A stretch of DNA of 64,000 nucleotides from Ginglymostoma cirratum (taxonomy: Eukaryota). The stretch is from positions 33,209,164 to 33,273,163 of the forward strand of contig JAHRHZ010000289.1 of NCBI GenBank assembly GCA_024137785.1. The letters run 5' to 3'. The translations under genes and the position numbers were made by a program. Under the pieces are notes generated by a model, which saw only the letters and a program-made list of their open reading frames with translations, was not told where the DNA came from and did not search any database. Positions 1 through 64,000 of the stretch are shown here, in pieces; the first letter of the stretch is position 1; the number at the start of each line of letters is the position of its first letter.

Positions 1-184
1 CATATACACACATCGTACACAGGTTGGGTAAATCTGATCCTGCACTGCTCGTGTGTGTGTGCACTGTAGCAATTCTTATGTCAAATGGGTACTGCACATG
101 ACTTTATCATACTGTTTGGTTCCAACTTGTCAGAACAAACTGCGAGTTTACATAATCTGTGTCTTAACAAGACATTCTCTGCAT

Positions 185-600
185 TGTTGAGACCGAGAAA
201 ACATATCGTAGGATGAAGAAAAGGCTGAAAAGTTTTCACCATTGCTGTCTCACATGTATCCTTGGCATCTCTCAGTAAGACAAGGTCCCAAATTCAGAGG
301 TGCTAGAACACGCTATTTCCCTCAGAAGATGGTGAACATTGAGGCTGACTGCTGGGAGATAGTCACTGATGCTGTGGCTTCTGACGGCTGGTTGTTTGAA
401 AGGACATTTCTAAGATGTGAATAGAATAAAATTGAGTTGGTCAAGTAGGGGGCCTAGAACAAAGGAGGCCAGCAAATCATGCATCCTCTCAGCTGGCTGC
501 CTTCCTCTACAACCAATGTAGCAGAGGCTGCTATGCCGAAGTGTGGTTCCAGAGCCATTTCAGGCAATGCTTAATGCTGAGTTGGCCAGAAGCCATTTGA
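185..600 (+). mobile_element. Degraded RTE-clade LINE, ORF2 C-terminal fragment
   Basis: 189-313 translates as ETEKTYRRMKKRLKSFHHCCLTCILGISQ*DKVPNSEVLEHA, matching the RTE motif ETW..Y....RL..FH.RCLR.IL.I.W.D.V.N.EVL. It is followed by NIEADCWE (cf. RTE 'NID...WE'). The right end is approximate. Confidence 0.75.
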
Positions 601-617
601 AAAGGGACCTCACAAAA

Positions 618-946
618 GATTCAGCCCATCAAGTTCACACCAACTCTGTAAAGGACATCCCCCCCAGACCGATCCCATTATCCTATCCCTGCAATCCTGC
701 GTTTTTCCCAAGGCGACTCCACCTACCCTACACATCTCTGGATGCTTTGGGCAATTTAGCACAGCAAATCCACCTAACCTGTCCGCCTTTGGATTGTGGG
801 GCGAAACTGGAGCCACCCAAAGTAACCCACGCAGACACAAGAAGAATATGTAAACTCCACACAGACATTTGCCCAAGTTTGGAATTGAAGCCAGGTCCCT
901 GGTGCTGTGAGGCAGCAGTGCTAACCACTGACCCACCGTGCCACCC
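618..946 (-). mobile_element. HE1-type tRNA-derived V-SINE
   Basis: The minus strand begins GGGTGGCACGGTGGGTCAGTGGTTAGCACTGCTGCCTCACAGCACCAGGGACC (tRNA-like head) and continues into the V-domain TGTGTGGAGTTT..GGTTAGGTGG and a LINE-like tail. Confidence 0.9.
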
Positions 947-949
947 ACA

Positions 950-1776
950 CAAGTGTAAAGGTAGTAAAGTCTCACTGTACAAAGTGCTGGTGAGACCCGG
1001 TGAGTATTCTGAGCAGTCTTGCTCCCCTTATTTAAGCAAAGATATCATTTCATTGGAGCAGCCCAGAAAAGGTTCACTAGGATGATCCTTGGTATGGAGG
1101 GATTGTTTTACGAGTGAGGGCTAAACAGATTGAGATTCTTTTCATTGGGGTTTCGAAGAATGCGAGAGGATCGCATTGAAATACATAGGATTCCTCCGGG
1201 TGCTCCGGTTTCCTCCCACAGTCCAGAGATGTGCAGGTTAGGTGGATTTGCCATAATAAATTGCCCACAGTGTTCAGGGATGTGCAGACTAGATGGATTA
1301 GGCATGGAAAATGCAGGGTTGTAGGGATAGGGTGGGTCGGATGCTCTTTGGAGGGTTGGTGTGGGCACAATGGGCCGAATAGCCTGCTTCCACACTGTAG
1401 AGAATCTCGTATGAAATTCTTAAATGGTTTGACAGGGTAAATGATGAGAGAATGTTTCAATTCATGGGAAAGTCGAGAACCAGAGGGCAAAGTCTCAGAA
1501 CAAAGGGGTGCTAATTTAAGACTGAGGTGAGGAGGAATTTATTCTATCGGAGATTTGAGAGTCTTTGGAATTCTTTGCCAGAGAAAGCTGTGGGGACAGA
1601 ATCCTTGCGCATATTTGAGGCTGAGGCAAATAAATACTTGATCAGTTGGGGAATCAAGGATTAGGGGAAAAGAGTAGGAGAGTGGACATGAACAATGTTG
1701 AATCAGCCATGATCTATTGAATGGCGGAGCAGGCTTAAGGGGCTGAATGGCCTATTTCTGTTTCTATTTCTTATGG
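950..1776 (+). mobile_element. CR1 LINE 3' fragment interrupted by a SINE
   Basis: Decayed LYK.LVRP.LEY..Q..SPYL.KDI, RMRGD.IETY, RTRG.SL and R.NF.S.R motifs, then a CR1 3' UTR (GGCTGAATGGCCT...TTCTTATG). Split at ~1192-1408. Confidence 0.85.
1192..1406 (+). mobile_element. 5'-truncated HE1 SINE nested in the CR1
   Basis: CTCCGGGTGCTCCGGTTTCCTCCCACAGTCC..GTGCAGGTTAGGTGG..GCTTCCACACTGTAG; CR1 sequence resumes immediately afterwards. Confidence 0.88.
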
Positions 1777-2211
1777 ACTGCCATTATGACTGTTAACAGT
1801 CAGTTAACAACAAAACCTGAATAACAAGTAAATGTTTAATTTTACCACGCAGGTCTTACATATAAACCCTGACAAATGTTCCTTGAGCTGCATCCTAACC
1901 ACAACCAGGGCGTTTTATGCGAGTCAGTAACAGAGGAACATTTCAGATATTTGCAGCAGCCGTAGGCAGACAACACAAATAGTGTGCACCTTCTGGAACA
2001 AGGGCATGCATCCAATGCAAAACCATTATCACTTGCAAAGAATATTGTATACTGCATCATCCTAACTCAGGGGATATTTACAAAATGCTTGACTAGTTGC
2101 AACAAAAGGAATTATCTTCTAACTGACAGCATGTATGAATATGCCCACTGTTTCCATATTAAAGGTAGTCAGCCATAGCTCAGTTATGCCCAAGTTGTAA
2201 TTGGACACAAA

Positions 2212-2320
2212 TGTCTCAGGTGACACTTCAGTGCACTATTGAGAGAGTGCTGCACTGCTGGTTGTGTTATTTTGCGTGTGAGACGATAAATAAGGCGTCA
2301 TCTATCCTCTCAGATAAAAT
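2212..2320 (+). mobile_element. Deu-domain SINE fragment (SacSINE1-like)
   Basis: TGACACTTCAGTGCACTATTGAGAGAGTGCTGCACTG..GAGACGATAAA..CCTCTCAG resembles the Deu-domain 5' part; related to copies at 50345 and 54495. Confidence 0.6.
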
Positions 2321-2431
2321 ATGTTACGATGTTACCTTCAGTATAATGGAGTTAGATATGTTTCAATTTTTGTCCCTTTCTCTTCCATGCAAAAAGACAT
2401 GGTTCATGCTCTGGAAATATATAGAAAGAAA

Positions 2432-3240
2432 GATGATAGAAACAGGAGTAGGCCATTCGGTCCTTCAACCCTGTTCCACCATTTAATTTGACCTTGGCTG
2501 ATCATTCAACTCAGTTTCCTGTGCCTGCTTTCTCCCCATATTCTATGATCCCTTTAGCCCTAAGACATATACTCATGCCCTTCTTGAAAACATTCACTGT
2601 TTTAGTATCAACCAATTTCTGTGCCAGAGAATTCTACAGACCCACCACCCTTGGTCATCAGGAACATTCTTCCTCCATTTGCCCTACCTAGACTTGTTAA
2701 AATTTTATAGGTTTCAACGACATACCTCGCCATTTTTCTGAACTCTAATGAATATAGTCCTAACTGATCTAGTCTCTCTTTTTGCATCAGTTCTGCCATC
2801 CCAGGTATCAGCCTGATAAACCTTTGTTGCACTCTCTCCACATGCAGATGATTCTTTCACAGCTAAGATCAAAATCACACACAGTACTCTGGGTACGTTC
2901 TCACCAAGGTCCAGTACAATTGCAGCAAGACATCCCTGACCCTGTACTCAAAACCTCTCACTATGAAAGTCAATATACAATTTACCTTCTTCACTGCCTG
3001 CTGAACCTGCATCCTTACTTTGAGCAACTGGTGCATGAGGACATGCAGCTTTCGTTGCACCATCCCCTTTCCCAATCTACCATCATTCAGACAATGATCT
3101 CACTTCTCATGTTTGCTACCGAAATGGATAACATCACATTTATCTACATTATACTTCATCTGCCTTCGTCCATGCATGCGACTTGTCCAAATCACACTAT
3201 AGCATCTCTGCATCCTTCTCACAATTCTTCCTCCAATCTA
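2432..3240 (-). mobile_element. CR1 LINE 3' fragment
   Basis: Minus ORFs give ERVQQRFIRLIPGM..LGLYSLEFRKM..ETYKIL and VQQAVKKVNCILTFIVRGFEY..LYWTLVR..EYCV; a CR1 3' UTR lies at the left end. Confidence 0.88.
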
Positions 3241-4159
3241 TCTGACATTGTTCCATCATTTTATTCAATTTAACATTCTATATAAAGTTGTCTAGATGGT
3301 CTGCAGTCCTCAATCAGAGTTTGATACAGGTGTCTGTGACATGAAAATTGTTGAGTTTCGGAAGCCTGGGAGGGCATCACAAATTTGGGGTAGAGGGGCA
3401 GGTATCCTGATGGGCAAAGCATACTCCTAAAATAGATCTTGCTTTCCTTCCAGATGGTGAAGTAGCAGGCTTTAGCCACACATAAGCTTGTGGCAGCAGT
3501 GGGAACTGGGCCTTAACTCTACCCCTCAATAGTCCTCAGGATGGCAGGCTAGCTGATATCTTATTTACCCAGCATCATAGGGGAAACAGCTCAGGCGTGG
3601 GCAGGAAGGCAATACTTTAACTCCCCGTCCTATTTTATGAGTGACTCCCACCTACAAATACACTGGCTGATGGACCAGTGTAAACTGCCACCTTCACCCC
3701 TCTCAACCCAGGAGGAGTCCTTGAATCCACAATATTGTGAATAGAAGGTAAGAATCTCAAAATGGATCCATTGCTGACACTGAAATTAAATTAAGTTAAT
3801 CAAGAAAGACTGTGAATATCCTGCCTTGTGAAATAACTCGGTTCCCGTTCTTTACTGACTTTGATTGAAATCACTTCCAACTGTTCTGAACATTACAGAT
3901 TTTTGGACTAAATGTCGAGATATTTCACTAAACACAGTGGTCAAATTAGCACAACAACCCATTGATTGGCATGCTCGGTTGCTCAATGTTTCAACATTTA
4001 TTATCCACTTTACATCTCTATTCATTCAATAATCCTATTTTCCCCACAGAACTCTTGTGTGACACCAGATAAAATGACTTCTGAAAGTCAAGATGTACAT
4101 ATCGTTTATACTACTGACAGCCATCAATTCTGTAAAATAATTAAAATCCAATACATTTG

Positions 4160-4560
4160 TTACGTGTGACCTGTTTCTCCTAAAACCATGCTGATTTGGA
4201 ATTAATGTCTTTCCTCATAGGAAATGCTCTTAAATTGCTTCCTTTTAGCCTCGTGCCAAATTTTTTTTTAATCTTTTGGATGTCAAGGTTTACAAGGTTT
4301 TTTTTTTTAAATTCCCAAATCGTGCTTCTGACCTTTAAAAATTGGAATAACACTAGCAATTTTCCAATCTTCTGGTTCTACCCATATATTTAATGAACTG
4401 TGAAATATTTCAGCTATGGTTTCCTTTACTTCTGCCCTCATTTCCTTAAGTATTTTTGGATGCATTCCATCTGGTTCTGTTGTCTTATGAATATTCAGCA
4501 CTCCAGTTTTTAATGACCATTTCATTATTAATCTATCTTCTCCATTAACTCAAATGCATT
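4160..4560 (-). mobile_element. Old CR1 ORF2 fragment (pre-RT region)
   Basis: ORF 4307-4525: PDGMHPKILKE..EIFHSSL...PEDWKIASVIPIFKG, a typical CR1 motif. Confidence 0.8.
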
Positions 4561-5769
4561 GTCTACCCATCCAACTACGGGAAAGGTCACATAATTTTCC
4601 ACAATAAATATTGCATCAAATAGAACAAGCTACCAATCTTTGTTCCCTGCCATTTCACCTTGTTTGACTTTAGAATGTCCTATTTGTTTTTTAATGTTAG
4701 TCCACTCAAATATTGTTGAGAACATTGTCCCATACAGTTTTGGCATTTAGTTTACCAATTTTAACTTTCCCTTTCAGTTTCACAATTCACAGCTTTTAAT
4801 TTAGTTTTACACATTTTACAATTTTAATCCTCAGGTTTTAAGGTTTTTTTTTAACTCTTTTCTTTCTTTTTTAGCCAACACTTAACTGTTTAGCTCCAGA
4901 TTCTAATGCACATCTGTCCTTTTGTATGCTGTTTGAATAGAAATGGAGTACAGGGTTTCACATTGTTGCTGCATTGCATACAGATACTGAGCAAAAATAT
5001 GAATGTCACAGCCATTTGGAGGGCTTTAGGAGCCACACTTGAAGAAGATCCAATATATTTGAGTCTAAAATATAATTAAGGCACAACAAAGTCATTCTGC
5101 TATTTCATCATTGCAATGTCATTGCTAAATAGCAGATCTATTGTGACCTTGTTTTTATTCTCCCATTTTAACTAAGCTCCTTCCTCCCAATCCCCTCACC
5201 CAACTCATTAGCTTTATCAATCAATCTCCGTACTTTTTGTTTTCTCTCTCATAGCTTCATCTTGTCTTGGGACAACTATTACCCATGCTGAGTGTGATTT
5301 ACTTTCTTCATGAAAATTACATACACAACAAAAAGTAAACTAAATCTCCACGAGAAATTGATAAAACAACATGTCCTTGACTTGTACAGTTCTACCTGTG
5401 ATGTGTACATGAAAGCAGAGCATGTGGAAATACACAGAATGCATCAATATTGAAGCTATGATATGTGGTAAAATATGGTGGCTAACGTCCGGCAGGTCCA
5501 TGGGCCATGAAGACTGACGACCTACATAAGTTTTACTTGTGTCAAGCATTGAACCATTTAAAAACAGCGAAGTATGTCCAAGTATGAGAACATAAGAACT
5601 AGGAGTAGGAGTACCTATTGTCATTAAAAAACTGCTCAATTACATAGAGAGGAAGTTATTGATTGTCTGGTGGCTCTTACAAATATAGCATTATGATACT
5701 GCTGAGAAGTTTGAAGTTAAATTTAAGCCTCAGCAGTTATCGTCTTGCCAAATATATTTTTTGGCAAAC

Positions 5770-7230
5770 TAGACCATAAAGTCGTAATACAGAGGAGCAG
5801 AAATTAGCCCATTCGGCCTATCGAATCCGCTTCGTCATTCCATCATGGTTGATAAGTTTCTCAGCTCCATGCTCCACTTTCTTCCCGCAACCTTTGATCC
5901 CCTTAACAACAAATAACCTATCTATCTCTGTCTTAAATATACTCAATGACCTGGCCTCCACTGCCTTCTGTGGCAATGAATTCCATATATTCACCACTCT
6001 CTGGCTGAAGAAGTTTCTCCTCATTTCCATTCTAAAGAGTCTTGTCTTTACTCTAAGGCTGTTCCCTCAGGTTCTAGTCTCTCCTGCTAATGGAAACCTC
6101 TTCCCAATGTCCAATCTAGCCAGGCCATTCAGTATTCTGTAAGTTTCAATTAGATCCCCCCTCATCCTTCTAAACTCCATCAAGTATAGACCTAGTGTCC
6201 ACACATGTTCCTTATATGTTAAACCTTTCATTCCCAGGATCATTCTCGTGAACCTCCTCTGGTCATACTCCAGGGCCAGTTCATCCTTCTTGAGGTATAG
6301 AGCCCAAAATTGCTCACAATATTCCAAATGTGATCTGACCAGAGACTTATAAAGCTTCAGAAGGACATCACTGCTTTTATATTCTTGTCCTCTCAAAATA
6401 AATACCAACATTGCATTTGCCTTCCTAACTACCAACTAAACTGCAAATTAATTTTAACAGAATCCTGGACTAGGATTCCCAAGTCCCTTTGCATTTGAGA
6501 TTTCTGAATTATGTCGCCTTTTAGAAAAATATCAACGCTTTTATTCTTCCTACCAAAGTGCATGACATCAGACTTTCCCACATTGTATTCCATCTGCCAT
6601 TTCTTTGTCCACTCTCCTAACCTGTTGAAATCCTTCTTCAGCCTCCCTGCCTCCTCAATTCTACCTGTCCCTCTACTTATCTTTGTATCATCTACAAATT
6701 TAGTCAGAATACCTTCAGTTCCTTCACCTAGATCATTAATACATAAAGTGAAAAGTTGTGGTCCCAACACTAACCCTTGTGGAACTCCACTGGTCACCAG
6801 CTGCCATCCTGAGAAGGACCCTTTTATCCCCACTCTCTGCTTTCTGCCTGACAGCCAATCTTCTATCCATACTAGCACCTTGCCTCTAACACCACGGGCT
6901 CTTACGTTACTCAGCAGCCTCCTGTGCTGCACCTTGTCAAAGTCCTTCTGGAAGTCCGAGTGGGTAACTTCTATTGGCTCCCCTTTGTCTAACCTGCTCA
7001 TCGCCTCCTCAAAGAATTCTAACAGATTTGTCAGGCATGACCTCCCCTTGATGAAACTATACTGACTTTGCCCTATTTTACCATGCACTGCCACATATTC
7101 AGAAATCTCATCTTTCACAATGGGCTCGAGTCCTCTGGGACCCTCCTTGACTCCAGTGATTCCTGAAAGATCACCACTCATGCCTCCACTATCGCTTCAG
7201 CTATCTCCTTCAGAACTCTGGGGTGTAGTG
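5770..7230 (-). mobile_element. CR1 LINE, RT domain to 3' UTR, frameshifted
   Basis: ORFs 6429-7181 (GRSCLTNLLEFFE, DFQKDFDKV, SGVPQGLVLGPQLF, KFVDDTK), 6067-6435 and 5818-6030 are consecutive pieces of CR1 ORF2; the 3' UTR ends near 5770. Confidence 0.95.
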
Positions 7231-7231
7231 C

Positions 7232-7282
7232 ACTGACAGATATCAACTGAAGTGTCAGACATTCTGACGCACTGAGACTAGG
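7232..7282 (+). repeat. Short fragment of the LTR-like repeat seen at 7993
   Basis: CTGACAGATATCAAC..GTGTCAGACATTCTGACGCACTGAGA is nearly identical to 8077-8121. Confidence 0.6.
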
Positions 7283-7992
7283 CTACTGGAAAAATTGCAT
7301 TAACACTGCTGGGCAGATTGTCTCAGGATGGACAATTTGACAAGGAAATCTCACCACTTTAAGCGTCTGTTGTGCCAACTGTTTAAAGTAGCTTTGGAGA
7401 AGTGGGTGGTCTTGTCCACCCATTCCTCATGTTTAAAGCAAGATAACACTCCCAAAGGATTAAGACCAAATACACACTGTGATAAAGTCTGCATGCCAAG
7501 CTCTGGCCTGTACAGCTTCCAAAGATTTCCTTGCACTCTCTTTAATCAACAAAATTTTTCCATGCTTACATAAAATGAATTCACCCTTTGCTTTTCTTCT
7601 CACCATTTCCCTGTAGTTTTTTTTTCTCTAATGTCAGCTGACTGAATATTCACCAACGCTCCGGATGATACAATTGTGACAACTGAACAGCACTGCCACT
7701 GCTTACTACTCAATATTTTTTCATTGGAAATGAAAAGGAATGCAGAGGAAAATTATTTAACATGCAATTTATTTTTTAAAGGCACTATTACATACAGACA
7801 GTGTATGCTCGGTCACAATTTCTTTCAGGGTCCTCTTTATAAGAGATACAGTTGACTGAATCTTGTGGTTTTGGCAGAGTGCGAGTCACATTGCCTTTAG
7901 TGGATTAATCATCACTACAGCGGCAAGTGGGTTTTCTCACTGAACCTTACTAAACATGCCACCTTAATCGATGTCCGTACCACTGTAGTGAT

Positions 7993-8769
7993 TGTAACAA
8001 GGTCAGCCAGGTGGACATCATAGAGTATGAGTCCACAGTTTGGGGCTGTTAACTTAGCCCAATCAGGGAGCCCTGACTGACAGATATAAACATGAGTGTC
8101 AGACATTCTGACACACTGAGAGCTGGCTTTGAGGGAGCTGGACTAATGTCAAGGACTTCCCACATGTATGTAAAGGGTGACTTGATGTAGAATTCCTACA
8201 GTGTGGAAACAGGCCATTTGGCCCAACAAGTCTATATCAATTCTCCGAAGAGCGACCCACCCAGGCTCACACCCCTACCCCCATTCTATCCCCATAACTG
8301 TGCATTTCCCATGGCTTATCCACCTAATTTACTCATTCCTGATCACTATGGGCAATTTAGCACCGCAAATCCACCTAACCTGCACATCTCTGGATTGTGG
8401 TAGGTAACCAGAGCACCCAGAGGGAACCCACGCAGACATGAGGAGAATGTACAAACTTCATACAGACAATTGCTAAAAGCTGCAATCGAACCCAGGTTTC
8501 TGGTGCTGTGGTGCTAACCACTGAGCTATGGCACAGAGCAGACTTGATGGGCTGAATGGCCTAATTGCTGCTCCTATGTCTTAAGGTCTAGTCTACCAAA
8601 AAAAAAGTTAATAAGAGAAAAACTGCTGAGGCTTACATTTAACTTCAAACTTCTCAACAGTATCTTAATGTTGTATTGTAAGAGCCTTTTACAAATACTT
8701 GATATTGGCTGTGACAAGAAATGTGGCAGAATTGGATGATGGGATACCAGCCTCTGTGGAGTTATTTCA
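7993..8769 (+). mobile_element. Solo LTR (TG..CA) interrupted by an HE1 SINE and other sequence
   Basis: Starts TGTAACAAGG and contains CCAATCAG, a TATA-like GATATAAA and a decayed polyA signal (TGTAAAGGGTGACTTG). It is broken at 8187, resumes ~8735 with GATGGGATACCAGCCTCTGTGGAGTTATTTCA, and has flanks GTGAT/GTCAC (weak 5-bp TSD). Confidence 0.65.
8188..8534 (-). mobile_element. HE1 SINE
   Basis: Same head, V-domain and tail as 618-946 on the minus strand; followed by a short + strand CR1 tail (8535-8590). Confidence 0.88.
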
Positions 8770-8829
8770 GTCACAACGGTAAATATCAGGTCCAATTTCT
8801 CCACTATCTTACCAGAATGACATACCAAT

Positions 8830-10220
8830 CAATGGAAATCCTGGAATTGACAAACATCCTAGGCATAATAGCTTGTTGTGCCCCAGCCATGCGTTGCCAG
8901 TCCGGAGCTGCACTGCATGGAGGCTGACATTTGCCCTAAACATGGCAGATAGGGGAAATCAACATCTCACTTTGAATGCATGGTCATGGCTTTCCTGCTG
9001 GACAGGGTGCTGGACTGGCACGGCTTTCTCTTCCCCAGAACTAGCAATGGAGACCACGTCGCCAAGCAATGGCAGCCTGATCTGAGCAGTCTCAGCCATC
9101 TGGTGGAATGCCCAGTGTCATCGGAAGAAAGTCAATATTCTTCTCCACTCTGCCACCAGAAGGGCCACCATCTTCTCTGCTGATACCTTATCCCTATACT
9201 ATCTCTGCTATGGCGCCTACCTCCTACTCAGTCCCATGCTTTATCGTTCTTTATCACCTGCAACATCTCACCGACCCCAGCAACTGATATCATTTACCGT
9301 GCATGGTCTCTGCACTACTCACTCACCGGCTCAGGACACCTCCCCACCTGTACCCACAGTAATAATTGTGCCATCTATATTCATCTTCTGTATTCTCCCT
9401 TTCCATCATTTCAACAGGATGACAGTCCACAATAGGACAGGCACAGGCTTACAAATATGACAAGCTTCCTGACTTAGTGTCTACAACAAATAGCATGTCA
9501 AGACAGCAGTAATTTGAAACCAGTACCTCTGGCTGAAGTTGAATAGTGCAAAAAGGAAAGGTTAGACTATGCAAGGCAGGGATGCTACGAATATCCAAGT
9601 CAGCTCAGAGTGAGCGAGTGCTATGAGAATGAATGAGGAGCATGGAGATGCAGCCTGATCCTGTCCAGGAGCTGCTTGTATGTCCTCGAGTGCACGGTGT
9701 TCTTACCGTAGAATTACAGTGATAGCTGCCATTGCAGCCAGAGATGCAGCACTAAAGTGCAGAAACATCATGTAAGTGGACTGGAGATGTGGCACAAAGG
9801 TTCATAGAAGCTGCTACATGTCAGGTGCCAAAGTCCATAAACACAGTTGCATGTGTTTGGTGAGTCTGGAGTCTGGTCAGGATGTTGGTGCCTAATGTTC
9901 AACATTTAGTCACAAGAAGTGAATCGAACCAGCCAAGAACCCATTTGGTTCCATATCGAGTTTTCCCAACAGCTAATTTGTCCAGTAAGGTCACAATCGG
10001 AATATTTCTGTGGTGAGTTGGGCCGTCACCAAACAGTTTAACAAGCAATAGCGAGCATCGATTGGTACTCACCATGCCTCATGAGAACCTTACTCCACCA
10101 CTTGAGAATGCTGCACGATGATCTCAGCATGTAGATGGGCCTTAGTGACCACCTCACCCAATTCTGCCACACTTCTCGTCACAGCCCACGTCACTCAGAC
10201 ACTGATTGGATTCCACCCAG
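8830..10220 (+). mobile_element. Harbinger/PIF-derived relic encoding a decayed Myb/SANT (MSANTD-like) DNA-binding protein
   Basis: 8942-9170 gives MADRG..., LLDRVLDWHGFLFP and QCHRKKVNILLHSA (cf. trihelix QCRKKWNDL). A second piece after the acceptor-like TTTCAACAG (9409-9417) gives VHNRTGTG (cf. AHNRRE..TGGG). The right end GGATTCCACCC is TIR-like. Extent uncertain. Confidence 0.55.
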
Positions 10221-10238
10221 TGTAACAAAAGTAGACCT

Positions 10239-10333
10239 TTCTGAAGAAGGGTCTAGGCCCGAAACGTCAGCTTTCCTGCTCCTCTGATGCTGCTTGGCCT
10301 GCTGTGTTCATCCAGCTCTACACCTTGTTATCA
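10239..10333 (+). mobile_element. 95-bp PLE family-A mini-element (HHR plus tail) with TSD
   Basis: Homologous to 19030-19123; flanked by AACAAAAGTAGACCT (10224-10238) and AACAAAAGCAGAACCT (10334-10349). Confidence 0.85.
10241..10268 (+). ncRNA. Minimal type I hammerhead ribozyme motif
   Basis: CUGAAGA-A-GGGU(CUAG)GCCC-GAAAC-GUC: intact catalytic core, palindromic ACGU in place of helix III, weak helix I. Confidence 0.65.
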
Positions 10334-12689
10334 AACAAAAGCAGAACCTGCTTGGAAATTGATCCATTCAGATTTCACTGTAACCGGCTTAATGATATGC
10401 AACACATCTGTCGGAGCTGTGAAGTAAGTTACTTCAGATAGAATTTTTGCAGGTACACCAAAGCATATAGGCAAGGACAGATATGAGATACTTCATAGCA
10501 CCTTTTATATTATGAGCATGGTGAGACATAGAGTGACAAAGCGGCTGACTGATGAGTAGTTTCACGTTCACATAGGAAGCAAAGTGCAAGTTACGGCATC
10601 CAGATTTAATCTGGTTGTTTATTTCCATTTGTCAACATGAAAAAAGCTTGCAACTGTTTAGTGAAAACCGTAAACATTGTTAATCCTCATTCTAAAAGAA
10701 TTTGACCCAACACAAGGGAAGGAAGAATCTCAGCACATTTGTACTTAGACAAATAAAGAATTGTTGCAGCTCTCTGCAATTTGGATGCAAGCCACCTGGG
10801 ACACTTTGATATTCTTCTTGCTGATACGCCAGCCTGCGACAGGGCTGTGCTCCCATGTAGCAATTGCTGAGGGAAATAGAAAATGCAGCTGTCCCCATGA
10901 AGAATCTTGTACCATTTCAAATCTCCCTAAACCCATAGCAGCACAGAATGAAAACCAAAACAAAGTAAGCTAAGGATGAAAGTAAATGACCGCTGTTTAT
11001 ACCACACAAGGGGCAAATCACAGAATTAAGAACAGATACTCCGCAGGGACCTGGGAATTATGCAAGCATTCCTCACTTCAGGGAAATTAAGGGCAATTTT
11101 GGGCTTATTATCTTTCAGGTTTTTGTTACAGATATACACCTATGTCAAACGTTCAATATGAATTTAAGAGGAATATAATGTCCAAGCTGGTTTTTCATGT
11201 GACTGAAAATAAAAGAATTTTCTTCATCTCAATGAGGTTTTTGCAGCTGGAAGATTATTAAGTATTACATTTCCATCTGCCTGAATTCCTGGGTGGAATT
11301 TCTCTCTTTGAGATGATCTCTATAAGTTGAGAAGAGGGAATTGGGCTTCCCTCTATTTAACACCTTCTTGGCCACACACAACAATTTTGCTTCACAGATA
11401 GCTGTTATACTTCAATTAGAACATAAGTAACAGGACTAAAACAAAGGAGCAGAAACACAAGGGTTCTTTGAGTGAAAGCAGAAGGAATTTTATAACCTAC
11501 AGACGCATCAAAAATAACCCAACATTCTTCACCAACAAACTCAGGTAATATGTTTGAAAGAAGGTGGTAGGGTACCCTCCCCATACAAGAAGGCAAAGGC
11601 AAGAGCAGTTTAAAATTTGTAGAGTTTTTGGGCTGTTGAATTTTAAACCATAGGCCACTTGTTTAATTGTCGACTGATACTCTGCAGCAGTGGTGACTTT
11701 TGTAGGTCTTGAGTTCTCAGTGAATGGTCTTGCCCCACATTGCTTCTTCAGTGAGCACTGACTTTGACATTTAGGGGGAAGGGAGTGAGAAGCTTTTGGA
11801 TTCTTATTATTAACAATTTGTACTCTTTTCTCTCTCTGCTTTGCTGCCCCAAGCAGTTGTGGACAAAAGTCCACTTTAATATCCTGACTCTGCTCCATGC
11901 CCTTACCGACCTGCATATGCCAAAAGTAATCGTTCATCTTCCAAAATGTGAGCTTTTCATGCAAGTGTAAATTAAACAAGATGAACATTTCTTTATGCTG
12001 AATAAATGTCTGGCTTCACTGTTTTTGGATAGAATGGCACTTTCAGTGCAGACTGGATTTCACAAAGCTTACCTTAACTTGTGATCAGCTGATTATCGCA
12101 ACCATTTCAGGTCAGTATTTATTCGTTTTTACAAGTCACTTCATTCCATGAACATCTCAGGTATTAAAAATCAGATGATGAAAGTTCAATCTTAATAATC
12201 CATGCTCTAATTATTACAACAGTGCTGAATTATATTTTAAGAATAAAGTTGGATAGTTTGCCTTCAAGTTGTCAATTCAGTCATTCTGTAGCCTACTCTG
12301 TACACATTTATTTTGCCAATATTATCCTTCATAAACAAAAACAAGGGTGTGCTCACAAAAAGAAAGATTAACAACTTGGCAAGTCTACCCAATTAATGGC
12401 ATGTTCTTTTGTTGACTGCTCTAAATCAGACAAGAGGTAGAAATATTTCAACTTATATTCAATGAGGTGGGAGGAAAGAAATTGATTTCTAATCTTGATT
12501 AAACATGACTACTTGCATCTTTTTTCTTCCCTTGCTAATTGTCTTTTTGATCTGAATTAATTAACACATTGTTGTCTTTCACTTGATTTTGCACCTGTCC
12601 TTTTACATTTGAATTCCCTTTTTGCTATTTTGGATTAATCACATATTTTTAGCTGTTTATTTATTCTTTCATGGTATATGAGCATTTGG

Positions 12690-15530
12690 GGGAGCATTGG
12701 GAAAATCGAATTGGCACAGATGACCACAAGGAAGAATTCATAGAATGTGTTCAGAACAACTTCCTGGAACAATAGACAGTGAATGCAAGGATCAGGCTAT
12801 TTAGAATCTGGTAACGTATAATGAGACAAGTTTAAAAAGTCTAAGAGTAAAAGATCTCTAAGGAAACAGTAACCATAACATCATAGAATTTAGCATTCAT
12901 TTGAGAGGAAGAAACTTGGGTCAGAGGCAACTGTGCTAATCGTAATAAGAGTAATTTGAAAAGAATGAGGGTAAGATGGTTGGAGTTAATCAGAAAATAT
13001 TGTTATGAAACAATGATAGATGTTTCAGGAAATAGTTCATGACTTATAAGAATGATATCTTCCAGTGAGGAAGAAATAGTTTAAGAAGGAGATAAACCCA
13101 ACTGTTATTAACCTAGAAAGTTAAGAATAGTATCAAGTTGAAAGGAACAAAATTCGATATGGGAAAGATTTGTGGCAAGCCAGAGGATTTGGAAAGTTTA
13201 AAAAATAACAAAGTTGATCCAAAAAAGGGAGAAAATAAAGTTTAAAGGTAAACAAGAAAGTAATTCAATAACAGTCAATGACAGCTCCTTTAAATATGTA
13301 GAAAAAGGAAGAGAGACCGAAGCGTATATGGGCCTATTTGAGAATGAGGCTGGGAAAATGATAATGAGGAAGTAGGAAACGGCAGAGGAGCTGAATAAAT
13401 ACTTTGCATCAATCTTAGTAAAAGCTATGAATAGCATTCCAAAAATACTAAATAAGCAAATAATATGCATACACTAAAAATGGTCAGAGAAAAATACTTG
13501 AGAAACTGATGGGGCTAAAGACCGTTAAGTCCCCTGGACCTGAAAGGTTGCTTCTGCAGATATTAAAAGAAGTAACTATGGTGATAATAGATGATCTGGT
13601 AGAACACTTATAAGAATCCTTAGATTTGGGAAAAGGCCTAGAGGATTAGATAACTGTCAATATAATACCTTTGTTTAAAAAGGGAAGGAGACAGGAGTAC
13701 AGGTAAATATAGACCAGTGAGCTTAACATTTATCATTCAGTAAATGTTACAATCTGGAAATGTTAGTATAAAGGAATTAATAGTAGTACATTTGTGAACG
13801 GATAATCCAGCAGAGTCATAATGGTTTCATGAAGCAGAAACCATACCGAACAAATTTACGAGAATTTTATGAGAAAATTACCAGCAAGCTAGGCAAAGGG
13901 GAGCCAGCTGATGTAACATATTTGGATATCCAAAAGGCCTTTGATAAAGTACCACACATAAGGCTACGTAAAAAGATAAGACCCCATGGTGATGGAGGTA
14001 GTACATTAGCATGGATAGAGGATTGGTTAACTTCTAGAAGGCAGAGAATTGGAATAAGGGAAGCATTTTCAGAATGGCAATGTGTAACTGGTGGAGTGTC
14101 ACAGGGATCAGTGTTGGGGCACAATTATTTACAATATATGTTAATGACTTGAATGACGGATGTAAATGTACTATCACCAAGTTTGTGAATGACTCAAACA
14201 TAGTTGTGAAGACAAGTTATGAGGATGATACAAAGAGTCTGAAGACAGATGTAGACAAGTTAAGTGAATGGACACAAACTTGGCAGTTGGAATATGTTTG
14301 AGAAAATGTGAGGTTATGCACTTTTTCAGGAAAAATAGAGGAACTGAATATTATTTAAGTTGGGCAGGACTGCCTAAAGCTCCAGCATAAAGAGTTTTAA
14401 ATTCCTTATGCATAAATCACAAAAAAAGCAAAGTAACATACAGATTTAGCAGGTACTATGCATGTTCAGATAGTAGGGAAGGCAAATGAAATGTTCGATT
14501 TTATTTCATAGGGAATGGGAAATAAAAGTGGAGAAGTCTAAGTAAAACTATACATTAGTTTGACACACCTTGAGCTTTATTGCAGCATCAGCAGAATTGT
14601 TATGGTGCAGAAGGAGGGCCCATCTTGCCTGCACTAGTTCTTCATCAAACATCATGACTATGAACAATTTTGGTCTCCTTATCTCAGAAAAGATATATTG
14701 TTATTGGAAGCAGTCTGGAGAAGGTTCATTCAGTTAATCTCAGACACAAATGTGATTTTCTTATGAAGAGAGGTTAGATCTGTACTCATAGAAACATAGA
14801 AAATAGGTCTAAGAGTAGGCCATTCACTCCTTCCAGCCTGCACCACCATTCAATATGATTATGGCTGATCATGAAATTTCAGTATATCATTCATTTTTAC
14901 TTTCCACATCCCTTGATCTCTTTAACCTCAAGGGCCATGTCCAGCTCCCTCTTGAATATATCTAATAAACTGGCCCCAACAGCTTCCTGTGGGAGAGAAT
15001 TTCACAGGTTCACAACCCTCTGAGTGAAAAAAATTCCTCCTCATCTCAGCCTTGAATAGCTTACCACTTAATCTTAGACTGTGACCCCTAGTTCTGGACT
15101 TACCCAACATCAGGCACGTTCTTCTCGCACTTAGCCTTTCCAGCCCTATCATTGACTTTGCTAAAACGTAAAGGAATTTAGGGGACTTAATAGGGTAGGT
15201 AAGGAGAGGTTCTTTCCACTTGGGGAGAGACCAGGACCAGAGGGCAAAATCTCAGAATAAGGGGTCACCCATTTAAGACAGAGGTGAGGAGATTTTTTAT
15301 CTTTCAGAGGCTGGTGAATCTGAGGGTTTTTTTTAACCAATAAGGGCCATAGATATTTGGTGCGTTAAGTATAATCAAAGCTGAGATAGACAGGTTTTAG
15401 TCAATAAGGGAATCAAGGGTTATGGGGAAAAGGCAAAAAAGTGGAATTAAGGATTACCAAATCAACGCATTGAAAAGCGAGGCAGACCTGATTAGCCAAA
15501 TTGCCTATTTATCCTCCAACATCTTATTTT
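12690..15530 (+). mobile_element. Long degraded CR1 LINE (endonuclease end, RT and 3' UTR)
   Basis: AEELNKYFAS, KSPGPE.L and YRPVSLT motifs; ORFs 13829-14152 (YLDIQKAFDKVPH..GGVSQGSVLG) and 14074-14301 (KFVNDS); 3' UTR near 15450-15530. Interrupted at ~14575-14660 and 14790-15150. Confidence 0.9.
14788..15150 (-). mobile_element. CR1 3' fragment inserted antisense into the longer CR1
   Basis: ORF 14928-15152 reads SRTRGHSLRLSGKLFKAEMRRNFF; the tail reads (TTTCTATG)2 on the minus strand at 14787-14802. Confidence 0.88.
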
Positions 15531-15582
15531 AATATACATTGCAAAATAAGCATGAATTGAATAACTTCCTAATCTACTTCAT

Positions 15583-15775
15583 AGGTCAGTTGAAGCCTGT
15601 TGCTGTGGGTTTGGTGACACATATGGCACTTAAAGAGTTAGAATGGCAGGTTTCCTTTGCCTTCCGAAAAAGGTTATCGAGCTAGATGTGTTTTTAAGAC
15701 AATCAATGATAGCTATCATATTCACCATTATGGAAACAAACTCGAGTTTAAATTCCATCAGCAATCATGGCCCAC
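15583..15775 (-). mobile_element. Decayed SINE with a Meta-like central domain
   Basis: GCTGTGGG..CACATATGGC..TGGCAGGTTTCCTT..AGATGTGTTTTTAAGACAATC resembles the reverse complement of the GATTGTCGTAAAAACCCATCTGG..GGAAGGAAA domain; recognised from memory. Confidence 0.45.
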
Positions 15776-16149
15776 TCCCATCTGTTCACAGTTAGAACAT
15801 TTACACATCCTTCATATCCTCTACACATAACTAGTCATCTTTCCTTCTTGGGTTTCTTCCTTCATCCTTCTTAAAGTCTCGTCTTCATTGTTTTAAACTC
15901 CACTTGTCCAAAAACACCTCTGTACATTAATTCCCATACAACGTATGAACTCAGTTCTTGTTTTGTTATTTCTTTGACTTAGATTAGCTACAGTACTGCC
16001 TTGACTCAAGCTAAAGCAATTGTCTGACTTGTCTCTATGTTTTACTTCCACCTCCTCCCACTGTTGAAGGAAAAATCTTCTTAAAACACATTTTTTGACA
16101 GAGTTTTTATTGAAACAAAGAACACGTAGGCCTTGAGTCCTGGGAGTCA

Positions 16150-16560
16150 TTTCATGCCATACAATTAGATTGTTACTTCACTATATCTCCATTTAAACTG
16201 TCTTTGTTTGATATTCTCTTGATATCCTTAACAAGCATTAATCAATTGATCTCGTTCTTGACAGTATAACTTGATCAAGCATTGACAGAGTTTTGAAGTA
16301 AGTTCCAGACTTCTACTGTCCTGTGTGTAAAAGGTGCTGCCTGATCTGAACTCTCATTGGCATGGTCACGATGTTCCAATGATGTCTCCATTTTCTGGAT
16401 TCATCCACCAAATAGTTTCTTTGCAGCTTCATGATCAGCTGCTTTTACCATTTTCAAAGATTTTGATTAAATCACCTCTAAATATTCCACTTTAAAAGCC
16501 AAATTTATAAAATCTGTGCTCAATTTAATCATTTAAATCTTGACCATTCTGGCAAGTCAA
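16150..16560 (-). mobile_element. Very old CR1 3' fragment
   Basis: Decayed AGTTCCAGA..CTAC..TGTGTGAA..TGCT.CCTGAT and GATTAAATCACCTCT patterns typical of antisense CR1 tails. Confidence 0.5.
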
Positions 16561-17660
16561 ATCTCTCACTGAATCATGGTCTTTAGATTAGAGACACTAT
16601 TAGCTCAAGTCTTTACAAAGTGAAAATGGAGATGTCTGGAAAAAGCAAGATCAAACAGCCAGGAATAACCTCCACAGCAAGACAACCTCCTGCAAATCAC
16701 TGTCAGATTTACACACAGTGAATGGATAGTTAGGTGATATAGGAAGCATGCCTAGGTAAACTGCTTCTAAGCGGAGTTTACACACATGTGAAATAAAGAG
16801 ATAATTGAAAAGTAAGGTGAAATTCTCCAGAAAAGGAGCATGCAAAATTACCCTAGTGAAGACTTACTACTCATATTCATTCTCTAAACCTACAACTCAC
16901 ATGAATTAAAAAAAAAAGAACCAAAAACACGAAACACTTGAAATCTGTTTAGATTTTAGTCATGGTTATTAACCTCCGCAGGATCTACTGAAGGAAAGGT
17001 GATAAAGTTCTATCTCCAAAGGTTTATAAGGATCAAAAGTAATTTAGTTCTTGCAGTCCTAGCTTATTAGGTGGAATTAAAAAAAAATTCATATCTGGAG
17101 CTTGATACGTCAGTTTTAATTTTGAAATCTCCTGGGATTGCATACCGAGAGAATGAACATGTTGTACTGCTGAAACACCAAGAAACCATAATCTGGGCTT
17201 TGTTGGGCAGTGTGGGGTTTGGGGCCCCAGAGGAATGACCAAGGGGAAAGAGAAACAAAGTGGAATTGTGTACATGACAGTATGTTGTACCAAATTCATT
17301 TGGAAGCAGTTGTAAAGAATGATTGAAGCATCTCCTGATCGTCAAAGAACATGCCAAAAGGAGCAATTATGGATCATTAATTTCTTGCCCACAAATTCCT
17401 TCAATTTGCACCAGATGGACACAATTGCATTTTCAGGTGCATTCAATTGGTCCCAGTACTTTAAAGAGTTTATACAGTGAGTAATGCACCTGAATCCAAA
17501 TATGACTATGTCTTCAACTTAATTCTGATTTATGGAATAGGTTCAAAAAGAAAAGAGGTAGAATAGAGGAAAATAAAAGTCAAGTATGGTGGATGTTGTA
17601 AATATGAAGCATGGGGCTGGATGAACACAGCAGGTCAATCAGCATCATAGGAGCAGGAAA

Positions 17661-17696
17661 ACTTGACGTTTCGGGCCTAAACCCTTCATCAGAAAT
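17661..17696 (-). ncRNA. Minimal hammerhead ribozyme motif
   Basis: The reverse complement is AUUU-CUGAUGA-A-GGGU(UUAG)GCCC-GAAAC-GUC/AAGU, identical to 19028-19063. Confidence 0.75.
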
Positions 17697-18289
17697 GGGG
17701 GAGGGGAAGAGGGTTCTGAAATAAATAGGGAGAGAGGGGGAGGCGGATAGAGGATGGATAGAGGAGAGGATAGGTGGAGAGGAGGCAGACAAGTTGAAGA
17801 GGTGGGGATGGAGCCAGTAAAGGTGAGTGTCGGTGGGGGCGTAGGGAGGAGATAGGTCAGTCCAGGGAGGACGGACAGGTCAAGGGGGCGGGATGATGTT
17901 AGTAGATTGGAGATGGGGGTGTGGCTTGAGGTGAGAGGAAAAACAGGTTAGGGAGGTGGAGGTGAGCTGGGCTGCTTTTGGGATGCGGTTGGGGGAGGGG
18001 AGATTTTGAAGCTTGTGAAATCCACATTGATGCCATTCGGCTGCAGGGTTCCCAGGCTGAATATGATTTGCTGTTCCTTCAGCCTTCGGGTGGCATCACT
18101 GTGGCATTGGAGGAGGCCCAGGATGGACATGTCATCTGAGGAATGGGAGGGAGAGTTGAAATGGTTCGCGACTGGGAGGTGCAGTTGTTTGTTGCGAACT
18201 GAGCGCAGGTGTTCTGCAAAGCGGTCCCCAAGCCTCCGCTTGGTTTCCCCGATGTAGAGGAAGCCACAACGGGTACAGCCACTCCCCTC

Positions 18290-18776
18290 CAGCCCCACCA
18301 CACCCAGCACTTTTCCTTGTAACCGCAGGAAGTGCTACACCTGCCCCCACACCTCCTCCCTCACCCCAATCCCAGGCCCCAAGAAGACTTTCCACATCAG
18401 GCAGATGTTCACCTGCACATCTGCCAATGTGGTATACTGCATCCGCTGTACCCGTTGTGGCTTCCTCTACATCGGGGAAACCAAGCGGAGGCTTGGGGAC
18501 CGCTTTGCAGAACACCTGTGCTCAGTTCGCAACAAACAACTGCACCTCCCAGTCGCAAACCATTTCAACTCTCCCTCCCATTCCTCAGATGACATGTCCA
18601 TCCTGGGCCTCCTGCAATGCCACAGTGATGCCACCCGAAGGCTGCAGGAACAGCAAATCATATTCAGCCTGGGAACACTGCAGCCCAATGGCATCAATGT
18701 GGATTTCACAAGCTTCAAAATCTCCCCTCCCCCAACCGCATCCCAAAACCAGCCTAGCTCATCTCCACCTCCCTAA
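18290..18776 (+). CDS. PLE GIY-YIG endonuclease domain (5'-truncated ORF fragment)
   Basis: CNRRKCYTC zinc-finger linker, then FTCTSANVVYCIRCTRCGFLYIGETKRRLGDRFAEHL..PVANHF..RRLQEQ..LGTLQPNGIN. An inverted partial copy lies at 17948-18279. Confidence 0.9.
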
Positions 18777-19027
18777 CCTGTTTTCCCTCTCACCCCAAGC
18801 CCCACCCCCATCTCCTATCTCCTAACATCATCCCGCCCCCTTGACCTGTCCGTCCTCCCTGGACTGACCTATCTCCTCCCTACCCCCCTACCTACACTCA
18901 CTTTTACTGGCTCCATCCCCGCCTCTTCGACTTGCCTGCCTCCTCTCCACCTATCCTCTCCTCTATCCATCCTCTATCCGCCTCCCCTTCTCTCCCTATT
19001 TATTTCAGAACCCTCTTCCCCTCCCCC

Positions 19028-19063
19028 ATTTCTGATGAAGGGTTTAGGCCCGAAACGTCAAGT
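19028..19063 (+). ncRNA. Minimal hammerhead ribozyme motif
   Basis: Helix I AUUU/AAGU, core CUGAUGA (19032-38), an extra A, helix II GGGU/GCCC, then GAAAC-GUC with predicted cleavage after C19059. The palindromic ACGU implies dimer-type folding, as described for PLE minimal HHRs. Confidence 0.75.
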
Positions 19064-19164
19064 TTTCCTGCTCCTATGATGCTGCTTGACCTGCTGTGTT
19101 CATCCAGCCCCATGCTTGTTATCTCGGATTCTCCAGCATCTGCATTACCTTTTATTTCTAACCC

Positions 19165-19270
19165 TTGTAAATATGAAATTGCTCGCAAAACTCAGCAGGT
19201 CTGGTAGTATCTGAGAAGACAGAAACAAAGTTAATGCTTGCAGTCCAAAATAACACAGCTTCAGAGCAAT
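19165..19270 (-). mobile_element. Older PLE family-C tail, split by the family-A insertion (other half at ~17575-17608)
   Basis: AAATTGCT..AAACTCAGCAGGTCTGG..ATCTG..GAAACAAAGTTAA matches family-C tails at 53430 and 61330. The left piece AAAAGTCAAGTATGGTGGATGTTGTAAATATGAA matches their terminal part. Confidence 0.7.
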
Positions 19271-19297
19271 TTTGAACAAGTCTCATATCAGACTTAA

Positions 19298-19612
19298 GGG
19301 TGGCACTGTGGTTCAGTGGTTAGCATTGCTGCTTCATAGCACCAGGGACCCACGGTCAATTCCACCCTCGGGCGACTGTCTGTGTGGAGTTTGCACATTC
19401 TCCCCGTGTCTGCATGGGTTTCCTCCAGGTGCTCCAGTTTCTTCCCACAGTCCAAAAATGTGCAGGTTAGGTGGATTGGCCATGCTGAATTTCCTGTAGT
19501 ATTCAGGGATGTGTAGATTAGGGGGATGGGTCTGGGTGGAATGCTCTGAGGTTCAGTGTAGACGTATTAGGCTGAAAGGCCTGTTTCCACACTGTGGGGA
19601 TTCTATGATTCA
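19298..19612 (+). mobile_element. HE1 SINE
   Basis: tRNA-like head GGGTGGCACTGTGGTTCAGTGGTTAGC, V-domain, and tail GGCCTGTTTCCACACTG..GATTCTATGATTC. Confidence 0.9.
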
Positions 19613-20704
19613 AGATAACGAAGACAGATATATGATGCAATATACAGTCATGAATTGTTTCTGACAATACAAGCTCTTGTTGGTGAATCTTTTTACTTCT
19701 GAATTATCCAATGACTTGCATTAATGTTGGAGTTAGTCCTCTTCCATATATAATGCATGCCTTCAAATATTCTTATAACCAAATAAGATCCAGCCTTTAA
19801 AATGGGCATGAGATGTTTTGCAGTATAGTACATACATTTTATACAGCAATTAATGCCTACGGAATTGTCTAGTCATAAATTAAAATTTGTAAGTATGTTA
19901 CAATTGAGAATTGGATGTGTTTACATTAAACCAATGCTTTTCTAGAGATTTTTTTCAGCTTTCTTGTACATAACATCTTTAAATTTAGAATGTCAGAACA
20001 TGTTTGATTTTAGTCCTAGCTTCAGTGGCCAACTTGTATATGATGATCAGTGCATATCACAGCAGACCATATCTCGGGTATCTGAGATCACTGTTGATTA
20101 GTGAATTCTCACTAAGCATTGTTTTTTTTCCTACTGGATATCAAAAATATTCAGCACAATATTCAGATTTGAGCATAGATTGTCGAACTCAATTTCACCT
20201 TGTACTGTCAAGGAGGTACTTAAATATTAGTTTACACTGAACCAATGATGTATTCAAAACTCAGAAACTGAGGTGTTTAGGAGTAGTGTCTAATTAGCAA
20301 AATAATTCTGCAACTTAATTAACCTAATTGTTTAATTATTAACATGTTGCCTTACTGCTGACTGGACATTTCCTGTTTGGAGTATTCTGCTATTCTCATT
20401 TTTAATTCTTTATTCCTTCATGACATGTTACACTCAGTAACCACCCACCACCACATTATCACTATAATTATCCAAATGAGAGTTGGAATTCACTCCAAGA
20501 ATTTTCTCATTTTCCATTGCTCTATACATCACACATTAAAACCCTTCACCCGGTATTAAGAATCCCAATCATTGGCCCACTGCTGAAAAACCTGGCAAGG
20601 CAAAAATAGCAAATGAGAAAGTGATGGGATAGTGACACTAAACTTGGGTTTCAGTGCCAATGTGCATCCTTGCAAAGAAAGAAGAAAACAGATTGTAGTT
20701 CCAT

Positions 20705-20888
20705 AGATAGTAGGAACTGCCGATGCTGGAGAATCTGAGATAACAAGGTATAGAGCTGGCTGAACACAGCAGGCCAAGCAGCATCAGAGGAGCAGGAAAG
20801 CTGACGTTTCGGGTCTGGAGCCTTCTTCAGAAATGGGGGAGGGGAAGGCGATTCTGAAATAAATAGGGAGAGAGGGGGAGGCGGATAC
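20705..20888 (-). mobile_element. PLE family-A 3' end with HHR motif and TSD
   Basis: The minus strand gives CUGAAGA-A-GGCUCCAGACCC-GAAAC-GUC (20803-20830) plus a full tail; AGTTCCAT is duplicated at 20697-20704 and 20889-20896. Confidence 0.88.
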
Positions 20889-20976
20889 AGTTCCATGATG
20901 CTGCCTCTCAAAAGTAGTACAGAGAGAGAAGATAGTACAGAGACTTTGGACTTGCTTTTTAACTCTCTGCTAGAGA

Positions 20977-21030
20977 ATGGGATTTGAATGGGTTAAAATC
21001 AGGTACATGGGTTTTGAATGGGTTAAAATT
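20977..21030. repeat. Short tandem duplication (~30 bp unit)
   Basis: ATGGG(A/TT)TTTGAATGGGTTAAAAT occurs twice in tandem. Confidence 0.7.
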
Positions 21031-22814
21031 GGGCCTTTTGAAAACTTAAATTCACTTAAAAAATAATGATAAAGTAGCATTTCTGGCATTTTTTGTTTAT
21101 TTTTTTCTTGTCCAGCATCTATTGTAGTTGTTTTTGATAATCATAAAAGAATTTGGTGCTGAACATAAAGATAGTTAACCAGGTTTTCTACAGTATAGTA
21201 ATTGCCCAAAATATGATCCATTACAGCTTGTAGTCACATTGTTTTATTTTCAAAAAAAGCTAAATTGAGGCACTTAGAGGCATCTCCAGAAACCACCAGG
21301 CATGATGAGCAATTGTTCAATTAGCTGAAAGAAAATTGATTTGCAATGTGTAGCTTCTACCTTCCTTAATAAATAGAAAGTTCATTCAATTCTATCATAT
21401 GTAACTCCTACCTTACTTCATAAAGAAAAAAAGCATATGCAGTTACACAACAAATAATTTACCTAGAGAGGAGTACCAATAAAATATTCAGAAGCATAAT
21501 TATCTTGGGCTTTGCCCTGGTAAGGATTGCAAACTGCTCATTCTGAAAACACTTAGCTGTGGAAATTACATCTGCCGTAATACAATTTCTTCCAGAGAAA
21601 GCAAAAAGAAACAGCACCATTTTAAAGGGGACCATGTGCTGTTCCCAATCATGATGGCACGGTGTGCAATATTTTTAACGTCATGCTGTGCAATTATCTC
21701 ACTACTCAAGCACTTGCATAAAATCAGAATTACTTCCCAACGTGTCTGATTCTGAGTCAACATAATTAGAATATTCACTGAGGCCAGAAAGCACGGTTTC
21801 CCTTATTAACGAGGTATTCGTAAGTTTATCTCTGGAAATACTATTCTCGTTTAATAAACATCCTGACCTCCATGCTGTAGTTTACATAATCCTCTTACTT
21901 GTGGTCGTGTCTGTTCCCTGAGGCAAACAGTGAGAGGCTTCTTTCAGATCATACACAAATGGTGAAGCTTCAGAGATTTCTCACAGTTTTGCTAAAGTGA
22001 ATGATCCAGCTGTCATACAAATCCCTGCTGATTTGTTTTGTTCCTTTGTCCAAGTTACTAACTGAACTCCATTAAAAAAAACACCTTTACGCAATGTTTA
22101 TTCCTACTTCTGTGAACGAATTTGCTGCAAAAAATATTTTTCCTCTCCTCTAAATTTTTTCCTGTATGTCTATGACACAGGTAAACTCTCCCTCTTATTC
22201 TTCTTCAATTATCTGAAATTTTGACACATTTGACCATATTATCCACCTCCAAAGCCTCTTCACCATTATCCAAATGGACGGACTACATGCACCGAACAGT
22301 CATAGTCAGAGAACCATCTGCAATGGTTCTACTGCAGCATCATGACCTCTGGTGTACTCCAAGAATCCTCTCCTCTCCTCACCTCGGTTTCTTGTCGACA
22401 TGCTACCCCTCTTTCCTATTGGCTGCTGACTCTTGATGACATGATCTAAACACTGATACTCCAACCCCAGCTATCTACCACTTTTATTGACTCCTCTGCT
22501 TTCTCTGAATTATCTGACTACTTACAAAACATCAAGTATGGGTGAACAAAAAAGTTGTCCAACTAAATACTGGGAGGATGAAATCAATTGACTTCAGCCT
22601 TCACTAAAAATTCCATTTTCTAGACATCTACTTCATCCCTTTCCCCGACAAATATCTGATGCGGAACCTCACTGTTTACATCTTTTAATTCACATCTGAC
22701 CCACAGATGAGACTCTGTCTACAAAGTTGGGGTATCATTAAAACTACATATTTCTGCCTCCATAGCCTCAACCCTCAAATTTGCTTTATTTCACTGCTAC
22801 TGAAGACCTAAACT

Positions 22815-23200
22815 GTAGAGCTTCGAAATGGCAGTCAAGCCCCAGGTGGACAAAGGAAGCTCTTCAGTGATACCCTCAAGGCTTTACTGGCGAAATGCTG
22901 CATTCCCACAGACACCTGGGAATCACTGGCTCAAGACCGTCCGTAGTTGAGGACGAGTATCTGGGAAGGTGTCAAGCACCTTGAGGCTTGCTGTTGGGAA
23001 AAAGCAGAAGCTGGGCAAAAACAGCGAAAGGAGCGCACTGCACCAAACCAACACCCCACCCACCCCCTCCTGTGACCACCTTCAACCCCGAGTGTAACAG
23101 AGCCTGTGGTAGCTGCATTGGTCTGTACAGCCTCCTACAGACTCACCCTAAGAGTGGAAGAGAGTCATCCTCGTCTGTGAGGGACTGACAATGAGATGAG
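22815..23200 (+). mobile_element. RTE LINE 3' end with C2H2 zinc finger
   Basis: LRNGSQAPGGQRKLFSDTLK..TDTWESLAQDRP..IWEGV..RKER..PECNRACGSCIGLYSLLQTH, followed by a short 3' UTR. Confidence 0.88.
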
Positions 23201-23247
23201 TTTAGAGTTGTTTTTGTTACTCTTCTGCGTGCGCGCACACATAAAAT

Positions 23248-23250
<3 letters not shown>

Positions 23251-23304
<54 letters not shown>
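23251..23304. repeat. (AC)n microsatellite
   Basis: About 27 uninterrupted AC units. Confidence 0.98.
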
Positions 23305-23308
<4 letters not shown>

Positions 23309-23614
23309 GCTTCCCCATGGTCGACCCTTCACAAAGTTAATGAATGTCTGCACGGTCCTAATCACATCAAGATTTGTTCCACTTCTCACCTCAAGCTTAA
23401 GTGTCCCGCACGGATTCTTGGTTATACAATACTTTAACGTAAAAAAATTCTTATCTGAAATATATCCATGACCTTGCCCCTCTATATGTCCTCCAGCTCG
23501 ACTAGCATCTGTTACATCTGTATGTCTAATTCTAGCTTCTTTTGCATCCCCTGATTTTCTATTTTCCAGCACTGCTGGCCATGCCTTCAATTTGCTAATG
23601 TGTACACCATAAAA

Positions 23615-23725
23615 GAGTTAACTCTAAAGAAGAGTCATACCAGACACAAAACATAGCTCTGTTTCTCTCGCCACAGAGGCAGCCAGACCTGCTGAGTTTC
23701 TCCAGCATCTGCAGTTGTTTGTTTT
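23615..23725 (+). mobile_element. PLE family-C tail with decayed HHR
   Basis: CTAAAGAAGAGTC..GACACAAAACAT (decayed CUGAAGA..GAAAC), then CTCTGTTTCTCTC..CCAGACCTGCTGAGTTTCTCCAGCATCTGCAG. Confidence 0.7.
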
Positions 23726-24129
23726 AATTATATGACAAGGTTTGAATTATCATTTACAGCAGTGGATTAATTAAAAAAACTGAATTACATTCTTTATATA
23801 ATACAGAAATGAGGGTGCTAATTTTCCTCCGAGTCAAGTGGAGTGAACATACTTGGAAGTTAAATTCCTGGAATTTGATATTGGATCTGAATTTCAATAT
23901 CACTTTTACCCTCTTCCAGATTACCACAAAGTGTTTCTAAGCATAGTGGGGAATGCCCTTAGGTGTGTGTGGAAATGAATTAAGACAATTAAACTGAAAG
24001 CTAGTTTTCCCAGTCAGGATACTTGTTCCTAGATTGTCATAAATCTACTAGAGTTATTGAGGCAAGTGCACAGTGGGAAGAGATTACATTGTGAAATTGA
24101 GAAACTGGGAAGCCTTCGCTCAGTGAAAC

Positions 24130-24640
24130 TGAAGATGTCTAGTCAAACTCACTGCGAGACTGCTGTGCCAAGCAGATCCTTCACTGCTTGAAGACAATTG
24201 ACAGTTTCTTGTCTGGCTCTACTTATCTTCACCTCTCTGTTGCCAGCCCTCACCACAGCAGCTTCTACAGTTCTACCTTGTACTTCTGCTAAGCAGAAGA
24301 AAGGAAGCAACATATCAATGTCCATGGCTCCTGAAGCAGCCGACAAAACACCAGGAAGATGACCAGAAGCCTTTTGTGGAGCCACACATCCGTCTAAAAA
24401 GGAGAGAGGTGGACATGTGGGTCCAGACAGAAAGGGACAAGGCCCCCAACACAGGCTTCCACAGCAGAGGATCAGGCCTCTCAACATGTCAGTGCTTCAG
24501 GATGCTCTGTCTCCAATGGCAGGTTATAATGACCCCCACAACTTCTGGAACAAAACTTTCTCCACTGGGGCAGCTGGACTTCCACAATTGTGGCTGATAA
24601 GTTGTTTGTCATTTGATGGCAGGATGTTAGATTGGATTGT
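24130..24640 (+). mobile_element. Harbinger transposase (HARBI1-like) N-terminal relic
   Basis: Across a frameshift: PQHRLPQQRIRPLNMS / QCFRMLCLQWQVIM, resembling the Harbinger transposase N-terminus (R..R.R...L.MS..QC.RR.RL). Confidence 0.45.
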
Positions 24641-25429
24641 GGTCTAGGAAGTCTCAAAACTCACATCGTGTCACAAAATTCTGTAGACAGAAGAACACAA
24701 TCCTTGTACCTTTGTCCATGACATCAGTGAGTAACATTGCATACAAAATTAAATTAAATTCCTACTGTTCCACTGGGATGAGTTGTAACAATCTGTGACC
24801 TGAGAACAACCAGATGCACAAAATCAAATGTTCTATATCTGTTCAGTCCTTTGTTTCAAAGTGCATAGGGACATATTGGGAAGGAATAGGGCTGGATGGA
24901 GGGGAAGCTAGGGTCTTGGGAAATGGATTAGTATACCTGGCAACATACTGTGGATACTTGAGGCACTATTTCAGCTTGCTTTATTGCTTCAGGGGCTTAG
25001 GTAGCAATTTCCCAGAGATTTTCCTGAAATTCAATACAGTTTACTTCTTGTCATTTATCTCCCCAGTACACAGCATCACTGATACCTGGGGATACTGTGG
25101 TGTAGGTGATTCCACTGTTGAGTTGATACAATAGCCTTAGTTGGGTGTGATATTATTATTGCGCTTGTTACATGTTCATGTAACTCAATTCAGATGTGAA
25201 AATCACAAATTGAAGTATTCTATTTCAGTAGGCACCATCTACGCAAAGCACTTTAGAATGCTCAAAAATCAAATCATGATGAGGGACAATTTATAAAGAT
25301 ACTTATCCTCATACGTTTGGAGGAAAGATCAGGGGATTGCAATTGTAAGGCACAGAAGAAATTATGACAGCATCCACATAACCTTAGAAAGGGGATAAAA
25401 CATGTTAGCCTAAAAAAATGTTCGGATTA

Positions 25430-26690
25430 GAGGGCACGGTGGTAACGGGAAGAAATGGAATGACAGCAAGATAAAGCCCTGGTCAGACCACACCTAGAAT
25501 GCTTTATACAGTCCTAAACAGCACACCTTACAAGATAATACTGAGCTTGCACAGCAGATTCACCAGGTTCTATGGGTTAGATTATGAGAAGACATTACAT
25601 AAGCCAGAAGGTAAAGCTTGAAAATGAACATAATGGGTGTACTGGAGTTCCATTTTTAAGGGTATGAGGCAAGTCAGACCAGTATATNNNNNNNNNNNNN
25701 NNNNNNNNNNNNNNNNNNNNNNNNNNNNNNNNNNNNNNNNNNNNNNNNNNNNNNNNNNNNNNNNNNNNNNNNNNNNNNNNNNNNNNNNNNNNNNNNNNNN
25801 NNNNNNNNNNNNNNNNNNNNNNNNNNNNNNNNNNNNNNNNNNNNNNNNNNNNNNNNNNNNNNNNNNNNNNNNNNNNNNNNNNNNNNNNNNNNNNNNNNNN
25901 NNNNNNNNNNNNNNNNNNNNNNNNNNNNNNNNNNNNNNNNNNNNNNNNNNNNNNNNNNNNNNNNNNNNNNNNNNNNNNNNNNNNNNNNNNNNNNNNNNNN
26001 NNNNNNNNNNNNNNNNNNNNNNNNNNNNNNNNNNNNNNNNNNNNNNNNNNNNNNNNNNNNNNNNNNNNNNNNNNNNNNNNNNNNNNNTGATGCTGCTTGG
26101 CCTGCTGTGTTCATCCAGCTCTACACCTTGTTATCTCAGTATATATCATCCGCAAGTTTTAATGACTTTTCTCTCTATGAAAACAGGTTTGTATTTCTTG
26201 GAAGATGTAAGATCATGGACTGATTTTTGAATTTTTTTAAAAAAGGTCCTTTTTCACTCATGGAACGTAGGCATTGCTAACTAGGTCAGCATTTTATTGG
26301 CTGACCTTAGCTATCCTTGAGAAGGTGGCAGTGATTTGATTGAGGTGTTCAGAATTTTACAAGAAACCTACTGTACAAATAAAAGAAACATTTTCTCCTG
26401 ATGAGAAGGTCTGGGACAATCGGAAATAATCTTGATATCAGAGTCAGACCTTTTAGGAGGAAAGTTAGGAAATACTTTCTCACGAAAAAATATGGTAGAA
26501 TTGTGAAACCCTCTCCCACCAAAATCAATTGATATTAATTCAATTTATAACAGTAACCTACAATCAATTGATATTTTCTAGTCAAGACCATTACAGGATT
26601 CGGAGCTGAAGTGGTTGGATATAGACCAACCATGAACTCATTGACTAGCAGAGCAAGCTCAAAGGCTGACTGGCTGATTCCTGTTTTGGT
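25430..26690 (+). mobile_element. Old CR1 3' fragments flanking gap 1
   Basis: ALVRPHLE (25477-25500), RFTR, LIEVFRIL and RKYFL motifs, and a CR1-like 3' UTR at 26600-26690. Interrupted by the gap, a PLE tail and an antisense LINE tail at 26255-26333. Confidence 0.6.
25688..26087. other. Assembly gap (400 N)
   Basis: Run of exactly 400 N; the right edge is a family-A PLE tail (26088-26136). Confidence 0.99.
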
Positions 26691-27049
26691 GTTGCTATGA
26701 ATTTATGCGAAATCACACTTCAAGGCAATCTTAAGCAAGAAACATTGGTGTTCTTCAGGCTTATCCTTAGGTCCTATGTGCAACCTAAACTCAAATACTT
26801 CAGGGAAGCTCAGGTCTATCATTACTTTATCAAATACCACAAAAAGCATTATAAATTGCAACTTGAGAATGAATCTGCTGGGTTAGTGTTAACTTTTTGC
26901 ACCTCAGCTCAAAAGTAATGACCCACATTTGTTTACTGTTGCATATTAAACCTTTACATACTGCCTATGTTATCTCTGCAAGCCTAGCCAGAAAGATCTA
27001 CAAAGTGGATTGGGGGATGGGAGAGAAGGCTGCTACCAATTAGCTTCAA

Positions 27050-27281
27050 CACAGTATGGAGCTGGAGGAACACAGCAGGCCAGGCAGCATCAGAGGAGCA
27101 GGAAAGTTGACATTTCAGATCAGGACCCTTCTTCAGAAACCATTTCTTCAAAATTTCTGAAGAAGAGTCCCGATCCAAAATGTCAACTTGCCTGCCCCTC
27201 TGATGCTGCCTGGTCTGCTGTGTTCCTCCAGCTCCATATTGTGTTGTCTCTGACTCCAGCATCTGCAGTTCTTGCTATCTC
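27050..27281. mobile_element. PLE family-A hairpin mini-element with two opposite-strand decayed HHRs
   Basis: Arms ~27050-27138 (-) and 27154-27243 (+), with the tail only on the right. Each arm ends at TTTCTGAAGA. Degenerate TSD ACCAATTAGCTTCAA (27035-49) / ACTAACTCGCCTCAA (27282-96). Confidence 0.85.
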
Positions 27282-28887
27282 ACTAACTCGCCTCAATGCT
27301 TTCCTCAAAAACACCCGTACTCATGGGCATACTAATTGGATACTAGTTTAAGTAGGGCCCTCAGCTGAAGGAAAACAAACAAGGAATTGAACCTGTAGCT
27401 TCCTTAATTTGATTTTGTATGTAATTCTAGCATGATTCTGTTACGTAGTCATTAATTGAAAATAAAATTTAGCGCTGATGTCAGTAATTTTATATTGATC
27501 ACGTGACAGTGATAGGTTTGTCACAATTCACTTATCATGAGGCTTCACTTCAACTTTGAACCTTTGGTTTGATAAGTCAGCCAAACACGACGCAGAATCC
27601 AAACTTCAAATTAAAGTTTAATCTTCAAACTTTTCTAGTTATGTCAGCATTAAAGGCAAGATATCGCATGGAGCAAAAATAATCCCACCAGTTTCAGCAG
27701 AAGATATTCACATGTTTACTCACTTATTATACCATTTTATTTCTTCAAGTCATAGTCAGATGCAGCTCAGGGGCACAATGTTATTCAGAATCTCTTTAGA
27801 AATATCATGCAGCTGCTGCCGAGTGGCATCCTGAACAGAAGCAATGGGGCTCTGAGTAGTTGTCTCAATGTACATTGTCACTGAAGATAAACAAGCATAC
27901 AAAGTCTATTTCCAGGCTACCTCTGACCATCAGTTTGACAGCACGTATTGTAGCGGTAACAAAAAATTGCAAATTCACATGTAAATGCACAGCACAAAAC
28001 CAATCTGCATTAAAATACAGGTTTAGCTTGCAGAGGAAGTAGCCTTGTGGATACCAAATAGCTGGCTGGGCCAAGCACAGGAAAAATTATTTGACTGCAA
28101 GTAATGACTGAGTAACTCCTGAGTGACAGAGTCAGTACGGTTATGACCCATCTCATAAGTGGATATTTATCACAATCACACTGCCGACCAAGGCGGTCGG
28201 AACACTTAAAAACTTCTGCAACAAAACAGACAGGTACCTATCCTACATTGTAAAGATCGCTTCAGAATATTGGTTAAAAATACTTTTATGTCATCGCTTT
28301 GCCATTGTGTTATTCTACACATCAAAATAGGATCTTTATTCCCACTTTAATTTCACCAAAATGACCAGGTATATGTACTTTGCAACAAGAAAGTTTATGC
28401 CATGGGAATCCTTTCTGAAATACAAACTTTGTCACATAGTAGTATTGATAACTATTCTGTAATTAGTCAGCAATGAAAAATCAGGAGGTAGATCCGTGAA
28501 GGGCTAGAGGGGAAACAGCATCATTGTTTGACATTCTGTTGCTATTTTTGATCCTAATAGATTGACCCAGTTACTCTGCTTAAATGGCAATTGTTTGGCT
28601 AAGTAACCAAGGTAATTTAAGTTACTGCTCTGCACAGATCTCAATCAATTTGTTAGCAACGTTCGGTCTTTCAGGAAGACATACTCTTTTGATCTTTGTG
28701 GGCCAAGACAGACAGGTTGTAAAGCCAGCTGGGGCCACAAAAGCAGGAATGTTGCAGAAAGCATATGAAACTCTGCTGTTTGAGAATATCAAACGGAATT
28801 TAATCTTCAAGGCAGGAGTTGAGAATTAGGCTATGTCCCTATGTTGCAATCCCACCTCCTGCTGGACATTACTCATACAATGAACCA

Positions 28888-29239
28888 TTGAATCCCTATA
28901 GCAGGCTATTCAGCTCATCGAGTCCACACTGACCCTTTGAAGAGCATCCTACGCACACCGCAACACCCCCCCCAACCCTAACCTTGAAACATTGTATTTG
29001 CTATGACAAATCTACCTCATCTGCACATCCCTGGTCACTATGGGCCACTTACCATGGCCAGTTCGCCTAACCTACGCATCTCTAGATTGTGGGAGGAAAT
29101 CAGAGCACCCAGAGGAAACACCCGCAGACATGGGAAGAATGTGCAAACTGCACACAGTCAGTCACCCAAGACTAGAATCGAACCTGGGTCCGTGGCGCTG
29201 TGAGGCAGCAGTACTAAGCACTGGGCCACCGTGCCACCC
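28888..29239 (-). mobile_element. HE1 SINE
   Basis: Minus-strand head GGGTGGCACGGTGGCCCAGTGCTTAG, V-domain and tail. Confidence 0.9.
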
Positions 29240-29659
29240 CATGCTGTTTTATGGTGGGGCATCTTCTATGGTGGGGCATTTCCTGAAGCAGTTCCAAAGT
29301 TGAAATGTAGGCAGAAGAATGCCAAGGTAAGCACATAGAGCAGTCCAGCTCCCAACATCATTCAAAGTTCACATAAACCTCACCCAAATATCTGCCCATA
29401 TTACCTCATGCCTTTCAGATCAGCCATGCCACTTTCACACTCCCCATGCATCTTCCATAACCACTCACCCAATATTTACTGTGGAGCCATGAAATAGCCA
29501 CAGAGATTAATTTGAAATCATTGAAAAATTAAACCTCGAACAATTGAATTAATTCCTGAATCGAACACACTACCACTGGGGATAAAAAAAACTACCCATG
29601 TGCAAAAACTCCTAAAGTGTCTATTAGTTTTGTAAACATCAAAATCATCTTATAACAAG

Positions 29660-29990
29660 ACCATATGAAGAAAAGAAACAGGAACAGGAACAGGAATAGG
29701 TCATTCAGCCCCACCATTTAATAGGATCATGACTGATCCAACAATCCTCACATTCGCATTCCTGTGTTTTCCCCCTAGCCCATGATTCCCCTACTGATCA
29801 AGGACCTTAGACTTAAATTAGTGTCCCTTTGTTTTTAGACTATACCCTGAGGTTTTAAACTCTTCCACGCGGGGAAATATTCTCTGAGCATTTTGCCTCT
29901 ATCAACCTCCTTAAGAATCCTATATGTTTCAATGAGGTCATCTCTCATTCATCTAAACTCCAGTCGGTTGGGTCCCAACCTGTTCGTCTT
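29660..29990 (-). mobile_element. CR1 3' fragment with internal deletion
   Basis: Antisense CR1 3' UTR (GGTCATTCAGCCC..GATCATGACTGAT) plus CCTTAAGAATCCTATATGTTTCAATGAGGTC (= DLIETYRILK). Confidence 0.8.
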
Positions 29991-30831
29991 TGCAGTGTCT
30001 TTAAAATTTTGATCAATCTTTGGCCTGCTGAGCTGAAGCCATATACAGCTTTCCATATACAGCTTTTGAAACCCAGCCAAGAAATCATAATGGCTACAGC
30101 TGTCACAATAAATCTTTTAGCTACATTGTCTGACACTGCCACTGCAGAATGGTATGTCATTCCCAGTTTCAAAGCGAAGTATTTGTCAATTGATGGAAAG
30201 GAGCAGGTGCATAGTTTCTTCAATTTTCAAAAGCAGGATTTGTTTTAGCAATCAAAGCTGTGAGTCAATTTAATTCACAGCATAAACACAAGGCTGACTT
30301 TTTGGGTTTCATTTTGAATGCAACATAGAATTCTCTTAAAATAGAAGGAAACACTGTAACGCATGAAAATAATCACACATTGGTGTTAATATCAGGTTGA
30401 ACTTACCTCTTTAGGTCAGATCATTAAAGTTTATCATTACATTAAAAACATATCTACATTACAATAAATCTCTACTCCAACGTTTGAACGTGTAACATTA
30501 TTTTAACTGCCAGAGAGGCATGAACCTCTCTGCAGGCTTTCCCCAGTGAATCTCTCCAATAAGGTAAGATTTTTTAGGACTCTCAAAGCTGACAGCAGCA
30601 CAAAAGATTTTCAGGAGGAAAACAATTTCTCTGTGGACTTCACCCTGGGGGGTCCCAGCATCGGAAGAGATGTACGAGAGGTTTGCACTCAAGGCCATTC
30701 TGACATGCAAGAAAGCTACATAAAAATGGCGTGATGTTGGAAAGGTAGAAAAAAATTGTTCATTCAGAAAAAAACTAAACTCAGTGGTTTGAACCTTGAT
30801 TCGCATCTCTATTGAGAAGCGAAATTCAGTC

Positions 30832-32068
30832 CAATAAGACCATAAGACCATAAGACATAGGAGTGGAAGTAAGGCCATTCGGCCCATCGAGTCCACTCCA
30901 CCATTTAATCATGGCTGATGGGCATTTCAACTCCACTTACCTGCACTCTCCCCGTAGCCCTTGATTCCTTGCAAGATCAAGAATTTATCAATCTCTGCCT
31001 TGAAGACATTCAACGTCCCGGCCTCCACTGCGCTCCGTGGCAATGAATTCCACAGGCCCACCACTCTCTGGCTGAAGAAATGTCTCCTCATTTCCGTTCT
31101 AAATTGACCCCCTCTAATTCTAAGGCTGTGCCCACTGGTCCTAGTCTCCCCACCTAACGGAAACAACTTCCCAGCGTCCACCCTTTCTAAGCCATGCATT
31201 ATCTTGTAAGTTTCTATTAGATCTCCCCTCAACCTTCTAAACTCTAATGAATACAATCCCAGGATCCTCAACCGTTCATCGTATGTTAGGCCTACCATTC
31301 CAGGAATCATCCGTGTGAATCTCCGCTGGACACGCTCCAGTGCCAGTATGTCCTTCCTGAGGTGTGGGGCCCAAAATTGGACACAGTATTCTAAATGGGG
31401 CCTAACTAGAGCTTTATAAAGTCTCAGAAGCACATCGCTGCTTTTATATTCCAACCTTCTTGAGATAAATGACAACATTCCATTCACTTTCTTAATCATG
31501 GACTCAACCTGCAAGTTAACCTTTAGAGAATCCTGGACTAGCACTCCCAGATCCCTTTGTACTTCGGCTTTATGAATTTTCTCACCTTTCTGAAAACAGT
31601 CCATGCCTGTATTCTTTTCTCCAAAGTGCAAGACCTCGCATTTGCTCACGTTGAATTTCATCAGCCATTTCCTGGACCACTCTCCTAAACTGTCTAAATC
31701 ATTCTGCAGCCTCCCCACCTCCTCAGTACTACCTGCCTGTCCACCCAACTTTGTATCATCGGCAAACTTCGCCAGAATGCCCCCAGTCCCTTCATCCAGA
31801 TCATTAATATATAAAGTGAACAGCTGCGGCCCCAACACTGAACCCTGCAGGATACCACTTGTCGCCAGTTGCCATTCCAAAAAAGAGCCTTTTATCCCAA
31901 CTCTCTGCCTTCTGTCAGACAGCCAATCCTCAATCCATGCCAGTAACTCACCTTGAACACCATGGGCCCTCACCTTACTCAGCAGCCTCCCGTGAGGCAC
32001 CTTATCAAAGGCCTTTTGGAAGTCTAGATAGATAACATCCACTGAATTTCCCTGGTCTAACCTACTTG
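30832..32068 (-). mobile_element. Young 5'-truncated CR1 LINE
   Basis: Uninterrupted RT C-terminal ORF, 3' UTR and (TCTTATGG)n tandem tail; near-identical to 56591-57598. Confidence 0.97.
30927..32068 (-). CDS. CR1 ORF2 reverse transcriptase fragment (open frame, lacks N-terminus)
   Basis: YLDFQKAFDKVPH, LQGSVLGPQLFTLYINDL, KFADDTKLGG, LVRPHLEYCVQFWAP and RRLRGDLIETYKI. The listed start codon comes from flanking DNA. Confidence 0.85.
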
Positions 32069-34178
32069 CTTGTGTGCATGGTTCCAAAGTTTGTTGGTTA
32101 GGTGATCATTTGTAACAATATACTTTGAGTTAGTTCTGCAATTGTCTCAGTAGGCTACTGCTGTATTTTTAGACTCCTTTACTTCTCTCAGTTGTAAATT
32201 GATTGAGGACATCCAGCAGATGTCACAGATCACAATAGAAATGCAACTTCTCTATCTGTCAAACATTGAACAGGTTTTTGACAAACAGGAAATTAATTAT
32301 ACAACTGCATTAAGAATAGCCAGCAAATCCAGGGGCACCATAGAATAATCAAACACAACACTCAGTTTCAACTTCATCAATGAACATTTCGATACTTACT
32401 GTGCATAAGAGGCTTGGCAAATTGTAATAGAGAGATTTTAGAGAAGTTAATGCCATGAGCACTGCTTGACTGTCCACAAAGCTGCAATTTCTCACAACCC
32501 TGCTGTCAGAAGCACCATACTGTGGAAAAAATTAATTGTATTTCTTTGTACGTAAATCACAATTACAGCAGAAAAATGGTGCGATTTATTATTTAATGCT
32601 GGTCTACAAAATAACAAGCCTATGATTTAAAGCATTATTATCGAGCAATGTGGTATTGGTTCTTTGCTTTATTCAGTCAACTTCTTGCAGGAGATAATTG
32701 CTATGCATCTTGCCAGCTATTGATCTCAACGGAGAAATATAAAAGACAGTGGTAAAAAAAAACTGGTGATAGTGAATCAGTTGCTCTGGTATTTTTTCCA
32801 GATGGTCATTCTTGGTATCTCATGGTAGTTGCCACTTCTACCAGTGTCTAAAACCAGGTAAAGTCCTATAAGGTTATTCTCTTTTGACTTTGTATTAGGA
32901 CTACTGATTGATTACTGATGAAGGATTTATCACCACCACCATTGAATACTTCCAGAAAAGGCACTGTTCTCTGATAACACAAATGTTTATTGCATGATAA
33001 TAATAAGTACAACTTCATTTGGTCCAGCATAATTGCTAGGTTTTTAGGGGACTGCTTTCAGATATATCTGCTCACTCCAAAAGCAGGAGTTCATCGGCAT
33101 GTCTCCACCCACAAACTCTGTGCAATATCACTGAAATGGGTGGAGCCCATGTAACATGGACATTAACCCACATTAGAACCATTACCTTATACAACAGCTG
33201 CCATTACTTCACTGGCACAAATTGCTTTAACTCAGCAGCAACATCATCTTTCTTAAAAAAAGCCCAAAGATTTTCATATGGCTGTATTTACATCTTGCAC
33301 AAGTACAACAGGCTGAATGGCCTCTGCGATCTATTCTGAAATCTTCACTCCCACGTGAATTGCCTCTCTCCTTATTAGAAAGAAAAGGAGTTAATCAATG
33401 TTGCATAAGCTCCTTCTGATTCATTTCTGGTCCATCATTGTGTTATTTGATGAGAATAACTTTGTCCCAAGCACTCCAACCTGGCCAATTTTATGTGTGG
33501 CTCTTACCCTCCATAGTTTAAGTTAAATGACCTGGTTCTATTCACATTATTCATGCTTATTAGTGTTAGACCACTTGTGAATTATTGCACAATCCTCAAA
33601 GGTTTAAGAAATTGTGACATTAATTGCAGAAGGTGCTGGGTCCTACAGATAACATGCTGTTGCTGATCCACTGCCGAAAGCAAGAAATAAAATCTCTTAA
33701 TACCACAGCAGCTTTTACACCATGTCCTTCAACATCAGCTCTCTTTTCATCATTATTCCAACAAAACTATCCACATAATAAGAAGACCATACAGATACAA
33801 ATAAGGTCTGTCCAATAGTTTGTGACAATCATTCAGTCCCCCTGCTCTGCATGATGCTCAACCAGTGTAAAATCTTGTCAAGGCATTGTAGTTAACTTTT
33901 ACAGTAACTCATCAAATAATACAGATGGAATACTGTTCAAGTTTCAAAATCATGAAATAATATGAACTTCTGTGCAGCTTACATCCTACTGCAAAAATGA
34001 CTATGCCTATGGCTTTGTCATAGTTGTATCCTAACTCCACCATCACAGCATCTACCAGTTAATTCTTGTTAGTGTATCTTCCCATCGTACTGAGTGGTGA
34101 TGTGACTTTTACTCCCCTATAGTCATTAAGGATGTGGCATACAAGTGAAGTATAAAAGAACAAGCCGCACATGCATTA

Positions 34179-34317
34179 GAGATATAAGGAACTGCATATG
34201 CTGGAGAATCCGAGATAACAAGGTGTAGAGCTGGATGAACACAGCAGGCCAAGCAGCATCATAGGAGCAGGAAAGCTTTCCTGATCCTATGATGCTGCTT
34301 GGCCTGCTGTGTTCATT
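34179..34317. mobile_element. PLE family-A zero-spacer palindromic mini-element
   Basis: 41-bp arms 34235-34275 and 34276-34316 (one mismatch) centred on AAAG|CTTT, with the tailed arm on the left. TSD AAGCCGCACATGCATTA (34162-78) / AAGCTGTATATGCATAA (34318-34). Confidence 0.88.
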
Positions 34318-34384
34318 AAGCTGTATATGCATAATGCCTTTCATGACTTTCACTCATCTAAAATAATAAAAAGAATTTTTAAAA

Positions 34385-36960
34385 ATTCATTTATGGAATG
34401 TGGGCATCGTTTTCTAGACCAGCATTTATTGCTCATAGCACTGTTACAATATGGGACACCTGACAGTCAATTACAAGCACAAATAATCTGTACCATTGGT
34501 GTAGATGGAGAGATGAATGCTAGCCATGATACTATGGTGAACTCCTTTGCACCAAGCCAAAACAGTGCCCTGGATCTTTTGCGATCATTTGGTAACAGGG
34601 GAAGTTTTAATTAGAGCTAAGTTTAGGTGGGACGTAGGGAGACTGCCAAACCATCTGATTTGATCTTATCATAGCCTCATTTGCAGTTGATTGGTAGGCA
34701 GAGATATATAGCATCACTTAAAAGGGAATTTACACTTAATTCTCAAATAAAATAGGACTGCAAATGCTGGAATCTGAAAAATAAATGGAACAACTGGAAA
34801 GAGCTTTGCAACCTTGAGAAAGTAATGGTGAGCTACCTTCTTGCTGCACTCCAACTGGTGCATGCACAAATACACAGACTTATTAGAAAGAGTGGTCTAA
34901 TGTTTGATCGAGCAATCATGAAGGAATGGTGACACATTTCTAAGTCAGAGTGGTATGCTGCATGCAAAGAACCTTGCAGGGCTTGATGTTTCATGCACTT
35001 GCTGCCTTGTTCTTTCTAGGTGGCAGAGGTCAGAGACTTGGAATGTTCTGTTAAAGAGCCTTATGTATGTGATACACAGCTGCTATTGCATATCAATGGT
35101 GGAGTGAGTGAATGTTTAAGAAAGAGGTGAAAAAAAATGCACCACTATGTCCTTAATAGTGTTGATCTCCTTAATTATTGTTGCAGCCATGTTCAGCCAA
35201 GCAAGTGTAAAGTGTTGCATCACACTCCTGGTTTGAGTAATGTAGATGGTGGACAAGTTTGAGAGACGGGAAATGAGTATTGCTTGCCTCTGACCTGTTC
35301 TTGTAGCTACAGTACTTAACAAGCTGTTTCAGTTTCTGGTAAGTGTTCGCACTAGGACATTAACAGACAGAGGAATTCAGTAATGGCAATGCCGTCAAAT
35401 GTCAGAGGGAGATGGTTGAAATCTCTCTTAGAATCATGGAGTTATAAGATGCACAGCATGGAAGTAGACCCTTCAGTCCACTCGTCCATGCTAACCAGAT
35501 ATCCTAAATTAATCTAGTCCCATTTACCAGCATTTGGCCCATATTCTTCTAAACCCTTCCTATTCATATACCTATCCAGATGCCTTTTAAAAGTTGTAAT
35601 TGTACCAACCTCCAACATTTCCTCTGGAGCTCATTCCATACATGCACCACTCACTGCTTGAAAATGTTGTCCCTTAGATCCTTTTCAAGTCTTTCCACTC
35701 TCACTTTAAACCTATGCCTTCTAGTTTTGGACTCCTGTACCCTTCAGAAAAGACTTTGCCTGTTCACCCCATCCACGCCCCTCATGATTTTATAAATTTC
35801 TGTAAGGTCACCCCTCAGCCTCCGATGCTCCAGGGAAAATAGCCCCAGCCTATTCAGCCTCTCCCTGTAAGCTCAAACCCGCCAACCCTGGCAACATCCT
35901 TGTAAATCTTTTCTGAACACTTTCAAGTTTCAATTGTCATTGTCTGGCGCTTATATTGAGAAGATGTTACTAGCTTGGCTGTTGGCCAAGTGTTGCAGCG
36001 TGCGAGCAGTGTATTTTGGTTTCTGAGGAGTTATAGATGCTGCTGAGCATTATGCAATTGTCAGTGAACATCCCCACCTGTGATCTTATGATAGAGGGCA
36101 GGTCATTGTTGAAGCAGCTCTAGATGGTCGGGCCTAGCACCCTGTCGTGAGGAACTCCTTCAGAGATATCCTGGGGCTGAGAAGACTGAGCTCCAAGAAG
36201 TACTTCAAGAAATCTTTGCATTCGGTGTGATTCCAACCATTGGAGAGTTTTCTCTCTGCTTTCCATTGCCTTCAGCTTTGTTTGGGCTCCTTGATGTTGT
36301 ACTCAGCTGAATGCTGACTTAATGTCAACAGCAGTTACTCTCACCTGCCCACTCAGTTCAGTTATTTTGTACGTGCTTGGATGAAAGTTGTACTGAGGTC
36401 TGGAACTGAGATATTCTGTCAAAAACCAAAGTGAGCACAAAGAAGCAAGTGCCACTTGGTCGGGCCATCAAATACATTCTATCACTGAGTTTATGATCAG
36501 GAGTGGATGAATGGGAGGTAATTACATGGATTGGATTTGCCTGGCTTGTTGTGGGCAGAAAATATTCAGGCAATTTTTCATATGTAGGGTAATTGTTAGT
36601 GCTGAACTCTACTGGTGTAACTTGGCTAAGAAAACAGCAGTACAAATTTTCTGCACTATTGTCAGGATGTTGTCAAAGCTCTAACATTTGCAGTATCTAG
36701 TGTCTTCAACCATCTCTTAGTAACACATTGATTGAATTAAATTGGCTGAAGGTGGGCCGTAGGACACTGAAAATCTCCCGTAGAGTCCAAGATGTATCGT
36801 TTATTCAATATTTCTGCCTGAAGATGGTTGCGAATGGTTCAGCCTTCTCTTTTGCATTAATGTTTGAGGCTTCCCCCATCTTCAAGGATGAGGACATTTG
36901 TGGAACCTTCTCCTCTGAGTAGTTTAATTTTCCATCAACATCCTAAATGAGATCTGGCTT
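34385..36960 (-). mobile_element. Long degraded LINE of a second CR1/L2-group family
   Basis: Tail GGAATGTGGGCATCG..CCAGCATTTATTG / CCTTGAGAA..GGTGAGC (same tail on + at 39265-39345). The minus strand gives ISEGVPHDRVLGPTI.SCFNND and LTLSQHSAE (cf. DIKAAFD) in the RT region. Interrupted at 34440-34810 and 35428-35932. Confidence 0.75.
35428..35932 (-). mobile_element. CR1 (HER1-like) 3' fragment nested in the older LINE
   Basis: Antisense RLNRLGLFSLEHRRLRGDLTEIYKIMRGVD..SKTRRHRFKV, plus a CR1 3' UTR. Confidence 0.88.
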
Positions 36961-38504
36961 ATCAAGCTGTACACGGTTTTTTATTCACTCCTGTTACTGA
37001 AACTCAGTTCTTCAGTAGTTTTTCATTCATGATATATAATATTCAAATTCAAACCAGATTTACAATTGTGTGTCACCACTCTAGGAAAGGTTGGTTCACA
37101 TTTACTTCCGACGTTGTTAAGCATGATTATTCTAAACAGCCAGAAATGCTTTCACAATGAGGTAATGTTTTTGAAAAGAAATCAAACATTTGGAGATAGG
37201 ACTGCAATTACGGCAATGTTGTGAACATCACTTGGAGAATAAAACATCGTCCTCTTTTCTTATAATAGAAGCCAAATATCTTTTAAATAAAAGCAATATT
37301 TCATTTGCAGAATTCACATTGAAGGGCCATGTTCCAAAATGCATTGAAATGATAGCATGGATGCAAGTTATCTGGCCCATTCAATCTATGCTGATGTTCA
37401 TCCTCCACAAAATAGAAGCCTGACTCCCTTGTACTCTCTCTGATCCCATCTCCCTCTGCCTCCCTGCCCCTCACCCACGTCTCCAACCATTCATAAATGT
37501 TGACAAGAGTTCTGCATCAATCAATATCTCCGGCTTCAAGCAATTTCTACAACCTTGCAATCCTTTCTTTAAAAAGGCTTTTTTCTTGCTTGCTGTCTGA
37601 AATCTCTTACATTTACTTTTATATCCGGGTCTCTACAGATGAGATCCTTCAGCCAGTGGAAACAAATCCCTCCTCACATTCCATGGAATATGCGCAAGAG
37701 ACAGCCGCTGCTGGTGGCTCAAACACAAGGTGATTTTCTGTGAAGACTGTGCTTGACAAAAATCAACTTTCATGTAGTGTAATCAAAAACCCAACAGGGA
37801 TCATATATAAACTGGTCTGCAGGTTTAATAAGAACCGATCAGTAACTCTGTGAAAGTTGTCACTATTTTTTGTGAATGAACTGCGACAGTTATTTGAAAA
37901 TTGAATGTTCTTGCCCTCTACTAATCACATCTGGATAACACATTGTGGGTTGGAAGATATAGTTGTCTGTTTCAGGTGGGATATCACCATTATCTTTTGC
38001 ACAATGTTGACTATCATAAAACTAATTCTAGGAACCCACTGGAGAGAGGAGCGAAAACCACAATATCTACAGGAAACATACCTGTTCACAGCAAAAGACT
38101 GCAGGCCCACTTTATGTATTGATCTGATGCCTATCAACCTGTGGACTGGATTATTTCAATATTATCTATTGTCTGTAAAGCTGCAGTATCCTCTTTTCAA
38201 CAATAAACATGCTAATTTCAGGTCCTGTGTATAAACTCAGAAATTGCTGAATGGAGATTTATACAATCAGACGGACTCAAAAGTATTGTAAATAGGTCCA
38301 TGCAACAAAATCCAAATAACTGGAGTCATTCTTGAAACAGCAATGGTCAGGTATTCAAAAACGCAGTTCATATGCTATCTAATTTCAATTTCAACAAAGA
38401 AATCAGAAATGACACAGAGTGGTATGTGGTTCACAAATAATGACAACCTGGTCATATACGGTGCTAAATGAATGGATGACATACATTGTACATAATTTCT
38501 TTAA

Positions 38505-38735
38505 TTGGGATGTGTATTTTGATATCATTTGTTGCCTATTCCTAACTGCCTCTTGACTGAATGGGGTCCTGGGTCACTTAAGAGGGCAGTTAAGTGTCAG
38601 CCATATTGCTCTGACTAGGTCTGGGTTCATATATAGCGTGGATCAAGGAAGAGTGGCAGGTAGTCTTCCCCAAAGTATATTAGCGAATCAGGTGGGTCAA
38701 TAATAGTTTAATGCCCACCATTCCTGAGACTTTTT
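38505..38735 (-). mobile_element. Decayed SINE with Meta-like domain and LINE-derived tail
   Basis: GAGGGCAGTTAAG.GTCA.CCA.ATTGCT..GGTCTGG..GGCAG..TCTTCCC.AAAG.A.ATTAG.GAA.CAG.TGGG; related to 15583-15775. Confidence 0.5.
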
Positions 38736-39264
38736 TTTATTAACCTACCCTGCAGGTATCTCGCCTATCTAGCACTGCACCCTCAAGGCACCCTGATAGA
38801 ACACTTACTTTCTGCTCTTACCACTTGATGACAGCTGTCAAGGTAGCTGTCTTTGATTCTGGACCTTTAAATTTCAGACAACGGCAGCTGCCTGACATAA
38901 AAACAAGGCATCGTTTTGCCTTCCTTCGACCATTCTGTGCTGTGAGTCAACTGTCAGAATGGAAATATGGCTCTGCATTTCCGAGGAAGCCCTGAACAGA
39001 TTATCCTGCCTAAAATTCAAAGCATCCTGCTCCCATAAACAAAAAGGGGGCAAAGCAGCAATTTGTATGAGATTGCCATTACATGGAAAATCCGGCCCAT
39101 TGTTTATTTTGGTGAACACACAGACATTGAAACACGCTTTGAAACATTTTACATCTTTTGAGAAAACCAGATTAATTCACTATGAGATATGTGGCACTTG
39201 AAACCATAGGTATAAACATATCGCAACTGCACTATACACTACACTAAACGCAGTGATTCGTGAA

Positions 39265-39348
39265 GGCAGCTCACCACTACCTTGTCAAGGACAACTAGAT
39301 TTGGACAATAAATGCTGGGCTTAGCCAGCGACACACATCTCATGAAAG
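39265..39348 (+). mobile_element. LINE 3' tail fragment
   Basis: GGCAGCTCACCACTACCTT.TCAAGG.CAA.TAG..TGGACAATAAATGCTGG..TAGCCAGCGAC..ACATC.CATG; same family as the 34385 tail. Confidence 0.75.
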
Positions 39349-40849
39349 TACAAAAAAAAGCCTTGAATACACCAATTCCCTTTATCAAGCAAAAGCGTGG
39401 GATGATCTAATGTCACATTTTGAAACATTTGAAGTGTGTACAGAATCGCAGACCGATGACTGGGCTAACTGATCGATTGCAACTTGGATGTCTTTATATC
39501 ATTGCTTCCTCTGAGTCTGAAACATCCCTGCTCTAACCAGACCTGTCTTTAGAAGCAACCTTGTAAACAATGCATGTCAGGAGGCCACCTGACTCCATGC
39601 AGGAGAGTAGTATTTGTTCTGAGAGTGCCATTAGGAACAGACTCCACTCTACACTTATTGTATTTGCACTCAGTTTTGTTCTGATATTTGCTTTGAAATA
39701 GACGTCCTTGTTGAATTTGCAACTTTTAATAGACCACATTCTCAGCTGATTCTTTAAGACTGTTGGGTCAAATTTCACAGTCTATACAATGACTATTTGA
39801 TGTAAAAATGTGATACCTGACACAAGTCACTTAGGTGCCCCAAATTTACAGCTTGGACTGTATTGCATATTCTTTGATCTCTCCGTCCCTAACAAGCTGT
39901 GGCACCATCTTGTGGTGATGATTAACAGTTTTTTAAAACATAGCTTTGGTAAACAGTCCATGATTTAGAATGCAAATATCCAATACTGTACAATGAGCAT
40001 ACTGCAAAAACAAGTTGTGATACAGTAAGCCATTTGGACTAAATTTCCAGAAGTGACAGAACCAGTCCTATATTGAGTTAAAATTAGGAACTTGTAAGTT
40101 TGGTGTTTTGAATCTTCTTATTTGGATTGAAAAGCCTGAATTTGCATCAATTTTCAAATGCGTGCTATGATTGCAGTTATGCCTATTATTCTGTAAGAAT
40201 GTATAAAAGACATGATAGGATTAATTTAAATTGACTATTGTTGACTCTATTAGTGTGACCTTTGTGGGAACACGAGGCTGAAGGGAATGAATCAAAGTCA
40301 GGAAAATATCGTCAATTCACCTCAGTATGAAATATTTTGTATGTTCTGTGTATGCTGTGTTCTTAGGGCAGGCAATAAAAAGGACTAAGAGGCTGTACTT
40401 ATGAAACATCAGGAAGCTTTCCAATGATACAAATATCCATGATTTGCAAGACAGCATATATTTCATTAAGAAAACTTGAAATTCTTTTCTACTTTTCATA
40501 GGGATATTATTGTGATTAAGGGAAAGGGGATCCTTCAAACAGGATAAACCTACACCTGTATTTGCTTCCCAAACATGGGAAATGCTAGACATTTTTTCTT
40601 TGGGTGGGTGAGATGCAGGTTCGCAACTTTCCAAAAGGGAATTTTAAAGTAGTTCAGAGCTGACCATGCGTTATCCCTGATCATGAAAGGTTTTGGACAC
40701 ATGAACAGAAGAAAGGCATATCCTTCCTTTGTTTCGAGCTGGACACTGGCCAACATGCCAGAAGTTGCATCTTTGCCTTGGTTGTTCAATCAGCACTCTA
40801 GATGTGAATAGGGACTAGAAATAGCTAGACTGGGTAGGGTGAGTACAAC

Positions 40850-41100
40850 TCAAGGAATGAGGAGAAATTTCTTCTCTCAGTTGGTAACGACTTCTTCACC
40901 ACAGAGGGCTGGAGAAGCTGAGTTGTTAGGTATAATTAAGGCTGTGATAGACAGCTTTTTAATCAGTAAAAGATTCAAGGATTATGGGGAAAAGGCAGTA
41001 AAGTGGAGTTTAGGATTATTTCATCAACCATGATCTCATTGAGTGCCAGAACAGACTTGATGGACTGAACAGCCTGTTTCTGCTCTTATATCATATGGTC
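40850..41100 (+). mobile_element. CR1 3' end
   Basis: MRRNFFSQ..KAVIDSFLISK..KDYGEKA.KWS followed by the 3' UTR. Confidence 0.85.
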
Positions 41101-42485
41101 CTCAAGGTGAGAATCCTTGAAATAGTTATCTGTGACAGAACACCAGTGGAAATCGGAGAGAATGGAAGTTGTCTGGTTGAATCAAAGCAGCAAATTCTAG
41201 GGGAAATGTCAGTTTTCCACAGTTGAGTTAAAGACAGGTGAACGAGACCGGTAACTGTTTCTGTGGATTAAAGCAAAAAAAATTAAAGGGCAAGTAGGGA
41301 GACTGTGTAGAAGATTAATCTTGTTGCTATCATCTGAACAGCAGGATGTGTTAACCTTTGATCTTATAGTTTAAAGGACAAACGGGAGCAGGATGAAAGA
41401 GGTTCATTGTTCTGTAGCTCAAAAGCCAAAAGACTAATCCCGACTGGGAGAATTTAGCTTCTGTGTTCAGTTTATTGTATGAGTCCATACTAAGTTAAAA
41501 GAGGTCAACTTCTAGGTGTCGATTTCCATTGATGGGTCATGCATGATGTTATTTCACCTGTTCATCAACTACCAGTCTGACATGCATATCCTTACAAGTC
41601 TGAGACATTGTGAAATATTCTCATGTTGAGAATTTCATAATCTTAAAGCTTTGGAAGTGTTACTACTTATTCCAATCAAGACTGAATCCTCAAATGTTAA
41701 CATTTCATATTGTGAAAGATTATATTGGATTGCTGAGAATTGCACAAACAAGCTACCTATGATATAAAGTTTAATTTTTTAAAATATTAATTAATTTTTT
41801 ATTTTAAATTAATTTTTAAAAATACATTATTTCACCAGCTAAATTAGATTGAAACAAAACAGAAAATACATAGTTTAGAAAGCCAGAGCACATCCATAAT
41901 TCTCAATATTGATCATCATGCCTGTTGTCTCCAATTTCCACTGACTTTCTGTCACCGATAACGAATTTGAAGATTCTTACTTTGAAGACCATAAGACCAT
42001 AAGTTATAAGAAGCATTCAATCCATCAAGTCTGCTCCACATTCAATTCAATCACGACTGATGTGTTAATCCTGAACTCCACTTTCTTGCCTTTTCCCCAC
42101 AATCCTTGACTCCCTTACTGATCAAAAATCTATCTCCCTCAGCCTTAAGTGTACTGAGCCACTCAGCTTATACAGCCCTCTGTGGTAAAGAAGTTCACAA
42201 ATTCACTACCCTCCAAGAAAAGAAATTTATCTTATTCTCGGTTTTAGGTGGGTGACCCCTTATTCTGAGATTATGCTTTCTGGACCTAGGCACTCCCATA
42301 TGGGAAACAACCTTTCTGCATCCAACTTACAAAGTCCCCTATGATCTTGTATGTTTCAATAAGGTCACATTTCATTCTTCTATATTTCAATGGATACAGG
42401 TTAAGCCTTCTAAACCTCTTCTCAAATAACAGTCCCTCTTGACTGGGTATTAATTTCATGAGCCTTCTTTGAACTGCTTCTAATA

Positions 42486-42781
42486 ATTCTGGGATTTGCA
42501 TTTTAATCAATTAAAACCTGCATTTTCTTTCTAACTGATTAAAAATTTAACAGGAGGGAACTGGCCAGTCATTTTAGGTTTATTCATACATTAGCATCAG
42601 TTGTATGATCTTTTGATCTTTTACTTAGAAATTCTGTGTCTTGGTGCCTCTTTCACTACACCTGATGAAGGAGCAATGCTTCAAAAGCTAGTGTTTTCAA
42701 ATAAACCTGTTGGACTATAACCTGGTGTCCTGTGATTTTTGACCTTGTCCAACCCAGTTCAACACCGGCACCTCCACATCA
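42486..42781 (+). mobile_element. PLE family-B 3' region with decayed HHR, inserted in the CR1
   Basis: ACAC-CUGAUGA-A-GGAGC(AAU)GCUUC-aAAA-GC-UA/GUGU at 42658-42694 (G12 mutated). TSD TGCTTCTAATA (42475-85) / TGCCTCTAATA (42782-92). Confidence 0.8.
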
Positions 42782-43179
42782 TGCCTCTAATACTAATACA
42801 CCTTTCCTTGGACAAGGGACAAAATGTGATCAGTGTTCTTGCTGTGGTCTGACTAATGCCTTGTATAGTTTTAGCATGATTTCAATATTTTTATACTCCT
42901 TTTCCTTTAAAACAAAGGTCAATATTGCATTTGGCTTCTCTATTACCTGCTAGCTTTTTGACATTTAAGTATGAGGACTCCCAAATCCCTCTGCTGTCGA
43001 TTCAGTAGTCTTTCTCCATTTAAATATTCTTCAGCTCCTCTATTCTTCTTGTCAAAGTGCGTAACCTCACATTATCCCTTATATTTCAGCTGCCAAGTTA
43101 TTTTTCTACTCGTTTAAATTGTCCATATCCATCTGCAGACTCTTTTCGTCATCCTCACCATTTGCCTTCCCAAATATTT

Positions 43180-44605
43180 GACAACACCTCCTTTACCATA
43201 ATCCTCAACACAAATGCCCCTCAAAGGTTAAGTACTCAGGCCCCGACAATACTCCGAACACGCTCGCAACTGTGTGGCCAAATTCTGTCCAGACTCTATT
43301 GACATGTTTGCTCACGACACTACCATTGTAGGTTGGATCTCAAGCAACAATGTGACAGAGTACAGGGACATAGTGTTTAGCAGCATGGCTTGTCTGTCTG
43401 TCCTCTGCATGCTGTAATGCTTCAGTGAATCACACCGCAAACTGGAGAAGCAACATCTCATCTTCAGACTAGCCACTCTACAACCTTCTGGGATCAATAT
43501 GGAGTTCAATACCTTTAGACTGGGAAACCACTCTCATTCCTTCTCTTTCTTTCAGCTTTAACTGTTACATTTTCTGTCACCATGTCCTCTCTCCCCTCCA
43601 GTGGGGCTGTCCGTTCTTTCTAGTCAATTGGACATTGTTCTGCCATTCTCACATGCCAACCACTTAATCTACACTAACAACATCCTTTCTCCCCCAGCAC
43701 TCCACTCGCCACTCCCCCACTTCCCCACTATTGCAAAAATGCTGCTCCCTCCACACTTCACATTAGCTCTGATAAAAAGTCACCTAGACTTGAAACATTA
43801 GCTTGCTTTCGGTCCATGGGAGCTGCCTGACCCACTGTGATTTCCAGCATTTTTTGTTTTCAATCTCTCCATCATGTCAGCAAAATGAAGGAGCTGGTCA
43901 TTGACTTCAGGAAGGGGAGCGGAGGGCACGCCCCTATCTGTATCAATGATGCTGAGGTGGAGAAAGCATCAAGTTCCTGGGAATGACGATCACCAACAAT
44001 CTGTAATGGGCCACCCATGTCAACGCAATTGTCAAGAGAGCACATCAATGTCTCTACTTCCTCAGAAGGCTAAGGAAATTCGGCATATCCACAAGGACTC
44101 TTACCAATTTTTGGTATCAGCATAGAAAGCATCCTATCTGGATGCGTCACAGTGTGATATGGCAACTTCTCTTTCCAAGACTGCAAGAAACTATAGACAG
44201 TCGTGAACACAGCTCAGTGCATCACGCAAAACAGCCTTCCATCCATTGACTTCATCTACACTTCCCACTGTCTCGGGAAAGCAACCAACATAATCAAAGA
44301 CCTGTCCCACCCTGGTTATACTATCTTCCACCTTCTTCCATCAGGCAGAAGATATAAAAGTTTGAATACACATACGAATAGATTCAAGAACAGCTTCGTC
44401 CCCGCTGTTATCAGGCTTTTGAACATACCTCTCAAATGTTAATTCTGATTTCTCTCTCTGCACTTTCACTGTGGCTGTAACACTGTATTCTGCACTCTGT
44501 TCTGCTACCCTGATGCACTTTGTATGGTATAATCTGCCTGTATAACATGCAAAACAACGTTTTTCACTGTCTTTCTCTCCATGTGACAACAATGAATGAA
44601 TTAAT
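43180..44605 (+). mobile_element. Rex1/Babar-like LINE fragment nested in the CR1
   Basis: FAHDTTIVG.IS.N..TEYR, VSKMKELVIDFRK, KFLG, LYFLRRLRKFG, IESILSGC.T..YG and LLPSGRRYKSL..TNRFKNSF.PA.IRLLN. Confidence 0.85.
43389..43860 (+). mobile_element. PLE fragment (GIY-YIG C-terminus, 3' UTR, decayed HHR) nested in the Rex1
   Basis: LSVLCML*CFSESHRKLEKQHLIFRLATLQPSGINMEFN is homologous to 18600-18715. CTGATAAAAAGTC..GACTTGAAACATT at 43769-43799. Confidence 0.85.
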
Positions 44606-45171
44606 CAACTTTTTTTGTGTCATCTGCAAATTCAGCAACAGTACATTTGCTTTCCTCATCTACATCATTGACATATATTGGGAACAACTGTGGCTCCAGC
44701 ACTGATCTGTGTGGCACTCACCACTTATAGGTTGTCATCCTGACATTGCCTTGCTTATCCCAGTTCTGTGCCTTCCATGAGTTTGCCAATCCCCAACCCA
44801 TACCAATATACTACCTCCAACACCATGAACTCGTATATTGTCTTAATAAGTAGCCAAATGTGTGGCATCTTGTCAAATGTCCCCTAAAAATCCAAAAATA
44901 TCACATTCATTGTTTCCCCATTATCTATCCTGCTTTTTATTGCCTCAAAGAATTCAAATAAATTTGTCAAACATGATTTTTCCTTTGCAAAGCTGAATCT
45001 GCTTGATCATATCATTTACTTCTAAATGCTTTGTTAGTTCACTTTTTTTTTAACAGACTCTAACATTTTCCCAACAACAGATTTAAAGCTAACTGGCCTT
45101 TAGATACCTTTTCTTTTATCATTTCTTTGCTTTTTTAAAAAATAAAGTTATTGCTTTGGCAGTTCGTCAAT

Positions 45172-45655
45172 TGTCTCAGATCACACAGCGTATCCAAGCG
45201 GTATGTTTCATATTTGGTTAAATGTAGTTAAGAGAAGGCTCAACAGCAGCAATTTGCTTAAATATGAATGTTTATTAAGTAGTAATAAAAGATGAAAAAG
45301 AAAGGAATATTTATTAAGTAAATAAAAAGAATGACAAAGACAGGAAATAAACAATAAGCCTCACGCCCTTCTGCGGGTCGGGGACCCTCAATCAATGTCT
45401 GGTCTGGAGGCTGAGGTTGTTCCTGGCGCTGTTTGTGATCCCGGTCCGAGGTGAAGTCCAGTGACTTGGAACGAAACTCTCTCTCTGGTATACAGTGTAG
45501 CAAACAGCCGGGCACAGAAAAAAAAAATACTACTACAGATAAACACATTGATTGTGCCTGCTTCGGCACGTACAGGAATGTTCACAGGGCTCATTCAAGG
45601 TCATGCAGCTGTCGAATATCATCAACAAGTTTAGCCCTTCAGCCCATCCTATACA
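45172..45655 (-). mobile_element. Candidate solo LTR, 484 bp
   Basis: Termini TGT..ACA; 5-bp TSD TCAAT (45167-71) / CCAAT (45656-60); interrupts colinear CR1 sequence; AATAAA ~100 bp from the 3' end on the minus strand; CpG-rich core. Confidence 0.7.
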
Positions 45656-47182
45656 CCAATCTTCCAGCACTTTTCCAGAATCTAAGGATTCTTAGGAGAT
45701 TATTATTAGTGCAAATAATATTTCTGCAGCTAAGTCTTTTAACGTCCAAAGATGTATTCTGTTAGGTCAAGAGGACTTATCAATATTTAGCCACCTTAGC
45801 TTCCCCCATACATTTTCTCTTGGGATAATTATTTTATTTATTTCCTCTTCTCCTTTGCCCCTTGATGGTAATTTTGGAATGCTACTCATGTTTTCTACAG
45901 TGAAGGCTGTTGCAAGGCATTTATTCAACTCTTTTGCCAATTCCTGGATCTCCATTGTTATTTCTCAAGCCTCGTTCACAAAGGGGACAATGTTAACTTT
46001 TATCTTGCTCTCTTCCTTTTCATATATTTAAAAACAAACTTTTGCTATCTGTCTTGATATTACTTACAAGTTTACCTTCAATGTTTATCTTCTCCTTTCT
46101 GTTGGTTGTCTTTTATGGATTTTGACACTTATCAAAGTGTGTGGTTTGACACTAATCTTTGCCACATTGTATGTTTCTTTTGTTCTTTCACTTTGATGTT
46201 AGCCTTAACTTCCATGGATAACCTTCATTGACTTGTCCTAAGAATCCTTTTTCACATTGGGATATATATTTGCTGTGAGCCATGAAATGTTTTCCTAAAT
46301 ATCTGCTGTTTTTTCTCAACCATCTTTGCTCACCTCCTTTCCCAGTCTCCTCCAGATTATTCTGCTCTCATTCTTTTGCAACTACTCCGATTCAAATTTC
46401 TGACCTAAGTCACTCCTTCTCAAACTGAAAGCTCAATTCTACTATGTTTTATGGACCCTGATCAAATCGGGGATCTTTTACTCTGACATGGTTTACTAAA
46501 ACTGCCTTAAGACACATAGTAGATTTAAAACAGTCTGATCCACAAACCATCACAACTATTTAATCTCTGTTAATCTTTGTTTGGTACAGTGTGGCATCCC
46601 TGAATGCAACTCTAAACCAATTATTCATTGCTTAGTTCACTGTTGATAGTCACAAGTTCAGTTACTATGCACTTTCTTTTGGTGTGTACTTCATCAGTAT
46701 CTCAGGCTGTTCATTCTCTCTCCAAACATTTCCTTTAAATTCATTTCCCACAAGATTTTTGTTCGCCTTCGTCTTTCTTTCCTTTCTCACATCTGCTGGC
46801 ATCACTCTCGACACAAGTAGCTAGAGAAAACTAAGCTATTTAATCATTTGGATTTTCAGTGACTAAAGTACAGTCTCTCATGCTTAAATAATGGTGTTAT
46901 CATACATTATTGACGTGTAGAATAACGGTGTTAGCATCTGCTTAAAGACATCATGTTTGAAGATGAAATTTGTTAGGACGGTGTACGCTTGACACCAAAG
47001 GACCTTGGTTCAAAGATTGCTTAGACTGATGTGGCTGAGGTTTCTGAAAGAGATTAGTGAGGCATTCACAACCCAATGTGCACTAATATCATAGAAATTA
47101 GATGTAACATTTCCAACACGGATAACTCTATGTGCTTAAATCAATCTACAAGGGAAAAAACAGAGGTGGCATTTGTTTTTTA

Positions 47183-47514
47183 TAGAGTCATAGAATCCCT
47201 ACATTGTGGAATCTGGCCATTCGGCCTATCGAGTCTGCATCAACCCTTCAAAGAGCAGCGCACACAGACCCATGCCCTACTCTATGCCTGTAACCCTGCA
47301 TTTCCCATGGCTAGTCCACTTAAACTGCAAAACCCTGGACACTCTGAGCAGTTTGGAAAGGTCAAACCACCTAACCCGCACGTCTTTGAATCATGGGAGG
47401 AAACCAGCGCACCCACAGGAAACCCGTGCAAACTCAAGGAAAATGTGCAAACTCTGCACAGAAAGTTGCCCAAGGTTGAAATCAAACTCAGATCCCTGGT
47501 TGTGTGAGGCAGCA
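47183..47514 (-). mobile_element. HE1 SINE lacking the extreme 5' end
   Basis: Antisense V-domain and tail, ending at TGTGAGGCAGCAC. Confidence 0.85.
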
Positions 47515-49289
47515 CTTATTGGGAAGTTGTTCCCATACAGAATGAATGCTAGAAATTTTATACCTGAAAGAATATTATGCTTAAAAGAACACAGTAGTAA
47601 ATTTTAGAAACACCCGCTTGGTAATTGTTCAGAATACTTTTGTTAGTTTTATCACAGAAGAAAACAATTCATCAGCAAGAAGTGTGGAAATGCAAACCCC
47701 TAGACAGGCAACACAAATGTCTGGCAGCCTTGTGAGCCTCACAACCAACCCAGACATACACATCTACAAACAAGACAAAGGGACAGAAACACTCATCCTA
47801 AACAAGTGTGATTATGTTAACAAGGGCACACTATTTTTGATACTGTGTCCAAAAGCATTTGCATTGGCTCTGCTGCTCAGTATGACCAGACTTCTTTGCT
47901 TGAAAGCAAGCTAAAACAATGCTGTTGGAGTTTTGTAAGAGCAACAAGCTGTGGGTGATAAGATTCATCCTCACAGTTAATTATGGCCGCATATGCATGG
48001 GCTGCCCACGACAGACAAAACTGATTTCTGTTTTAAGTTCAATCTCTTGTCTGCTAAATTCAATGCACCATGAATTGGTGAAATGGCTAAACAATTTGCA
48101 ATAAACAATTTTGAGTATGTTTTCCACATACACAGTGAAGGATTCCTTCATATTTGTGAAGACCATGAATCAATTCCTGTATTTGAATCCACAGCTCCCA
48201 GCATGAATTTACTTATATCGTAATGGATTCCATCCCATGCTCAAATTCATATTCAAAACCACACAGATAAATGAGCCCCTACGCCTTGACACACTCGTTT
48301 AGATATTGGCTAGAGGTTACTCTACTGCTGTCTACCAGAAGCCAACCTTCGCTAGTCAATATATGCTTTGGGATTCCTACAACTCTATGCACTGTAAGAT
48401 TGGCTTTATTGGCAACCTTATAAATGGGGCCTAAGTCATTTGCTCATTATGGAAGCTCCGTACCACATTAAAGCCACGCCTGGGATAACAGCAACACTCA
48501 TCAGATTATGTCTTGATGAAAGCTTGTGAATAAGCCAAAGGCTGTCAATGTTGCATCTGAAAAGTGCCAGTCTACCACAGATTATCATTGGAAATTATCG
48601 ACACAAGCTCTGTAAGATGTTTCAAAAATCTGAACAACAGGTAAAGCTAGCTGTTTCACGCTACTACTATGCACTGGCAACCTGAGTGGTGTTTGCCATT
48701 AATAAGGGACTGCTGTCAAGCCAAGAAGATATTCTGCCAATCATACAGATGAGTAATGTGGTACATGAATTTCTTGCCAGTGTACTGCTATTTATGTCAG
48801 CCATCTGTCCCAGAGATTGTTGTACTAATAACAGTTACTACATAATACCAATGTGGTAATATTTATACTTATACTATAAAATGAATACACTAAGACTATC
48901 GTAGATAGTACTAATTAGCAGTTCCCCAGTGCTGTTTGCACAGGCAGTGTACAGACCATATCCAAACTGCCTGTTGTTGCAAAACCCAAGACTTGGCATC
49001 TAACATTGTGTGGGATTCCACAAGTGGACAACATTTGCTAAATAATCCTTTGCATTTTAAGAGTTATCCTGACAACAAATTTAAGATTGTCAATCAAGGT
49101 GACAGATTAAATTAGAAGCTGCATATAACAACACACAAGACCCCATTCTTTGTAACCATAAACAACATGTACACACATTATGCCTGTTCCAAATTAACAA
49201 AATAGCCAACAACTATTTGCTGATTTATTCCTCACCAATCAGAGCCAACCTGTCTGGTTTAAATTTAAATGAATTTAAACAAATGAACT

Positions 49290-49804
49290 CAGAGATAAAA
49301 GGTACTGCAGATGCTGGAGAATCCGAGATAACAAGCATGGGGCTGGATGAACACAGCAGGTCAAGCAGCATCATAGGAGCAGGAAAACTTGCTCCTATGA
49401 TGCNNNNNNNNNNNNNNNNNNNNNNNNNNNNNNNNNNNNNNNNNNNNNNNNNNNNNNNNNNNNNNNNNNNNNNNNNNNNNNNNNNNNNNNNNNNNNNNNN
49501 NNNNNNNNNNNNNNNNNNNNNNNNNNNNNNNNNNNNNNNNNNNNNNNNNNNNNNNNNNNNNNNNNNNNNNNNNNNNNNNNNNNNNNNNNNNNNNNNNNNN
49601 NNNNNNNNNNNNNNNNNNNNNNNNNNNNNNNNNNNNNNNNNNNNNNNNNNNNNNNNNNNNNNNNNNNNNNNNNNNNNNNNNNNNNNNNNNNNNNNNNNNN
49701 NNNNNNNNNNNNNNNNNNNNNNNNNNNNNNNNNNNNNNNNNNNNNNNNNNNNNNNNNNNNNNNNNNNNNNNNNNNNNNNNNNNNNNNNNNNNNNNNNNNN
49801 NNNG
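49290..49804. mobile_element. PLE family-A hairpin element spanning gap 2
   Basis: Tailed minus arm 49290-49390, then the inverted arm GCTCCTATGATGC running into the Ns. TSD TTAAACAAATGAACT (49275-89) / TTAAACAAATTAACT (49805-19). Confidence 0.8.
49404..49803. other. Assembly gap (400 N)
   Basis: Run of exactly 400 N. Confidence 0.99.
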
Positions 49805-50344
49805 TTAAACAAATTAACTGTTAGTCTTCATCTAACTGGTACAATCACCATGCTAATGCCTTGAGTAACCAGTTTTCACTCACCAACCAATCAGCGTTCT
49901 CTTCTCATACAATATAAAATGTTGTTCCTCTTTTCATTGGTATTCTTGCAAATGTCCTAGTGATTACAAGATGTGCTTGATAAAATGTGTTTGTACCAAC
50001 AATACTCAAATTCAGGATACACAAAAACCCCCAAGTCAAATGAGTGATATGTGAAAGCTACCAAGTAAAGGAAGGTGAAGTGCTTGTATGTACAATATCC
50101 AGAATGTTGTCTGAGTGGGAAAAATCCAAAGTAAGCATTTCAGGATTCTCTGCAAGTAGTCCGCACTGTTCTTGAGAGGCAGTCAAGATTATTAGCAATG
50201 TATTTCTCCGAAAGCAGTCAAAACAAGGCACAATAATATCATCATACTCTTTATAGGAAGTAAGTTGACAGGGAAACAAGTTTCAAGGATTTGATTTTAC
50301 AGTCAAAAATAAGCGTAGAAGAGAAATAAAAAATGATGAGACAA

Positions 50345-50695
50345 AAATGATTGCATTTATTTCGTGGCTTTGAAAACCTCAGGATTCTGCAAAGAACTGT
50401 ATAGGCTTTGAAATGTAGTTACAATTGTAATGTTAGAAATGAAAAGTCTCATTTGCAGACATCAAAGCCTCACAAAGTGTACTGTGATAATATCCTAATA
50501 GTTTAAATTGGCCATGTTAGTTGAAGGGTAAGGATTGGTTAGGATTCAGTTCATAGAAGAATTCAACTGTTCTTCTGCATAACAGTCCCTTGGCACTTTT
50601 TGTGTTCAACTAAGAGGGCAAAAGGAGCCTCAATTGAACATCCAAAAGACTGCACCTTTAACAGTACGACACACCCTCTGCACTGCTCTAAAATG
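50345..50695 (-). mobile_element. Deu-domain SINE (SacSINE1-like)
   Basis: Antisense L2-type tail (TTGCATTTAT..GCTTT..ACCTCAGGA), TTTGAA.TGTAGT.AC..TTGTAATG, and CAAAAGACTGCACCT..ACAGT...CAC.CCCTC.GCACTGC. Confidence 0.7.
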
Positions 50696-51194
50696 TACAA
50701 GAAGATACAGAAATGGTAAAATTACAGTAACGTAAAGAACTACAGAGTGAAAACTTCAGTTTTAATGAACAGATTTCAAAGTGTCTCAGCCTTATTGTCC
50801 TTGACCTAGGTTTCCAGTTGGTTGCAACGATAATTTGTCATGCTTAGTCAGATTATACGCACTGGTATGAACTGATAAACATTTGAATGGTAGTTTGGAA
50901 ACATCTTTCACCGTTAGTTAGAATAGAGTGTTTTATTATTGTCAAAGACTGTGATAAATAAAAATGAAGTTTCATTGTTCAACTCTTGTTATTCCATGAG
51001 CAATACCACAGCTGATTGTACAATATGTGTTTAAGTTTGAAGAAGTTATACATCTAACATCGGATATATTTTTCGTAATACAAAACAACATTCCTAAAAC
51101 TAAATGTCATGTCTTGACCTGGACCCCGAGACTTTTATAAGACAGGAATCAGGTAAAAGTCAGCATTATCAATATTTGCCAATGAAAAGCAGTA

Positions 51195-51358
51195 GAGTCA
51201 TAGATGCACAGAGATATACAGCTTGGAAACAGACCTTTCGTTCAACTCCTACATGCCGACCAGATACCCTATATAAATCTAGTCCCATTTGCCAGCAATT
51301 GGCCCCTATCCCTCTAAAGCCTTCCTTTTCATATACCCATCCAGATGCCTTTTAAATG
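51195..51358 (-). mobile_element. CR1 3' tail fragment
   Basis: Homologous to 35430-35595. Confidence 0.8.
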
Positions 51359-51687
51359 TTATTTCAGCCTGAGACTTTGGGGGTTCATGATCAGACTTTT
51401 CTAATGTAGGAAATTAACGATTTGTAGCATTTTTTTCTGATATCTTATTGAGTGTATCAAGTAGCAGCAGTTTAGATATGATACATCTGTTAATTATTAA
51501 AGAATACATATATAACTGTGACAATTGAGGTGATTCACTGAGACCAGAGGTCATGCAGGTTATTGGTGCAGAATGTGTTGGTCTTGTTAAAGTTGTGGGG
51601 CCAGCATCCTGCTCTCTAGCCAAGAAGTTAAGGGATTCTTCCTTGGGTTTTCTTCTAGCCCATGGTCCACTTGGAGAAAATAGTTCA

Positions 51688-51797
51688 TTGAGAACTGCCT
51701 GATGAGGACTGTTCAATAAGGATTCAATAAGGACTCCTGCCTGCGAGGACTATCAGATGAGAACTTCTCTTTGAGGACTGTCCAATGAGGTCCTCAA
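51688..51797. repeat. Degenerate ~14-bp tandem repeat (~8 units)
   Basis: TGAGAACTGCCTGA TGAGGACTGTTCAA TAAGGATTCAA TAAGGACTCCTGCCTG CGAGGACTATCAGA TGAGAACTTCTCTT TGAGGACTGTCCAA TGAGGTCCTC. Confidence 0.7.
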
Positions 51798-53429
51798 TAT
51801 CTATATGCTCCAGACCCAATAGGTGATTGATTGTAACGTGTTTCAGAAAAGGGTTCCTTCAGTTTTCCTCCAAAGAAATGTCACATACATCCAATTTATC
51901 CAGTTTGTGGAGAAGTCGAGACAAAGCATGATAATATTTTGACTGTACATTGCAGACTTCAACTAATGCAAAAATACGCAATCCGAACATAAATAGAAGA
52001 CAGTCAATTGTTTTGGCAAGAAATGCAACATACAAATAACTGACGGGGAAATTACACTAGCTTGCATTGTCATGTATTCAATACCTTTCTGATGGCAAGG
52101 TATGGAAACACGTATCAATATGAGTGATGCCATTCTCAGGGTACAAAACTTCAATTTGTTAGCATACACCACATATAGGTAGTGTTGAAACAGATTTGAG
52201 AGAAGCCAAATGCAAGTTACGCTTCAACGATTCTTCCTGATGGACAGAACCTTCCTCCTTCTGCCAAGTTTTCAGCAGAATTAAGTACTAACCCATACAA
52301 GTCACATTCTACTCTTAAATCTGCCACTAAGGGATACAAGTCCTTCAGTCATGCTGTTGGCTTTGTCATTTCCATACAGCTCCTGTTAACTAGTTAGAAA
52401 GGTGCAGGCAGAAAATCTGTGAGAAGGTTGTCTAGGGATTACCAACAATTGCTGTTGGCATGGATTGGAGAGCGAGGAGAGTGAATTTAATTGTGAGGCC
52501 AAATATGAGACACATACACATTTTCTCCGTGTTATTTGACAAGTTATGGATGCATCCATTAGCATGCCATACAATGCCATGTAGCTTGAAAAATTCAGTG
52601 ACAATACCTTTTAATGCAAAAGTTTGATAAAGGGACTATAACAGCGCCTGTGGAGAACACTTTTGTTTGGAGATAAATATCACTTCAAAGACACTGTTGA
52701 CTAGGATATGTGAAAACTCTCAAATGACATTGCATTTAAACCCAATAAATACGAACAAACAGTTTCTCAAGACAGTTACATGGAATGAAGTCAAAATGTA
52801 CAGTGCTCTATGGTACTTCCCCATAACAATATAACAAGCAAGTAAAATTTTTATTAAGTCGATAAAATTCATGTGATACAATCAGGAAATTCAGTGCAGT
52901 GAATTTATTAGTCCCTGTACAACAGAACATGCTATAAAGTGGTGCTTGTAACAATTGTCTGCTGACAGAATGTACTTTTTAAAATAAATTCCAGTGCAGA
53001 ACAAATGAAGAGCAAAAAAGACAGCAAGAAATCTGAACAATTTACTTGTGCACAGCTCAGCTTCACACAAATCCAGTCATTAACATCAGTTCTCATACAT
53101 GAAGCCACTGAGCCAGTGGAACGGAGAGCTCAGAGTTGGAAAGGATGTCAAATTTTGTGGTCAGTAGAGAAGTACTTCAGATTGATTCCAGGACCCATAC
53201 TAAGTATTGTTGCTCGCTAAAAAAGGGTCAAATCATTCTACTTGAAACCAGTGAAGAACTACAGACAAACATGCTTCATCGTGGAAAGCACACCACCTCG
53301 ATTGGGACAAATTCACTTCACCTATATTGCTACATGATTCTTTGGATTGCATTTTAAAAGCTTTCAATAGGAAATGTCTATTTCCATATACAATATAAAA
53401 AATCAACAGACAAGTTCGGTTAAAAAAAA

Positions 53430-53633
53430 GAAAAGAATCGTGGATGCTGGAAGTCAGAAACAAAAACTCAAATTGCTGGAAAGAGGCAGCGGGTATGGCA
53501 GCATCTGTGGAGAGAAATCAGAGTTAACATTTCAGATCCAGTGACACCTCTTCAGAACAGTTAACTCTAATTTCTCTCCACAGGTGCTGCCAGACCTGCT
53601 AACTTTTTCCAGCAATTTCTGATTTTGTTTCTG
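53430..53633. mobile_element. PLE family-C hairpin mini-element
   Basis: The tailed minus arm 53430-53558 runs through a decayed HHR (minus strand GTTCTGAAGAGGTGTCACTGGATCTGAAATGTTAAC). The plus arm 53560-53633 starts at GTTAACTC. Confidence 0.8.
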
Positions 53634-54680
53634 ATACAAATTTAGCAGCCTTCTACCAGATTAATAAAACCAATCCAGGAACTAACAATTAGCTTAAAAG
53701 ATAATAAATAATTACAGGACACTTAACAAGGATGATGGACAGCCATGTGAAGGTAAACAAGTCAAGGTGCAAAGCTTCATTTTTGCATGTCAAGTGGGCA
53801 GCAGCTAGGAATGTTTCAACTCAACAGAAAGGACAGGAAGAAGAGGCAAAGTCCCACATGACAGCTGAGGGGAAAGCAAGCTTCTGAGGCAGGGATGAGT
53901 TAGTGGTGATGTGAGGAACAGGCAGCGGAGGGAAAACAGTACTCGCAGAATGACATTGAATGCTAATCAACGGGAGTCTGTGATCAAGAGTCGAAGCACA
54001 AAACCAAGGAAGTTAACCTGAAAGAAAGCTCCCTCCACTTATCCAAACTGGAACTGGCCGGTATCAATAGGTTTAGCTTTTCTGGCCTCATTTTGATTGC
54101 AGTACCCTCAGATAGAATTACTCCAGGTTTACTGCCTGACCAATAAAAGAGCATTCCCAAATTCCAAAGGTGTGAGAGAAGATTTTCTCCAGCAATGCTT
54201 AAAGTTTTCCTTCAGAAGAAACAAACACTTGGGTTTTTGAAATCTTTTTGAATTGGGTCCAAACCCAAACTCTGAGAAAAAAAGTTTACAATCACCTTCT
54301 ACTCAGGCAAAACAGCTTGACTATTTGATGTTGTTTCGACTGCCTTATCATTAAACGAAGCCAATGACTAACTATGGAGAAACATCTCATCTTTACCTTG
54401 AATACCTAAAAATGACCATTGCACCTGTAAGAGATTTTACAATGTTTACCAGACATGAAGCTTGTGAAACTAATGTGAATTGCACCACATTATAATCTGT
54501 GGCTCGGACGCTCGGCAACTGAGTCAAAAACTTTTTGGCTCAAATCTCACGTCAGAGATTTGTGGTGGAAAAAATCACAACTGATACTCCAGTTCATTAC
54601 CAATTAAATGCTGCACTATCAGATTTGATGGTTTTTGAAGAGACCTTAAACCAAGGACCTCATCTGTGGAGAAAGACAGA

Positions 54681-54888
54681 AGTCACAAGACACCAGGTTA
54701 TAGTCCAACAGGTTTATTTGAAATCACCAAGCTTTTGGAGTGCTGCTCCTTCACCAGGTGAAGTCACCGGATGAAGGAGCAATGCTCTAAAAGCGTGATA
54801 ATTTCAAATAAGCCTGTTGGACTATAACCTGCTGTTGTGTGATTTCTGACTTTGTCCACCTCAGTCCAGTACTAACACCACCACATCA
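54681..54888. mobile_element. PLE family-B hairpin mini-element inserted into a family-C hairpin
   Basis: Arms ~54681-54761 (-) and 54764-54851 (+) meet at the HHR 5' ends (CCTTCACCAGGTGA-AG-TCACCGGATGAAGG), with the tail on the right. Duplicated target TGTGGAGAAAGA(AA)CAGA at 54665 and 54889. Confidence 0.85.
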
Positions 54889-55020
54889 TGTGGAGAAAGA
54901 AACAGAGTTAACATTGTGAGTCCATTATCTCTTCTTCAGAACTGTTCAGTTAAATATGTTTCTCTCTCCATAGATGCTGCCAGGCCTGATGAGTTTTTCC
55001 AGCACTTTCTGTTGTTATTA
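54889..55020. mobile_element. PLE family-C hairpin remnant (host of the family-B element)
   Basis: Minus arm through a decayed HHR (..TCTTCTTCAGAAC), then the plus arm GTTAAATATGTTTCTCTCTCCATAGATGCTGCCAG; same layout as 53430-53633. Confidence 0.75.
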
Positions 55021-55207
55021 TTCTTTTCTGCGATGTTGATTGAGGGAGAAATATTCATCAAGACACGAGGGATAACTTTACCATTCATTTTCTTTCTCTG
55101 CAAATGCAGCTAAGTATTTTGAGCATGTTCTGTTCTTATTTCAGATTTCTAGTATATGCAGTTATTTGCTTTTATCTTTGAAAGAAACAGTCTGTTATCA
55201 CTTGAAT

Positions 55208-55335
55208 GACCATAAGAAATAGGAACAGAAATAAGCTATTCAGCCTTTCCAGCCTCCTCTGTCAACCAACAGGATCATGGCTGAACGAACACTCCTCATG
55301 TCCACATTCCGCCATTTTCCTTGTTATCCTGTATG
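55208..55335 (-). mobile_element. CR1 3' UTR fragment
   Basis: GACCATAAGAAATAGGAACAGAA.TAAGC.ATTCAGCC..GATCATGGCTGA. Confidence 0.75.
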
Positions 55336-56329
55336 AGCTTTCTAAATGAAAATTAGATGAGTGTTTCCTATATTACAATAGTGATCACACTTCCAAAGTG
55401 TTCAATTGCCCATGAAGTGCAAAAAACACACACTATAAATGTCAAATCTTTCTTTCTTGACAATAGGTCTCCTCAAAATGCCTTATGTGTTAAAAACAAA
55501 TAGGAGCTATATTGCTGAAAAATGAAACTGCATAAATCATTCAGGAAAAATAAAGTATTGCATTCATGTCTCATTTTTAAACTATCATATATTTTATTAG
55601 AGAAATTTCATTTCAGTTCGACTAAAGCCATCTTCTTTGCTAACAAAGAACAGATTCCAAGGCATAGATGATTTTCCATGAATAGTAAATCACAAGACTA
55701 TATCTGTGACTTCTGTCCGATTTGGAGTCAGAGATCCAGTGGGTCTGACATGTTTGTCTGTGTATCAGATGAATGGCTTCCCAAAGCTGTACTCTATTGC
55801 TAGTTGATGACAGGGATAAGGACAGTAGAGGCCAGAATTAACAGTTCAAGGTTAACATGCAGTGAAGCTTTTAAGAAATGTGTCAGTCATTCAGAACCCT
55901 GGGAGTACTTAAGTCGTATCAGGAAATGTTAGCTGTGGGATGTTAAGCCATGTACTTCAGACTTCGGACTGTAAATAACAAGCACTGTAGTAGGAAAGTC
56001 AATTGGCATAAGTTGACAAAATGAGAATGGTGGATATGAAATGTGTGTGCCAATGTGTGCTACACACTAGTTTATGGAGCCACTCCATCAGTGACTATTG
56101 ATTCGGATTCTCCTAAGCACACACGTTGGTTTCTTAACTTTCAATCCATCCACTGCCTTTTATTCGTCACCCAGCTTGTCCAACATCCAGCAGTTTTGAA
56201 GGAACAACTTCATCCATTAATATTGAGAAGAATAATTAAAGGCACAGACTGTAGTCCCCACCCAACAGGATCAACCTCATCCCATTTTGTGGTCATGTCT
56301 GAGGCTAAACTAGACCTCTTCCAAATTTA

Positions 56330-58020
56330 GCATTTGCTTTGACCCAGAGATAAATTTCTGACCCCATGTTTTCCACCACCTTCACCCATCTGCTGCTGAA
56401 ACCCTCATCCATGCTTCTGTCACCTCTAGCTTTGGCTACGCATAAGATCACCCACCTCTACTCCCACAATTTCCTTTCCCTCTCCTGAATAAACTTCATC
56501 TCATCCAAAGCTCTGCTTCCAGTAGCCTAAATCATATATTGTCCTGTCCGCCAAACTCTTGCTTTCTGTCCGGCAACACCTTGATTTTAAATCCCGCTGG
56601 GTTCAGTGTTGGGGCCGCAGCTGTTCACCTTATATATTAATGATCTGGATGAAGGGACTGGGGGCATTCTGGCGAAGTTTGCCGATGATACAAAGTTGGG
56701 TGGACAGGCAGGTAGTACGGAGGAGGTGGGGAGGCTGCAGAATGATTTAGACAGTTTAGGAGAGTGGTCCAGGAAATGGCTGATGAAATTCAACGTGAGC
56801 AAATGCGAGGTCTTGCACTTTGGAAAAAAGAATACAGGCATAGACTATTTTCTGAACGGTGAGAAAATTCATAAAGCCGAAGTACAAAGGGATCTGAGAG
56901 TGCTAGTACACGATTCTCTAAAGGTTAACTTGCAGGTTGAATCCGTGATTAAGAAAGCGAATGGAATGTTGTCATTTATCTCAAGAGGGGTTGGAATATA
57001 AAAGCAGTGACGTGCTTCTGAGACTTTATAAAGCTCTAGTTAGGTCCCATTTAGAATACTGTGTCCAATTTTGGGCCCCACACCTCAGGAAGGACATACT
57101 GGCACTGGAGCGTGTCGAGCGGAGATTCACACGGATGATTCCTGGAATGGTAGGCCTAACATACGATGAACGGTTGAGGATCCTGGGATTGTATTCATTA
57201 GAGTTTAGAAGGTTGAGGGGAGATCTGATAGAAACTTACAAGATAATGCATGGCTTAGAAAGGGTGGACGCTGGGAAGTTGTTTCCGTTAGGTGGGGAGA
57301 CTAGGACCCGTGGGCACAGCCTTAGAATTAGAGGGGGTCAATTTAGAACGGAAATGAGGAGACATTTCTTCAGCCAGAGAGTGGTGGGCCTGTGGAATTC
57401 ATTGCCACAGAGCGCAGTGGAGGCCGGGACGTTGAATGTCTTCAAGGCAGAGATTGATAAATTCTTGATCTCGCAAGGAATCAAGGGCTATGGGGAGAGT
57501 GCGGGTAAGTGGAATTGAAATGCCCATCAGCCATGATTAAATGGTGGAGTGGACTGGATGGGCCGAATGGCCTTACTTCCACTCCTATGTCTTATGATCT
57601 TAAAATTCTTATTAATGCTTTCAAATGTATCCATGTCATCACACCACCAGACACTGGTACATCACCCTACAATCCCCCATCTGTTCTGTAACCTCTTTCA
57701 GCCTGACAACCTCTTTCAAGAACTCTGTGCCCCTCCATTTCTGATCTCTTATGCATCATTCAACTTAATTGGTTCACAATTGACACTCTGCTTTCAGTTG
57801 CTTAAGACTAAGCTTTGGAATTCCTGTCTTAAAGTTCTATGCTGCTTCACCTCTCTTCCTTCAGTGCCTTAAAACTTACCTCTTTGACCAAGCATTGGGT
57901 TAGCTGTCTGAATATCTCCTTGCAGGGCTCGGTCTCAGACCATGTTTGATAACACTCCTGTGAAGTGCTTTGAGATACTTTACTGTGTTAAAGACACTAT
58001 ATAAATTCAATTTTTTTTCT
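56330..58020 (+). mobile_element. L2 LINE 3' part, interrupted by a young CR1
   Basis: SAAETLIHASVTSSF.Y, KL.LIQSSA and DFK|ILI..FK..H motifs continue across the CR1; L2 tail CCTGTGAAGTGCTTTGAGA..GTTAAAG.C.CTATATAAAT at 57957-58005. Confidence 0.8.
56591..57598 (+). mobile_element. Young 5'-truncated CR1 LINE with TSD
   Basis: ORFs 56606-57001 and 56961-57518 (one frameshift near 56988) are near-identical to the 30927 ORF. TSD TGATTTTAAA (56582-91) / TGATCTTAAA (57595-604). Confidence 0.97.
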
Positions 58021-59429
58021 TGTAAAATAGAAATTAATGATCTGTATAAGCAATATTTTCTCTGAAAACAGTTATTTCCTCCCCACAATGGTAAGGGACT
58101 CAGGGGGTATGCCCTTGTCCCTTACCTAAGTGGCCGCTCTTTATTTCTCCATTTGGAGCGTCCTGGCAGGCTATTCAATCATGAACAAATAGGACAATGA
58201 GCAGACCTTGTTCTTATTGTACATTTACTTTTGGCATTTTGTTACCAGGGAAGAATGAAGAACAGAAACCCTCAAATGATTCTTGCTCTTCCTCCCTCAA
58301 TTTTTTTGAAACTGACTGTGGCGTTTTCATTGCCCCTTCAAATCATTTGTACAGCTCCCTAAAACTCAGCACCACAGTCCATTTTCTGCACTGATTTATT
58401 AACTGGAGTTGAGAAACATATTTGTTACAGGTTCCCAGATAATATTTCTGAGAAAGAGTCCACGGTTAATACGTTGAACTCAATTCAGAAAGCTTGTAGA
58501 ATACCACCCTGAAACGGGCTCTGATTAATTTTGACTCATCAGTGAGCACCAGACCTTTTTAAATGATTTTCTTCCTTTTAATGATTTTTGTTTGTCATGC
58601 ATCTCCCCTTCCCTTCCTCCTGCTGAAATTGCCTGGAGGTATACAACACTCAGCAGCACAGAAGGCCATTGGAAATGAACAGATGATACACATGCTTCAC
58701 AGTTCCTTCATTAATAACGCATTCATATATATAGAACTGCTTACCTACATAATAAACATTACGGAGGAATCACAAAGACAATATTACAAGGAGATTTTAC
58801 AATCTTTTATGTAGCTGTTTAAATTGAATTAGATGTGTGGGAGAGTGACCATTAATTTTTTAAAAATATAATTGCATGAGATGAGACAGTTAGGTGGCTG
58901 AGGTGGATAAGAAAGAAAGGAAAAATTTGCACAGTTATAAACCTCAAGAATGAAGATCAAGTGCTTTATGGCTGTCGATGAACACAGCAATCAAATTATA
59001 GATTAACTTATTCACAGATTTCCGATGTGTACGGCAAAGATAATAACAAAGAGATCAGGAAAAAAGACTTTGTAAGTTCAACATTAAACCTTCAGTGTGT
59101 TGCCCCGAACCTGGGACTCTACACAATTGTAACCGATACAGGAATGCCCTACGTAAGAATTGGAGTTAATTTCAGCCAAATATGAGGCTAAAAATAGATC
59201 TGTATGATTTTTGGATGCAGGTGCCATGATTTACAACCTGCCTATGTCTGTTAAGGTAAAGATAGACAGCATTCGAAGAGTACCTCGTTTACCTGATTGT
59301 AGCATTGAATTGAAAGCTGAGTTGCCGGATGACTTGGTGCAATGTGCCAATAGCATGTGCCGCAGACAAACTTCTCTTCTTGAAAACAGTGTGTTCCTCT
59401 TAAAGAAATTGAAGAAAGCTGTTGTTGAC

Positions 59430-59990
59430 TGAGTTCAAACGTAGGGATGTTGTATTGTAATTATACTTGGGCCTTGGTGAGTTCACGCCTGGAATATTGC
59501 ATGCAGTTTTGGTCTCCATATCTGAGAAAGAATACACTTGCTATAGACAGAGTGTGGAGGTTCACGAGGCTAATATCAGCAATGACAGGTCAATTGGGAC
59601 ACACTGGGTTGACTGAGCCTGTTTTCACTGGAGCTGAGAAGAATGAAAGAATCTGATTGAAAAGTATAAAATTTTAACAGGACTGGACAGACTAGATGCA
59701 GAGACGATATTTTCCCTGGTCAGGGAATCTAGAACCAGAGGGCATGGTGTCAGGACATCGGGTATACCATTTAAGACTGAGATGAGGAAACATTTTTCAT
59801 TCAAAGGATAGTACATTAGTGGAATTCTCTATCACAGAATGTTGTGGAGACCAAACCACTGAACGCATGAAAGAAATAAACTGATAATGTTTTAAACATT
59901 AAAGGCATCAAGAGAGAAAGCAGAAAACTGGCATTCAGATAGAGCATCAGTTATGATCATATTAAAATCTCTTGGTTCCTATGTTTCTAA
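59430..59990 (+). mobile_element. CR1 3' fragment
   Basis: ALVSSRLEYCMQFWSPYLRK, LIEKYKILTGLDRLD, SRTRGH and FKTEMRKHF motifs. Confidence 0.88.
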
Positions 59991-60024
59991 CATTATTGCT
60001 GCAAATCTAAACAAGAAAATTGGA

Positions 60025-60600
60025 ATTTCAGGGCAGAGAGAGGGTTACACATTCACAGATGTGCATTGGAAATTTCAGTAGTGGAGGAAGACGGGAGGAG
60101 AGATAAAGTGGTTCTATAGGTAGCTTGGAGGTATTCAAGGAACACGCTCAGACATGAGGGGGGTAAGTGGTCGGAAAGGGCAACTTCCAATATCTGATCT
60201 AACGACCTTAGAGCACTGCTGTAAGATGACCATTAACATCATGGAGATAGTCAAGGTCGATCGTGGTATCTTCCCATGTTGTTCAGCATAATACTCTCAG
60301 ATCACTCTCTCACCGAAGCTCTCTCTGGAACACAAAACTGAAACCTCACAGGCAGGAGTTACCCCATGTCACTCTCACATGCATTCCAATGTTTGGAGCA
60401 TTACACTCAGATTCCACCGTTGCACCCAGCTCTATTCATTCAGCTGTGGTAGACACACCACCCAAACATACTGCAACAGTTTTACAACAGTGGATTAAGG
60501 CCCCAAAATACCATTGACGTAGTTATTTTTAACTCCCAAACATCTATTTTTTTCAAATAAAAAAGAAAATGCCTGCTACAGCCAGGAATGTCTGCAGAAG
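60025..60600 (+). mobile_element. Second Harbinger Myb/SANT-type relic
   Basis: Frameshifted RERVT/FTDV/ALEISVVEEDGRRD (cf. RERAPRFSD.ALE.LV.EV..RR) and SNDLR, followed by a pyrimidine/CA-rich intron-like stretch as at 9180-9410. Confidence 0.45.
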
Positions 60601-61329
60601 TAGATTCAGTTGGAGTCCAGCAAGTGTCCTGTGTGAGACCCATGGAATGTCACATCTGTAGAGTGTCAGGGTAAGTTCAAATCAAGTGAGAAAGCCAGCA
60701 GGAAGATATAATGATAGGGGTGATTATCTCCCATTTCTCAGCAAAAAGTCACATCTTGCAGGATTATTGTGTTTTGGTCTTCCAGAAATGTACAAAAACA
60801 GGGTTAAAAACTGACAGCAAAGCTAGTCTGTGTGTGTTACTGGCCTGACATCCTGGTGTGAGCACAATTGTCCCATAAATGTCACAGCTCTGATAACAGA
60901 TCATTTAAACACCCGTACCCTTCAGATAAAGCAAAGGGAAAAGGCTTTCTCTCACTGCGCATGCTACCAGAAGACCGCTGTAGAAAGGAATCAGGACAAA
61001 ATTGCTTCAATCCACCAACAAAGCCAAGAATCTAAAAATCAACATTACAATTATCAAAGGCAACACTGCTGATAACCTCCAGTGCAACAGGGCAAAACAT
61101 TCAACAATATGATGTTCACTAACAATTTAGAGACCAATTCTTTTTAAATTGTTCTTGTCTTTCTGGACTCATCTCTTAGTTCTAATCTATGTGTAAGTAG
61201 CTGTATTTCTATTCACTTTTAATAGTAATTTATCAACTCACTCTTTTAGTTACTTAAAGGAAGCATGGTTAAATTGGCAGCTCAAAAAAAAAGAAATTGG
61301 TCATTTGGTTCTGGGACAAAGGCATCAAA

Positions 61330-61445
61330 GAACAGAAGAAGGGTCATTGGACCCAAAACATTAACTCTGATTTCTCTCCACACATGTTGCCAGACCTGCT
61401 GAGCTTTGCCGGCAATTTCTGTTTCTATTTCTAATTTTCACGTTT
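61330..61445 (+). mobile_element. PLE family-C tail beginning at a decayed HHR
   Basis: CAGAAGA-A-GGGTC(ATTG)GACCC-AAAAC-ATT-AACTC, then the family-C tail. Confidence 0.78.
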
Positions 61446-61689
61446 CTTGGTTATGTAGGCTAATGGAAATTTATTTGTCCCTATTCCTTTTCTAACTGGT
61501 TTGAGGCTCTCAGAATGGGAGAGGCTTTTACCTGCAACACAGGAGTAACTCTCCAACTGTAACCTTCATAATGTGCTATGCACAAATCAACAAAATACAC
61601 ATGACAGCATTCTGTCCCAGAACTCAACTTTCAACAGCTAAAAATCTCCATTCCTGGCAAAATCCTCAAAAAATCTTATCCTGCATGTG

Positions 61690-62200
61690 TCTTTTTTTAT
61701 CCTGTAATGCAGTGATCAAAGGAATGTGCAGCACAGTAACTGTGATCTAGCTAGTGTATTATGTAGTTTTAGGACGATTTTCTCTTCTTATACACTACGT
61801 CTCATCAGATGAAAGGAAGGATCGTGTATGTTTTCTTAACCACATTAATTATATATCCTGCTACATTATGAATGTTATGAGGTTACCATAAAATTGTGAC
61901 AAATGAAACAAGACTTGTGAACAGGAAATGGACATCTGAAGCAAATGCTTTAATAGATAAAATTCTAGAACAGTTAAACTATTCAAATCAGCACCTCCTG
62001 GCAATAGCCTTCTTAGCAGATACCAATGACCACTGTGTTTCAGTGGTGATTTGTGAGAAAGGAGTAGATATTTTGTCAATGACCAAATGTACTGAGCTCT
62101 AAACCAGGTAATTTCAATGCAATAATTAAGCCTGTCTCATCTCTCCCCAACCTCCTGAAAATGTCTGGAAATTTACAAGCACTTTCCAGTCTCAAACCAT
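61690..62200 (-). mobile_element. Very old CR1 fragments
   Basis: GGAATGTGCA.CA..GT..CTGTG.TCTA.C.AGTG..TT.T.TAG antisense LY..LVRP.LEY pattern, and ACAAGCACTTTCCAGTC. Confidence 0.45.
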
Positions 62201-64000
62201 TCTCATATTATATTTGAATATTGAATAAGTTTACATGCAGCAATTAGATTTAATGATTTTAAATGGATAGGCCTGCTACACAACACAGCAGAAGAATGTA
62301 ATACAATGGTCAAAACCTCCTGCCTTTTTAAAGTAACTTATGATCCAATTTCCTGTGAAAGATACCATGAGGTATATACTAGTCCGAAAACAAAATTGAT
62401 GGAAGCAAAGAAGTGAAAAAACACAAGATGAATAGAACAGTTTTACTCAATAGCAAAACATAAACAGTTGTAATACAAGAACAATAATATCAGCACTCAA
62501 CATTTTTAGCTGGTCCATTGTCCATCAAAAATCACCTTCTCTCCTAAATCAATATTCATATTGCTCAGATACAAAACAGACAGTGTGTGCTGCTTCTCCC
62601 AGTTATACGTGAAAGAAGCCCTCAGCTTGCCAACTGGCTCTGATGTGCTCGATCAAAAGCTACAAGATCCAAGAGAATTAACCAATATCATTTAGATATT
62701 CATTGCACACGAGTTACAGATGGGATCAAGGCTCAATGGACGATGACTGAAGAACTCAACTGCTTCAATTTAAATTACTACTCCAGGAAAATATAATGCT
62801 TTCTGAAACATCTCAGGCTATTTATCTGCATGCAGAGAGCCAGCTACAAATTATGCTTCCTGAAACACTCAGATCTTCATGCAGCTCCTTATATAAACAG
62901 TAACCTGAACTGCTTGCTAGAACTTAAAAACTTGCCTCCCTCTTCAAGAGGGAAACAACATAAAAACATCGACAATATCATTCTCACCAGAACAGGCACA
63001 GAGGTCATGTTGCAAACATTATGCATGATGGTGAGTTGGCTAATTTGTGAATAGAATTATAAGTAATAGAAACCTAACATATCTTTCATTGGGAATAATT
63101 TATAGCGTTAGGAATTCAAGAGACAATCCACTGTTCCAATGATAAAGCATAAACAAAATAATGCAAAATGACAGGATGATATTAGGGTCAAGAAATACAC
63201 AGTGTGCTCCACATGGGTACAAATGAACAGAAATCCAGGAAGGAAAAATGAAAGAGATGGTGTGGTCCTCATTACAACTATGCAACGCTGCAAGTTTCAA
63301 TTAATGTTAGAGGGTAAAGCAAATCAGACTTATTAAAAGGACCCATATTGAGGCCTTGAAATAGTGAGGGGTAATGTTATTACTTTGGAAATCAGTGATG
63401 TATCTGACACATATTTAGGATACTTCTGTGGATCTCTGGTTGCAGCAATGCAGAAAGTATGTTACAGCCACTGAAAGAATAAAGAAAGAGGAAACTGAAA
63501 TAAGTTAAGGGTTGGAGGAATTGGGTTATAAGTAATGATTATGTAAAAAGAAAATTCTGTAAAGAAACAAATCTGAAAAGAATAGATAATGCAAATTGGA
63601 TAGGCAACTTCATCATTGTTTTCCACATAATCCAACCTTCAGGTCACAACCTTTGTTCCCATCCACTACTCATTTTTCTCATTCTGATTTGAGATTTCTT
63701 AGTCCTCCTTCAACTGTGACTGCACCCTCCCATAATCAATAATTTCACTCCTACTGACTCATCCCCTGATCACTCATTGCCTTTCTCAAGGTAGCATTTT
63801 ACAACACTGCATGAGGCATGTACTAAGTGCAGTATGCTTGAGGAAAAAAAAAACTGACTCTGAACCTATGCTTCCCATAGCTTTCCTCAGGAATTCCTTG
63901 TATCATTTTTGGATCTGTTATAAACTAATTGCTAAAAGTTAATTGCTATTATCAGTCAAAGTTTCCATCATCCTCAAGTGAATGCAATGGTTGAAGATGA

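Follow-up and report, generated by a model that had tools for sequence, protein, structure and literature searches.

The window analysed here, a 64-kb stretch of the nurse shark (Ginglymostoma cirratum) genome, contains short insertions of three families (A, B and C) of endonuclease-bearing Penelope-like elements (EN+ PLEs). These insertions occur as solo arms or as head-to-head hairpins, and an arm either carries the 3' tail or lacks it. All nine elements named in the initial annotation were found at, or within a few bases of, where it had placed them, and its division into three PLE families was borne out. The features are listed below, with positions in an arm numbered from C3 of the hammerhead ribozyme (HHR), taken as +1; TSD denotes a target site duplication.

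10238..10333, plus strand: family A solo arm, tail-less, –2 to about +94; exact 8-bp TSD, copies at 10224-10231 and 10334-10341
17596..17608: left TSD (13 bp, exact) of the 1.55-kb family A fold-back
17609..18279, minus strand: inverted tail-less arm of the fold-back, about +86 to –586; HHR at 17664-17692
18280..19164, plus strand: forward tail arm of the fold-back, about –751 to +128; HHR core at 19032-19060
18258-18773: GIY-YIG endonuclease frame with an upstream Cys cluster, in the forward arm of the fold-back
19165..19177: right TSD (13 bp, exact) of the fold-back
20704..20889, minus strand: tail-bearing family A solo arm with its 5' end at –58 and an 8-bp TSD; absent from the initial annotation
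27047..27139, minus strand: family A hairpin (27050), tail-less arm ending at –2
27153..27280, plus strand: tail arm of the same hairpin, from –2; weak TSD (12 bp, three mismatches)
34179..34278, minus strand: family A hairpin (34179), tail arm ending near +29 within a natural 6-bp palindrome
34273..34326, plus strand: tail-less arm of the same hairpin; TSD of 15 bp with three mismatches (34162, 34318)
49291..49803: whole family A hairpin (49290); its minus-strand tail arm (49291-49391) ends at +28/29 and is followed by the first part of the right arm and a 400-N assembly gap
49275 and 49805: TSD of the same hairpin, 15 bp with one mismatch, spanning the N gap
53432..53559, minus strand: family B hairpin (53430), tail arm ending at the 5' wall (see below)
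53560..53636, plus strand: tail-less arm of the same hairpin, from about +28; no convincing TSD
54677..54888: family C hairpin (54681), tail-less arm (minus) and tail arm (plus); exact 12-bp TSD, 54665-54676 and 54889-54900
54889..55018: older family B hairpin (54889); left arm (minus) ending at –4 and split by the C insertion, right arm (plus) from about +28; no convincing TSD
61334..61454, plus strand: family B solo arm with tail (61330), 5' end at about +2; no convincing TSD

The family C hairpin sits inside the older family B element. Most of the insertions had been described as flanked by TSDs of 8–17 bp, and this was credible for five of the nine (17609, 54681, 49290, 10239 and 34179), whereas the TSD of 27050 was weak and none was convincing for the other three. 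The restriction of the tail to one arm was seen in 17609, 27050, 34179, 53430 and 54681 and, genome-wide, in 52 of 52 TSD-flanked hairpins, each with one tail arm and one tail-less arm; it could not be read in 49290 (gap) and 54889 (C insertion).

Family A encodes a PLE's reverse transcriptase (RT) as well as its GIY-YIG endonuclease; the GIY-YIG match (23.3 bits) exceeded the Pfam cut-off of 22.6, and the RVT_1 match (E = 7e-5) fell under its cut-off. For families B and C, tblastn placed the HHR downstream of related GIY-YIG endonuclease frames, which provide their link to PLEs. Families A and B are related to each other and therefore are not independent cases. Translations of all three families contained a CxxxxCxxC-type Cys cluster upstream of GIY-YIG, the feature corresponding to the Cys-rich linker between RT and endonuclease of Neptune-clade PLEs; judged by this motif as described in the available parts of two studies (PMC8557442, PMC3846280), the families would belong to that clade. 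In family A copies, the pseudo-LTR (pLTR) runs into the 5' end of the ORF, forming a partial tandem pLTR ahead of it. The HHR core (CUGANGA/GAAA) was conserved, with N7 as its sole variable position. Pairing was found in 82–93% of cells for helix I and 80–97% for helix II, with pair types differing among families, and slid controls were all lower (A 24–74%, B 20–65% and C 4–67% paired). The predicted fold is the minimal type I hammerhead of PLEs: core, helix II with an extra unpaired base, helix I of 4–5 bp and a palindromic helix III stub. An Rfam search returned no hammerhead match to the hairpins, only sub-threshold matches of the miRNA type.

We then counted ends and junctions in a 742-kb random sample of the genome plus targeted loci. 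Before counting, we removed 61 of 139 random stretches (all N), arms adjoining N gaps or locus edges, matches falling short of +75 and seven loci that duplicated the window or L061. Head-to-head hairpins of the three families occurred at ~46 per Mb of the random sample, from which we estimated by extrapolation a genome total of 1–2 × 10^5. TSDs of 9–17 bp were present in 47 of 85 cases compared with 0 of 255 shuffled ones, an enrichment in keeping with the initial annotation. The 3' ends of arms were bimodal, at about +95 and +128, and tail-less solo arms with a TSD occurred (8 of 28). Target sites displayed no strong consensus beyond one-base microhomology. Gaps of 400 N coincided with many young hairpins.

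The 5' ends piled up just upstream of the HHR core, at –6 to –1 in families A (55/143) and B (61/145) and at –9 to –4 in family C; we refer to this boundary as the wall. Among ends lying within –99 to +60, those in –7 to +1 numbered 21 of 63 in family A (P = 1.5e-11) and 31 of 81 in family B (P = 2.5e-18). Simulated uniform truncation yielded a flat distribution without a pile-up, which ruled out an alignment-edge artefact. The proposed non-random position of inner ends at the HHR 5' boundary was thus upheld far above chance, although 61330 starts inside the core, and the pattern is common to the three families. Base counts beyond –5 dropped to background in A and B, and short copies had no upstream exon in common. 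Among arms with –2 as the last templated base, 23 of 30 in family A (P = 1e-4) and 10 of 14 in family B (P = 0.024) continued with a T, corresponding to A on the cDNA. Helix I ends at –3 in every family, yet the wall of family C shifts 3–4 nt upstream, and this shift matches that of an initiator-like A. Initiator-like motifs are short and degenerate, with two to five matches per family within –150 to +60; C1 and C2 fit only the BBCABW form and B fits only YYANWYY.

No clear cap-derived G was detected at the 5' ends of family A (at –3, G in 4 of 8; at –4, in 5 of 14). Among near-full-length A copies at the 5' pLTR, four pass through the wall (L146, L152, L157 and L162) and would need read-through RNA or a template jump, and one stops there (L159). 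The raw RNA library with useful depth had equal depth on both strands and no site where many molecules begin; run X24 held only 15 reads, and contig runs are unable to show starts. Raw RNA reads also contained strand-switch joints at the wall. Because a stall at a G-quadruplex or C-tract would be possible, on sequence grounds, in family A only, it was rejected as a shared cause of the wall.

Arms of one hairpin resembled each other beyond family membership. Subfamily sites were concordant in 335 of 354 comparisons, compared with 69.5% for other copies, and rare variants were common to both arms in 36 of 172 cases, compared with 1.5%; in family B, shared rare variants were absent (0/58). Arms of TSD-flanked A and B hairpins diverged by 0–17%, as age predicts. 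Arm lengths were coupled as well: both arms passed the wall in 15 pairs, both stopped at it in 31 and four were mixed, and without loci chosen for long arms the counts were 6, 27 and 4 (P = 3e-4), a table that omits at least four further mixed pairs whose long arm is cut by the locus edge or extends beyond the reference. The tail-less arm was longer by >15 nt in 11 of 50 hairpins and the tail arm in 11, and tail-less arms exceeded their partners by up to about 900 nt (L027, L047). Three tail arms (L058, L102 and L278) consist of little beyond the tail and adjoin site 2, the putative RT start site near +95. In family A, both outer ends lie within the same TTATCT-type motif, and most placed junctions display 0–4 nt of microhomology. 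Hairpins apparently combining two families (L124, L052 and L011) had no TSD and were read as nested insertions.

We interpret these elements as insertion products of the three PLE families in which transcription of the RNA likely starts at the wall and the hairpin likely consists of two cDNAs made at integration, a reading to which we assign a probability of roughly 0.5. Taken on their own, the wall is rather probably the RNA's own 5' end at an initiator-type transcription start site, and twin priming on both target strands is, to a similar degree, a probable origin of the hairpins. In LINE-1 twin priming, the second target strand primes an inverted segment from a site that is not fixed, the junction shows microhomology, the TSD is kept and the segments have no overlap, whereas the arms here are both copies of the same 100 nt, started at two fixed sites. 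In PLEs, the RNA would start at the initiator-like A at –3 (A and B) or –6/–7 (C), and the pLTR would be a roughly 130-nt 5' leader repeated at the RNA 3' end. A dimeric RT-endonuclease would assemble on one copy of this leader repeat and, using both the bottom and the top strand of a staggered target cut, would prime at a pair of internal RT start sites lying at about +128 and +95. On the 5' leader copy, both cDNAs would run off the RNA end after 100–130 nt and gain an untemplated A; on the 3' copy, both would run into the element body. The two cDNA ends would be joined by microhomology or templated-insert end joining, and a solo arm would remain where one cDNA survives.

Parts of this scheme have precedents in the available portions of earlier studies. 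An internal Inr/DPE promoter was described for the Penelope element of D. virilis (PMC2377424), although transcription there starts about 120 nt upstream of the HHR and not beside it (PMC2377424 with PMC4209133), and an Inr-like TCACT was noted in a rotifer pLTR (PMC3846280). For the Anolis Poseidon element PAc, which is predicted to be dimeric, both target strands were cut and extended in vitro, RT started at two internal sites bounding the tail and HHR cleavage was dispensable (PMC11167929). The available text of that study reports 3' ends and contains neither the pairing of sites 1 and 2 on opposite strands nor a 5' wall; moreover, the shark ORF starts downstream of the tail, in contrast with an ORF starting in the HHR (PMC11167929). 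More speculatively, and in our view unlikely, the leader would be repeated in a retrovirus-like manner: RNA would start at the hammerhead, a dimeric telomerase-like RT, acting from both target strands, would copy the leader two times into twin 'strong-stop' cDNAs, and the minimal hammerhead would serve mainly as a site of RNP assembly or RNA dimerisation via its palindromic stub, cutting only two-copy RNAs. Such cutting would account for the short arm beginning at the cut site in three long/short insertions.

The wall has other possible causes. According to the initial annotation, the ribozyme defines the 5' end of the integrated unit, and inner ends at its cleavage site do occur in the window (34275, 49390 and the right arms of 53430 and 54889), where four arms begin near +28/29. 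Of about eight short arms with a long partner, three begin at +27, +30 and +31 (L318, L176 and L027), a post hoc observation with small n. However, predicted cleavage would put ends at +29 (A) and +31 (B), whereas the pile-up lies 30–35 nt upstream and retains the entire catalytic core, and two tests in the larger sample revealed no enrichment in the cleavage window (A, 8 against 22 in the 20 nt on its flanks, P = 0.24; B, 6 against 22, P = 0.50). Because the predicted site is not enriched, self-cleavage is refuted as the main rule and very unlikely to set the 5' end; in addition, insertion in vitro persists in Anolis when the HHR is mutated, and none of the RNA-seq reads ends at the cut site there (PMC11167929). 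RT might also skip the folded HHR and so join the strands of helix I directly, which matches the right arms of 53430 and 54889; this was rejected, as it was seen in no more than 3 of 174 B copies and in 0 of 293 A copies, and two further pattern matches looked unrelated. Nearest to the original view is an indirect role of the ribozyme domain, in which 5'–3' exonuclease trimming halts at a folded or protein-bound hammerhead or RT meets a barrier just upstream. The HHR fold, or protein bound to it, may indirectly protect the RNA 5' end, the HHR is protein-assisted in vitro according to the available text (PMC11167929), the wall of A and B lies within 1–2 nt of the helix I 5' end, and a cap signature was not seen. 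We nevertheless doubt this explanation, since helix I has only 4 bp, the wall of family C lies 3–5 nt beyond it, and a barrier acting stochastically at each passage would leave the arms independent under twin priming, yet they are coupled. A 3' splice site, at which copies of spliced RNA would seem to stop, recalls D. virilis Penelope, in which an intron end was mapped to the helix I 5' end (PMC4209133), and family B has CAG at –4 to –2. It is highly improbable here, given that AG is absent from the wall in A and C, that the short copies have no common upstream exon and that the 15 joints listed of 270 in raw RNA reads include no GT..AG skip.

The hairpins could likewise have arisen otherwise. 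A self-propagating, non-autonomous MITE-like family, or assembly artefacts, would accord with the high copy number, with the one recurring spacer and with a similar minimal junction in several C hairpins. However, 15 hairpins contained 14 distinct spacers, the repeated one being shared by L278 and L314 of two different subfamilies, and the 27050 junction spacer was found once among the scored candidates of the genome search. Long and short copies have their subfamily variants in common, and no short-copy-specific allele, as a separate SINE-like lineage of solo pLTRs would show, was significant (smallest P = 0.035 among 47 sites), in few copies (A, 59 short and 22 long; B, 58 and 17). MITEs are short, palindromic, TSD-flanked and abundant, whereas here neither one fixed structure at many loci nor symmetric TIRs with a fixed-length TSD were found: the ends are asymmetric, the TSDs long and variable (9–17 bp), the centres unique and the copies retro-derived and not mobilised as a unit. 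Arm divergence and the strand-switch joints in raw reads also speak against such a family or artefacts. The hairpins are made per insertion and are not a MITE family; the MITE-looking class with recurring junctions suggested initially is largely refuted and scarcely credible. A fold-back, in which a single cDNA primed at the tail would fold over at its 3' end and serve as its own template, with later central deletions making the arms unequal, would directly account for the shared variants and the coupled lengths. Recurrent junctions with a 3–5 bp stem and a 4–5 nt loop and snap-back-like ones in L068, L223, L130 and L085 point the same way, perfect long palindromes would vanish in assembly gaps and bias our view, and self-priming on an antisense template was already proposed for head-to-head PLE junctions in the available part of one study (PMC3846280). 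We consider it possible but doubtful: the second strand would always have to stop at a position where RT independently starts in vitro, and it does not account for tail-less solo arms with intact TSDs, for the much longer tail-less arms or for two full-length arms joined via untemplated or templated spacers.

The insertions have much in common with canonical EN+ PLEs. Publications already describe inverted pLTRs, solo pLTRs and the tail; in the available parts of the papers (PMC3846280, PMC8557442), such elements have the same RT with a C-terminal GIY-YIG, a minimal-HHR pLTR, a head-to-head inverted 5'-truncated copy, an optional 30–40 nt tail at one end only, a TSD around the whole insert and assembly gaps. 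By contrast, dominant pLTR-only hairpins, a base-precise wall and coupled arm lengths were not found in those parts; in the literature searched, we found neither arm-length coupling nor the wall, which lies base-precise beside the HHR in three families. Non-LTR retrozymes are likewise related to PLE pLTRs and consist of short, non-coding units with an HHR but are defined as head-to-tail tandem repeats with units of 51–972 bp (bioRxiv 10.64898/2026.07.22.740005), whereas in the window and the sample the units are head-to-head or solo and show no sign of a lineage separate from autonomous copies.

Such hairpins risk being mis-filed as MITEs or miRNA precursors, as the Rfam matches illustrate; these elements break short-read assemblies and contribute many hairpins to polyA RNA. 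The hairpins bear on PLE integration, on the cause of inverted copies and tails and on the role of hammerheads, which are called open in the available parts of the papers. If the repeated-leader reading were true, the strong-stop intermediate would have left a fossil record in the 10^5 hairpins. The hairpins tie two RT start sites observed in vitro to both strands of one target cut in vivo, and they predict, for three families, where the RNA begins to within a few bases, which would make the integration mechanism testable.

All nine elements listed in the initial annotation were found in the sequence of the window; the TSDs claimed for most of them were credible at five, weak at one and absent from three. 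Three features are needed below.

Features of the window
54681: family C hairpin (two head-to-head arms), within the older family B element at 54889
49290: element interrupted by a 400-N gap, the whole flanked by a 15-bp TSD
18280-19164: long arm, coding for a Cys-cluster linker and a GIY-YIG domain

Further arms of families A, B and C occur at 20704-20889, 23623-23724, 26088-26155, 42483-42780 and 43452-43860, and the 17609 fold-back adjoins an old family B arm at 19175-19246. PLE copies are frequently nested in or adjoin other PLE copies, including those of other families (54659-54900 in the window; L124, L130, L323 and L327 elsewhere in the genome). Assembly gaps of 400 N occupy the centres of young PLE hairpins (25688-26087 and 49404-49803; L013-L016, L020, L022, L024), often flanked by a duplicated arm piece. 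LINE-type reverse transcriptase fragments, which by eye we take to be CR1/L2-like, lie at 6432-7196, 30843-32105 and 56591-57602; two of these stretches, 30843-31853 and 56591-57602, run in opposite directions and share 96-98% identity.

An Rfam search returned no hammerhead match; the motif of families A-C agrees with the minimal type I HHR of PLEs as described in the available text of PMC4209133. Its core is conserved, N7 being the sole variable position, and 80-97% of cells in helices I and II were paired, exceeding slid controls, with pair types varying by family. Right arms at 53558, 54947 and L115 can be read as helix I strands joined directly, the core being skipped; such arms were rare (3/174 in family B, 0/293 in family A). 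A longer family A copy outside the window matched RVT_1 and GIY-YIG, the pLTR of near-full-length copies continues via the tail into the ORF, and the endonuclease frames upstream of families B and C were ~55-60% and ~28-38% identical to that of A. All three families contain a Cys-rich linker, a Neptune-type trait according to PMC3846280 and the available text of PMC8557442, a likeness at the level of motif.

Positions were numbered from the C of the HHR core CUGA (+1, the preceding base being 0); cleavage as predicted would place the 5' end at +29 in family A, +31 in B and +30 in C. The source assembly (289 contigs, 4.36 Gb) was sampled as 139 10-kb stretches at fixed positions; 61 consisted entirely of N, and the remainder supplied 741,968 bases. 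In this random sample, 21/63 family A and 31/81 family B arm ends from -99 to +60 fell between -7 and +1 (p 1.5e-11 and 2.5e-18), compared with 3/63 and 2/81 between +25 and +33; simulated uniform truncations were called flat. In a larger set, which added loci picked by 3' similarity and was aligned more tightly, 55/143 (A) and 61/145 (B) ends lay at -6 to -1, and positions within 2 nt of the cut site showed no enrichment (8 ends in A and 6 in B, each compared with 22 across 20 flanking positions; p 0.24 and 0.50). For family C, 19/65 ends fell at -9 to -4 and none at -19 to -10. Accordingly, the 5' breakpoints of all three families are non-uniform and piled beside the HHR 5' boundary, as had been noticed, whereas the proposal that ribozyme cleavage defines the 5' end fails at the unenriched cut site. 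About one-quarter of arms pass this wall of 5' ends. Because the parent match of short copies in families A and B drops to background beyond -5, these copies have no common upstream exon. A minority role for cleavage is possible, since short tail arms in long/short-arm insertions begin at the predicted cut in three of about eight cases (+27, +30 and +31 in L318, L176 and L027; post hoc), possibly through cleavage of RNAs with two HHRs. In family A, an upstream 6-7 bp inverted repeat (-27 to +4) might base-pair with the first part of the core and compete with the HHR fold, and a few arms stop at -19 to -24.

The wall is probably an RNA start site at an initiator-like A. In families A and B this A lies at -3 and in C at -6/-7, among only 2-5 such motifs per family within 210 nt, and the wall tracks it across families; the end of helix I is fixed at -3 in all. 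The main rival is either an RT barrier or exonuclease trimming that ends where the HHR is protected. RT reaching the end of its template can add an untemplated A to the cDNA. Where the last templated base was -2, the next base was T in 23/30 (A) and 10/14 (B) arms, as would be expected of such run-off, although T-run slippage may inflate the A count. The promoter of D. virilis Penelope is internal and includes Inr and DPE (PMC2377424, available text); the start of the element lies ~120 nt ahead of the HHR and its intron ends at helix I (PMC2377424, PMC4209133, available text). The raw RNA run of sufficient depth covered both strands equally and showed no start, and no clear cap-derived G occurred at the wall; the start site is therefore what we infer from the copies. 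Since four near-full-length copies run past the wall at the 5' pLTR and one stops there, this reading would also require either read-through transcripts or template jumping to the 3' repeat.

Among 637 arms, 126 pairs were head-to-head and 17 tail-to-tail, and complete asymmetric hairpins numbered 34 in the random sample, or 46 per Mb. TSD scores of at least 10 were found for 47/85 hairpins vs 0/255 shuffled, and solo arms had TSDs in 28/241 cases vs 0/482 controls, confirming the suspected enrichment; lengths were 9-17 bp, most frequently 12-14. Exactly one arm carried the tail in 52/52 TSD-flanked same-family hairpins, as first described. Both outer ends of family A lie within a TTATCT-type motif that is repeated, and most share 0-4 nt of microhomology with the target; the reference used allowed placement of just 13/36 tail-less ends. 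Strand-switch joints at -7 to +2 occur in raw polyA reads (e.g. -2/-2 with 70 reads and 48 starts) and hairpin arms diverge with age, so the hairpins are not assembly artefacts. In raw RNA reads of L152 (925-1336), position 925 (-4) is joined to ORF positions 1226 on the opposite strand and 1336 in the backward direction, linking wall-terminated arms to the ORF 5' region.

Twin priming is a known integration process of L1; MITE features, the forms of the initiator consensus and inserts of the polymerase-theta type are also established. We consider that twin priming would take place on one pLTR repeat and that end joining would then link the products (probability about 0.6). Partner arms agree at subfamily sites (A 335/354, other copies 69.5%; B 100/115, 68%) and share rare variants in A (36/172, 1.5% expected; B 0/58). 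Their behaviour at the wall is coupled: both pass in 15 pairs, both stop in 31 and 4 are mixed, or 6, 27 and 4 once loci selected for their long arms are set aside (p 3e-4). At least four further mixed pairs were incomplete and are not counted. The arms thus had a common template. The tail arm is the longer in 11 of 50 hairpins and the tail-less arm in another 11, 8/28 solos with TSDs are tail-less, and in vitro a PLE protein, a predicted dimer, cuts and extends both strands, its RT having two start sites that bound the tail and HHR cleavage being dispensable (PMC11167929, available text); these points support twin priming with end joining. Fold-back self-priming of tail-primed cDNA with later central deletion, near the proposal of PMC3846280, accounts poorly for either arm being longer and for tail-less solos, and appears unlikely; we retain it because snap-back-like junctions do occur and perfect long palindromes would lie hidden in assembly gaps. 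Junctions contain A/T runs or short templated repeats. In L019, L022, L127, L176, L211 and L296, inserts reiterate pieces of target or element end several times, resembling iterative templated end joining.

Among 15 junctions there were 14 distinct spacers, and the 27050 junction fully matched only itself, indicating unique junctions. The subfamily alleles of short copies are those of long ones (across 47 sites the smallest p was 0.035, with limited power). The initial observation therefore largely stands, whereas its cleavage and MITE-family readings do not: the hairpins look like MITEs but are by-products of each active PLE subfamily. Rfam miRNA precursor models match some below gathering thresholds (54659-54866, 27099-27194, 34235-34317), a mis-annotation risk and perhaps a source of small RNAs.

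PLEs are already known to have copies that are inverted and truncated, an optional tail, TSDs, solo pLTRs and palindromic junctions, and in Schistosoma HHR pairs on opposite strands lie 100-700 bp from each other (PMC3846280, PMC11167929, PMC4209133, bioRxiv 10.64898/2026.07.22.740005, PMC8557442 and PMC2377424, in their available text). In the freely accessible literature searched, we found no report for PLEs of twin priming, of a wall of 5' ends or of hairpins made of pLTRs alone and produced in mass. The component features are known, and their pattern yields precise, testable predictions on the integration mechanism of PLEs.

Follow-up and report, generated by a model that had tools for sequence, protein, structure and literature searches.

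A short inverted Penelope-like insertion in Ginglymostoma cirratum whose arms meet at a predicted hammerhead cleavage site

The insertion, its empty site and its parent family

We analyzed a 64,000-nucleotide stretch of Ginglymostoma cirratum DNA (the window, in whose positions all coordinates are given) and found that the 139-base palindrome at 34179-34317 is a short tail-out inverted insertion of a Penelope-like retrotransposon (PLE), flanked by a TSD. The inverted repeat (34226-34325) has no spacer and its centre lies between 34275 and 34276, on the first bases 3' of the predicted hammerhead (HHR) cut, which follows GTC; we number the first base 3' of this cut as +1. The initial annotation had described exactly this arrangement, and it had also reported the ribozyme core as missing, in agreement with our search for the pattern CTGANGA..GAAAC, which had no match at the locus. 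The letters at the centre are AAGCTT (34273-34278), common to both arms and corresponding to +1 to +6 after the cut in one subfamily of the family (subfamily C, see below). The annotation's 41 bp holds for the paired stretch on each side, with one mismatch, but the two arms are not equal as it had supposed. The long arm (34178-34278, 101 bp, minus strand in RNA sense) covers the PLE tail from its 3' end (+101) to +1, and copies of the family end at 34178. The short arm (34273-34316, 44 bp, plus strand) runs from +1 to +44 in RNA sense, and a substitution 9 nt from the centre is specific to one arm.

The TSD consists of a left copy at 34162-34176 and a right copy at 34318-34332, both on the plus strand, which are identical at 12 out of 15 positions; the probability of such a match in random window pairs was 3.4e-4. 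We looked for the orthologous locus in public runs of a relative, which share ~20% of the words of the 64-kb stretch. A single contig joined 34161 to 34318 in runs X2, X5 and X8, from three studies, and the right flank followed 34176 directly in runs X2 and X9. The relative thus has an empty site with a single TSD copy, and the TSD is therefore 15 bp long; a decayed TSD does flank the unit as annotated, but its proposed length of 17 bp needs a mismatch. A contig from a second organism (B), which reaches 34170 only, suggests an empty site there as well. A longer allele retaining the HHRs was not seen in the relatives. Three C/T transitions separate the two TSD copies, which is many for an insertion younger than a ~5% split, and the relative's single copy is apparently nearer to the right copy than to the left. 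This may be explained by deamination at insertion, by recombination with an empty allele or by a precise loss in the relative.

The assembly has no gap at the palindrome. Both gaps of the window (25688-26087 and 49404-49803, 400 N) adjoin copies of the family, whose hairpins seem to break the assembly. A second example lies beside one of them, at 49291-49403, where a subfamily B arm ends at the cut or 1 nt past it, turns back and runs into the gap.

The parent of the family was recognized within an inverted PLE insertion at 17607-19160. A reading frame on the plus strand (18258-18776) encodes the C-terminal GIY-YIG endonuclease of a PLE; PF01541 matched 18258-18773 with an E-value of 2.9e-6 and 27.9 bits against a cut-off of 22.6. 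This reading frame, a 3' region, a minimal hammerhead and then the tail found in the palindrome follow one another contiguously from 18258 to 19160, an order that identifies the family of the palindrome as the 3' end of a GIY-YIG (EN+) PLE with a minimal HHR. The intact subfamily B motif, located by motif search at 19027-19064 (plus strand), has its predicted cut between 19059 and 19060. Cleavage in this family is predicted from the motif, which carries CUGANGA, GAAA, an NUH cut triplet, an unpaired base before helix II, the G10.1-C11.1 pair and a palindromic 15.2-16.2. Helix II is wholly paired in the two commonest variants, which make up 84 of 139 copies, and a folding computation predicted dimer pairing. 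An Rfam scan of the window returned no hammerhead match at the gathering score; these minimal HHRs are without helix III. HHR-retaining hairpins of the family also occur, for example at 27047-27246.

Three subfamilies can be told apart by the letters just after the cut, namely A (AGCT), B (AAGTTT) and C (AAGCTT). Helix I, for which 4-5 bp are expected in a minimal type I hammerhead, has 4 bp in B, 3 bp in C as read from the sequence and an internal mismatch in A, and the intact subfamily A junction had 30,664 matches genome-wide. The palindrome element is of the TAGG variant. The three full copies that score best for it (L250, L113 and L242) all belong to subfamily C with cut|AAGCTT, so that the self-complementary stretch at its centre is most likely 6 nt long and begins exactly at the cut. 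The copy at 10261, on which the annotation had modelled the element, is from another subfamily, A (cut|AGCT), than the element, which is likely subfamily C.

Some further features of the family and the window were noted. Short copies have their main 5' boundary at -31/-32, just upstream of the ribozyme core (window 10238, 27139 and 27154, as well as background copies); this boundary is possibly a transcription start, and the CCATTTC found there is initiator-like. Two LINE-type reverse-transcriptase fragments, 97% identical and oppositely oriented, lie at 30843-31853 and 56591-57602, with an older copy at 5771-6998. Decayed palindromic repeats of another, related-looking family are found at 53454-53634 and 54666-54859.

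Junctions at the cut base in the genome

We searched the genome for palindromes with the same centre and obtained 149 forward and 146 reverse exact matches, some of them printed twice around gaps, against 3 and 1 for a control motif. The element is thus one of ~150 such mini-insertions, without evident function. Among the gap-free rows with an AGCT centre, one arm measured 89-100 bp in 25 out of 31 and the second arm 59-64 bp in 12 out of 31; the short arms cluster at the family's second tail site and none is longer. A flanking repeat scoring at least 9 accompanied 20 of these 31 rows. As a comparison with other centres, which the initial annotation had called for, we counted palindromes centred on an ACGT located 2-5 nt upstream of the cut and found 60 genome-wide, against ~149 at the cut.

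The ACGT-centred palindromes nevertheless led us to reject the AGCT centre as proof of cleavage by itself. They show that microhomology alone makes such palindromes, and a single locus therefore proves little. In an explanation by microhomology only, cDNAs from uncleaved RNA would have been truncated or resected and joined at AAGCTT, or a longer hairpin would have lost its centre between two AAGCTT copies, and the match with the cut site would be a coincidence at this locus. Many other short-spacer junctions exist, since 1,533 inverted junctions were counted genome-wide and the 50 that we inspected were varied. Most of the sampled AGCT centres carry the TAGG variant, which is linked to the 6-nt palindrome, and HHR-retaining hairpins exist. 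Since the relatives show an empty site and not a longer allele, a later deletion is conceivable, but the failure to see a longer allele also speaks against it. On the other hand, we estimated from sampled shares that the cut-site centre is ~2.5 times as frequent as the ACGT centre in subfamily A, whose two palindromes have the same length of 4 nt. The corresponding ratio of ~5 in subfamily C is confounded by the longer microhomology at the cut centre, and the element holds no 6-nt control palindrome elsewhere. Taken with the palindrome-free junctions described next, we judge the explanation by microhomology only to be unlikely for this element, while keeping it as the foremost competitor.

Subfamily B has no palindrome at the cut, and its junctions are therefore informative in a way that microhomology cannot imitate, since it cannot yield blunt +1/+1 joins or +1 restart junctions. 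Head-to-head joins in subfamily B gave 26 rows, of which 17 were ACGT-centred, six were blunt +1/+1 joins, two were +1/+1 joins with 1-3 extra A/T and one was of another kind (the search pattern is blind to ends short of +1). The cut/cut combination, one of 16 possible, thus accounted for 6 out of the 7 purely templated non-ACGT joins (P = 4e-7). Counted by locus, there were 15 ACGT-centred against 8 cut/cut joins. One locus in this search, L408, was a near twin of the palindrome element with a 15-bp TSD.

A second palindrome-free class was provided by restart junctions, in which one arm ends and another copy of the same orientation begins near the tail end. We had noticed this class before counting it, so that its choice was not blind, while the +1 position had been predicted beforehand. 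In the first set, with all 85 matches scored by script, 19 out of 38 rows from the TAGG subfamilies ended at +1 with varied letters on the partner side, or 16 out of 35 loci once two partner arms and one nested insertion were removed. A second set of 49 rows, seven of which were dropped, contributed 42 new loci with 10 at +1 when scored by eye, the ambiguous L373 and L384 not being counted as +1; by script, 7 of its first 30 rows ended there. Overall, 26 of 77 loci ended at +1 (P = 1e-8 against a generous null of 10%), and 18 of 69 did so when junctions with letters common to the partner were left out (P = 1e-4). The second set also showed a diffuse cluster at -28 to -35 (14 loci), which matches the main 5' boundary of the family and therefore serves as a positive control. 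Joints of the same type in subfamily A fell at +1 or -1 in only 2 out of 22 cases, compared to the 16 out of 35 in the TAGG subfamilies (Fisher P = 0.004). The +1 signal thus appears to track helix I as predicted from the motifs, which pairs over 4 bp in B and has an internal mismatch in A. Repeated tail-to-+1 units were found in L266 and L336, and in L280, L289, L303 and L320 an inverted arm starts at +1 too.

Two observations were made alongside these counts. L266, L336 and L324 hold two to three tandem units of ~100 nt from tail end to cut, with joints that are all alike in L336 but vary in L266; template jumping or a small circular RNA may have produced them. Position -14, in helix II of older subfamily A hammerheads, holds inserted copies in 14 out of 47 GAGG rows (L274, L281, L297, L300, L311, L314, L315, L321-L323, L327, L328, L331 and L334), mostly of younger subfamilies. 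These look like site-preferred insertions of the element into its own pseudo-LTR. We had considered the 14 rows as restart junctions and set them aside as nested insertions, as the inner tail start came mostly from a younger subfamily.

Plain truncations near the ribozyme gave a less sharp picture. By eye, 88 truncations of subfamilies B and C kept among 100 listed of 591 ended at +3 (9), +2 (19), +1 (27), -1 (4), -2 (4), -3 (9) and -4 (16), and the step from 27 at +1 to 4 at -1 had a P of 2e-4. The first 30 loci of this set were flatter when scored by script (+1 7, +2 7, -1 2, -4 8). In subfamily A, 86 kept among 100 listed gave 18 at +1, 3 at -1 and 23 at -2, 16 of the latter using a CTGA repeat. 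A broad sample of truncated copies, scored by script for 90 of 100 listed, had its most frequent ends at -17 (8), +9 (8), -8 (6) and +1 (5). Rows left out by eye (12 of 100 for B/C, 14 of 100 for A and 5 of 100 in a set around +7) had internal indels, were duplicates or belonged to another family, and one further set of truncations entered only as a total. Scaled to the genome, there were ~775 truncations at +1, ~896 at +7, 611 at +6 and +8 and ~400 per upstream position. We had expected a single dominant spike at +1 over all truncations and did not find it, with +7 being as high; there is a cliff at the cut, only ~2-fold enriched and without a lone spike. The broad excess at +6 to +8, equal to that at +1, may reflect a pause or trimming of run-off cDNA.

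Origin of the junctions

The initial annotation had proposed that a cDNA end at the cut is a footprint of hammerhead cleavage. The palindrome-free junctions (restart junctions, 26 of 77; blunt joins, 6 of 7) lend this idea independent support across the family. At the palindrome itself cleavage is not proven, because ACGT palindromes form too and the longer microhomology should be favoured anyway. With a probability of roughly 0.6, we propose that the palindrome was made from RNA with a hammerhead-cleaved 5' end, two run-off cDNAs having annealed through AAGCTT. For the family as a whole we are more confident and consider it quite likely that cDNA ends record hammerhead cleavage of PLE RNA.

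In the mechanism that we envisage, the PLE protein would nick both target strands ~15 bp apart and reverse transcription would begin inside the RNA at two tail sites, at about +101 and +65. Once the RNA had been cleaved, each cDNA could extend by no more than 100 nt before running off at +1. In subfamily C both cDNA 3' ends would read AAGCTT and could anneal mutually to give a palindrome without a spacer, the short arm being trimmed or joined at +44 and repair sealing the TSD. In subfamily B, which has no palindrome, the same ends might be joined bluntly, or the enzyme might restart near the tail to give short tandem units. Elements of this scheme have a biochemical counterpart, since PMC11167929 reports that in vitro the PLE protein cleaves the two target strands and extends each of them, and that reverse transcription starts at two internal sites bounding the tail. 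The same source counts against the cleavage reading for the Anolis PLE, for which it describes cleavage as unneeded in vitro and no RNA-seq reads beginning or ending at the cut.

The annotation had favoured self-priming, in which a single cDNA end folds back and primes the inverted arm. We regard this as the weaker option because a zero-loop hairpin is strained, with a computed -0.9 kcal/mol for the single-end fold-back versus -5.8 kcal/mol for two annealed ends; moreover, the short arms never exceed the second tail site. Private variants common to both arms fit fold-back and two cDNAs off one source alike.

A defined RNA end at +1 could also arise by means other than ribozyme chemistry, through a second transcription start, a protein nuclease or a stop of reverse transcription at a folded or dimeric HHR. 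Genomic junctions carry no end chemistry, PLE pseudo-LTRs are described as holding promoters (PMC2377424, accessible part), metazoan minimal HHRs cleave poorly in vitro according to the accessible part of PMC4209133, and the +7 peak indicates that other stops occur. However, +1 is the exact base of the hammerhead rule (3' of GUC), and this is so in subfamilies that differ in the letters downstream of it. If the folded structure stopped the enzyme, cDNAs should end at the base of helix I (+3/+4) or at helix II (-8) rather than at +1, and the main 5' boundary, at -31/-32, is elsewhere than a second start at +1 would be. We therefore consider such an origin improbable.

An artefact of library or assembly, either a longer hairpin collapsed by the short-read assembler, as the annotation had allowed, or fold-back chimeras, is very improbable. 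In its favour, an N gap was found within 60 bases in 16 of the 47 AGCT-centre rows sampled, both window gaps adjoin family copies, some palindromes appear in duplicate around a gap and no public run has more than 20% of the words of the stretch, which places the palindrome allele itself beyond a read-level check. The locus, however, is gap-free with unequal arms, an arm-specific substitution and a TSD that matches the relative's empty site, and a centre of this kind is spanned gap-free by contig X13 record 6 (34222-34316), a paralogue from an independent run of a different organism.

Returning to hammerhead cleavage as the preferred origin, we lean towards a general form of it in which the genome keeps a germ-line record of PLE hammerhead cleavage. 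The PLE protein would bind cleaved RNA and reverse-transcribe it starting at the internal tail sites, and the run-off cDNAs of ~100 nt would end up in head-to-head joins or tandem restarts. As the trace would vary in strength with helix I from one subfamily to the next, cut-site pile-ups could, if this is true, act as a sequence-only assay of which PLE ribozymes were active in any genome.

Comparison with known systems

The base-exact pile-up of junctions bears on an open question: do the minimal hammerheads in animal PLEs cleave their RNA in vivo, and does the cleaved RNA take part in transposition? Cleavage in vivo is a proposal in PMC6765202, as far as its accessible text goes. The pile-up is indirect in vivo evidence, it can be sought again in any PLE-rich assembly, and it supports two-ended reverse transcription as the origin of PLE inverted repeats. 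A full-text literature search found no description of a pile-up of PLE junctions at the cut of the hammerhead; subscription papers were mostly outside its coverage, and the supplement of PMC11167929 (Fig. S2, ends of genomic copies) may bear on novelty. In the sources accessible to us, in part for all of those compared below, an inverted truncated PLE insertion is a known kind of structure, while the cut-site footprint was not found in print.

The closest relatives are the inverted, 5'-truncated insertions of EN+ PLEs with a 30-40 bp tail at one end (PMC8557442; PMC11167929). They share with our element the tail-out inverted arms, one arm typically ~35 nt longer, the HHR in the pseudo-LTR and the C-terminal GIY-YIG in the parent. 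Here, in contrast, the ribozyme is gone and each arm ends at the HHR cut, and the accessible parts of these papers do not describe the cut as a preferred junction. The hammerhead itself resembles the minimal type I hammerheads of metazoan PLEs (PMC4209133) in its core, the unpaired base before helix II, the G-C closing pair, the palindromic helix III stub and, as far as subfamily B is concerned, the short helix I. Those ribozymes are described there as having low activity in vitro and no in vivo evidence, whereas the family studied here has left an indirect trace in the genome.

Non-LTR retrozymes (bioRxiv 10.64898/2026.07.22.740005) are likewise non-coding and PLE-derived, with short tandem units bounded by HHR cuts. 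Retrozyme units, however, keep the HHR and run from cut to cut, whereas the units found here extend between the cut and the tail end, with mostly variable joints. We rejected an identity with retrozymes because both the element and the short tandem units are without the HHR core.

R2 elements with an HDV-like ribozyme are alike in logic, as the self-cleavage site sets the 5' end of the RNA and correlates with the genomic 5' junction (PMC3774820). Engineered R2 insertions also show snap-back and extra-template junctions with untemplated bases at the 5' end (PMC11331408). R2 differs in being a site-specific LINE with another class of ribozyme, whose cleavage makes a full-length template (PMC3774820; PMC11331408). 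Unlike in R2, cleavage of a PLE RNA would leave only ~100 nt of template, counted from the internal start to the 5' end, and would lead to dead mini-insertions, suggesting that cleavage may limit rather than enable full-length jumps.
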